Below are positions 1 to 64,000 of a DNA stretch of 64,000 bases, one piece after another (position 1 is the stretch's first letter; each line of letters starts with the position of its first letter). Below the pieces are notes generated by a model. It was not told the DNA's origin. It saw only the letters and a program-made list of their open reading frames with translations, and ran no database searches. Made by a program: the position numbers and the translations under genes. Source of the stretch: Eledone cirrhosa (lineage: Eukaryota). The stretch covers positions 416,826,001 through 416,890,000 of the forward strand of contig OZ024740.1 of the NCBI GenBank assembly GCA_964016885.1, given 5' to 3'.

Positions 1-242
1 CGAATATTTGCATTCGTTAGCTTATCCGCAACCTAAAGCTTCGTTAATGCTATACTAAAATTTGTATATATATATATATATATATACATCATCATCATCA
101 TCTTCGTTTAACATCCATCTTCCATGCTAGCATGTGCATATATATATATATATATATATATTTGTCTTGTGGTAGCTAAGATGCGTCCATAGGCGACATG
201 CCGGTTGAGCACTCTATGCTCCTACGGAGCAGAGTATGATAC

Positions 243-392
243 AATGGAAAACGAAGAATCAGTGATGCATCGGAACTCAATTTATTGCGTATTACAATTG
301 TTTCTCCGGTGAACAGCTTGAGGTGCGATCTATTGGTGGATTTGTAATACGCAATAAATTGAGTTACGATGCATAACTGATTCTTCATTTTC

Positions 393-397
<5 letters not shown>
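243..397. repeat. Fold-back inverted repeat (about 55 bp arms)
   Basis: aatggaaaacgaagaatcag..ttacaa versus ttgtaatacg..ttttccatt. The minus strand contains GAAACAATTGTA, the 3' half of a hammerhead. Confidence 0.8.
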
Positions 398-443
<46 letters not shown>

Positions 444-606
444 GTTTAAGAGTAACCAATCTTAAAGAGAGAGATGGAGATAGGAGAGGAGAGATTGGCG
501 AATTAGTTAGAAGCCAAAGCGTAAAGGCATGTGCTCAATGTGCAATATGCAGTAGAAAGCAGCTAGGTGGCTGGGTTCATGCAGAAGTTAGGCGCGCAGA
601 GCTGGA

Positions 607-3217
<2,611 letters not shown>

Positions 3218-3298
3218 GAGTTAAACAAGATTCAATGAGTACATCAAAGAATAAGTTTTACAGTAGATTGGAGGCAATCCACTGTAAAACAGAGTTAT

Positions 3299-3606
3299 TA
3301 ATATTAAAATATAAATATTAATAAAATAGATGTTCTTTTGATCAATTAAATTTTATTATACATATTTCAGAGGTACAACAGTACGTCCTCATCAGACAAA
3401 ATATAATGATACATGACATACCCTGAGATGTTAAATGGTTAAGATTTAAACCTTGATTAAATCTTAACCATTTAACATCTCAGGGTATGTCATCTATCAT
3501 TATATTTTGTCTGATGAGGACGTACTGTTGTACCTCTGAAATTTGTATAATAAAATTTAATTGATCAAAAGAACATCTATTTTATCAATATTTATATTTT
3601 AATATT
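3299..3606. repeat. Near-perfect palindrome (about 150 bp arms, centre about 3453) with a CTGATGA..GAAA motif at 3511-3541
   Basis: Arms read directly as reverse complements with few mismatches. Confidence 0.9.
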
Positions 3607-3630
3607 TTAATATATATATAGAGAGAGAGA

Positions 3631-3837
3631 GAAAAAAAGATGAAATCGAAAATGCAACGGGAGTCTTATTTTTTAAAAAAATATATATATTTATTTGGTT
3701 CCTTAATATATTCCTAAATATATATATTTTTAAAAAAAATAAGACTCCAGTTGACTTTTTCGATTTCATCTTTTTTTTTTATACTTTCACTCGTGTAGGA
3801 CACCTCGGTTATTTTTCATTTTGTAAAAAAACCTCAC

Positions 3838-3905
<68 letters not shown>

Positions 3906-3910
3906 ATATA

Positions 3911-3990
<80 letters not shown>

Positions 3991-5169
3991 TACATATATA
4001 TACATATACATATACATATATATATACATATATATATATACATATATATATACACATATATATATACAGATATATACTGTATATATACATATATATATAT
4101 CTACGTATATAAACACATATATATATACATACATATACATATATATATATATATATACAAGGAAAAGAATGAAACGAAATTTCATTTCTCACTCTTAGTA
4201 CGGCTGATACCTAAATATAAGTATGTAAACGTACATACATATATGTATACAGACGTACAGTAGTATGTATATATATACATACATGCACACATATATATAT
4301 ATGTACGTATGGGTTTACTGAACATTTATTATAATGCTCGGTTTGTTTGTAAACAAACAAAAATCCCGAATCACGCCGTACAGTGCTCGGCAAGCATCGT
4401 CGCCCTTTTGTTCAACACTAACACAGGAACGATGTACTAGTTTCAAGCTTGTTAGCTATCGTCAGCATCGTATACCTTTCTGTCAGATGATTGAACGTCT
4501 GAAAGTATATACTTTCCTTATGCATATTAACGGCTGAGCAGCCTAATTTGCATATCGAGTGACTTAGTCGGCCGGGGTACCGAAAACGATAAATGGATGG
4601 ATGGATGGATGGATGGATTATAATAAATGTTCGGTAAACCCAAACGTACATATATATATGTGTGCATGTATGTATATATATATACATACTACAGTGCGTC
4701 TGTACACATATATGTATGTACGTACGTATACATACTTATATTTAGGTATCAGCCATACTAACAGTGAGAAATGAAATTTCGTTTCATTGTTTTCCATTTA
4801 TCGTTTTCGGTACGCCCGGCCGACTAACTCACTCGATATGTAAATTAGGCTGCTCAGCCGTTAATATGCATAAGGAAAGTATATACTTTCAGACGTTCAA
4901 TCATCTGACAGAAAGGTATACGATGCTGACGATAGCTAACAAGCTTGAAACTAGTACATCGTTCCTGTGTCAGTGTTGAACAAAAGGGCGACGATGGTTG
5001 CCGAGCACTGTACGGCGTAATTCGGGATTTTTGTTTGTTTACAAACAAACCGAGCATTATAATAAATGTTCGGTAAACCCATACGTACATATATATATGT
5101 GTGCATGTATGTATATATATACATACTACTGTGCGTTTGTACACATATATGTACGTATACATACTTATA

Positions 5170-5205
<36 letters not shown>

Positions 5206-5337
5206 CATAAAGAAAAAGAAATGAAATCGAAAATGCAACAGTTGCATTTTCGATCTCATCTCTTTTTCTTTATACTTTCACTCGTGTAGGACACCTCGGT
5301 TATTTTTCATTTTGTAAAAAAAACCTCACTTTCTAAT
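3631..5337. repeat. Nested inverted and direct repeat complex
   Basis: Palindrome 3631-3779. About 4158-4335 is inverted at about 4617-4797, and about 4210-4593 is inverted at about 4795-5170. 3635-3845 is directly repeated, with a deletion, at about 5215-5337. Confidence 0.8.
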
Positions 5338-5349
5338 ATATATACATAT

Positions 5350-6640
5350 AGAAGGACGGCCTAGAGTCAAAAGGACTTAAAATTAACCTGGCTAAGACCA
5401 AAGTACTAGTTTGTAGGAAAGAAAACAAGGCGGCGGTCCCTTCTGGGAAATGGTCGTGCTCGGTGTGTAGGAAAGGCGTAGGTAGAAACTCCATTTTATG
5501 TCCGAAATGCAAAGTATGGGTGCATAAAAGATGTAGTGGGATCACAGGTAAGCTAACTAAGAACATAGATTTTACATGTGGCCGGTATTCTGGTGCAATA
5601 AGTAGCAGCAAGTGCCCACAAAATACTAGCTCTTTCAATTGCGCAGAGGGTTCTATAGAAATAGTGGACAGCTTCCGTTACCTGGGCGATAAAATCAGCA
5701 GTGGGGGAGGGTGCTCTGAAAGTAATGTAGCTAGAGTCAGAACTGGTTGGAAAAAGTTCAGAGAGCTTATACCACTATTAGCTGCTAAAGGGTTCTCCCT
5801 AAAAATGAAAGGCAGGTTGTACGATGCCTGCATACGAACAGCAATGCTGCATGGCAGTGAGACCTGGGCATTGTGTGCAGAGGATATACGCAGACTAGAG
5901 AGGAACGAAGCTTGCATGCTCCGCTGGATGTGTAACAGTAATATACGTGAACGGCAAAGCATAAACGAACTAAGGAAAAAATTAGAGATAAGAGGGATCA
6001 GATGTTGTTTACTCGAGAGAAGGCTACGTTGGTAGGGACACGTGATGCGCATGAAAGTCGATAGCTGTATAACAAAGTGCAGGGCAATAAAGATAGACGG
6101 TAGTCACGGAATAGGCAGACCTAGAAAAACCTGGGACGAGCTGATAAACTCCGACATCACACACTTACACCTCTCCAAGACAATGTCACTGGACCGAGAC
6201 CTTTGGCGGTACTCAGTAACAGAGAAGACCCGCCTTACCTAAATATATAGTAAAACCTACTCCAGCCAGTAGGCATCTCTAACAAAATACACCCCGTCCC
6301 ACCACCACCACCCCCACCCCATCCACACCACCCCGTTCTATGTAAAGTTATGTTGGTGCCGCGCCATCGAGGCCGAAACAAATGAGATCGTGTAGGTGTC
6401 ACGACAAAAAAACACACAGTCCACGCTGTAATGTGGCCGTGTAGGCAACACGGTAAAAACCTCCCAGACCGACACTGTAAATGTGGTTGGTGTTAGGAAG
6501 GGCATCCAACTGTAGAAAATCTGCCAGACAGTCCTATGCGAGCAAGACAATCACCCTTGCCTCAAGTGGGACTACCCCCGTCCAAACCCATGCAAGCGTG
6601 GAACACGGACGTTAAACGTTGATGATGATGATGATGATGA
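5350..6640 (+). mobile_element. 5'-truncated RTE-clade LINE (RT C-terminus, Cys-rich insert, 3' UTR, (GAT)n tail)
   Basis: [38 protein letters not shown]. Premature stop at about 6033. Flanked by (TA)n. Confidence 0.92.
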
Positions 6641-6733
6641 TATATATATATATATACATACATATATATGTATATATACACATATATATATACATATATA
6701 TATATACATATACATATATATACATATATATAT

Positions 6734-7096
6734 ATCATCATCATCATCATCATCATCAGGTTTAGCGTCCGTGTTCCACGCTTGCATGGGTTTGGACGGG
6801 GGTTTTCCCACTTGAGGCAAGAGTGGTTGTCTTGCTCGCATAGGACTGTCTGGCGGGTTTTCTACAGTTGGATGCCCTTCCTAACACCAACCACATTTAC
6901 AGTGTGGGGCTGGGAGGTTTTTACCGTGTTGCCTACACGGCCACATTACAGCGTGGACTGTCTGGCGGGTTTTCTACAGCTGGATGCCCTTCCTAACACC
7001 AACCACATTTACAGTGTGGGGCTGGGAGGTTTTTACCGTGTTGCCTACACGGCCACATTTACAGCGTGGACTGTGTGTTTTTTTGTCGTGATACCT
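6734..7096 (-). mobile_element. RTE LINE 3' UTR fragment with internal about 115 bp duplication
   Basis: Reverse complement of 6390-6640. The block ggactgtctggcgggtttttctacag...ccacatt occurs twice. Confidence 0.85.
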
Positions 7097-7100
7097 ATAC

Positions 7101-7131
<31 letters not shown>

Positions 7132-7192
7132 CATATATATATATACATATATATATATACATAAATATATATATATATATACATATATATAC

Positions 7193-7227
<35 letters not shown>

Positions 7228-7228
7228 C

Positions 7229-7307
<79 letters not shown>

Positions 7308-7308
7308 C

Positions 7309-7345
<37 letters not shown>

Positions 7346-7488
7346 CATATATCTATATATATACATATATATATTTATTAAAATAACAGATTACTATATA
7401 CATATATATATATACATATATCTATATATATACATATATATATATACATATATATATACATATATATATATACATATATATATATATA

Positions 7489-9385
7489 TCATCATCATCA
7501 TCATCATCATCGTTTAACGTCCATCTTCCACGCTTGCATGGGTTTGGACGGGAGTTTTCCCACTTGAGGCAAGAGTGCTTGTCTTGCTCGCATAGGACTG
7601 TCTGGCAGGTTTTCTACAGCTGGATGCCCTTCCTAACACCAACCACGTTTACAGTGTGGACTGAGAGGTTTTTACCGTGTTACCTACATGGCCACATTAC
7701 AGCGTGGACTGTGTGTTTTTTTGTCGTGACACCTACACGACCTCATTTGTTTCGGACTGGATGTTGTGGTACCAAAATAACTTCACATTTAAGGGGTGGG
7801 GGGGGGTGGGGGTAGTGGTACGAGGGTGTATTTTTGTTAGAGGTGCCTACTGACTGTAGTAGTTTTCACTTTGTACTTAGGTAAGGCGGGTCTTATGTAT
7901 TACTGTGTAGCGCCAAAGATCTCGGTCCAGTGACATTGTCTTGGAGAGGTGTAAGTGTGTGAGGTCGGAATTTATCAAGTCATCCCAGGTTTTTCTGGGT
8001 CTGCCTACTTCGTGGTTACCGTCTATTTTTATTGCCCTGCACTTTTTTATACAGCTGTCGTCTTTCATGCGCATCACGTGACCGTACCAACGTAGTCTTC
8101 TCTCGAGTAAACAACATCTGATCCCTCTTATTTCTAATTTTTTCCTTAGTTCGTTTATGCCTTGCCGTTCACGTATATTACTATTACACATCCAGCGGAG
8201 CATGAAAGCTTCGTTCCTCTCCAGTCTGCGTATATCCTCTGTACACAATGCCCAGGTCTCACTGCCATGTAACATTGCTGTTCGTATGCAGGCATCATTC
8301 AGCCTGCCTTTCATTTTTAGAGAACACCCTTTAGTGGCTAATAGTGGTATAAGCTCTCCGAACTTTTTCCATCCAGTTCTGACTCTAGCTACTGTACTTT
8401 CAGAGCACCCTCCACCACTGCTGAATTTGTCACCCAAGTAACGGAAAGTGTCCACTATTTCTATAGAACCATCTGTGCAATGGAATGAACTAGTATTCTG
8501 TGGGCATTTACTGCTACTTATTGCACCAGAGCACCAGCCACATATAAAATCTATGTTCTTAGTTAGCTTACCTGTGATCCCACTACATCTTTTATGCACC
8601 CATACTTAGCATTTGGGACATAAAATGGAGTTTCTACCTACTCCTTTCCTACACACTGAGCATGGCCATTTCCCAGATGGGACCGGTGCCCTATTTTCCT
8701 TCCTACAAACTAGAACTTTAGTCTTAGACAGGTTAATTTTAAGGCCTTTTGATTCTAGGCCATGCTTCCATGTTTGGAATTTCTTCTTTAGTTCAGCCAT
8801 TGAGTCAGCTATGAGCGTTAGATCATCTGCATATAGGAGTTCCCATGGGCAGCCGGTCTTGAACTCCACTGTTATAGCCTGAAGGGTAATAATAAATAGT
8901 AGGGGGCTAAGAACGGAGCCCTGATGAACACCAACTTTTACGCTAAACTCTTCACTATATTCGTTGTTAATTCTAACCTTGCTGATTGTTTCTTTATACA
9001 TGGCTTGTATAGCTCTCACAAGCCATTCGTCAACACCTAGTTTTCTAAGAGCCCACCAGATAATGGAACGGGGGACTCTGTCAAAGGCTTTCTCCAAGTC
9101 GACGAAAGCTAAGTATAGGGGTTTACTTTTAGCTAGGTACTTCTCCTGTAGTTGTCGTACAATGAAAAGAGCGTCTGTGGTACTTTTGCCTGACACAAAC
9201 CCGAACTGCATTTTATCTAGGTCAATTCTCTCTCTGATTAGTTGCGCTATTACTTTTTCCGTGACCTTCATGACCTGGTCGATTAATTTAATGCCTCTAT
9301 AGTTACTCCTATCTAGGGCGTCTCCTTTACCCTTGTAGCAGTTAATGATGATGCTGCTACGCCAGTCATTCGGAACAACTCCATT
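7489..9385 (-). mobile_element. 5'-truncated RTE LINE with RT domain interrupted by one in-frame TAA (8606-8608)
   Basis: [39 protein letters not shown]. ORFs 8606-9271 and 7877-8599 are in the same frame. (CAT)n tail at 7489. Confidence 0.95.
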
Positions 9386-9801
9386 CGGTACTTCACAGAA
9401 CTTATGTTTACCGAATTCGCAGACCAGACCCCTTCTTCCTCCCGTTAGACCTGTGCGAAATTCCTTCCTTGCTCACATTTCAACCAGGTTTGATTGTCTT
9501 TATTCTCTCGTTCACGATTCCACCGATTTTATATTCATAGAAATCTGGGACTTGTTTCTTTCTTCTTCATCACTTTCTGTTGCTTAAACCATTTTGTTTG
9601 TTTACCCTAGTGTCCCCCTTATTTACGTGTCCCAACGACTCTTTTTAGCCATTGCTCGCACCAACCTGAGGTATATGGCCTTTAATACGACGAAATGCCT
9701 ACGACGGTTGGAAGGCCACTGATGAGGACAAACTTTTTCATATGTAACCCATTTGCAGCGCCGCAGCTCCATTATTATCATATATATATATATATATATA
9801 C

Positions 9802-9834
<33 letters not shown>

Positions 9835-9873
9835 CATATATATATACATATATATATACATATATATATATAC

Positions 9874-9912
<39 letters not shown>

Positions 9913-10184
9913 TCACCATCATCATCATCATTTCATTTTATGTCCGCTATTCCCTGCTTGCAAGGGTGGGACGGGAACTGATGCTGGCTTGATTTCTACA
10001 GCTGGATGCCCTTCCTAACACCAACCTCATTTACAGTGAGTGCTGGGTGCTTTTTTGCTGTGGCACCTCCACGACCACTTTGTAGTGGAATGATAGGGAC
10101 CCCAGTCCTATCATCTCATTTCTACAGCTGAGTAAACTGGAGCAATGTGAAATAAAGGGTCTTGCTCAAGGAAACAACACAATA

Positions 10185-10238
<54 letters not shown>

Positions 10239-10250
10239 CATATATATATA

Positions 10251-12045
10251 TCATCATCATCATCATCATCACCGTTTTACGTCCGTTCTTCCACGCTAGC
10301 ATGGGTTAGACGGGTTGTCCTGTTGTGGGCAGTGTCTGGTCGGCTGACCATGCCTTGCTCATACAGGAACTGATCTGGCTTGATTTCTACAGCTGGATGC
10401 CCTTCCTAACACCAACCTCATTTACAGTGAGTGCTGGGTGCTTTTTCGTGGCGCCTACACGTCCACTTTACAGTGTGGGCTGGGTGCTTTTTTGCCGTGG
10501 CACCTCCACGACCACCTTGCGGTGGGGGGGGGGGGGCATATTGTTTATATGCTTCAGCATGTACCCATGGGAGGTCGGGTACCCTGTATTACTGCGTGAC
10601 GCCAGAAGTCACGGTCGTGTGTCATTGACTTTGAGAGGTGTAGTTGGGTAAGGTCGGCTTTTATCACCTCATCCCAAGTCATCTTGGGTCTCCCCACTCC
10701 GCGGTTTCCATCAACTTCTAGTGCTCTGCACCTTTTTATGCAGCTGTCATCCTTCATACGCATCACATGTCCATACCAGCGTAACCGCCTCTCCTGCACG
10801 CAGCATTTGATTCCTCTTATGCTCAGTCTCTCTCTCAATTCATTTATGCTTTGTCGTTCACGTATATTACTGTTACACATCCATCGGAGCATGCAGGCTT
10901 CGTTTCTCTCTAATCTACGTAAGTCTTCCACCTTCAGCGCCCAGGTCTCACTACCATGCAACATCGCTGTTCGGATACACGCATCATACAGTCTGCCTTT
11001 CATTCTGAGGGAGAAGCCTTTTGCAGCTAGCAGTGGTAGTAGTTCCCTAAACTTCTTCCATCCCGTTCTTACCCTAGTTATTGTACTTTCTGAGCACCCA
11101 CCTCCGTTGCTAATTCGGTCACCTAGGTAGCAGAAGCTGTCTACTGTTTCTACAGGGCCCTCCCAGAGATTGGTGGTACTTGTTTCCTGTGGCTGTTTGC
11201 TTGCTGTTTCAGCACAGCTGCTGCATGTGAATCCTACATTCTTAATTAAGCTTCCTGAGATCCCGCTACATCTCTTGTGTACCCATTGTTTGCATTTGGG
11301 GCAAAGAATGGAGTTCCTACCTACACCTTTCCTACATACTGAGCAAGGCCATTTCCCTGAGGGGATCTGGGTTCTGTTTTCTCGTCTACTTATAAGGACC
11401 TTAGTCTTTGTCATGTTGACTTTGAGGCCCTTTCTCTCTAGTCCCTGCTTCCAGGTTTGGAATTTATTCTCTAGTTCTACCATAGATTCAGCTATGAGTG
11501 CGAGGTCATCAGCATACAGGAGTTCCCATGGGCATCCGGTCTTAAACTCCTCCGTTATTGCCTGCAGGACTATGATGAACAGGAGAGGGCTAAGAACAGA
11601 GCCCTGGTGGACCCCAACCTGTACGCTAAATTCCTCGCTATACTCATTGCCAATCCTAACTTTGCTGACTGCTCCCCTATACATGGCTTGTACCGCTTTC
11701 ACAAGCCATTCATCTACTCCTAGTTTTCTAAGAGCCCACCAGATTACTGCACGTGGAACTCTGTCAAAGGCTTTCTCAAGGTCGACAAATGCCAAGTAGA
11801 GTGGCTTACTTTTAGCTAGGTACTTTTCCTGTAATTGCCTCACAAGGAAGAGCGCATCAGTGGTGCCTTTCCCTGGAACAAACCCAAATTGCATCTCGTC
11901 TATATTCACCCGGTCCCTAATCAGCTGTGCTATAACTCTTTCTGTTACTTTCATGACCTGGTCCATCAACTTTATACCTCTATAGTTTCCTCTATCTAGT
12001 GCATCGCCTTTACCTTTGTAGCAGTTGACAATGATGCTACTGCAC
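10251..12045 (-). mobile_element. 5'-truncated RTE LINE (second subfamily) with open RT-to-C-terminus frame
   Basis: [34 protein letters not shown]. The 3' UTR differs from that of the 7489 copy. (CAT)n tail abuts (TA)n. Confidence 0.95.
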
Positions 12046-12058
12046 CAATATACACCAA

Positions 12059-12556
<498 letters not shown>

Positions 12557-12880
12557 CAAACTGTGAGTTGGTAATCAAACATATTATAAATGTTTTTATT
12601 TTGTTGGTAAACATATATGATATAAATATCCCCAAGCTGCTCTATATATTATATATATATATATATTATATATATATATAGAGATTATATATATATATTA
12701 CCAGCACATCTCCCTCACCATCCTCCATGGAAACCCCTTCTCTATTCTGTCAACCAGGGCTGTGGGGCAGCCAGAGTGTGAGCTCCCATTTGCTCATATT
12801 AGTGAGAGATGGGGAGAGTAGGAGAGATGGAGGCAGTGACAGTGGGGGTTTAGTTCCATTATGTTCATATCTGGTGTATA

Positions 12881-13420
12881 TCATCATCATCGTTTAACGT
12901 TTATCTTCCACACTAGCATGGGTTAGACGGGAGTTGTCCCACTTGAGGCAAGGCTGGTCGGATGACCGTGACTCGCTCATATAGGACTATCTGGAAGGTT
13001 TTCTATGGCTGGATGCCCTTCCTAACACCAACCTCATTTACAGTGTGCAACTGGGAACTTTATACCTTGTTACCTACACGGCCACATTACAGCGTGGACT
13101 GTGTGTTTTTTTTTGTTGTGACACCTACACGACCTCATTTATTTAGGACTGGATGTTGTGGTACCAACATAACTTTACAGAGAAAGGGGTGGTTTTGATG
13201 GGGGTGGGGGTATATATTTGATTAAGAGGTGCCTACTGACTGTAGGTTTTACTTTGTACTTAGGCAAGGCGGGTTTTCTGTATAATTGCGTAGAGCCAAA
13301 GATCGCGGTCCAGTGACATTGTCTTAGAGAGGTGTAAGTGTGCAAGGTCGGAATTTATCATATCGTCCCAGGTTTTTCTGGGTCTACTCCATAACTTCCA
13401 TCAATTTTTATCGCCCTGCA
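12881..13420 (-). mobile_element. RTE LINE 3' end fragment
   Basis: Homologous to 7489-8040 (3' UTR plus the last codons of the ORF). Confidence 0.88.
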
Positions 13421-13559
13421 TATGTATATATTTATTTACTGCACCACATGTTTGTAAAGATAAATTAAAGAATGGAAGTGGGTGGAAGAAAGGGAGGGAG
13501 TTAGGAAGAAAGAGCTAGAAGAAAAACTTACCATTTTAGGTTTATGTTTAGCAAATTCC

Positions 13560-14568
13560 AAAGCCCTCTACTGGCTTAAACCTCTTCCTATTACCATACA
13601 ACTACTATGTCCTCACAAGCTCTCTGCTGGCCTAAACCTCTTCCTATTACCATACAACTACTATGTCCTCACAAGTTCTCTGCTGGCTTAAACCTCTTCC
13701 TATTACCATACAACTACTATGTCCTCACAAGCCCTCTACTGGCCTAAAGCTCTTCCTATTACCATACAACTACTATGTCCTCACAAGCTCTCTACTGGCC
13801 TAAAACTCTTCCTATTACCATACAACTACTATGTCCTCACAAGCTCTCTGCTGGCCTAAACCTCTTCCTATTACCATACAACTACTATGTCCTCACAAGT
13901 TCTCTGTTGGACTAAACCTCTTCTTATTACCATACAACTACTATGTCCTCACAAGTTCTCTGTTGGACTAAACCTCTTCTTATTACCATACAACAACTAT
14001 GTCCATATAAGCTCTCTGCTGGCTTAAACCTCTTCCTATTACCATACAACAACTATGTCCATACAAGCTCTCTGCTGGCTTAAACCTCTTCCTATTACCA
14101 TACAACTACTACGTCCTCACAAGCTCTCTGCTGGCTTAAACCTCTTCCTAATACCATACAACTACTATGTCCTCACAAATTCTCTGCTGGCTTAAACCTC
14201 TTCCTATTACCATACAACTACTATGTCCTCACAAGTTCTCTGTTGGCTTAAACCTCTTCCTATTACCATACAACTACTATGTCCTCACAAATTCTCTGCT
14301 GGCTTAAACCTCTTCCTATTACCATACAACTACTATGTCCTAACAAGCTCTCTGCTGGCTTAAACCTCTTCCTATTACCATACAACTACTATGTCCTAAC
14401 AAGCTCTCTGCTGGCCTAAACATCTTCCTATTACCATACAACTACTATGTCCTAACAAGCTCTCTACTGGCTTAAACCTCTTCCTATTACCATACAACTA
14501 GTGCGTCCTAACAAGCTCTCTACTGGCTTAAACCTCTTCCTATTACCATACAACTAGTGCGTCCTCTC
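13560..14568. repeat. Minisatellite, 56 bp unit, about 18 copies
   Basis: Unit ctctctgctggcttaaacctcttcctattaccatacaactactatgtcctcacaag. Confidence 0.95.
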
Positions 14569-14687
14569 AGCAATGCAATATATCCATTTACATTTCATAG
14601 ATATCTATCAGTTAACTAAATGAAATGTGATCTCTTAGCTGTTTCTCAGTTTAAAGAAATTGAAAATATATCTCTTGAGCTACATAC

Positions 14688-14774
14688 CTGTCTCTTTTCA
14701 CAGACTTTACCAAAATATGGTAACGTACACTGGCATTGATTTCCAATACAAGTCCCATGCCCACTGCACAATCG
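14688..14774 (-). CDS. Exon A3 (87 nt): RLCSGHGTCIGNQCQCTLPYFGKVCEKRQ; last exon found in the window
   Basis: Acceptor attttgcag, donor gtatgt. Paralog of A1 and A2. Confidence 0.9.
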
Positions 14775-15651
14775 CTGCAAAATATTGAAGACAATAATTT
14801 TATTAGAAGACCAAAGACATGGTTGTTAACACCTAACTTATAACGCAGACAGTTTTAATAATGATTCTAACATTTACACAAGGTTAAAAGTTATTAGTGA
14901 AGGTAATAGTTGATTGAATTGACTATAGTTAATGCCTACTAATTAATTCATTGATCCTGGGGAGTGGAGATTAACATTGATAGTAATGAATTTAAAATCA
15001 TTAAGTCTTGTGAGATTCCAGCTGACTGAACCTATACCCTATGGTCTTGATACCACTTCCAGCCTGGCTGCACATGTAAAACTTGACCATGAAGATTATA
15101 AAAGATTTTACAGGCAAAACTAACTGACAGAAGACTCAGGGGGTTGAGAAAATGGTTGGATAATATCCATGAGCTTCGCTGGTCTCACTTGAGTATCCAG
15201 CCAGATCATTTTACAACTGAAAAGTGTTTCTGGGAAAGGTTTCTTTTTATGGAAGAGCAGCAGTTGCCTATACATGCAAGTCTTTTATCTCCAAGCCTGA
15301 GGAAAATGCCAAAGGTTGATACAACCTGAAACCAGTGTTACCACAAGCATTTCTATCAGAACACAATAAGCTAAAACATATACTGCAAAGCATCTCATTT
15401 GATGCTAACAATGTTATCAAAATAAATCTCATTATCAACTACTCTTTACTAGTCTGGTCTAGTCTAGTCTCTTCTCATCCTCATTACTCTGGGTCAGAGA
15501 CCATGGACAATCTATATTTCCAAGACTCTAATCAGGGAAAAAGTTACATGGGTGTCTCCTGACCCCTCACATTACTCTGAAGCAGGCTACCATACAACAG
15601 CTCATCTGACATCATTACAAGGATGAAGCCATTGACAACTTTGAATATCAC

Positions 15652-16965
15652 TTAGCACTTTACATTACTCTATATGTACTATTGTATTTTTGTGGTAAAG
15701 GCTTTATCTTACGTAATATCTCACATAACATTTACATTACTCTATATATACTATTGTATTTTTGTGGTAAAGGCTTTATCTTACGTAACTATCTCACTTA
15801 ACACTTTACATTACTCTATATATACTATTGTATTTTTGTGGTAAAGGCTTTATCTCACATAATATCTCACATAACATTTACATTACTCTATATATACTAT
15901 TGTATTTTTGTGGTAAAGGCTTTATCTTACGTAACTATCTCACTTAACACTTTACATTACTCTATATATACTATTGCATTTTTTGTGGTAAAGGCTTTAC
16001 CTCACATAATATCTCACATAACATTTACATTACTCTATATATACTATTGTATTTTTGTGGTAAAGGCTTTATCTTACATAACTATCTCACTTAACACTTT
16101 ACATTACTCTATATATACTATTGTATTTTTGTGGTAAAGGCTTTATCTCATAATATCTCACATAACATTTACATTACTCTATATATACTATTGTATTTTT
16201 GTGGTAAAGGCTTTATCTCACATAATATCTCACATAACATTTACATTACTCTATATATACTATTGTATTTTTGTGGTAAAGGCTTTATCTTACGTAACTA
16301 TCTCACTTAACACTTTACATTACTCTATATATACTATTGTATTTTTGTGGTAAAGGCTTTATCTCACATAATATCTCACATAACATTTACATTACTCTAT
16401 ATATACTATTGTATTTTTGTGGTAAAGGCTTTATCTCACATAATATCTCACATAACATTTACATTACTCTATATATACTATTGTATTTTCATGGTAAAGG
16501 CTTTACCTCACATAATATCTCACATAAGATTTACATTACTCTATATTTACTATTGTATTTTCATGGTAAAGGCTTTATCTCACATAATATCTCACATAAC
16601 ATTTACATTACTCTATATATACTATTGTATTTTTGTGGTAAAGGCTTTATCTTACGTAACTATCTCACTTAACATTTACATTACTCTATATATACTATTG
16701 TATTTTTGTGGTAAAGGCTTTACCTCACATAATATCTCACTTAACACTTTACATTACTCTATATATACTATTGTATTTTTGTGGTAAAGACTTTATCTCA
16801 CATAATATCTCACATAACATTTACATTACTCAATATATACTATTGTATTTTTGTGGTAAAAGCTTTACCTCACATAATATCTCACTTAACACTTTACATT
16901 ACTCTATATATACTATTGTATTTTGGTGGTAAAGGCTTTATCTTACGTAACTATCTCACATAATA
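15652..16965. repeat. Minisatellite, 72-74 bp unit, about 18 copies, amplified from one end of a TTAA-flanked MITE whose remainder continues to 17104
   Basis: Unit acatttacattactctatatatactattgtatttttgtggtaaaggctttatctcacataatatctcacata matches the start of the MITE at 38581. Confidence 0.92.
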
Positions 16966-17337
16966 TCAAATCTATGTGATTTTGATATTCATTTTGAGAA
17001 GAATACCTTAACATAAATATGAACAGCCAGTTATAGCAGGTTTAAACAGAAAGAGGTAAGAGAATTCTGGCTGGATATAGCTGGTTTAAATGTTAAAGGG
17101 TTAAGTGACTAAAAACTCCAATCTAACCCAGTTCTGAAATCAGAGTGATCATTCTCCTAGACATACTGCCAACCAAGTCTAATGAGCTCTGTCTACCTGT
17201 ATTGGATGGTTGTTGATTCTCCTGAGTTCCTCCACCCTTTCACGAGTTTTGTGTTTCATCCCACAGTGTCCAAAAATAATCCTCCTCATCAAGCAAGTTT
17301 GATGGAGTTGCTGGTTTAGTCACCAATGACCCAACCT

Positions 17338-20300
17338 TGTGACAGGCTGTACTGGGTTATATGTTACCAGTAGACTGAAGAGTGACCTATGTGACAAGCT
17401 GTACTGGGTTATATGTTACCAATAGACTGAAGTGTGACCTATGTGACAGGCTGTACTGGGTTATATGTTACCAATAGACTGAAGAGTGACCTATGTGACA
17501 GGCTGTACTGGGTTACATGTTGCCAGTAGACTGAAGAGTAACCTATGTGACAGGCTGTACTGGGTTATATGTTACCAGTAGACTGAAGAGTAACCTATGT
17601 GACAGGCTGTACTGGGTTATATGTTACCAGTAGACTAAAGAGTGACCTATGTGACAAGCTGTACTGGGTTATATGTTACCAGTAGACTAAATAGTGACCT
17701 ATGTGACAGGCTGTACTGGGTTATATGTGACCAGTAGACGGAAGAGTGACCTATGTGACAGGCTGTACTGGATTATATGTTACCAGTAGACTGAAGAGTG
17801 ACCTATGTGACAGGCTGTAATGTGTTATATGTTACCAGTAGACTGAAGAGTAACCTATGTGACAGGCTGTACTGGAGTATATGTTACCAGTAGACTGAAG
17901 AGTGACCTATGTGACAAGCTGTAATGTGTTATATGTTACCAATAGACTGAAGAGTGACCTATGTGAGAGGCTGTACTGGGTTATATGTTACTAGTAGACT
18001 GAAGAGTATCCTATGTGACAGGCTGTACTGGGTTATATGTTACCAGTAAACTGAAGAGTAACCTATGTGACAAGCTGTATTGGGTTACATGTTACCAGTA
18101 GACTGAAGAGTGACCTATGTGACAAGCTGTACTGGGTTATATGTTACCAGTAGACTAAATAGTGACCTATGTGACAGGCTGTACTGGGTTATATGTTACT
18201 AGTAGACTGAAGAGTATCCTATGTGACAGGCTGTACTGGGTTATATGTTACCAGTAGACTGAAGAGTGACCTATGTGACAGGCTGTACTGGGTTATATGT
18301 TAACAGTAGACTGAAGAGTGACCTATGTGACAGGCTGTACTGGGTTATATGTTACCAGTAGACTGAGGAGTGACCTATGTGACAGACTGTACTGGGTTAT
18401 ATGTTACCAGTAGACTGAAGAGTAACGTATGTGACAGGCTGTACTGGGTTATATGTTACCAGTAGACTGAAGAGTGACCTATGTCATAGGCTGTACTGGG
18501 TTATATGTTACCAATAGACTGAAGAGTGACCTATGTGACAGGCTGTACTGGGTTATATGTTACCAGTAGACTGAAGAGTGGCCTATGTGACAGGCTGTAC
18601 TGGGTTATATGTTACCAGTAGACTGAAGAGTGACCTATGTCATAGGCTGTACTGGGTTATATGTTACCAATAGACTGAAGAGTGACCTATGTGACAGGCT
18701 GTACTGGGTTATATGTTACCAGTAGACTGAAGAGTGGCCTATGTGACAGGCTGTACTGGGTTATATGTTACCAATAGACTGAAGAGTGACCTATGTGACA
18801 AGCTGTACTGGGTTACATGTTACCAGTAGACTGAAGAGTGACCTATGTGACAAGCTGTACTGGGTTATATATTACCAGTAGACTAAAAAGTGACCTATGT
18901 GACAGGCTGTAGTGGGTTACATGTTACCAGTAGACTGAAGAGTAACCTATGTGACAGGCTGTCCTGGGTTATATGTTACCAGTAGACTGAAGAGTGACCT
19001 ATGTGACAGGCTGTACTGGGTTATATGTTACCAGTAGACTGAAGAGTGGCCTATGTGACAGGCTGTAGTGGGTTACATGTTACCAGTAGACTGAAGAGTA
19101 ACCTATGTGACAGGCTGTCCTGGGTTATATGTTACCAGTAGGCTGAAGAGTGACCTATGTGACAGGCTGTACTGGGTTATATATTACCAGTAGACTGAAG
19201 AGTGGTCTATGTGACAGGCTGTAGTGGGTTACATGTTACCAGTAGACTGAAGAGTAACCTATGTGACAGGCTGTCCTGGGTTATATATTACCAGTAGACT
19301 GAAGAGTAAGCTATGTGACAGGCTGTACTGGGTTATATGTTACCAGTAGACTGAAGAGTGACCTATGTGACAGGCTGTACTGGGTTATATGTTACCAGTA
19401 GACTGAAGAGTGACCTATGTGACAGGCTGTACTGGGTTATATATTACCAGTAGACTGAAGAGTGGTCTATGTGACAGGCTGTAGTGGGTTACATGTTACC
19501 AGTAGACTGAAGAGTAACATATGTGACAGGCTGTCCTGGGTTATATGTTACCAGTAGACTGAAGAGTGATCTATGTGACAGGCTGTCCTGGGTTATATAT
19601 TAACAGTAGACTGAAGAGTGGTCTATGTGACAGGCTGTAGTGGGTTACATGTTACCAGTAGACTGCCGAGTGACCTATGTGACAGGCTGTACTGGGTTAC
19701 ATGTTACCAGTAGACTGAAGAGTGGCCTATGTTACAGGCTGTACTGGGTTATATGTTACCATAGACTGAAGAGTGACCTATGTGACAGGCTGTACTGGGT
19801 TATATGTTACCAGTAGACTGAAGAGTGACCTATGTCATAGGCTGTACTGGGTTATATGTTACCAATAGACTGAAGAGTGACCTATGTGACAGGCTGTACT
19901 GGGTTATATGTTACCAGTAGACTGAAGAGTATCCTATGTGACAGGCTGTACTGGGTTATATGTTACCAGTGAACTGAAGGGTAACCTATGTGACAGGCTG
20001 TACTGGGTTACATGTTACCAGTAGACTGAAGAGTAACGTATGTGACAGGCTGTACTGGGTTATATGTTACCAGTAGACTGAAGAGTGACCTATGTGACAA
20101 GCTGTACTGGGTTATATGTTACCAGTAGACTCAAGAGTGGCCTATGTGACAGGCTGTACTGGGTTATATATTACCAGTAGACTGAAGAGTGGCCTATGTT
20201 ACAGGCTGTACTGGGTTATATGTTACCATAGACTGAAGAGTGACCTATGTGACAGGCTGTACTGGGTTACATGTTACCAGTAGACTGAAGAGTGACCTAT

Positions 20301-20805
20301 GTGACAGGCTGTACTGGGTTATATGTTACCAGTAGACTGAAGAGTGGCCTATGTTACAGGCTGTACTGGGTTATATGTTACCATAGACTGAAGAGTGACC
20401 TATGTGACAGGCTGTACTGGGTTACATGTTACCAGTAGACTGAAGAGTGACCTATGTGACAGGCTGTACTGGGTTATATGTTACCAGTAGACTGAAGAGT
20501 GGCCTATGCAACAGGCTGTACTGGGTTATATGTTACCAGTAGACTGAAGAGTGGCCTATGTGACAGGCTGTACTGGGTTATATGTTACCAGTAGACTGAA
20601 GAGTGGCCTATGTGACAGGCTGTACTGGGTTATATGTTACCAGTAGACTGAAGAGTGGCCTATGTGACAGGCTGTACTGGGTTATATGTTACCATAGACT
20701 GAAGAGTGGCCTATGTAACAGGCTGTACTGGGTTATATATTACCAGTAGACTGAAGAGTGGCCTATGTGACAGGCTGTACTGGGTTACATGTTACCAGTA
20801 GACTC
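17338..20805. repeat. Minisatellite, 52 bp unit, about 66 copies
   Basis: Unit gtgacaggctgtactgggttatatgttaccagtagactgaagagtgacctat. Confidence 0.97.
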
Positions 20806-20929
20806 ATCAGCGACCTGACTATATCTGTTCTCTTACCATATATGATATATATCCAAATATTTACCTATCAGTCATTTCTTCTGTCTATACAGTTAATAAT
20901 TAAAAATTAAGCCAGCATTAAGACATATG

Positions 20930-21030
20930 TCATCTGTTATACAACACATCTGTCATCTATTATAGAAGACATTTGTCATCTGTTGTACAAGACATCTGTC
21001 ATCTGTTATACAAGGCATCTGTCATCTGTA
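20930..21030. repeat. Short tandem repeat, about 20 bp unit (gacatctgtcatctgttata), about 5 copies
   Basis: Read directly from the sequence. Confidence 0.7.
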
Positions 21031-21354
21031 ATACTATTTTAATTTTAGAGTATACTTTGAAGCATAGAGTTATGTCCTTTTATGTCCTGAGTTCAAATCC
21101 TGCCGAGGTTAACTTTGCCTTTCCTCCTTACAGGGTTGATAAAACAAAGTACCCATAATGCATGGGGGTCATTGCTGGCCTTGTGTCAAAAGTAGAAACA
21201 ATTATTTTGATAACTTCTTATTTTGTTATATTATTTTCCCACATATAACTGCAATGATTCCGTCCCACTCTAACCAAATAGACTACATTGTTAGAAATAT
21301 ATTATCTCTAAAGTTGATACACAGAATATTTACTACTAACAATTCACCCCTTTC

Positions 21355-21583
21355 TTAACACTTTAGCATTTAAACCAACCATATCCAGCCAGAATTCTCT
21401 CACCTCTTTCTGTTTAAATTGGCTGTAACTGGCCACTCATACTGATGTTAAGGGATTATTCACAAAATAAATAATATCAAAATCTCATAGATTCGATATT
21501 ATGTGAGATAATTATGTGAGGTAAAGCCTTTACAGTGAAAATATAATAGTAAATATAGAGTAATGTGAATGCTAAAGGGTGAA
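21355..21583 (-). mobile_element. piggyBac-like non-autonomous MITE copy (family also at 33748-33962, 38581-38788, 15652-17104)
   Basis: About 210 bp shared sequence with termini TTAACCCTTTA(g/a)CATTTA...TAAATG(c/t)TAAAGGGTTAA. Confidence 0.7.
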
Positions 21584-21633
21584 ATAAAGAACTTCCTCAA
21601 CTTAAATAAAACGATGTTATAAATTCTACTTAC

Positions 21634-21743
21634 TCCATATTGTACAGCACAGTTTTCAGTACGAGGATCAATGTCACACGCTTTTCCAATATAAATCTGT
21701 TGACATTGACATTTGCCACATACACATCTCCCATGGTCTACAC
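21634..21743 (-). CDS. Exon E2 (110 nt): VDHGRCVCGKCQCQQIYIGKACDIDPRTENCAVQYG
   Basis: Acceptor atgtttcag, donor gtaagt. The spliced ICGGVDHGRCVCGKCQC resembles invertebrate integrin beta I-EGF3. Confidence 0.9.
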
Positions 21744-22379
21744 CTGAAACATATAAAATGTCTGATAATGCTTATACATTTTAGTTTTGCTAATTTTTCA
21801 ATTCAAATCCAATCCAATCCAGGTCGTTTTCACTCCTGTTGGTCTTCACTGCTTTCTGTTTGGTTTTGGTCATGTCAGGAGTGTGGTTATACTCACCTCA
21901 CATGGGTAATTGCAGGGTGTTGAGGCTATTTAACCCATAGTTGGTGTGGATAACTGTTGACTTAGAGGAATTCATCAGCCCTTTTAACAACTCTTTTTTG
22001 TGTGTGTGCTGTTAGGGTTCCACTTACCTACCTCACCAGACGTCTGGTGAGCAAGCCAGTTTAGTCACTGACCACTTAACTATGAAGCACATTGTACTGA
22101 CTTACGTGGCACCAGTAACAATTTTGTTTTATTTACAAATCTAGAATTAAATTTCCAATAAGATTTACTCAAATATAGGCTGATCTGAACCCCACTATTT
22201 TATGTCTGAGAAATGGGCAAAAATCCAAACCTTATTTACATAGAATTTGAAGTTGGTGAAAATCATCAAAATATTAACCCTGAATATAAGCACACACCCC
22301 TCCTTCTACCATTGATGTTTTTGGTCACATATACCTCGGCTTATATTTCAGTATATATGTATATATACATTAAAGTGGT

Positions 22380-25300
22380 CATGTAGGTGTCACGACAAAA
22401 ACCACCCAGTACACACTGTAAATGTGGTCGTGTAGGAGATACGACAAAAACCACCCAGTACACACTGTAAATGTGGTCGTGTAGGAGACACGACAAAAAC
22501 CACCCAGTACACACTGTAAATGTGGTCGTGTAGGAGACATGACAAAAACCACCCAGTACACACTGTAAATGTGGTCGTGTAGAAGACATGACAAAAAATA
22601 CCCAGTACACACTGTAAATGTGGTTGTGTAGAAGACATGACAAAAAGCACCCAGTACACACTGTAAATGTGGTCGTGTAGGAGACATGACAAAAACCATC
22701 CAGTCCACACTGTAAATGTGGTTGTGTAGAAGACATGACAAAAAGCACCCAGTACACTCTGTAAATGTGGTTGTGTAGAAGACATGACAAAAAGCACCCA
22801 GTACACACTGTAAATGTGGTTGTGTAGAAAACATGACAAAAACCACCCAGTACACACTGTAAATGTGGTTGTGTAGGAGACATGACAAAAACCACCCAGT
22901 ACACACTGTAAATGTGGTTGTGTAGGAGACACGACGAAAACCATCCAGTACACACTGTAAATGTGGTTGTGTAGGAGACATGACAAAAACCACCCAGTAC
23001 ACACTGTAAATGTGGTCGTGTAGGAGACATGACAAAAAACACCCAATCCACACTGTAAATGTGGTCGTGTAGGAGACATGACAAAAAGCACCCAGTACAC
23101 ACTGTAAATGTGGTCGTGTAGGAGACACGACAAAAACCACCCGGTACACACTGTAAATGTGGTCGTGTAGGAGACATGACAAAAGCACCCAGTCCACACT
23201 GTAAATGTCGTTGTGTAGAAGACATGACAAAAAGCACCCAGTACACACTGTAAATGTGGTTGTGTAGAAGACATGACAAAAAGCACCCAGTACACACTGT
23301 AAATGTGGTTGTGTAGAAGACATGACAAAAAGCACCCAGTCCACACTGTAAATGTGGTCGTGTAGAAGACATGACAAAAACCACCCAGTCCACACTGTAA
23401 ATGTGGTTGTGTAGAAGACATGACAAAAACCACCCAGTCCACACTGTAAATGTGGTTGTGTAGAAGACATGACAAAAACCACCCAGTCCACACTGTAAAT
23501 GTGGTTGTGTAGAAGACATGACAAAAAGCACCCAGTACACAATTGTAAATGCGGTTGTGTAGAAGACATGACAAAAACCACCCAGTCCACACTGTAAATG
23601 TGGTCATGTAGGAGACATGACAAAAAGCACCCAGTACACACTGTAAATGTGGTTGTGTAGAAAACATGACAAAAACCACCCAGTACACACTGTAAATGTG
23701 GTTGTGTAGGAGACATGACAAAAACCACCCAGTACACACTGTAAATGTGGTTGTGTAGGAGACACGACGAAAACCATCCAGTACACACTGTAAATGTGGT
23801 CGTGTAGGAGACATGACAAAAAACACCCAATCCAAACTGTAAATGTGGTCGTGTAGGAGACATGACAAAAAGCACCCAGTACACACTGTAAATGTGGTCG
23901 TGTAGGAGACACGACAAAAACCACCCGGTACACACTGTAAATGTGGTCGTGTAGGAGACATGACAAAAGCACCCAGTCCACACTGTAAATGTGGTCGTGT
24001 AGGAGACATGACAAAAAACACCCAATCCACACTGTAAATGTGGTCGTGTAGGAGACATGACAAAAAGCACCCAGTACACACTGTAAATGTGGTCGTGTAG
24101 GAGACACGACAAAAACCACCCGGTACACACTGTAAATGTGGTCGTGTAGGAGACATGACAAAAGCACCCAGTCCACACTGTAAATGTCGTTGTGTAGAAG
24201 ACATGACAAAAAGCACCCAGTACACACTGTAAATGTGGTTGTGTAGAAGACATGACAAAAAGCACCCAGTACACACTGTAAATGTGGTTGTGTAGAAGAC
24301 ATGACAAAAAGCACCCAGTCCACACTGTAAATGTGGTCGTGTAGAAGACATGACAAAAACCACCCAGTCCACACTGTAAATGTGGTTGTGTAGAAGACAT
24401 GACAAAAACCACCCAGTCCACACTGTAAATGTGGTTGTGTAGAAGATATGACAAAAACCACCCAGTCCACACTGTAAATGTGGTTGTGTAGAAGACATGA
24501 CAAAAAGCACCCAGTACACAATTGTAAATGCGGTTGTGTAGAAGACATGACAAAAACCACCCAGTACACACTGTAAATGTGGTTGTGTAGGAGACATGAC
24601 AAAAAGCACCCAGTACACACTGTAAATGTGGTTGTGTAGAAGATATGACAAAAACCACCCAGTCCACACTGTAAATGTGGTCGTGTAGAAGACATGACAA
24701 AAACCACCCAGTCCACACTGTAAATGTCGTTGTGTAGAAGACATGACAAAAAGCACCCAGTACACACTGTAAATGTGGTTGTGTAGGAGACATGACAAAA
24801 ACCACCCAGTACACACTGTAAATGTGGTCATGTAGGAGACATGACAAAAAGCACCCACTACACACTGTAAATGTGGTTGTGTAGAAGACATGACAAAAAC
24901 CACCCAGTCCACACTGTAAATGTGGTTGTGTAGAAGACATGACAAAAACCACCCAGTACACACTGTAAATGTGGTTGTGTAGGAGACATGACAAAAACCA
25001 CCCAGTACACACTGTAAATGTGGTCATGTAGGAGACATGACAAAAAGCATCCAGTGCACACTGTAAATGTGGTCATGTAGGAGACATGACAAAAAGCACC
25101 CAGTACACACTGTAAATGTGGTTGTGTAGAAGACATGACAAAAAGCACCCAGTACACACTGTAAATGAGGTCATGTAGGAGACATGACAAAAAGCACCCA
25201 GTACACACTGTAAATGTGGTTGTGTAGATGACATGCAAAAACCACCCAGTACACACTGTAAATGTGGTCATGTAGGAGACATGACAAAAAGCACCCAGTC

Positions 25301-25858
25301 CACACTGTAAATGTGGTTGTGTAGAAGACATGACAAAAACCACCCAGTCCACACTGTAAATGTGGTTGTGTAGGAGACATGACAAAAACCACCCACTACA
25401 CACTGTAAATGTGGTTGTGTAGAAGACATGACAAAAAGCACCCAGTACACACTGTAAATGTGGTCATGTAGGAGACACGACAAAAAGCACCCAGTACACA
25501 CTGTAAATGTGGTCATGTAGGAGACATGACAAAAAGCACCCAGTCCACACTGTAAATGTGGTTGTGTAGAAGACATGACAAAAACCACCCAGTCCACACT
25601 GTAAATGTGGTTGTGTAGAAGACATGACAAAAAGCACCCAGTACACACTGTAAATGTGGTCATGTAGGAGACACGACAAAAAGCACCCAGTACACACTGT
25701 AAATGTGGTTGTGTAGGAGACATGACAAAAACCACCCAGTACACACTGTAAATGTGGTCATGTAGGAAACATGACAAAAAGCACCCAGTACACACTTTAA
25801 ATGTGGTTGTGTAGAAGACATGACAAAAACCACCCAGTACACACTGTAAATGTGGTTG
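22380..25858. repeat. Minisatellite, 49 bp unit, about 70 copies, derived from the RTE/SINE 3' UTR
   Basis: Unit tgtaggagacatgacaaaaaccacccagtacacactgtaaatgtggtcg. The array runs directly into gttaggaaggacatcc...ttaaacgatgatgat (to about 26010). Confidence 0.95.
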
Positions 25859-26355
25859 GCGTTAGGAAGGACATCCATCCATAGAAACCAAGCCAGAAAC
25901 AGTTCTGTATGAGCGAGACACGCTCACCTGACCCAACCTGTCACAAATGGGACAACCAGTCTACCCATGCTTGCATAGAAAGTGGATGTTAAACGATGAT
26001 GATGTTGATGATATGGTTATTGGAGTTCCTTGATATTTTCTTCAGCCCTCTGTGAAGTTACATAGTATGACTCTGTAGAGTTTCAGCTGTCTCTAACATG
26101 TTCAGTTGCTTAGTCATTTTCTCCATATTGATATAGATATCATTAACACTATGTAGACTTTTCTTTAAGTCTACATAGATGATAGATACCTAGTACAACT
26201 GCAACAGTTTTATTCTTTCGCTTTCTCACTCTCTCCTATTCAAGTGATCACCAGAGGTTGACCGAGGAGATGGGACTGTCATTTTTCCATTGTTTTTTTC
26301 CATTGTCTTTGTCCAGTACATCCAATTATTTTAAATATATATATATATATATATA

Positions 26356-26482
26356 AGTAGTAACACAACAGTTAGTTCACCATACCGAGAACAATTGTTT
26401 CACCTTATGCGGATCTTCAGCTTGGACGCATAAGGTGAAACAATTGTTCTAAGTATGGTGAACTAACTGTTGTGTAACTACT
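26356..26482. repeat. Palindrome (56 bp arms) containing a minus-strand hammerhead-like motif at 26385-26425
   Basis: Minus strand reads CCAAG-CUGAAGA-UCC gcauaa GGU-GAAA-CAAUUG-UU-CUCGG. Confidence 0.8.
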
Positions 26483-26554
26483 GCTACCAAACTCGCCCCA
26501 TGGACTGAGTGCTCTACCACTATGGATATTACCTTCCAGTGTTCTACCTCTTTC

Positions 26555-26587
<33 letters not shown>

Positions 26588-26630
26588 CAAATTTAAATAT
26601 TTGGAAGTCCTACAATACAAGATTAAAAGC

Positions 26631-26845
26631 GCTAAGGTAATAGGAGTTATAGAGGAAAGAGTGAGGACGATAGAATTTTACTTTAGCAAATTTATTTATC
26701 TCAAATATTTTTGGATGCCAGCCAAACTCACGGATCCTCTCTTAAGAATGGGTTTTTAAAACCAAAAATATTTGAGATAAATAAATTTGCTAAGGTAAAA
26801 TTCTATTGTTCTCACTTTTTCCTCCATAACTCCTATTAGCTTGGC
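26631..26845. repeat. Fold-back inverted repeat (about 85 bp arms)
   Basis: aataggagttatagagg..ttagcaaatttatttatctcaaatatttttgg versus ccaaaaatatttgagataaataaatttgctaa..cctccataactcctatt. Confidence 0.85.
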
Positions 26846-27131
26846 AGCATTGAATAATATATATTTGCTTTTTGTTAGTCTAGTACATTTTCTACTCTGG
26901 CTAATTGTGTTTTACACACACACACATACACACAAAATGAGATGTTCATGGTCAGAATTCTTTTGATCATGTTTCTCAATCAAGATTGACCCAGGGTTAA
27001 AGAAACAAACAACAATTTATGATTATGATATGATTATTAAAATGAAAAATGAAAGTTTGTTTGTAAGAAGAAGTTATAAATTGACCATATTGAAAGAGAA
27101 ATAAGAAAGATATTGTTACCACATTATGTAC

Positions 27132-27213
27132 CTCCACAAATCTTCCCATTAGAAGTAGGACAACTGGTATCATCACATTCACAATACATTCCGCTGTATG
27201 CTTTATTAGTCCC
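27132..27213 (-). CDS. Exon D2 (82 nt): GTNKAYSGMYCECDDTSCPTSNGKICG(G)
   Basis: Acceptor atttag, donor gtacat. Integrin beta CECD..C motif. Confidence 0.9.
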
Positions 27214-27522
27214 CTAAATATATCATTAAAAAAATACAAATATTTATTAAGTTCTTTTAATAGCATTGATGTTATCATGCAAAAAAAAAAAATATCTTCT
27301 TCATCAGCCACTTATTCCCGAGAGGGTTGTGGGGGCAGAGTCCTCAAACACTCCTTCCAGCGGGTCCTATCAGAAGCAACCACCTCTAATTGATCTGGCT
27401 GGATCCCCAAGCAAAACCAGTAAGATGGTTGAGCTGGGGACATGATGTAAAAGTACCCAATTCACCTGTCAGTTAGCACCCAGTCCATACTGTAAATATG
27501 GTTGATGCTAGAAAGGTCATCT

Positions 27523-28181
27523 TGCAGACACTAAATTTTCTGGATATCACCCTTCATCAGTACAGCTCACTGTTCACCTGCCAAACTGTCAGACCTAGTG
27601 AAAATATATGCTATTCTGTTTGCATGCCAACACAAGAGCAAGAATGAAGTGCTCATTCTACTGACATGGCTATAAAATTGAGGCTTGTTTGCATAATTGC
27701 AAATGAACCGAATGTTATTATTAATATTCGAAAAACTCAGATTACATTTATTGTATTCAGCCATGTAGAGTGAAATTTTCTTTTTTATTTGAATTTGGCA
27801 AAGCCAGCCATTTATCGCTCGTATACAGGAAACTGACTGGCCAGTCTGCTGATATGCAAATCTGGCTGATCAGTGGATCTGCTAATATGCAGATCTGACT
27901 GATCAGTCAGTCTGCTAATATGCAAATCAGGCCGATCAGTCACTGTGTATTTTTGAAAATAGCATATATTTTCACTACCTGTGACAGTTTGGCAGGTGAA
28001 CAGTGAGCTGTACTGATGAAGGGTGATACCCAGAAACAGTGTCTGCAGTTCTGTTCGCATGCCAACACAAGAGCAAGAATGAAGTGTTCATTCTACTGAC
28101 ATGACTATAAAATTGAGGCTTGTTTGCATAATTGCAAACGAATCGAATGTTTTTATTAATATTCGAAAAACTCAGATTACA
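27523..28181. mobile_element. Small non-coding Penelope-pLTR/retrozyme-like element with inverted and direct partial repeats
   Basis: 27523-27615 is inverted at 27958-28047, and 27614-27747 is directly repeated at 28049-28181. Both inverted arms carry the hammerhead motif. Confidence 0.65.
28008..28048 (+). ncRNA. Minimal type I hammerhead-ribozyme-like motif
   Basis: CUGUA-CUGAUGA-A-GGGU gau ACCC-A-GAAA-CAGUG-UC-UGCAG: stem I 5 bp, stem II 4 bp, short stem III, GUC cleavage triplet. Confidence 0.65.
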
Positions 28182-28285
28182 TATATATATATATAAATAT
28201 ATATATATATTAGTTAAAACCGAAAACAATTACGAAGAGTGCAGTATGAAGTGTTAGTATTAGGTTCACGCTTGAGAGTGAGGGG

Positions 28286-28315
28286 CGACGTTTCGAGCAT
28301 AAGATCTTCATCAGG
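28286..28315 (-). ncRNA. Degenerate hammerhead-like motif of Penelope pLTR type
   Basis: CCUGAUGAA-GAUC uuau GCUC-GAAACGUCG. One stem II mismatch and a poor stem I. Confidence 0.4.
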
Positions 28316-29104
28316 AGAAAAGTGGGAAGGAAAAGAGTTCCAAGGGTGTGATGGGGAGTGGTGGAAATACATTAAAAGAGGGGGATTAAAGGGAAGGAAA
28401 AAAAATTAAAAAGTGGGTAAAAAAATTAAAATGAGACAAGTGGTGAAAGGGTGTATGGAGGGGAGAGCGGGAAGAGGGAGACTGGGGCTCCGAGAGGGAA
28501 GGGCAAAGGTGGTGTGTGTGTATGTGTGTAGGTGTACGTGTGTGTGTGGATGCGAATGTGAGAGTTTGGGGAAGAACGAGGTTCCATGTTCGGATAATAG
28601 GAAAACCAGTGTGTACATGGGGTGGGGTGTAAGTCAGTGTGCGTGTGTGTGTGGATGGAGAGGGGTCAGACGGATGGGGGAGAGGGGCATGTGGAGTCTG
28701 AAGGCCAAGTATGAGTATGTGAGGATACACATGTGTGGGTGTATTTTTGTGTAGTGTGGATACGTGGGAATGTATGGTTGTGTGTATGCGAAAATAGTGT
28801 AAGTGTTAGTGTGTGTGAGTGTGTTCCTGAATGTTTTCCGCAGAGTGTAAGAAGAGATGGTGAAAAATCCGAGTATAACAGAGTGGATGTCTGGAGCGTG
28901 TGACCAGTGGTGTAGAATCCGTGGAATGGTGCAGAGGAAGTAGAGAGTTGTGGGGTGTGCGCACATTAGGAAGTGGTCAAGAAGGTCAAGGCAGGGTGAA
29001 GGATGCAGGAGAGAGGAGATAGCAGTAGAAGGGTGACAGACAGGCAGTGGTAGGGATGAAGGCTGTATGGAGGATGGCAGACGGACAATTGTTAGGGATG
29101 TTAA

Positions 29105-29310
29105 AACCCCTTCCTTTCTCAGTCGACGTTATCATCCCTTCCTTTCTCAGTTTGTCATCACCCCTTCCTTTCTCAGTTTGTCATCATCCCTTCCTTTCTC
29201 AGTTTGTCATCACCCCTTACTTCCTCAGTTTGTCATCACCCCTTACTTTCTCAGTTTGTCATCACCCCTTACTTCCTCAGTTTGTCATCACCCCTTACTT
29301 CCTCAGTCAT
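29105..29310. repeat. Tandem repeat, about 27 bp unit (ccccttacttcctcagtttgtcatcac), about 7 copies
   Basis: Read directly from the sequence. Confidence 0.85.
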
Positions 29311-29719
29311 CTCTTGTGACAGACAAATACACAAGCCTATTATATATTAGTAGATTATAGTAGTAATGGCACTCCATCAGTTACGATGAGTATTCCTGTT
29401 GATATGATCAACGGAACAACCTACTAGTGAAATTAATGTGCAAGTGGCTGAGCATTCCACAAACATGCGAACCTTTAACGTAGTTCTCGGGGAGATTCAG
29501 TGTGATACAGAATGAGAGAAGGCTGGCTCTTCAAATTACAGGTACAACTAATTTTTGCCAGCTGAGTGGACTGCAGTAATGTGAAATAATGTGTCTTGCT
29601 CAAGGGTACCACCAGGAATCGAACTCACATACCTTATGATTGTGTGCCAAATACCCTAACCACAAAGCCACACACATGCCTACATATATATATATACGGT
29701 GGAGTAAAATAGTACTTAC

Positions 29720-29789
29720 TGGTATTTTGTTGCAGCGGCAAAATCCCCGTGAACATCTACCTCTGTCTGAACAAATAACTGATGAGTTA
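29720..29789 (-). CDS. Exon C2 (70 nt): NSSVICSDRGRCSRGFCRCNKIP
   Basis: Acceptor ttttttcatag, donor gtaagt. Paralog of C1. Confidence 0.9.
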
Positions 29790-29870
29790 CTATGAAAAAA
29801 TAAAATAAAAAATTAAACCTAGAATGTCAAAAGTATGTTTTCCTTACAAAATATATTCAATTGTACTGAT

Positions 29871-30330
29871 TTAACCCTTTTGATATCAAGCTATCGGAAA
29901 CCACCCTGGTTTTTATGGCACAAAACTCTCCATTTTCAACATTCATATTTACATTAAAACTTTCCATCCATATTTTTTTAAAGAAATTTTTTTTAAGAAT
30001 TGCTCCAAATATCACCTTAATAATTGTTTCTACTTTTGGCACAAGGCCAGCTATTATCCCAGTGTATTACTGGTACTTTATTTGATCGACCCTGTAAGGA
30101 TGAAAGGCAAAGTTAACCTTGGCGGGATTTGAACTCAGACCATAAAGGGCAGTAACTCTTTGCTGCAATGCATGGCATCCGAACCGATACTGCCAATCCA
30201 CTGCCCTTTATCACCTTAATGAATAGGTTAATCATTTGATTAAGTTTCTCCAAATTTTTGATGATTTTCAAAATTAATTGAAACACATAGGTAGTGAATG
30301 TCATTTGAAATATGGTGAGAAAAGGGTTAA
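29871..30330. mobile_element. TTAA-flanked MITE (piggyBac-like) with a nested SINE (about 30020-30208)
   Basis: Termini ttaaccctttt...aaaagggttaa. The SINE is flanked by duplicated atcaccttaat. Confidence 0.65.
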
Positions 30331-31429
30331 AGTTTCATAAATTGTTTTCTCTAGGAAACAGTTGAATTTTTTAAATTCTAAAGTAGTTGCTGTTTAGCTC
30401 CAAGACAGCATTGATTAAATAGACATATTACTGTATTCTAGTCATGACCACTCTGTTTTTTTATTTTCAGTTGTAGTGCATATAAGACTAAAGTCTGTCT
30501 CAAAGCTTGTTAGACTGGTGCTTATCCTAGTTTTATGGCATGAAGCGACAGAGTAAAAGACTCCCTCCTGGACAGGACACCAGTCCATCAGAGGGTTAAA
30601 CCCCCAGCTATTGCTGGTACTCATTTACAGCTAAGTATACTGGAGCAATGTGAAATGAAGTGTTTTGCACAAAAACACAACATGCAACTCAGCCCAGGAA
30701 TCATAAGTCCAACAACCTTACCACTAGGCCACATGCCTCCACTAATCTTAGACTACAATATCATTTTTTTAAAGACATTAGATTTTGGTATGAGAATACT
30801 TTTGCTGTTAATGGCACCCCTCCAGTGTATTGTTTTAATGCAGCCCTCTTTTCCTCCCATTTCAGCCATGATTAAGCAAACATGATAAAGACATTCCTGA
30901 CATGACTATCTCATCTTTTCAGAATATCTAGAATCACATGACCCTATATGTCCCTTTTTAAGACCCTAGTAGATATTTGAAGGATATTTGGCTGTTATTT
31001 CTAGCATGTGAAGTGACTGTGTAGAGGTTTCTCACTGCCTTATTGTTGTGTGTTTGTTGTTGTTGCTGTTAATCTTTATATAAACAGACCAATTATTAAA
31101 TGTATTTGAATTGAAACTGTCCCAATTATTTTTATGTGCAGAAAAGCCAGGACCAAATTATCCAAAATGTCAAATTTACAGGAACTATGGTCAGATTTGA
31201 AGAGAATGTGGCCACAATCTACTTCTGTTGATGATGATGATGGTAATGATGATGGCAATAATATTTCTATTGATGTTATTGAGGCATTGATGATTGATGT
31301 TGGTGATGACGATGATGATGGTGATGGCGATGGCACTGTTGGTGATGATGATGATGGTGATGATGATGATGATGATGATGATGATGGTGACAATGATGAC
31401 TAGTGTGTATATTCTTCAAGTCTCCTCAC

Positions 31430-31467
31430 CTTACAATGCAGTGAGTGTTCAATCGATTTCTCACTAT
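31430..31467 (-). CDS. Exon B2 (38 nt): IVRNRLNTHCIV(S)
   Basis: Acceptor ttgttttccag, donor gtgagg. In frame between A2 and C2. Confidence 0.8.
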
Positions 31468-32975
31468 CTGGAAAACAAATATATATTCTTTTAAAACAGG
31501 AATATCATTTAGAGCAGAGGTTCTTAGTGTGGGCATTACCACCCCCCAGGGGGCATTGAGAAGAGAAGGTCCAGGGGTCACTGGGGCCTAAGAGGGTGGT
31601 GGTAGGGGTAGTAGAGATGATGATGAACATCATCATCATCATCACCGTTTTACATCCGTTCTTCCACGCTAGCATGGGTTAGACGGGTTGTCCTGTTGTG
31701 GGCAGTGTCCGGTCGGCTGACCTTGTCTTGCTCATACGGGAACTGATTCTGGCTTCATTTCTACAGCGGGTGGGGGCATATTGTCAATATGCTTTAGCTT
31801 CGGCTTGTACCCGTGGGAAGTCGGGTCTTCTGTATGATATAATAGTATACATGTATGATATAATAGTATATTAAATATCAAATGATACATATTATATATA
31901 AATATAGTAAAATAAAAAATAAACAATATTTATTTATATATAGTATCACCTTGACCATCTTGACCGACCAGTCTGTCGGGCACCATTCGGCACTGCTGGT
32001 CACAGCACATTGCTGCTTTAGCCATACGATGACGCCATCCCACTGGCTGGGCGGGCAGGCCATAAGTCTAAAGTCTGTCTTAAGCCAGAAGGCTCATTTG
32101 GCTGGTGCTTATCCCAGCTTCATGGCGTGAAGCGACTGAGAGCACAAGACTCCTCCCTGGACAGGATGTTAAACCTCCAGCTATTGCTGGTACTCATTTT
32201 CAGCTGAGTAAACTGGAGCAACGTGAAATAAAGTGTCTTGCTCAAGGAAACAACAAATCACCCGGTCCAAGAATTGAACTCACAACCTTTCGATTGCAAG
32301 CCCAATGCTCTAACCATTAAGCCATGTGCCTTTATTTATACATAGTATATATTATATTATTTATTATATATCAGTTAATGATTTTATTTATTATATATTA
32401 TTTACAATTTGTGTGTAGGCAGGTCTCTCTGGAAATAGGGTTAGCAAGAAGAGAATCTTAACATTTGAGACACAATATATGTATGTGTATATGTGTGTAT
32501 GTATGTATGCTTGTATGTATGCAGTGTATGTATATGTGTGTATGTATATATGTATTTGTATAATCTCATACATAGAGCAAAGATCATTTGAATAACCAAA
32601 CAATATGTTTTATTCACACCAGAGCAATTTTCCGTTTATCAAAATAACTTATTTGACATTATACAAGATCTACTGATGGTACATCATATACCATCACCTT
32701 TCTTCTAAAATTACCTGTAAACATCATAAACAGGTGAAATTCCAGAATAACAAAATTGACGGAGTATAAAAAAGAATTTGTAAAAGAAGCTTTGTTATGA
32801 AAATGCTGCTACACATTTGCCTGATGCTCTACCGGTTATGTGAATGAATTTCATTATAATGAGACTATTTCAGCATTTTTTTAATAGGTTTATTAAATTA
32901 ATTCTCTTCCTTGCTATTAAGTTAGACATGGTCTGGGCCAACACTAGCCAAAAGTTATCAAAGTTATTAACAAAC

Positions 32976-33062
32976 CTCTATCCTTTCACAGGTTCTACCA
33001 AAATATGGCGATTTACACTGGCACTGATTTCCTATACAGTTACCATGTCCATTGCAGAGTCG
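32976..33062 (-). CDS. Exon A2 (87 nt): RLCNGHGNCIGNQCQCKSPYFGRTCERIE
   Basis: Acceptor gttttttgcag, donor gtttgt. Paralog of A1 and A3. Confidence 0.9.
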
Positions 33063-33278
33063 CTGCAAAAAACATTGCATAGAAATAAGAAACTGAAGAA
33101 GTGGTGAGTAACAGAAGGAATGGATTGACAATTATCATAAACACCCAAACATAAAGAAGGATGGTAATGATGGTAGAAGGATACATATTTGTCTATCTCA
33201 ATAATAAATGAATCAATTCTTTAAAGTATACAACAATTTCCTAGTTTTCTTCAAGTCATCTGTATCTTCTTATAAATA

Positions 33279-33656
33279 CAAGGGCCAGCTAAAAAGTTGA
33301 TAGGCTGACTATGAAGGAGTGATGCTAGAGCTGTGAAATCTTGCTTGCATTAATTTCAACTCTTGGTGGTGGATTGGCATTATCGGTAGAGGGTCGGATG
33401 CCATGCTTTGCAGCAAAGAGTTACGGCCCTTTATAGTCTGTGTTCAAATCCCGCTGAAGTTAACTTTGCCTTTCATCCTTACGGGGTCGATAAAATAAAG
33501 TACCAGTAACACACTGGGTAATTACTGGCCTTGTGCCAAAAGTAGAAACAATTAATTTCAACTCTTCTTATTAATAACTGCCTTGTTTCTTTCCAGTGAC
33601 TATACTGAATAGTAAACCTCATTTGGTCATTCCATAAACTTTTCAGTTGACCCTTG
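33279..33656. mobile_element. Tc1/mariner-like MITE with TA target duplication and a nested SINE
   Basis: TA|caagggccagctaaaaagtt ... aacttttcagttgacccttg|TA. The inner SINE (about 33365-33550) is flanked by the 16 bp duplication attaatttcaactctt. Confidence 0.75.
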
Positions 33657-33747
33657 TAAGACTAAACTAACATTGAAATTGAAATTTTAACAAATAAGAC
33701 ATTAGTAAATCCCAAATGTAACATGAGGTATGCTAAATATCCTTGAG

Positions 33748-33962
33748 TAACCCTTTAGCATTTAAACCGGCTGTATCTGGCCATCATTTTCTCACCTCTT
33801 TCTGTTCAAACCGACCACAACCAGCTGCTCATACTTATGTTACAGTATTGTTCTTAAAATAAATGATATCAAAATCTCAGAGAGTCGATATTATATGAGA
33901 TAAAGTGTTTACTGTGAAAATATAATAGTAAATATAGAGTAATGTAAATGGTAAAGGGTTAA
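33748..33962 (-). mobile_element. piggyBac-like MITE copy
   Basis: taaccctttagcattta...taaatggtaaagggttaa; same family as 38581. Confidence 0.75.
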
Positions 33963-34406
33963 GGTAACAGTGTTCCTTGCCAACTAAGACTATTTATGGA
34001 AGATAAAGAAAGTACAAGAGCTCTGAAATAGAAATATTATGGCAGTATGGTAGAAGAAGAGTAAAAAAGATAATATACTGCTGATAACTGAAAGAAAATA
34101 AACAATGAATATATATATTTTTTTTTTTTATGCTTTAGAAATTGAAATATAACAATCTGCTTATAATAGTGAGAGATGGGGATAGCAGGAGAGACAGAGG
34201 CAGAGACAGTGGGGCTTTGGTTCCTTTGTGTTCAGGTGTATATGTTTCATAGACGCATACTCACACTGAGGCAGTGTAGTTAGTCACCAGCTTAATAAGT
34301 TACATTACTAAATCCCTCTAAATTCTTGATTCTTTCAAATGTTTTAAATATATACATAAATAACTAATCTTAGTTCACATTGACAAATGAACACTTACAA
34401 TAAACA

Positions 34407-35274
34407 GGGTTATTCCATATCAAATCACCCAGTTTCAGTAAAATTTCCCAGGTCACCCCCTCAGATCCCCCTGAAAAAAATCATACTAGCTCCTGTACCT
34501 ATATGATGGAAAAATATCAAGTATTAGGTCGATATCTTTGATAGTTTTGAAACTGTAGGCCTTTAAAATATTAATTAATTATACATTTGTTTACAAATGA
34601 GCCTCTCGGACCAACTTGAGATAGCCATTTCTCCTCTAATAAGGTAAACAGAACTTTGAAATTATGTGTTTTGGGATAACTTTTTCTGCAGAGTTCAAAT
34701 ATCTTATCAAATCAAGTGTATCTTGTATATTTCTCCATCTACAGGCCTCTGAGAATTGCCAAGAATTAAACATACAGCAAATGTAGGCATCTTTTAGGTA
34801 TTTCTATCTCAATAGGTACACTAGATAAAGTGACCACAATTGTTTTCCTGTTACTTAGCATATAGTAGACCATTTCTGAGCAGTAACTATGTTAGTTACT
34901 ATTATGGGAGTGTCAGAATAAGTTTTGAGATATGTGCGAGTTCAAAAATTACCCATTTGAAGCCCTTAGTTGACTATGTGGGCAGTTCACTATCGTTTTC
35001 AAATTTTTACCATGCATTTTTATACTTCTGAAGATGATATGACAGAAATTTGGTTTTGTTGCTGAGCTTCTTTTCATAGTTGTGAATTTTTAGAAATTCA
35101 GTTGCCAGCACTTTGTGCAGGATCAACTTATTCATATAAAATAGCATGTTGCATGCCAGTGAACGGTGTCCTGGGAAAAAGGCATTACAAGGTTCAGGAG
35201 GTAGTATGAATTTTTTCAGGGATATCTGAGGGGGTGATCTGGGACTCTCTGGGTGATTTGAAATGGAATGACCC
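34407..35274. mobile_element. Non-autonomous DNA transposon with about 85 bp imperfect TIRs and a 4 bp TSD (AACA); superfamily uncertain (possibly Sola-like)
   Basis: gggttattccatatcaaatcacccag..ccccctcagat versus atctgagggggtg..ctgggtgatttgaaatggaatgaccc. AACA lies on both flanks. Confidence 0.7.
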
Positions 35275-35861
35275 AACAGTGTTATAATCTAGTTCTTCCT
35301 TTTTACAGTAAAATCTTCTCCTAGTCTTCTCTAACATACAGAAACAGAAAATGAGAACTATAAAGAAAGTGTTATTTCTAATAATATTAACTGTAAAATA
35401 CAGTGGAACTTCCGTTTAGAAACTAATTCATTCCTGAAGGCCATTCGTCATCCTAAATGTTCGTAAACTGAAACTATTTTTTCTATATGAATTGTTGAGA
35501 GAGAAATACAGTGAGAGAGAGAGAGAGAGACTGTGTGTGAAAGACAGATATAAATCACCATAATAATTATCTACAACCCATGCTAGCATGGAAGATGGAC
35601 GTTAAACGATGATGATGATGATGATGATGACAAGTGATGCTTTCCTGCCAACACATCCAGCTTGTTGCTACTGTTGTTGCCAGCTTGTGTATTTATTACT
35701 AGAGAGACTGTTCGTGAACTGAGAGGTGTTGGTGAACTGAGGTTCCACTGTATGTGATAAATGTTTACCATAGATATATAACATTTAAATTAGATTATGG
35801 ATAATATTATATTTAAATATAATTATATATAAAATATATGATATAATGAAAATCTACTTAC

Positions 35862-35971
35862 TCCACTTGGTGAAAGACAGTTCTGAGTGCTTAAGCTAGT
35901 TTCACAGGCTTTCCCACTATATTGCTTATGGCAAGCACATTTACCACAATAACAGGCACCATGCTTAACAC
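35862..35971 (-). CDS. Exon E1 (110 nt, phase 1-0): VKHGACYCGKCACHKQYSGKACETSLSTQNCLSPSG
   Basis: Acceptor attttgcag, donor gtaagt. HGxCxCGxCxC I-EGF3 motif. Confidence 0.9.
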
Positions 35972-36789
35972 CTGCAAAATAAACCTCTTACATTTTAGAT
36001 TATATTTTCATTTTGGTTCAATATTTCTTTCTGTATTGTAATTTGTACTACCTTGTCAATTGAGAAACACATGGGGACTTATTAATTGTGACTTCGATTA
36101 CAACAATGAATATCTTAAACCTCTCCAGCTCTGTTGTCTTTCTGAAAAATGTGTGCACGTGTGCATTGATGTTCTCTCTCTTTCACTCACTGCCTCCGTC
36201 TCTCTCGCTCTCCCCATCTCTCACTATTATATTAGAGGGTTGGACACCATGCTTTGCAGCAAAGAGTTACGGCCCTTTATGGTCTGAGTTCAAATCCCTC
36301 CGAGGTTAACTTTGCCTTTCATCCTTAAGGAGTCGATAAAATAAAGTACCAGTAATACACTGGTTTAATTGCTGGCCTTGTGCCAAAAGTAGAAACAATT
36401 ATATGCAAATGAGGGCCCATGTGCTAGCCGCCCCTCAGTTCTAGCAGACAGAATAGAGAAGGTATTTCCCCGGAGGATGGTGAGAGAGATGCATTGGAAG
36501 AGCCATTCCAACTTGCGAAGCTTACACCTGCGAGTAGACAACTCAGTGTCGATGGTGGTGAGTGGGGAGGTGGTCCCTAGGGCCAAGAACACCAGTACTA
36601 AATTTAATTATTACTTAGTTTCTGCCACCCTCAGAGTCTTTCATCTCACCTTCTGTTATAGTTTCACATGTATGGATGACTGGAGAAATGTAGACAAAAA
36701 TATTCTTACATATATATTTTTGGCACAAGAGCAAATTGACAGAGAACATATGTGAGATGTAAGCATGCTACCCATTTGAGTACTGGACA

Positions 36790-37150
36790 AAAAGCATCTA
36801 GTCCACCTTGTAAATTGGTTGTGATGGTGACACATCAAAAAACGCTCAGTCCACCCTGTAAGGTAATCATGCTGGTGGTACAACAAAAAGTACCCAGTCC
36901 ACACTGTAAGAGGGTTGCGCTAATTGCACGACAAAAAGCGCTCAGTTCACCCTGTAAAGTGGTCATGCTGGTGGCATGAGAGAAAGCACCCTGTCCACCC
37001 TGTAAAGTGGTTGTGCTGGTGACACAACAAAAAGCACACAATTCAGCTTCTAAGGAGATCATACTAGTGGCACGACAAAAAGCACCCCGTTCACCCTGTA
37101 AAGTGGTCATGCTGGTGACATGACAAAAAGCACCCAGTCCACTCATGTAA
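36790..37150. repeat. Degenerate about 48 bp tandem array from the same RTE/SINE 3' UTR subrepeat
   Basis: Repeated acaaaaagcacccagtccaccctgtaaagtggt units, followed by gttaggaaggacatccagctgtag. Confidence 0.75.
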
Positions 37151-37254
37151 TAAGATTGATGTTAGGAAGGACATCCAGCTGTAGAAGCCAAGCTGCAAAA
37201 ATATAGACCCATATGAGAAAGACACTAGCATGAGTTAGATTTATATATATATAT

Positions 37255-37285
<31 letters not shown>

Positions 37286-37306
37286 CATATAACATATATA
37301 TATACA

Positions 37307-38008
37307 TAGCTTGCATCTTCCGATGGATGTTTAATAGTAACATACACAAACGGCAAAGCATAAACAAGTTGAGAGAGAGACTGAGCATAAGAGGAATCAA
37401 ATGCTGTGTAGGGGAGAGGAGGCTGCATTGGTATGGGCATGTGATGCGTATGAAGAATGACAGCTGCATAAAAAGTTGCAGAGCACTAGAAATCGATGCA
37501 AGCTACGGAGAGGGGAGACCCAAGAAGACCTGGGATGAGGTGATAAAAGCCGACCTTATTCAATTGCACCCCTCAAGGGCGATGACACATGACCGTGACC
37601 TCTGGCGTCACGCAGTAATACAGAAGACCCGACTTCCCACGGGTACAAGCCGAACCTGAAGTATATAGACAATATGCCCCCACCTCCTCCCACTGCAAAG
37701 TGGTCGTGGAAGTGCCACGGCAAAAAAAAGCCCACACTGTAAAGTGGACATGTAGGCACCACAGAAAAAAGCACCCAGCACTCACTGTAAAGTGGACATG
37801 TAGGTGCCACAGAAAAAAGCACCGAGCACTCACTGTAAATGAGGTTGGTGTTAGGAAGGGCATCCAGCTGTAGAAATCAAGCCCAAATCAGTTCCTGTAT
37901 GAGCAAGACAAGGTCAGCCGACTGGGCACTGCGCACAACAGGACAACCCGTCTAACCCATGCTAGCGTGGAAGAACAGATGTAAAACAGTGATGATGATG
38001 ATGATGAA
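37307..38008 (+). mobile_element. RTE LINE 3' fragment (subfamily of the 10251 copy)
   Basis: [34 protein letters not shown], then 3' UTR and (GAT)n tail. The 5' end abuts (TA)n. Confidence 0.9.
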
Positions 38009-38387
38009 GATATATATCATCATCATCATGTAACATCCATTTTTCCATGCTTGCAAGTGTTAAATGGGTTGTCATATTATGAGACAATTCAGGTCAAGAA
38101 ACTACATTATGCAAATACAGATCTGTATTTTGGCTTAGTTTCTACAACTAGATGCCCTGCCTAACACCAACCATATTACATGCACACACAAGCATACGCA
38201 GATATATATTGAATTAAAGAGAAAAACATAGCTGTGTGGTTAAGAATTTCACTCTACATTCACATGACTCAGGGTCAATACCATTTCACAGTTGCACAGT
38301 AACTTTGTAAACTTGTTTATAAGGGGAGCTTATAAATTGACCATATTGAAAGAGAAATAAGAAAGATATTGTTACCACATTATGTAC

Positions 38388-38469
38388 CTCCACAAATCTT
38401 CCCATTAGAAGTAGAACAACTGGTATCATCACATCCACAATACATTCCGCTGTATGCTTTATTAGTCCT
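38388..38469 (-). CDS. Exon D1 (82 nt, phase 0-1): RTNKAYSGMYCGCDDTSCSTSNGKICG(G)
   Basis: Acceptor tctag, donor gtacat. Matches the integrin beta YSGxxCECDxxxC...NGxICGG signature. Confidence 0.88.
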
Positions 38470-38580
38470 CTAGATTTAATATAAAAAATACAAATGTTTA
38501 GTAAAATTTCTTTTAGTAACAGTTGTCTAAAATTTAATGTAAAAAAACTAATATTTATAATTTTTTTAGTAAAACCTATT

Positions 38581-38788
38581 TTAACCCTTTAACATTTACA
38601 TTACTCTATATTTACTATTGTATTTTCACAGTAAAGGCTTTATTTCACATAATCATCTCACATAATATCGAATCTACAAGATTTTGATATTATTTATTTT
38701 GAGAAGAATACCTTAATATAAGTATGAGCAGCTGGTTATGACTGGTTTGAACAGAAAGAGATAAGAGAATTCTGGCCGGATACGGCGG
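38581..38788 (+). mobile_element. piggyBac-like MITE, intact unit
   Basis: ttaaccctttaacattta...tagatgctaaaaggttaa. Confidence 0.75.
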
Positions 38789-39092
38789 GTTTAGATGCTA
38801 AAAGGTTAATAGCATTCATGCAGTTTTTAAAATGATGGAACTCATCATTATTGTGACAACTGTTGAATATTCCTGACCAAGTCTCACCACAATTCACGAT
38901 TCTCCATTGCTCCTGACAACTGCTCCCTACTAAGGTTTGTAGCAATTCTGAAGAACACCAAACTAATGGGCACCAAGCCTTAAATATACAATGAAAGACT
39001 TTAATACTTAATATATAACAGCAACAATAGGTCATCAAAGACCAAGTCAGCGCTTAATCAGAGCTACCTCTCAGAAAAATTTATATATACAA

Positions 39093-39262
39093 TAATTGTT
39101 TCTACTTTTGGCACAAGGCCAGCAATTACCCAGTGCATTACTGGTACTTTATTTTATCGGCCCCGTAAGGATGAAAGACAAAGTTAATCTCGGCGGGATT
39201 TGAACTCAGATCATAAAGGGCCGTAACTCTATGCATCAAAGCTACCGATACTGCCAATCCAC
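39093..39262 (-). mobile_element. tRNA-derived SINE with Nin-like domain (copies also at about 730-820, 21080-21200, 30020-30205, 33365-33550, 36233-36400, 43430-43640, 46608-46890)
   Basis: Family has B-box gagttcaaatccc followed by gcctttcatccttacggggtcgataaaataaagtaccag and a 3' end ccttgtgccaaaagtagaaacaatt. Confidence 0.8.
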
Positions 39263-39534
39263 CTAATGGAAATTATTGTGTACAGTTATCAGGTGCACAT
39301 CAAAGGTGCATTTATAGTACACAGAATAATGTACAAATGTCAGGAAATGTCTTGCTCATATAGAACTGTTTCTGGCTTGGTTTCTACAGCTGGATGCCCT
39401 TCCTAATGACAACCACATTTACAGTGTGTGCTGGGTGATTTTTATTGTGGCACCAAGATGACAACTTTAGAGTGTGGGGTGGGCACATTTTGTGACACCT
39501 ACACGACCACTTTACAGCATATATAAGTATATAT

Positions 39535-39898
39535 CATCATCATCATCATCATTTCATTTTACGTCCGCTTTTTCCCTGCTTGCAAGGGTGGGACGGGAAC
39601 TGATTTTGCCTTGATTTCTACAGCTGGATGCCCTTCCTAACACCAACCTCATTTACACGGCAAAAAAGCACCCAGCACTCGCTGGCTGCTTTTTTGCCGT
39701 GGAACCTGCATGACCACTTTGCAGTGGAATGATATGGACCCCAGTCCCTATCATCTCATTTCTACAGCTGAGTAAACTGGAGTAATGTGAAATAAAGTGT
39801 CTTGCTCAAGGAAACAACACATCACCCGGTCTGAGAATTGAACTCACAACCTTTCGATTGCAAGGCCAATGCTCTAAACACTAAGCCATGTGCCTCCA
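39535..39898 (-). mobile_element. tRNA-headed SINE sharing its 3' end with the RTE LINE
   Basis: Head with A-box-like tggcttagtg and B-box gagttcaattc, then ccttgagcaagacact, then RTE-type gttaggaagggcatccagctgtagaaatcaag and (GAT)n. Confidence 0.8.
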
Positions 39899-40006
39899 TC
39901 TATATATATATAACCAAAAGTTAAACAAGGTTCATTGATTAATCAATGAATATAGTTTTACAATAGATTAGAAGCACTCAACAAAAAAAAAGTTTTCTGG
40001 AGTTAT

Positions 40007-40120
40007 TAATATTAATTCAAAATATTAATAAATATAGACATTGAAAGTAATCAAATATATATAATAAAATATATTTGATTACATGAATGTCTATATTTAT
40101 TAATATTTTGAATTAATATA
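40007..40120. repeat. Palindrome; the preceding sequence (about 39915-39990) resembles 3214-3295, which also precedes a palindrome
   Basis: atattaattcaaaatattaataaatatagacatt..gtaatcaaatatat versus atatatttgattac..aatgtctatatttattaatattttgaattaatat. Confidence 0.8.
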
Positions 40121-41435
40121 TATATATATATATATATACATACATACATACATACATACACACACTCATATATATATATATATATATACACATACATACA
40201 CACACTCATATACATATATATATATATACACATACATACACACACTCATATATATATATACGTAGCGGTTCTTGCAGGTGACTGCTAGACCCGGATGAAA
40301 CGAGGACGAAGAATTTCCTTGCGTACCGTTTTGTACCACAGATGCGATCTCACTCTGCCTCGTTAATGTTCAATCAACACCAAAGTTCTACGTTCTGGGC
40401 AATAGAATTGAATCCAACCACCGACAACATAGTTGGATGACCGATAATCAACCTAACCGGAGTACTGTGATCCTTGTGATTTCGAGATATACAACCACTG
40501 ATAGTGTAACGAAGACCAGAAAACCATACTCCATAATATTGAACCAAGTGATTGATTTGTGCGACCAAAATAACACCACACACATATTGAACTAGGAATA
40601 TTGGATCCTCCATCAATGTCCGGGTAAGCACAAATAGATTTCTATCTGCATTGAAATTTACGAACTTGTGCATCTGCTGTGGGGTCAAACACAAATGCAC
40701 ACGACCGCACAGATGAGCGATGGACTATGCCATGTGGGTTGAACTTGCAAGTGAATTGAAGGATGTGTAACTCTGATATACATATTATTTATTATTAAGA
40801 TGTATAAACTTGACACAACTATTATCATCTTATATTCTCTCAACTAATCACATTTGATTATATTTCTCTCTCCCGTTTTCTCCCCCCATATTTATAATAT
40901 TTTTATTTGACAAAATCTGTTTTTTTACATTGTGTTTTTCCCTTTCTAATACTTGCTTATAATTTTTATATATTCTCTATATATTTTTTATATATATTTT
41001 TTTATCTTTATTCTTATTTTCATTTTTATCCTCCTTTATATTTTATCTTATTCTTACTTTTATACCTTATTATAGCGTAATCTTCCCCATGCCTTATTAT
41101 ACATTATTAACTATAGATTATTATTACTCTTATTCCATTTCTAATTACCTCATGTACTTTCTCCTCCGTTATATATATATTTATGCCCTTTGTGTGTGTG
41201 TAGCCTCTGCACACCCTCTGCACCCTACTATCGATGTCACCCCATCTATGGCTCCACGAACCACTCGACTCCCGGGAATGAATATGACCACAGCTAGTAA
41301 ACAAGGACCCACACCCTACCCTCTCGCACCAAAATTAGACTTATTGTCCCCTGCTTTTGCTCTTTACTCTCTTTACTCTTTGTTCTTGAATGTTTGGTTG
41401 GTAGAGTCCATAACACCAATCAAACCCCTTTTATA

Positions 41436-41480
41436 GCTCTGAAGAATCCTACGGTTACGTAAGGAAGAAACATTGTAAGC
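41436..41480 (+). ncRNA. Minimal type I hammerhead-ribozyme-like motif followed by AATAAA
   Basis: GCU-CUGAAGA-A-UCCUACG guua CGU a AGGA-A-GAAA-CAUUG-UA-AGC. Confidence 0.6.
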
Positions 41481-41525
41481 CAATAAAAAATGTTTGATGT
41501 TGTGGACGCTCTTGTGTTCTTTATC

Positions 41526-41566
<41 letters not shown>

Positions 41567-41609
41567 CACACATACATACACACACTCATATATGTATATA
41601 TATATATAC

Positions 41610-42608
41610 AACTTAAAGAATGCCACAGTACTCAAATATGCAGATGACATCAAGCTGTACCTTGAGATAAAAAGGACAGATCCTGAACACTATAGATCTT
41701 GTCTACAATCAGACCTAGACACAATGCAACAATGGATCACAGACTGGCAACTCAAGCTGGCTGTGGACTAGTGCACCACCATGCATTTTGGGAGTAAAAG
41801 CCCAGCGTCCACATACTCCCTCCACAACACTAATATCAAGAAGTCTTCTTGAGAACGTGACCTGAGCATTATTGTCTACAGCAATTTGCGTTGGACGAAG
41901 CACGTCTCTAAAATTGTCAAGAAGGCCGAGAGTGTCTTAGCATCACTCAGCAAGACCTTTGTCAGCCGCTCTCTAGCTATTTATTTAAAGCTGTACATGG
42001 CTATGGTGCGGCCACACTTAGAATTTGCATCACCAGTCTGGAACCCCTATCTTGCTCAGAACATAGACCACCTGGAAACTGTCCAGAGACATGCAACCAA
42101 GCGAATACCCTCCATCAGGCAACTACCATACTCTGAACGCCTTGCTTCCCTGGGAATGGATACATTGAAGCTCCGACGTCTGGCAACTGACTTGGTAAAC
42201 ACCCACAAAATTATTAACCATCTTGCCAACAACAACCCTGAGTACCTTTTTGATTTCCATGTGTCTAACACACGTGGGCATGCCCACAAAGTCAGAAAAC
42301 AGCACAGTTCCCATGACTTTCGGAAACATTTTTTCATGCTCATAGTTGCTGAAGTATGGAACAAACTACTTGCATCGGTTGTTAGCTGTCGAGACACTGC
42401 ATCCTTTAAAACCTCCATGCTTCCTGAGATTTGCCAACATTACACCTAATATTCCCCCTCCATACACACGCACACATGTATATCATGACTCATACAATAT
42501 TCACTTCCCTGACATTTGTATATTATTCTATGTACTATACATGCACCTTTGATGAGTTGTAGTGCACCTGAGCACTTTACACAATAATTTCATTATTATT
42601 ATTATTAT
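41610..42608 (+). mobile_element. Degenerate 5'-truncated CR1/L2-group LINE
   Basis: KYADDIKLY..LQSDLD..W...WQL, LY..MVRPHLEFASPVWNPY, LETVQRHATK, TRGH..K, FF..V..WNKL. In-frame stops and an (ATT)n tail. Confidence 0.9.
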
Positions 42609-42630
42609 TTTATACATACATACATACACA

Positions 42631-42724
<94 letters not shown>

Positions 42725-42860
42725 GAAAGAGAGAGAGAGAGAAGAAAATTATTTTTAGTAATCATCATCATCACTGTTTTACATCCATTTTCCATGAGTG
42801 GTGATATAAAAAGTGTTTTACAAATTGCTTTATCAAATTTAATAGGAAATTAATACTTAC

Positions 42861-42930
42861 TGGTATATTATTGCAGTGACAATAACCTTGTTCACACTTG
42901 CCTCTGTTTGAGCAGATATCTGTTGTACCA
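42861..42930 (-). CDS. Exon C1 (70 nt, phase 2-0): GTTDICSNRGKCEQGYCHCNNIP
   Basis: Acceptor tttgctttag, donor gtaagt. ICSNRGxC motif typical of integrin beta I-EGF2. Confidence 0.9.
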
Positions 42931-44139
42931 CTAAAGCAAAATATAGAAATTAAAACTATAAAATGTAAAGACCACAGAGTTATTCACTATAAATTATTTG
43001 TTTTTATAAAATAACAGCCCTCTGTCCACACTGTAACGTGGTTGATGTTAGGAAGGGCATCTAGCTGTAGAAACCAAGCCAAAATACAGATCTATGTGAG
43101 GAAGATGTGGTTTCTGGACCTAACTTGTCTCATAATGTGACAAACCATCTAACCCATGCAAGTGTAGAAAATGGATGTTAAGCGATGATGATGAAATATA
43201 TTTAAAAATTATATTAAAAATTAAAAGATATATAAAAATGAATAAATAAAAATGTAATCATGGAAGAACTCTTTTAATCTTTCAAGAAAAATCAAAATTT
43301 ACTGTATAGATTCAAATATAAGCTGATATGGATATAAGCTGGCCCCACTATTTTATGTCTGAGAAATGAGCAAAAATCCAAACCTTATTTGCATAGAATT
43401 TGAAGTTGGTGAAAATTATCAAAATATTGGTTTCTGATTTAGCACAAGGTCAACAATTTTGGGGAGTAGGAAAGTTGATTAAAACCCCAGTACAATACTG
43501 GTACTTTATTTTATCAACCCTATAAGGATGAAAGGCAAAGCTAACCTTGTCAGGATTTGAACTTAGATCGTAAAGAGCCGTAACGCTATGCTATTAAGCA
43601 TGTTGCCCAATGCGCCACCAATACTGGCAATCCACTGCCCTCATGACTCCTGCTAAACCAACCAGTGAAATGAAAAACTTTCCAAATTTTGCAAACCGAA
43701 CGGGGACCGCCTACCTTCCCAATCTTGGCAAACCAAACACGTTTAAAGTTATAACTCACGCTTATCAATAGATCAATAAGTAATTACTAATAAAATGACA
43801 AGTCAGTCAATCATTGGTGGCCTGCCCGAAGCCCTGGTGGACAGAATGGAGAAGGCGTTTCCCTGAAGAATGGCAAGTGAGGATGGTGCTGGAAAGCCAT
43901 TCCAGCTCGCGAGGCTCACACCTGCGGCTGGCCAGCTCAGCGCCTATGGTGGTGAGTAGGGAAGTTATAACTAAAGAAAGAAGCAACCCAAAATAAACCA
44001 AATATTTAGGGAACTCAATAAATCCCCTGTTGTTTCTAAAGACTCTCCAATAATTTATTTTCAACAGATATAGTGGAATAGTGTCAGAGACCAGAGAAAT
44101 GTGGCAAAATATTTTGATATTTCATAATAAACAGTATGT

Positions 44140-44510
44140 ATAGATCTATAACTCCTGATAGAGTTGTAAAAGTTCTGTGGTGACATATTTCTGTATTTTA
44201 TAATAGACAATATATATAAATATAGACTCATAACTCCTGATGAAGTTGTAAGAGTTCTGTAGTGACATATTTGGGTATTTTATAATATGTAAGTATTAAG
44301 GACCTGTAACTCCTGATAGAGTCATAGGGGTGTTGTAATTACATACTTGAGCATTCCATAATAGATAGTATGTATGTATGGACCCATAACTCCTGATAGA
44401 ATTGTATGGATACTGTAGTGAGATGTTTAAAAGTCTAAAAAAAAGTCTAAAGTTTGTCTTAAGCTTGGAGGTTCATCAGTATGTATATAGGGATCAGTGA
44501 CTCCTAATGG
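44140..44510. repeat. Degenerate about 80 bp tandem repeat (ataactcctgatagagttgta...), about 5 copies
   Basis: The actcctgat/actcctaat core recurs at roughly 80 bp spacing. Confidence 0.6.
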
Positions 44511-44883
44511 GCATTTTAAACCTGGTGGAGCGATTCCTAGCCTGGTTTTGTGTTGTGTTCTTGAGCAGACCACTTCATTTCACATTGCTCTATTATACTC
44601 AGCTGAAAAAGAGTACCAATAACAATAGTGTTTAACTCTACAATGGACTGGCATCCTGTCCTGGGGGAAGTCTTGTACTCTCAGTAAGTTAATGTTATCG
44701 AAATTGGGATAAACACCGGCCTGATAAGCTTCTGGGTTTCGGATAGACTTTAGAAGTGCATCCCTCTCCAAGTCTGAACACAACTGATTTTTTCATAGAA
44801 GTTTTATTGATATCAATAATTTCTAAAAATAAAAGAAATAATTTATAATATAAAAAGATTATATTTATACCCGAGTTCCTTAC

Positions 44884-44921
44884 CTCTTGATGCAATGGAC
44901 ATTCAAATCTATGATGATCTC
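44884..44921 (-). CDS. Exon B1 (38 nt, phase 0-2): EIIIDLNVHCIK(S)
   Basis: Acceptor actttgcag, donor gtaagg. Joins A1 and C1 in frame. Paralog of the 38-nt exon at 31430 (shared LNxHCI). Confidence 0.8.
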
Positions 44922-45052
44922 CTGCAAAGTAAAATATTGTTTCTTTTGTAATATAGATCATTCCATGCAATATCTTATTAATAATGAAGTGATATAATAA
45001 AATATACAATGTATGGAAGCTGAATTTTCAAACTTTTAAGCACTGAGAATAT

Positions 45053-45382
45053 ATGGCTTAGTGGTTAGAGCATTGGCCTTGCAATCAAAAGGTTGTGAGT
45101 TCAATTCTCAGACCGGGTGATGTGTTGTTTCCTTGAGCAAGACACTTTATTTCACATTGCTCCAGTTTACTCAGCTGTAGAAATGAGATGATAGGGACTG
45201 GGGTCCATATCATTCCACTGCAAAGTGGTCGTGGAGGTGCCACGGCAAAAAAGCACCCAGCACTCACTGTAAATGAGGTTGGTGTTAGGAAGGGCATCCA
45301 GCTGTAGAAATCAAGCCAGAATCAGTTCCCGTCCCACCCTTGCAAGCAGGGAAAAACGGGACATGAAATGAAATGATGATGA
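45053..45382 (+). mobile_element. Same RTE-partner SINE (partial copy at 9915-10180; related heads at about 29560-29675, 30620-30740, 32190-32330)
   Basis: atggcttagtggttagagcattggccttgcaatcaaaaggttgtgagttcaattc...gttaggaagggcatccagctg...atgatgatgat. Confidence 0.8.
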
Positions 45383-46395
45383 TATATATTGTTATACTTG
45401 GGGAGGGTCATATTGTTAATATTGCCAGAAATAATAACTGAACACACTCACTGTTTGGTTGGTTTCCACTTCTGTATCTTTTATATCTCCATAGTTAATT
45501 TATTTGGCAATCAATGTTTATCATTGATTGGCCAGCGGTTAAAAATACAGATATAAATATATATATATATATAGTTTATCAAAGTTCTTCCGTTGCACAT
45601 CTGCAACATCATCAATGGTAGTATTATGTTTTCTCCTGTTGTATTGTATGTCTCCCATTTTTATTTTTATTTTTTTATTTATTTATTCTTGTTTCTGTCT
45701 CTGCTCATGTGTTTGCGTGTGTGTGTATAATGTTTGGTGTGTGTGTTCGCGTTTGAGTGTATGTGTTTTTGTTTTTGTATTCTATCATTGTTTACTAGTG
45801 TGTGTTTATATGTGTTTGTTGTTATTGTACTTGTGTATATATTTATTTATTTATTTATATTTCCCTTAAGTCAGTATTGTTTGTTTGGGTATGGTTGGTG
45901 TTGTTATTCCATTTGTTTTTTTCTGTTTAACTTCGGTCTTCTTAGTTCTATTTCAGTTGCTTCTCTGATTTTCCTACCTGTATAACAATATTTGTTTCAA
46001 CACACGATTTCATATCAAAAACCTTGCTATATATATATATATATATAATGTGTGAATATTAACTAACCCTGCTATTTTATGTCAGAGAAATGGGCAAAAA
46101 TCCAAACTTTCTTTACATAGAATTTAAAGTTGATCAAAATCATCAAAATATTGACCCTGAATATGAGCACCCTACCCTCTGTCAGTGATTTTTTTTATCA
46201 CATATTCCTTGGCTTATATTCAAGTATATATGGTTAGCTGGTATAAATCCTATAGTCAAGGGTAGGTCATCTTTGATCTTAAGTATACTCTATCAGGTCT
46301 AATCTGGTAATAAATAACAACAGAAGTGGTATGGAATAACATCCATCATCTGTGGATTTAAATTCAATAACCATTAATTTTTTTGATGTACTAAC

Positions 46396-46482
46396 CTCTC
46401 TTCTTTCACAGACTTTACCAGCAAATGGTGCATAACACTGGCATTTGTTTCTGATACATTTCCCACGACCGCTGCACAATTG
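46396..46482 (-). CDS. Exon A1 (87 nt, phase 0-0) of integrin-beta-like I-EGF repeat gene: QLCSGRGKCIRNKCQCYAPFAGKVCERRE
   Basis: Acceptor ttttattctggcag, donor gttagt. EGF cysteine pattern. Same length and phase as exons at 32976 and 14688. Confidence 0.9.
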
Positions 46483-46951
46483 CTGCCAGAATAAAAACAT
46501 TGGATATGATAGGTTTGTACGAAAGCAATAACTTCAGAATAGTATAGAAAAATAAGACAGTTATAGGAAATATAAGGAAATATAGAAAATATAAGAATTA
46601 TAGGAAATAATTGTTTCTACGTTAGGCACAAGGCCAGCAATTACCCAGTGCATTACTGGTACTTTATTTTATCGACCCCGTAAGGATGAAAGGCAAAGTC
46701 AACCTCGGCGGGATTTGAACTCAGATCATAAAGGGGCGTAACTCTATGCTGCAAAGCATGACATCCGACCCTCTACCGATAGGACAACAATTTTTGGGGG
46801 AAATCAACCACAGTGTATTACTGGTATTTTATTTTATCGACCCACAAAGCATATTGTCCGACTCTCTACCGATACTGCCAATCCACTGACCTTTTGATGA
46901 TGATAATAATAGTCTTGGTGATGATGATGGCAATGGTTATAGCAGGTGGAT

Positions 46952-49900
46952 GGCACAGTATAGTTTGTTGTGATGTGGTGGTGGTGTTGGTAGAGTATAG
47001 TTTGTTGTGATGTGTTGGTGGTGTTGGTAGAGTATAGTTTGTTGTGATGTGTTGGTTGTGTTGGCACAGTATAGTTTGTTGTGATGTGTTGGTGGTGTTG
47101 GCACAGTATAGTTTGTTGTGATGTGTTGGTGGTGTTGGCACAGTATAGTTTGTTGTGATGTGTTGGTGGTGTTGGCACAGTATAGTTTGTTGTGATGTGT
47201 TGGTGGTGTTGGCACAGTATAGTTTGTTGTGATGTGTTGGTGGTGTTGATACAGTATAGTTTGTTGTTATGTGTTGGTGGTGTTGGTAGAGTATAGTTTG
47301 TTGTGAGGTGTTGGTGGTGTTGGCACAGTATAGTTTGTTGTGAGGTGTTGGTGGTGTTGTTACATTATAGTTTGTTGTGATGTGTTGGTGGTGTTGGTAC
47401 AGTATAGTTTGTTGTGATGTGTTGGTGGTGTTGGCACAGTATAGTTTGGTGTGATGTGTTGGTGGTGTTGGTAGAGTATAGTGTGTTGTGATGTGTTGGT
47501 GGTGTTGGCACAGTATAGTTTGTTGTGATGTGTTGTTGGTGTTGGTACAGTATAGTTTGTTGTGATGTGTTGGTGGTGTTGGTAGAGTCTAGTTTGTTGT
47601 GATGTGTTGGTGGTGTTGGCACAGTATAGTCTGTTGTGATGTGTTGGTGGTGTTGGCACAGTATAGTCTGTTGTGATGTGTTGGTGGTGTTGGTAGAGTA
47701 TAGTTTGTTGTGATGTGTTGGTAGTGTTGGTACAGTATAGTTTGTTGTGATGTGTTGGTGGTGTTGGTACAGTGTAGTTTGTGGTGATGTGTTGGTGGTG
47801 TTGGCACAGTATAGTTTGTTGTCATGTGTTGGTGGTGTTGGTAGAGTATAGTTGGTTGTGATGTCTTGGTGGTGTTGGTACATTATAGTTTGTTGTGATG
47901 TGTTGGTAGTGTTGATACAGTATAGTTTGTTGTGATGTGTTGGTGGTGTTGGCACAGTATAGTTTGTTGTGATGTGGTGGTGGTGTTGGTAGAGTATAGT
48001 TTGTTGTGATGTGTTGGTGGTGTTGGTAGAGTATAGTTTGTTATGATGTGTTGGTGGTGTTGGTAGAGTATAGTTTGTTGTGATGTGTTGGTGGTGTTGG
48101 TAGAGTATAGTTTGTTGTGATGTGTTGGTGTTGTTGGTACAGTATAGTTTGTTGTGATGTGTTGGTGGTGTTCGTACAGTATAGTTTGTTGTGATGTGTT
48201 GATGGTGTTGTTAGAGTATAGTTTGTTGTGATGTGTTGATGGTGTTGGTAGAGTATAGTTTGTTGTGATATGTTGGTGGTGTTGGCACAGTATAGTTTGT
48301 TGTGATGTGTTGGTGGTGTTGGCACAGTATAGTTTGTTGTGATGTGTTGGTGGTGTTGGCACAGTATAGTTTGTTGTGATGTGTTGGTGGTGTTGTTACA
48401 GTATAGTTTGTTGCGATGTGTTGGTGGTGTTGGTACAGTATAGTTTGTTGTGATGTGTTGGTGGTGTTGGTACAGTATAGTTTGTTGTGATGTGTTGGTG
48501 GTGTTGGTACAGTATAGTTTGTTGTGATGTGTTGGTGGTGTTGGTACAGTATAGTTTATTGTGATGTGATGGTGGTGTTGGTACAGTATAATTTGTTGTG
48601 ATGTGTTGGTTGTGTTGGTACAGTATAGTTTGTTGTGATGTGTTGGTGGTGTTGGTAGAGTACAGTATTATTTTGATGTGTTGGTGGTGTTGGCACAGTA
48701 TAGTTTGTTGTGATGTGTTGGTGAAGTTGGTACAGTATAGTTTGTTGTGATGAGTTGGTGGTGTTGGTAGAGTATAGTTTGTTGTGATTTGTTGGTGGTG
48801 TTGGTAGAGTATAGTTTGTTGTGATGTGTTGGTGGTGTTGACACAGTATAGTTTGTTGTGATGTGTTGGTGGTGTTGGTACAGTATAGTTTGTTGTGATG
48901 TGTTGGTGGTGTTGGGAGAGTATCGTTTGTTGTGATGTGTTGGTGGTGTTGGCACAGTATAGTTTGTTGTGATGTGTTGGTGGTGTTGGGAGAGTATCGT
49001 TTGTTGTGATGTGTTGGTGGTGTTGGCACAGTATAGTTTGTTGTGATGTGTTGGTGGTGTTGGTAGAGTATAGTTTGTTGTGATGTGTTGGTAGTGTTGG
49101 TACAGTATTGTTTGTTGTGATGTGTTGGTGGTGTTGGCACAGTGTAGTTTGTGGTGATGTGTTGGTAGTGTTGATACAGTATAGTTTGTTGTGATGTGTT
49201 GGTGGTGTTGGCACAGTATAGTTTGTTGTGATGTGGTGGTGGTGTTGGTAGAGTATAGTTTGTTGTGATGTGTTGGTAGTGTTGATACATTATAGTTTGT
49301 TGTGATGTGTTGGTGGTGTTGATACAGTATAGTTTGTTGTGATGTGTTGGTGGTGTTGGCACAGTATAGTTTGTTGTGAGGTGTTGGTGGTGTTGTTACA
49401 TTATAGTTTGTTGTGATGTGTTGGTGGTGTTGGTACAGTATAGTTTGTTGTGATGTGTTGGTGGTGTTGGCACAGTATAGTTTGGTGTGATGTGTTGATG
49501 GTGTTGGTAGAGTATAGTGTGTTGTGATGTGTTGGTGGTGTTGGCACAGTATAGTTTGTTGTGATGTGTTGGTGGTGTTGGTACAGTATAGTTTGTTGTG
49601 ATGTGTTGGTGGTGTTGGTAGAGTATAGTTTGTTGTGATGTGTTGGTGCCGTTGGCACAGTCTAGTTTGTTGTGATGTGTTGGTGGTGTTGGCACAGTAT
49701 AGTCTGTTGTGATGTGTTGGTGGTGTTGGCACAGTATAGTCTGTTGTTATGTGTTGGTGGTGTTGGTAGAGTATAGTTTGTTGTGATGTGTTGGTAGTGT
49801 TGGTACAGTATAGTTTGTTGTGATGTGTTGGTGGTGTTGGTACAGTGTAGTTTGTGGTGATGTGTTGGTGGTGTTGGCACAGTATAGTTTGTTGTCATGT

Positions 49901-52900
49901 GTTGGTGGTGTTGGTAGAGTATAGTTTGTTGTGATGTGTTGGTGGTGTTGGTACATTATAGTTTGTTGTGATGTGTTGGTAGTGTTGATACAGTATAGTT
50001 TGTTGTGATGTGTTGGTGGTGTTGGCACAGTATAGTTTGTTGTGATGTGGTGGTGGTGTTGGTAGAGTATAGTTTGTTGTGATGTGTTGGTGGTGTTGGT
50101 AGAGTATAGTTTGTTATGATGTGTTGGTGGTGTTGGTAGAGTATAGTTTGTTGTGATGTGTTGGTGGTGTTGGTAGAGTATAGTTTGTTGTGATGTGTTG
50201 GTGTTGTTGGTACAGTATAGTTTGTTGTGATGTGTTGGTGGTGTTCGTACAGTATAGTTTGTTGTGATGTGTTGATGGTGTTGTTAGAGTATAGTTTGTT
50301 GTGATGTGTTGATGGTGTTGGTAGAGTATAGTTTGTTGTGATATGTTGGTGGTGTTGGCACAGTATAGTTTGTTGTGATGTGTTGGTGGTGTTGGCACAG
50401 CATAGTTTGTTGTGATGTGTTGGTGGTGTTGTTACAGTATAGTTTGTTGCAATGTGTTGGTGGTGTTGGTACAGTATAGTTTGTTGTGATGTGTTGGTGG
50501 TGTTGGTAAAGTATAGTTTGTTGAAATGTGTTGGTGGTGTTGGCACAGTATAGTTTGTTGTGATGTGTTGGTGGTGTTGGTAGAGTATAGTTTGTTGTGA
50601 TGAGTTGGTGGTGTTGGCACAGTATAGTTTGTTGTGATGTGTTGGTGGTGTTGGTAGAGTATAGTTTGTTGTGATGTGTTGGTGTTGTTGGTACAGTATA
50701 GTTTGTTGTGATGTGTTGGTGGTGTTCGTACAGTATAGTTTGTTGTGATGTGTTGATGGTGTTGTTAGAGTATAGTTTGTTGTGATGTGTTGATGGTGTT
50801 GGTAGAGTATAGTTTGTTGTGATATGTTGGTGGTGTTGGCACAGTATAGTTTGTTGTGATGTGTTGGTGGTGTTGGCACAGCATAGTTTGTTGTGATGTG
50901 TTGGTGGTGTTGGCACAGTATAGTTTGTTGTGATGTGTTGGTGGTGTTGTTACAGTATAGTTTGTTGCGATGTGTTGGTGGTGTTGGTACAGTATAGTTT
51001 GTTGTGATGTGTTGGTGGTGTTGGTACAGTATAGTTTGTTGTGATGTGTTGGTGGTGTTGGTACAGTATAGTTTGTTGTGATGTGTTGGTGGTGTTGGTA
51101 CAGTATAGTTTATTGTGATGTGATGGTGGTGTTGGTACAGTATAATTTGTTGTGATGTGTTGGTTGTGTTGGTACAGTATAGTTTGTTGTGATGTGTTGG
51201 TGGTGTTGGTAGAGTACAGTATTATTTTGATGTGTTGGTGGTGTTGGCACAGTATAGTTTGTTGTGATGTGTTGGTGAAGTTGGTACAGTATAGTTTGTT
51301 GTGATGAGTTGGTGGTGTTGGTAGAGTATAGTTTGTTGTGATTTGTTGCTGGTGTTGGTAGAGTATAGTTTGTTGTGATGTGTTGGTGGTGTTGGTACAG
51401 TATAGTTTGTTGTGATGTGTTGGTGGTGTTGGGAGAGTATCGTTTGTTGTGATGTGTTGGTGGTGTTGGCACAGTATAGTTTGTTGTGATGTGTTGGTGG
51501 TGTTGGTAGAGTATAGTTTGTTGTGATGTGTTAGTGGTGTTGACACAGAATAGTTTGTTGTGATGTGTTGGTGGTGTTGGTAGAGTATAGTTTGTTGTGA
51601 TGTGTTGGTAGTGTTGGTACAGTATTGTTTGTTGTGATGTGTTGGTGGTGTTGGCACAGTGTAGTTTGTGGTGATGTGTTGGTAGTGTTGATACAGTATA
51701 GTTTGTTGTGATGTGTTGGTGGTGTTGGCACAGTATAGTTTGTTGTGATGTGGTGGTGGTGTTGGTAGAGTATAGTTTGTTGTGATGTGTTGGTAGTGTT
51801 GATACATTATAGTTTGTTGTGATGTGTTGGTGGTGTTGATACAGTATAGTTTGTTGTGATGTGTTGGTGGTGTTGGTAGAGTATAGTTTGTTGTGATGTG
51901 TTGGTGGTGTTGGCACAGTATAGTTTGTTGTGAGGTGTTGGTGGTGTTGTTACATTATAGTTTGTTGTGATGTGTTGGTGGTGTTGGTACAGTATAGTTT
52001 GTTGTGATGTGTTGGTGGTGTTGGCACAGTATAGTTTGGTGTGATGTGTTGATGGTGTTGGTAGAGTATAGTGTGTTGTGATGTGTTGGTGGTGTTGGCA
52101 CAGTATAGTTTGTTGTGATGTGTTGGTGGTGTTGGTACAGTATTGTTTGTTGTGATGTGTTGGTGGTGTTGGCACAGTGTAGTTTGTGGTGATGTGTTGG
52201 TAGTGTTGATACAGTATAGTTTGTTGTGATGTGTTGGTGGTGTTGGCACAGTATAGTTTGTTGTGATGTGGTGGTGGTGTTGGTAGAGTATAGTTTGTTG
52301 TGATGTGTTGGTAGTGTTGATACATTATAGTTTGTTGTGATGTGTTGGTGGTGTTGATACAGTATAGTTTGTTGTGATGTGTTGGTGGTGTTGGCACAGT
52401 ATAGTTTGTTGTGAGGTGTTGGTGGTGTTGTTACATTATAGTTTGTTGTGATGTGTTGGTGGTGTTGGTACAGTATAGTTTGTTGTGATGTGTTGGTGGT
52501 GTTGGCACAGTATAGTTTGGTGTGATGTGTTGATGGTGTTGGTAGAGTATAGTGTGTTGTGATGTGTTGGTGGTGTTGGCACAGTATAGTTTGTTGTGAT
52601 GTGTTGGTGGTGTTGGTACAGTATAGTTTGTTGTGATGTGTTGGTGGTGTTGGTAGAGTATAGTTTGTTGTGATGTGTTGGTGCCGTTGGCACAGTCTAG
52701 TTTGTTGTGATGTGTTGGTGGTGTTGGCACAGTATAGTCTGTTGTGATGTGTTGGTGGTGTTGGCACAGTATAGTCTGTTGTGATGTGTTGGTGGTGTTG
52801 GTAGAGTATAGTTTGTTGTGATGTGTTGGTAGTGTTGGTACAGTATAGTTTGTTGTGATGTGTTGGTGGTGTTGGTACAGTGTAGTTTGTGGTGATGTGT

Positions 52901-55900
52901 TGGTGGTGTTGGCACAGTATAGTTTGTTGTGATGTGTTGGTAGTGTTGGTACAGTATTGTTTGTTGTGATGTGTTGGTGGTGTTGGCACAGTGTAGTTTG
53001 TGGTGATGTGTTGGTAGTGTTGATACAGTATAGTTTGTTGTGATGTGTTGGTGGTGTTGGCACAGTATAGTTTGTTGTGATGTGGTGGTGGTGTTGGTAG
53101 AGTATAGTTTGTTGTGATGTGTTGGTAGTGTTGATACATTATAGTTTGTTGTGATGTGTTGGTGGTGTTGATACAGTATAGTTTGTTGTGATGTGTTGGT
53201 GGTGTTGGCACAGTATAGTTTGTTGTGAGGTGTTGGTGGTGTTGTTACATTATAGTTTGTTGTGATGTGTTGGTGGTGTTGGTACAGTATAGTTTGTTGT
53301 GATGTGTTGGTGGTGTTGGCACAGTATAGTTTGGTGTGATGTGTTGATGGTGTTGGTAGAGTATAGTGTGTTGTGATGTGTTGGTGGTGTTGGCACAGTA
53401 TAGTTTGTTGTGATGTGTTGGTGGTGTTGGTACAGTATAGTTTGTTGTGATGTGTTGGTGGTGTTGGTAGAGTATAGTTTGTTGTGATGTGTTGGTGCCG
53501 TTGGCACAGTCTAGTTTGTTGTGATGTGTTGGTGGTGTTGGCACAGTATAGTCTGTTGTGATGTGTTGGTGGTGTTGGCACAGTATAGTCTGTTGTGATG
53601 TGTTGGTGGTGTTGGTAGAGTATAGTTTGTTGTGATGTGTTGGTAGTGTTGGTACAGTATAGTTTGTTGTGATGTGTTGGTGGTGTTGGTACAGTGTAGT
53701 TTGTGGTGATGTGTTGGTGGTGTTGGCACAGTATAGTTTGTTGTCATGTGTTGGTGGTGTTGGTAGAGTATAGTTTGTTGTGATGTGTTGGTGGTGTTGG
53801 TACATTATAGTTTGTTGTGATGTGTTGGTAGTGTTGATACAGTATAGTTTGTTGTGATGTGTTGGTGGTGTTGGCACAGTATAGTTTGTTGTGATGTGGT
53901 GGTGGTGTTGGTAGAGTATAGTTTGTTGTGATGTGTTGGTGGTGTTGGTAGAGTATAGTTTGTTATGATGTGTTGGTGGTGTTGGTAGAGTATAGTTTGT
54001 TGTGATGTGTTGGTGTTGTTGGTACAGTATAGTTTGTTGTGATGTGTTGGTGGTGTTCGTACAGTATAGTTTGTTGTGATGTGTTGATGGTGTTGTTAGA
54101 GTATAGTTTGTTGTGATGTGTTGATGGTGTTGGTAGAGTATAGTTTGTTGTGATATGTTGGTGGTGTTGGCACAGTATAGTTTGTTGTGATGTGTTGGTG
54201 GTGTTGGCACAGCATAGTTTGTTGTGATGTGTTGGTGGTGTTGTTACAGTATAGTTTGTTGCAATGTGTTGGTGGTGTTGGTACAGTATAGTTTGTTGTG
54301 AAGTGTTGGTGTTGTTGGTAAAGTATAGTTTGTTGAAATGTGTTGGTGGTGTTGGCACAGTATAGTTTGTTGTGATGTGTTGGTGGTGTTGGTACAGTAT
54401 AGTTTGTTGTGAAGTGTTGGTGTTGTTGGTAAAGTATAGTTTGTTGAAATGTGTTGGTGGTGTTGGCACAGTATAGTTTGTTGTGATGTGTTGGTGGTGT
54501 TGGTACAGTATAGTTTGTTGTGATGTGTTGGTGTTGTTGGTAAAGTATAGTTTGTTGAAATGTGTTGGTGGTGTTGGCACAGTATAGTTTGTTGTGATGT
54601 GTTGGTGGTGTTGGTACAGTATAGTTTGTTGTGATGTGTTGGTGGTGTTGGTACAGTATAGTTTATTGTGATGTGATGGTGGTGTTGGTACAGTATAATT
54701 TGTTGTGATGTGTTGGTGGTGTTGATACAGTATAGTTTGTTGTGATGTGTTGGTGGTGTTGGTAGAGTATAGTTTGTTGTGATGTGTTGGTGGTGTTGGC
54801 ACAGTATAGTTTGTTGTGAGGTGTTGGTGGTGTTGTTACATTATAGTTTGTTGTGATGTGTTGGTGGTGTTGGTACAGTATAGTTTGTTGTGATGTGTTG
54901 GTGGTGTTGGCACAGTATAGTTTGGTGTGATGTGTTGATGGTGTTGGTAGAGTATAGTGTGTTGTGATGTGTTGGTGGTGTTGGCACAGTATAGTTTGTT
55001 GTGATGTGTTGGTGGTGTTGGTACAGTATTGTTTGTTGTGATGTGTTGGTGGTGTTGGCACAGTGTAGTTTGTGGTGATGTGTTGGTAGTGTTGATACAG
55101 TATAGTTTGTTGTGATGTGTTGGTGGTGTTGGCACAGTATAGTTTGTTGTGATGTGGTGGTGGTGTTGGTAGAGTATAGTTTGTTGTGATGTGTTGGTAG
55201 TGTTGATACATTATAGTTTGTTGTGATGTGTTGGTGGTGTTGATACAGTATAGTTTGTTGTGATGTGTTGGTGGTGTTGGCACAGTATAGTTTGTTGTGA
55301 GGTGTTGGTGGTGTTGTTACATTATAGTTTGTTGTGATGTGTTGGTGGTGTTGGTACAGTATAGTTTGTTGTGATGTGTTGGTGGTGTTGGCACAGTATA
55401 GTTTGGTGTGATGTGTTGATGGTGTTGGTAGAGTATAGTGTGTTGTGATGTGTTGGTGGTGTTGGCACAGTATAGTTTGTTGTGATGTGTTGGTGGTGTT
55501 GGTACAGTATAGTTTGTTGTGATGTGTTGGTGGTGTTGGTAGAGTATAGTTTGTTGTGATGTGTTGGTGCCGTTGGCACAGTCTAGTTTGTTGTGATGTG
55601 TTGGTGGTGTTGGCACAGTATAGTCTGTTGTGATGTGTTGGTGGTGTTGGCACAGTATAGTCTGTTGTGATGTGTTGGTGGTGTTGGTAGAGTATAGTTT
55701 GTTGTGATGTGTTGGTAGTGTTGGTACAGTATAGTTTGTTGTGATGTGTTGGTGGTGTTGGTACAGTGTAGTTTGTGGTGATGTGTTGGTGGTGTTGGCA
55801 CAGTATAGTTTGTTGTGATGTGTTGGTAGTGTTGGTACAGTATTGTTTGTTGTGATGTGTTGGTGGTGTTGGCACAGTGTAGTTTGTGGTGATGTGTTGG

Positions 55901-58900
55901 TAGTGTTGATACAGTATAGTTTGTTGTGATGTGTTGGTGGTGTTGGCACAGTATAGTTTGTTGTGATGTGGTGGTGGTGTTGGTAGAGTATAGTTTGTTG
56001 TGATGTGTTGGTAGTGTTGATACATTATAGTTTGTTGTGATGTGTTGGTGGTGTTGATACAGTATAGTTTGTTGTGATGTGTTGGTGGTGTTGGCACAGT
56101 ATAGTTTGTTGTGAGGTGTTGGTGGTGTTGTTACATTATAGTTTGTTGTGATGTGTTGGTGGTGTTGGTACAGTATAGTTTGTTGTGATGTGTTGGTGGT
56201 GTTGGCACAGTATAGTTTGGTGTGATGTGTTGATGGTGTTGGTAGAGTATAGTGTGTTGTGATGTGTTGGTGGTGTTGGCACAGTATAGTTTGTTGTGAT
56301 GTGTTGGTGGTGTTGGTACAGTATAGTTTGTTGTGATGTGTTGGTGGTGTTGGTAGAGTATAGTTTGTTGTGATGTGTTGGTGCCGTTGGCACAGTCTAG
56401 TTTGTTGTGATGTGTTGGTGGTGTTGGCACAGTATAGTCTGTTGTGATGTGTTGGTGGTGTTGGCACAGTATAGTCTGTTGTGATGTGTTGGTGGTGTTG
56501 GTAGAGTATAGTTTGTTGTGATGTGTTGGTAGTGTTGGTACAGTATAGTTTGTTGTGATGTGTTGGTGGTGTTGGTACAGTGTAGTTTGTGGTGATGTGT
56601 TGGTGGTGTTGGCACAGTATAGTTTGTTGTCATGTGTTGGTGGTGTTGGTAGAGTATAGTTTGTTGTGATGTGTTGGTGGTGTTGGTACATTATAGTTTG
56701 TTGTGATGTGTTGGTAGTGTTGATACAGTATAGTTTGTTGTGATGTGTTGGTGGTGTTGGCACAGTATAGTTTGTTGTGATGTGGTGGTGGTGTTGGTAG
56801 AGTATAGTTTGTTGTGATGTGTTGGTGGTGTTGGTAGAGTATAGTTTGTTATGATGTGTTGGTGGTGTTGGTAGAGTATAGTTTGTTGTGATGTGTTGGT
56901 GTTGTTGGTACAGTATAGTTTGTTGTGATGTGTTGGTGGTGTTCGTACAGTATAGTTTGTTGTGATGTGTTGATGGTGTTGTTAGAGTATAGTTTGTTGT
57001 GATGTGTTGATGGTGTTGGTAGAGTATAGTTTGTTGTGATATGTTGGTGGTGTTGGCACAGTATAGTTTGTTGTGATGTGTTGGTGGTGTTGGCACAGCA
57101 TAGTTTGTTGTGATGTGTTGGTGGTGTTGTTACAGTATAGTTTGTTGCAATGTGTTGGTGGTGTTGGTACAGTATAGTTTGTTGTGAAGTGTTGGTGTTG
57201 TTGGTAAAGTATAGTTTGTTGAAATGTGTTGGTGGTGTTGGCACAGTATAGTTTGTTGTGATGTGTTGGTGGTGTTGGTACAGTATAGTTTGTTGTGATG
57301 TGTTGGTGGTGTTGGTACAGTATAGTTTATTGTGATGTGATGGTGGTGTTGGTACAGTATAATTTGTTGTGATGTGTTGGTTGTGTTGGTACAGTATAGT
57401 TTGTTGTGATGTGTTGGTGGTGTTGGTAGAGTACAGTTTATTTTGATGTGTTGGTGGTGTTGGCACAGTATAGTTTGTTGTGATGTGTTGGTGCTGTTGG
57501 TACAGTATAGTTTGTTGTGATGAGTTGGTGGTGTTGGTAGAGTATAGTTTGTTGTGATTTGTTGGTGGTGTTGGTAGAGTATAGTTTGTTGTGATGTGTT
57601 GGTGGTGTTGACACAGTATAGTTTGTTGTGATGTGTTGGTACAGTATAGTTTGTTGTGATGTGTTGGTGGTGTTGGGAGAGTATCGTTTGTTGTGATGTG
57701 TTGGTGGTGTTGGCACAGTATAGTTTGTTGTGATGTGTTGGTGGTGTTGGTAGAGTATAGTTTGTTGTGATGTGTTGGTGGTGTTGTCACAGTATAGTTT
57801 GTTGTGATGTGTTGGTGGTGTTGGTAGAGTATAGTTTGTTGTGATGTGTTGGTAGTGTTGGTACAGTATTGTTTGTTGTGATGTGTTGGTGGTGTTGGTA
57901 CAGTGTAGTTTGTGGTAATGTGTTGGTAGTGTTGATACAGTATAGTTTGTTGTGATGTGTTGGTGGTGTTGGCACAGTATAGTTTGTTGTGATGTGGTGG
58001 TGGTGTTGGTAGTGTATAGTTTGTTGTGATGTGTTGCTCGTGTTGATACATTATAGTTTGTTGTGATGTGTTGGTGGTGTTGGCACAGTATAGTTTGTTG
58101 TGATGTGGTGGTGGTGTTGGTAGAGTATAGTTTGTTGTGTTGTGTTGGTGGTGTTGGTAGAGTATAGTTTGTTATGATGTGTTGGTGGTGTTGGTACAGT
58201 ATAGTTTGTTGTGATGTGTTGGTGGTGTTGGGAGAGTATCGTTTGTTGTGATGTGTTGGTGGTGTTGGCACAGTATAGGTTGTTGTGATGTGTTGGTGGT
58301 GTTGGTAGAGTATAGTTTGTTGTGATGTGTTGGTGGTGTTGACACAGAATAGTTTGTTGTGATGTGTTGGTGGTGTTGGTAGAGTATAGTTTGTTGTGAT
58401 GTGTTGGTAGTGTTGGTACAGTATTGTTTGTTGTGATGTGTTGGTGGTGTTGGCACAGTGTAGTTTGTGGTGATGTGTTGGTAGTGTTGATACAGTATAG
58501 TTTGTTGTGATGTGTTGGTGGTGTTGGCACAGTATAGTTTGTTGTGATGAGGTGGTGGTGTTGGTAGAGTATAGTTTGTTGTGATGTGTTGGTAGTGTTG
58601 ATACATTATAGTTTGTTGTGATGTGTTGGTGGTGTTGATACAGTATAGTTTGTTGTGATGTGTTGGTGGTGTTGGTAGAGTATAGTTTGTTGTGATGTGT
58701 TGGTGGTGTTGGCACAGTATAGTTTGTTGTGAGGTGTTGGTGGTGTTGTTACATTATAGTTTGTTGTGATGTGTTGGTGGTGTTGGTACAGTATAGTTTG
58801 TTGTGATGTGTTGGTGGTGTTGGCACAGTATAGTTTGGTGTGATGTGTTGATGGTGTTGGTAGAGTATAGTGTGTTGTGATGTGTTGGTGGTGTTGGCAC

Positions 58901-61900
58901 AGTATAGTTTGTTGTGATGTGTTGGTGGTGTTGGTACAGTATAGTTTGTTGTGATGGGTTGGTGGTGTTGGTAGAGTATAGTGTGTTGTGATGTGTTGGT
59001 GGTGTTGGCACAGTATAGTTTGTTGTGATGTGTTGGTGGTGTTGGTACAGTATAGTTTGTTGTGATGTGTTGGTGGTGTTGGTAGAGTATAGTTTGTTGT
59101 GATGTGTTGGTGCCGTTGGCACAGTCTAGTTTGTTGTGATGTGTTGGTGGTGTTGGCACAGTGTAGTCTGTTGTGATGTGTTGGTGGTGTTGGCACAGTA
59201 TAGTCTGTTGTGATGTGTTGGTGGTGTTGGTAGAGTATAGTTTGTTGTGATGTGTTGGTAGTGTTGGTACAGTATAGTTTGTTGTGATGTGTTGGTGGTG
59301 TTGGTACAGTGTAGTTTGTGGTGATGTGTTGGTGATGTTGGCACAGTATAGTTTGTTGTCATGTGTTGGTGGTGTTGGTAGAGTATAGTTGGTTGTGATG
59401 TCTTGGTGGTGTTGGTATATTATAGTTTGTTGTGATGTGTTGGTAGTGTTGATACAGTATAGTTTGTTGTGATGTGGTGGTGGTGTTGGTAGAGTATAGT
59501 TTGTTGTGATGTGTTGGTGGTGTTGGTAGAGTATAGTTTGTTATGATGTGTTGGTGGTGTTGGTAGAGTATAGTTTGTTGTGATGTGTTGGTGTTGTTGG
59601 TACAGTATAGTTTGTTGTGATGTGTTGGTGGTGTTCGTACAGTATAGTTTGTTGTGATGTGTTGATGGTGTTGGTAGAGTATAGTTTGTTGTGATGTGTT
59701 GATGGTGTTGGTAGAGTATAGTTTGTTGTGATATGTTGGTGGTGTTGGCACAGTATAGTTTGTTGTGATGTGTTGGTGGTGTTGGCACAGCATAGTTTGT
59801 TGTGATGTGTTGGTGGTGTTGTTACAGTATAGTTTGTTGCAATGTGTTGGTGGTGTTGGTACAGTATAGTTTGTTGTGATGTGTTGGTGGTGTTGGTAAA
59901 GTATAGTTTGTTGTGATGAGGTGGTGGTGTTGGTAGAGTATAGTTTGTTGTGATGTGTTGGTAGTGTTGATACATTATAGTTTGTTGTGATGTGTTGGTG
60001 GTGTTGATACAGTATAGTTTGTTGTGATGTGTTGGTGGTGTTGGTAGAGTATAGTTTGTTGTGATGTGTTGGTGGTGTTGGCACAGTATAGTTTGTTGTG
60101 AGGTGTTGGTGGTGTTGTTACATTATAGTTTGTTGTGATGTGTTGGTGGTGTTGGTACAGTATAGTTTGTTGTGATGTGTTGGTGGTGTTGGCACAGTAT
60201 AGTTTGGTGTGATGTGTTGATGGTGTTGGTAGAGTATAGTGTGTTGTGATGTGTTGGTGGTGTTGGCACAGTATAGTTTGTTGTGATGTGTTGGTGGTGT
60301 TGGTACAGTATAGTTTGTTGTGATGGGTTGGTGGTGTTGGTAGAGTATAGTGTGTTGTGATGTGTTGGTGGTGTTGGCACAGTATAGTTTGTTGTGATGT
60401 GTTGGTGGTGTTGGTACAGTATAGTTTGTTGTGATGTGTTGGTGGTGTTGGTAGAGTATAGTTTGTTGTGATGTGTTGGTGCCGTTGGCACAGTCTAGTT
60501 TGTTGTGATGTGTTGGTGGTGTTGGCACAGTGTAGTCTGTTGTGATGTGTTGGTGGTGTTGGCACAGTATAGTCTGTTGTGATGTGTTGGTGGTGTTGGT
60601 AGAGTATAGTTTGTTGTGATGTGTTGGTAGTGTTGGTACAGTATAGTTTGTTGTGATGTGTTGGTGGTGTTGGTACAGTGTAGTTTGTGGTGATGTGTTG
60701 GTGATGTTGGCACAGTATAGTTTGTTGTCATGTGTTGGTGGTGTTGGTAGAGTATAGTTGGTTGTGATGTCTTGGTGGTGTTGGTATATTATAGTTTGTT
60801 GTGATGTGTTGGTAGTGTTGATACAGTATAGTTTGTTGTGATGTGGTGGTGGTGTTGGTAGAGTATAGTTTGTTGTGATGTGTTGGTGGTGTTGGTAGAG
60901 TATAGTTTGTTATGATGTGTTGGTGGTGTTGGTAGAGTATAGTTTGTTGTGATGTGTTGGTGTTGTTGGTACAGTATAGATTGTTGTGATGTGTTGGTGG
61001 TGTTCGTACAGTATAGTTTGTTGTGATGTGTTGATGGTGTTGGTAGAGTATAGTTTGTTGTGATGTGTTGATGGTGTTGGTAGAGTATAGTTTGTTGTGA
61101 TATGTTGGTGGTGTTGGCACAGTATAGTTTGTTGTGATGTGTTGGTGGTGTTGGCACAGCATAGTTTGTTGTGATGTGTTGGTGGTGTTGTTACAGTATA
61201 GTTTGTTGCAATGTGTTGGTGGTGTTGGTACAGTATAGTTTGTTGTGATGTGTTGGTGGTGTTGGTAAAGTATAGTTTGTTGAAATGTGTTGGTGGTGTT
61301 GGCACAGTATAGTTTGTTGTGATGTGTTGGTGGTGTTGGTACAGTGTAGTTTGTGGTGATGTGTTGGTGGTGTTGGCACAGTATAGTTTGTTGTCATGTG
61401 TTGGTGGTGTTGGTAGAGTATAGTTTGTTGTGATGTGTTGGTGGTGTTGGTACATTATAGTTTGTTGTGATGTGTTGGTAGTGTTGATACAGTATAGTTT
61501 GTTGTGATGTGTTGGTGGTGTTGGCACAGTATAGTTTGTTGTGATGTGGTGGTGGTGTTGGTAGAGTATAGTTTGTTGTGATGTGTTGGTGGTGTTGGTA
61601 GAGTATAGTTTGTTATGATGTGTTGGTGGTGTTGGTAGAGTATAGTTTGTTGTGATGTGTTGGTGGTGTTGGTAGAGTATAGTTTGTTGTGATGTGTTGG
61701 TGTTGTTGGTACAGTATAGTTTGTTGTGATGTGTTGGTGGTGTTCGTACAGTATAGTTTGTTGTGATGTGTTGATGGTGTTGTTAGAGTATAGTTTGTTG
61801 TGATGTGTTGATGGTGTTGGTAGAGTATAGTTTGTTGTGATATGTTGGTGGTGTTGGCACAGTATAGTTTGTTGTGATGTGTTGGTGGTGTTGGCACAGC

Positions 61901-64000
61901 ATAGTTTGTTGTGATGTGTTGGTGGTGTTGTTACAGTATAGTTTGTTGCAATGTGTTGGTGGTGTTGGTACAGTATAGTTTGTTGTGATGTGTTGGTGGT
62001 GTTGGTAAAGTATAGTTTGTTGAAATGTGTTGGTGGTGTTGGCACAGTATAGTTTGTTGTGATGTGTTGGTGGTGTTGGTAGAGTATAGTTTGTTGTGAT
62101 GAGTTGGTGGTGTTGGCACAGTATAGTTTGTTGTGATGTGTTGGTGGTGTTGGTAGAGTATAGTTTGTTGTGATGTGTTGGTGTTGTTGGTACAGTATAG
62201 TTTGTTGTGATGTGTTGGTGGTGTTCGTACAGTATAGTTTGTTGTGATGTGTTGATGGTGTTGTTAGAGTATAGTTTGTTGTGATGTGTTGATGGTGTTG
62301 GTAGAGTATAGTTTGTTGTGATATGTTGGTGGTGTTGGCACAGTATAGTTTGTTGTGATGTGTTGGTGGTGTTGGCACAGCATAGTTTGTTGTGATGTGT
62401 TGGTGGTGTTGGCACAGTATAGTTTGTTGTGATGTGTTGGTGGTGTTGTTACAGTATAGTTTGTTGCGATGTGTTGGTGGTGTTGGTACAGTATAGTTTG
62501 TTGTGATGTGTTGGTGGTGTTGGTACAGTATAGTTTGTTGTGATGTGTTGGTGGTGTTGGTACAGTATAGTTTGTTGTGATGTGTTGGTGGTGTTGGTAC
62601 AGTATAGTTTATTGTGATGTGATGGTGGTGTTGGTACAGTATAATTTGTTGTGATGTGTTGGTTGTGTTGGTACAGTATAGTTTGTTGTGATGTGTTGGT
62701 GGTGTTGGTAGAGTACAGTATTATTTTGATGTGTTGGTGGTGTTGGCACAGTATAGTTTGTTGTGATGTGTTGGTGAAGTTGGTACAGTATAGTTTGTTG
62801 TGATGAGTTGGTGGTGTTGGTAGAGTATAGTTTGTTGTGATTTGTTGGTGGTGTTGGTAGAGTATAGTTTGTTGTGATGTGTTGGTGGTGTTGACACAGT
62901 ATAGTTTGTTGTGATGTGTTGGTGGTGTTGGTACAGTATAGTTTGTTGTGATGTGTTGGTGGTGTTGGGAGAGTATCGTTTGTTGTGATGTGTTGGTGGT
63001 GTTGGCACAGTATAGTTTGTTGTGATGTGTTGGTGGTGTTGGTAGAGTATAGTTTGTTGTGATGTGTTAGTGGTGTTGACACAGAATAGTTTGTTGTGAT
63101 GTGTTGGTGGTGTTGGTAGAGTATAGTTTGTTGTGATGTGTTGGTAGTGTTGGTACAGTATTGTTTGTTGTGATGTGTTGGTGGTGTTGGCACAGTGTAG
63201 TTTGTGGTGATGTGTTGGTAGTGTTGATACAGTATAGTTTGTTGTGATGTGTTGGTGGTGTTGGCACAGTATAGTTTGTTGTGATGTGGTGGTGGTGTTG
63301 GTAGAGTATAGTTTGTTGTGATGTGTTGGTAGTGTTGATACATTATAGTTTGTTGTGATGTGTTGGTGGTGTTGATACAGTATAGTTTGTTGTGATGTGT
63401 TGGTGGTGTTGGCACAGTATAGTTTGTTGTGAGGTGTTGGTGGTGTTGTTACATTATAGTTTGTTGTGATGTGTTGGTGGTGTTGGTACAGTATAGTTTG
63501 TTGTGATGTGTTGGTGGTGTTGGCACAGTATAGTTTGGTGTGATGTGTTGATGGTGTTGGTAGAGTATAGTGTGTTGTGATGTGTTGGTGGTGTTGGCAC
63601 AGTATAGTTTGTTGTGATGTGTTGGTGGTGTTGGTACAGTATAGTTTGTTGTGATGTGTTGGTGGTGTTGGTAGAGTATAGTTTGTTGTGATGTGTTGGT
63701 GCCGTTGGCACAGTCTAGTTTGTTGTGATGTGTTGGTGGTGTTGGCACAGTATAGTCTGTTGTGATGTGTTGGTGGTGTTGGCACAGTATAGTCTGTTGT
63801 GATGTGTTGGTGGTGTTGGTAGAGTATAGTTTGTTGTGATGTGTTGGTAGTGTTGGTACAGTATAGTTTGTTGTGATGTGTTGGTGGTGTTGGTACAGTG
63901 TAGTTTGTGGTGATGTGTTGGTGGTGTTGGCACAGTATAGTTTGTTGTCATGTGTTGGTGGTGTTGGTAGAGTATAGTTTGTTGTGATGTGTTGGTGGTG
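46952..64000. repeat. Large satellite, 37 bp GT-rich unit, more than 450 copies with higher-order repeats; continues past the window end
   Basis: Unit ggcacagtatagtttgttgtgatgtgttggtggtgtt. Identical translated blocks recur at fixed offsets. Confidence 0.98.

Follow-up and report, generated by a model that had tools for sequence, protein, structure and literature searches.

The 64,000-nt stretch of the Eledone cirrhosa genome analysed here (the window, 1..64000) is entirely enclosed by one minus-strand gene of 37 exons and 214,784 bp (G000:C1:416,991,672 to 416,776,889), whose product almost certainly has the anatomy of a headless, long-legged derivative of an integrin beta chain. The protein runs in the order signal peptide, PSI, hybrid domain, 16 I-EGF modules (EGF1 followed by five times EGF2-3-4), beta-tail and stop, with a short turn in place of the betaI ligand-binding domain. 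The gene is conserved in cephalopods, being found with the same build in three other genera that cover octopods and cuttlefish. An earlier note, made from the window, had recognized an integrin-beta-like gene with a multiplied I-EGF2-3-4 cassette, and this is borne out by the 16 modules in five cassettes. It had left the choice between an integrin beta with an elongated leg and an ITGBL1-like expansion; the integrin-beta origin stands, and neither option is exact, for betaI, membrane and cytoplasmic parts are absent and PSI, hybrid and beta-tail are kept.

Exons inside the window

All 11 exons previously proposed were located on the minus strand, with AG/GT borders and sizes of 87/38/70/82/110 nt.

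46396..46482, minus strand: exon A1, 87 nt, phase 0-0, second half of module 4 (EGF4 type, without cysteines C1 and C5)
44884..44921, minus strand: exon B1, 38 nt, phase 0-2, linker with cysteine C2 of the next EGF2-type module
42861..42930, minus strand: exon C1, 70 nt, phase 2-0, core of EGF2-type module 5
38388..38469, minus strand: exon D1, 82 nt, phase 0-1, end of module 5 and start of eight-cysteine module 6
35862..35971, minus strand: exon E1, 110 nt, phase 1-0, module 6 and start of module 7
32976..33062, minus strand: exon A2, 87 nt, EGF_2 above the Pfam cut-off
31430..31467, minus strand: exon B2, 38 nt
29720..29789, minus strand: exon C2, 70 nt, EGF_integrin at E 1.7e-5, below the cut-off
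27132..27213, minus strand: exon D2, 82 nt
21634..21743, minus strand: exon E2, 110 nt
14688..14774, minus strand: exon A3, 87 nt; a 28.6-kb intron separates it from B3

Their phases agree along the chain (0-0, 0-2, 2-0, 0-1, 1-0), and the joined frame of 861 nt (287 aa) is free of stops. The gene had been described as open at both ends with at least seven modules in the window; indeed the 11 exons are the middle part of the 37-exon gene, and the window holds modules 5-10 plus the second half of module 4. Open exons flanked by AG..GT and matching the sizes and cysteine pattern of A, C, D and E (B was outside this control, and the patterns were derived from the real exons) numbered nine in 13001-46900 and zero in 60 dinucleotide shuffles. 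When the cassette copies were compared with each other, dS was 0.79-1.34 and dN 0.30-0.34, with dN/dS of about 0.25-0.38 and mostly silent differences. The coding frame is under purifying selection. On exon C2 Pfam also gave a weak Toxin_2 match, which lies below the cut-off and was treated as a chance cysteine match, and a homolog search with exon E2 alone gave no candidate.

The complete gene

Exons beyond the window are given in extended window coordinates (genome position = 416,826,000 + value).

165672-165618, minus strand, upstream: signal peptide exon
163994-163912 and 159498-159394, minus strand, upstream: PSI exons
157457-157394, 157128-157061 and 153859-153792, minus strand, upstream: hybrid exons H1-H3
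152544-152490, 151649-151597 and 151099-151006, minus strand, upstream: hybrid exons H4-H6
149457-149324, minus strand, upstream: EGF1 exon
146689-146620, 145034-144953 and 143840-143731, minus strand, upstream: exons C0, D0 and E0
46951..64000, on to extended coordinate 143,567: 37-bp satellite, about 2,600 copies, in the 97.2-kb intron E0-A1
-13910, -19679, -24771 and -25664 (first base), minus strand, downstream: exons B3, C3, D3 and E3
-30376, -31315, -36566, -37274 and -38478 (first base), minus strand, downstream: exons A4, B4, C4, D4 and E4
-40582 (first base), minus strand, downstream: exon A5
-42651 and -48661 (first base), minus strand, downstream: beta-tail exons
-49098 to -49111, minus strand, downstream: last coding exon, carrying the stop

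The model comprises 2934 nt with a single terminal stop and encodes 977 aa with 132 cysteines; 36/36 introns are GT-AG. A first candidate for H2 (155463-155414) was ruled out when orthologs pointed to another exon, and because it proved wrong, other small exon borders may be a few codons off. Extension into the flanks, as the earlier note had suggested, thus recovered the PSI and hybrid domains upstream and the beta-tail downstream; neither betaI nor a membrane helix or cytoplasmic tail with NPxY was found there.

Domains kept and domains lost

Two exons match the PSI profile PF17205 (E 3.5e-5 and 0.05) and two the beta-tail profile PF07965 (E 1.7e-5 and 0.022), in all cases below the cut-offs and on single exons only, with no Pfam report of either on the full-length orthologs; the cysteines of both domains align, and PSI, judged present together with its long-range disulfide, also has a fold match. 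The hybrid domain is present: once betaI is removed from three canonical betas, the head can be aligned with them over the resulting gap, at E 1e-16 to 5e-20. A fold model of the N-terminal piece from O. bimaculoides (pLDDT 67 overall, mostly 80-90 over the hybrid strands) matches integrin PSI-hybrid-EGF, the top Foldseek match being the betaI-free beta2 leg fragment 5E6W (E 3.5e-27). By VIA against beta3 2VDL_B the values were Z 17.4 and rmsd 2.8 A over 202 residues, the superposed part of the model (20-234) covering 1-461 of that chain, and the hybrid is a predicted beta-sandwich (rmsd 2.4 A, 176 residues, against 4WK0_B). The model leans towards the integrin fold because its input alignment held three canonical betas. 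The full-length AlphaFold model (pLDDT 36) was unusable. ESM Atlas feature matches, taken as leads only, were EGF_integrin clusters at 0.93 and 0.91 for the whole protein (low recognition) and <0.9 for the head.

In canonical betas, betaI is a vWA domain with a MIDAS, inserted in the hybrid domain. Its profile found no match in the 3.2-kb intron at the expected betaI site and at most 6.7 bits across 544 kb, against 46.7-110 bits at three paralog loci of the same genome used as positive control. Genome-wide, PF00362 gave 21 matches on contigs C2, C13, C19 and C26, and none on contig C1, which carries the gene. The 48-aa junction at the betaI site is gapless in 4/4 species, and hence the protein has no room for betaI. 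Both PF00362 and PF08725 were missing from 3/3 orthologs scanned and present in the control P0001 (O. bimaculoides beta-PS).

At the other end, the stop lies three codons past the last beta-tail cysteine, and the C-termini of the model and orthologs all fall 2-6 residues past it. The best 19-residue hydropathy past residue 30 was 0.95-1.18 in the model and orthologs, compared with 3.2 in the control. After the stop no remnant of a membrane exon was detected (score 44 versus a shuffle mean of 42). Judged from sequence, a working beta subunit with a long leg is ruled out, because betaI, membrane helix and cytoplasmic tail are all missing; nor is the protein built like ITGBL1, because it retains PSI, hybrid and beta-tail.

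An unseen exon might give rise to a membrane-anchored isoform, which would work at the cell surface as a long beta chain of dominant-negative type. The last beta-tail exon does end in phase 1, as does the exon that precedes the membrane exon in the canonical paralog, and the downstream scan reached extended coordinate -200,000 only. However, there was no fitting exon in 151 kb downstream (94 kb of that is satellite), the five PF08725 matches in the genome all lie off contig C1, the terminal exon has the acceptor type of the paralog's membrane exon and is then followed by AATAAA, and 10/10 full-length orthologs end at the same place. Such an isoform is very improbable.

Orthologs and transcripts

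Identity to the Eledone protein is 75.5% in Octopus vulgaris, 75.5% in O. sinensis, 64.1% in Argonauta and 48% for the cuttlefish cluster, all with the same build. P0005 and the O. sinensis protein share a 90% cluster. Database entries for the orthologs include XP_029637747.1, CAI9716324.1 and XP_014791255/6. The cuttlefish frames, seven Logan proteins of 983 aa, are each whole on a contig of 3,593-3,972 nt, and since they are whole on contigs of 3.6-4.0 kb, spliced mRNA is implied; the E. cirrhosa gene model comes from genomic sequence. The gene appears to be single-copy, a search with the tail exon returning itself and one canonical paralog. A search with ORF fragments of the paralog loci was swamped by transposon matches.

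It could be argued that the locus is a pseudogene, a mis-assembly or two adjacent genes. O. bimaculoides is annotated with two models of 379 and 604 aa, exons D1 and D2 are 96% identical, and the stretch was read from the assembled sequence. Yet the frame is open across 37 exons and the dN/dS between cassettes is low as given above; O. vulgaris, O. sinensis and Argonauta each have one full-length model, to which the cuttlefish contigs can be added, and in O. bimaculoides the two models part at the 38-nt exon B1. This explanation is largely refuted and hardly credible, and both cassettes of the window belong to one gene, as had been supposed.

Orthologs with the same cassette number, whose prior description, the earlier note held, would remove novelty, do exist in databases as automatic, misnamed models ('pat-3', 'tenascin-X', 'ITGB1'); no paper on them was found. 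For the tenascin name given to the O. sinensis protein, the FN3 and fibrinogen Pfam families were not found on three orthologs. Six accession numbers occurred in 0 papers, and no description of the gene was found in the literature outside subscription journals and supplements, where a supplement table could list it under a database name.

Modules and cysteines

There are five cassettes in 4/4 species. Ten six-cysteine modules lack cysteines C1 and C5, lost as a pair. Of the 132 cysteines, 130 are kept in all three orthologs compared; the mature chain has 130, in a pattern that fits full internal pairing with no free cysteine. Conservation is higher at the ends (PSI-a 25/28, 24/28 and 21/28; tail-1 37/40, 35/40 and 27/40) than at mid-leg exon E2 (21/37, 16/37 and 14/37 in three orthologs); for the B1 linker it was 8/12, 10/12 and 5/12. 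The middle copies do not pair by position between lineages, yet both have five cassettes, and this suggests selection on length.

The same anatomy could also serve a structural rod or spacer of the matrix, like tenascin EGF arms or fibrillin, with end domains linking cells or fibres and integrin activation unaffected. Sixteen modules in tandem, ends more conserved than the middle, and a cassette number kept despite the unpaired middle copies are what such a rod would have; on the other hand, it has no oligomerisation helix and no free cysteine, and RGD is not conserved, occurring in 1/4 species only. We regard a matrix rod as possible, though doubtful.

Comparison with known proteins

Canonical integrin betas (O. 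bimaculoides beta-PS; human beta1, beta2, beta3 and beta7) share with the cephalopod protein the signal peptide, PSI, hybrid, I-EGF1-4 types and beta-tail in common order, at 35-37% identity over the common parts, and the paralog on contig C19 has several intron positions in common with the gene. They differ in having betaI, membrane helix, cytoplasmic tail and 4 modules, where the cephalopod protein has none of these three and 16 modules, with the C1-C5 cysteine pair lost in 10 modules and extra introns at C|D and H5|H6. In PMC1538996, all integrin beta subunits are said to have an identical domain structure. An oyster survey (PMC7390872) found integrin betas by the betaI model and then dropped any that had no membrane helix; a procedure of this kind would pass over the cephalopod protein.

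The vertebrate ITGBL1/TIED is likewise a secreted, beta-integrin-derived I-EGF array without betaI, membrane and cytoplasmic parts (PMC7563769). As in that protein, we found a signal peptide and no membrane, cytoplasmic or ligand-binding head domain. According to that source ITGBL1 consists of a signal peptide and ten EGF modules only, whereas the cephalopod protein keeps PSI, hybrid and beta-tail and has a three-module unit five times. No ITGBL1 sequence occurred among the best 120 of 595 matches, so that the likeness is one of build; relatives from nautilus, squid, vampire squid, bivalves and chordates are thinly sampled in this analysis.

The beta2 leg fragments 5E6W, 5E6V and 2P26 also carry PSI-hybrid-I-EGF as one chain without betaI, and cephalopod residues 28-334 match 5E6W 9-313 in one stretch (E 6e-37). 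By titles, lengths and numbering they are laboratory fragments of a human protein, which we take to be engineered constructs, in contrast to a natural full-length product. Zebrafish truncated beta1 paralogs are natural, lack the membrane and cytoplasmic parts and were proposed as possible secreted antagonists; in contrast to the cephalopod protein, their betaI (A) domain is retained, though its metal sites are altered, and they have four EGF modules and no beta-tail (PMC1538996). Mercenaria 'integrin beta-like protein 1' (XP_045172698.2, P0054) is a mollusc protein that, like the cephalopod one, repeats I-EGF blocks and has no PF00362. Its three blocks have near-full sets of cysteines, its tail is internal, and it has a PSI-like piece without an N-terminal PSI-hybrid; it falls outside the cephalopod clade.

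Possible function and origin

The product may well be a secreted, ITGBL1-like adhesion modulator, a reading from analysis that we favour without considering it established. Secretion is indicated by the signal peptide and the lack of any later hydrophobic stretch. Since ligand binding resides in betaI, which is also critical for the pairing with alpha (the latter from PMC1538996), no ligand-binding alpha-beta head should be able to form, and a canonical heterodimer with an alpha subunit is unlikely given the loss of betaI. The hybrid domain would fold closed over the betaI gap, and the chain would form an extended, disulfide-linked rod of roughly 35-40 nm, as estimated from general knowledge of module lengths. 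Its basic head could hold the protein on acidic matrix or cell-surface sugars; K+R is 30-32 versus D+E 10-13 in the heads of 4/4 species (control 27/21). The leg modules might then contact integrins or integrin partners, and the rod would damp or tune integrin adhesion from the matrix side, by analogy with ITGBL1. The latter is described as a secreted integrin inhibitor (PMC8921176), by a mechanism called unclear in PMC7563769. As to origin, an old beta paralog may have lost its betaI exons and acquired a stop where the membrane exon begins, and the phase-0-to-phase-0 cassette B-C-D-E-A may have been multiplied four times.

Net charge varies among species (+49, +57, +27 and +19). The strongly basic octopod proteins (+49, +57) and the commonly recovered cuttlefish transcript (50 and 61 contigs) would also suit a secreted blood or mucus protein of defence or wound sealing, whose basic surface binds microbes or haemocytes. 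But the cuttlefish version is only +19, and an apparent single copy with strict cysteine conservation is unlike the expanded immune families; a defence role is improbable.

Octopods and cuttlefish separated roughly 270-300 million years ago. Kept across both, the protein is a natural counterpart of a betaI-free leg otherwise represented by crystallised fragments. Alongside ITGBL1 it is also the second instance, apparently an independent one, in which an integrin leg has become a secreted protein, and it permits a comparative test of ITGBL1-type action. More tentatively, coleoids might have independently invented their own ITGBL1, a betaI-free secreted leg with a fixed 16 modules that binds integrins or matrix ligands and sets adhesion strength in tissues evolved parallel to vertebrates (cartilage, regenerating arms); if true, it would be the first natural protein in which PSI-hybrid and beta-tail serve a purpose of their own in the absence of betaI. 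The gene model also corrects several of the database names.

Results

Exon chain and cassettes in the window

The earlier note had claimed 11 minus-strand exons of a five-exon I-EGF2-3-4 cassette (A-B-C-D-E, 87/38/70/82/110 nt; here A1-E1, A2-E2 and A3). All of them were found, with AG/GT borders and a stop-free joined frame of 861 nt. Nine cassette-type exons A, C, D and E were counted in the real stretch, against 0 in 60 shuffles. DNA identity among the cassette copies was 42-78%, with the exception of D1/D2 (96%), dS was about three- to fourfold higher than dN, and the introns between copies had no relation to each other. D1 (window 38469-38330) and D2 (27213-27074) share the exon and about 58 nt of the next intron, about 140 bp with three mismatches, and this tract running into the intron looks like a recent gene conversion.

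The gene extends far beyond the window

When 480 kb around the window was examined in the 3.0 Gb genome, a final model of 37 exons across 214,784 bp was obtained, with 36 GT-AG introns and a product of 977 aa containing 132 cysteines. Placement of exon H2, a hybrid exon, was settled by ortholog comparison. The parts lying outside the window are as follows (minus strand, in gene order).

Farther upstream: one signal-peptide exon, two PSI exons and six small hybrid exons
Upstream, past a 97-kb satellite-filled intron: the EGF1 exon and the first C-D-E set
Downstream of the window: two further cassettes and two beta-tail exons

Sixteen modules make up the leg: EGF1, followed by the EGF2-3-4 unit five times over. 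C1 and C5 of I-EGF modules form a pair with each other. Eight cysteines are found in the five EGF3-type modules and the first EGF2; EGF1 has six, as it also does in canonical betas; and the nine other modules (four EGF2-type, five EGF4-type) have six each, with C1 and C5 both absent. A count of ten six-cysteine modules includes EGF1 beside the nine with C1/C5 loss.

Repeats in and around the gene include three very large satellites with 37-, 59- and 41-bp units (extended coordinates: genome position = 416,826,000 + value).

Window 46951-64000 on to extended 143,567: 37-bp satellite, 96.6 kb, within an intron of the gene
Extended -143,722 to -49,522: 59-bp satellite, 94 kb, beginning about 400 nt past the stop
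Extended 184,635-235,106: 41-bp satellite, 50 kb, upstream
Window 13561-14556, 15659-16963, 17334-20804 and 22371-25858: intronic minisatellites of 56, 72, 52 and 49 bp, respectively
Window 5348-6734 and 7395-8771: inverted pair of LINE-like fragments, 89% identity over 1.4 kb, in the A3-B3 intron

Of the minisatellite units, the 49-bp one is similar to a repeat that is dispersed in this region.

The betaI domain has been lost

In canonical betas, about 200-230 betaI residues are inserted within the hybrid domain. Here the hybrid halves are directly joined, and the 48-aa junction is without gaps in 4/4 species. The head (PSI-hybrid) aligns along its length with three canonical betas from which betaI was cut out (E 1e-16 to 5e-20). 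A betaI profile found no match in the 3.2-kb intron at the betaI site, and across 544 kb it scored at most 6.7 bits, as compared with 46.7-110 bits at three same-genome paralog loci used as positive controls. It can be seen from these results that betaI is lost from the gene. The final residues of the turn, KDAHNRL, resemble the betaI end in beta2 and beta7 (KNAYNKL and DAYNSL), and a scrap of the last betaI helix may remain there.

Canonical beta loci lie elsewhere in the genome, on contigs C2, C13, C19 (two) and C26. Two divergent canonical-type paralogs with betaI were noted at C19:1.86-1.89 Mb and C13:41.59-41.63 Mb; the betaI start of the C19 paralog is poorly conserved relative to the canonical O. 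bimaculoides beta-PS (P0001).

The N-terminal piece of the O. bimaculoides ortholog was folded from an alignment of eight rows, three of them canonical betas. In the resulting model (pLDDT 67) the hybrid is a beta-sandwich and the predicted turn at the betaI site is short and less certain. The top Foldseek match was 5E6W, a crystallised beta2 leg fragment without betaI (E 3.5e-27), and VIA-align to the beta3 headpiece gave Z 17.4 and rmsd 2.8 A over 202 residues, betaI being skipped. By sequence only, residues 28-334 match 5E6W in one stretch. The model, which depends on an alignment containing canonical betas, supports an integrin fold of the head.

The product ends without a membrane anchor

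The last tail exon is joined by a phase-1 splice to an exon 308 nt away, which supplies the final tail cysteine, two further codons and a stop, followed by AATAAA. The corresponding exon of the C19 paralog has a near-identical acceptor and encodes the membrane helix. A search of 151 kb downstream yielded no other exon for a membrane helix. We consider a hidden membrane form very improbable.

Orthologs and cassette history

A profile built from the translations of 16 exons produced 595 matches among 1,192 candidates. Among the best 120 of 595, the full-length orthologs were O. vulgaris CAI9716324.1, Argonauta hians GAB1599227.1 and the Logan protein P0010; the remainder were mostly tenascins and unnamed EGF-repeat proteins, plus one different Mercenaria protein. 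Clusters added O. sinensis XP_029637747.1 (named 'tenascin-X'), a split O. bimaculoides pair and a partial Sepia pharaonis model; databases list these proteins under wrong names. The O. bimaculoides ortholog is divided into two models, P0126 (XP_014791255.1) and P0127 (XP_014791256.1), at the 38-nt B1 exon. Because the Sepia model sits in its cluster, P0010 is taken as a putative cuttlefish protein. In this cluster 7/10 members are 983 aa, on 3.6-4.0 kb contigs; judged from protein listings, these contigs are probably spliced transcripts, because the gene has dozens of introns in Eledone.

Identity to the Octopus proteins is 75.5%, which, like the tree below, points to an octopod. All full-length sequences (10/10) share three traits: betaI is absent, the cassettes number five, and the stop follows the last cysteine by 2-6 residues. 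Of the 132 cysteines, 130 recur in each of the three orthologs that were compared. A midpoint-drawn tree of eight rows unites the four proteins in a single clade (100/99), to the exclusion of three canonical betas and Mercenaria. The gene is real and conserved, and an artefact is scarcely credible.

In the cassette tree, cassette 1 groups across species (99/96) and cassette 5 is nearest the canonical leg, while octopod cassettes 2-4 fall with cassette 1, apart from those of the putative cuttlefish protein (8/23 inner branches open). Therefore either five ancestral cassettes were homogenised per lineage, or the count of five was reached twice.

Discussion

PMC1538996 assigns ligand binding and pairing with the alpha chain to betaI. 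Without betaI, the product would be expected to lack a metal-dependent ligand site and the canonical pairing with alpha, and without a membrane helix or tail it would not signal. It would then be a secreted rod that carries 130 cysteines, has a basic head and is conserved at its ends. Its closest parallel in function is ITGBL1, which according to PMC8921176 is secreted, inhibits integrin activation and promotes the release of focal adhesions; how it does so is called unclear in PMC7563769. By this analogy, a similar adhesion-tuning role is tentatively suggested. Such a rod might instead be a passive matrix spacer, which we think rather unlikely, and a defence or wound protein appears distinctly improbable.

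All the individual parts have precedents, and other secreted derivatives of beta are on record: ITGBL1 in PMC8921176 and, proposed as possibly secreted, truncated zebrafish beta1 in PMC1538996. Searches of an open-access library did not turn up the combination of a PSI-hybrid closed over the deleted betaI, 16 modules, a retained beta-tail and a missing anchor. In the ESM Atlas, EGF_integrin and I-EGF_1 occur in clusters of 622 and 345 aa from chordates and of 442 aa from nematodes whose top three families do not include PF00362 (betaI). These may be fragments, or further headless betas. Mercenaria XP_045172698.2 (P0054) is another integrin-beta derivative without betaI, distinct from the present one; it has three EGF blocks, a beta-tail inside the chain and a piece resembling PSI, so such proteins may have arisen in molluscs on more than one occasion.
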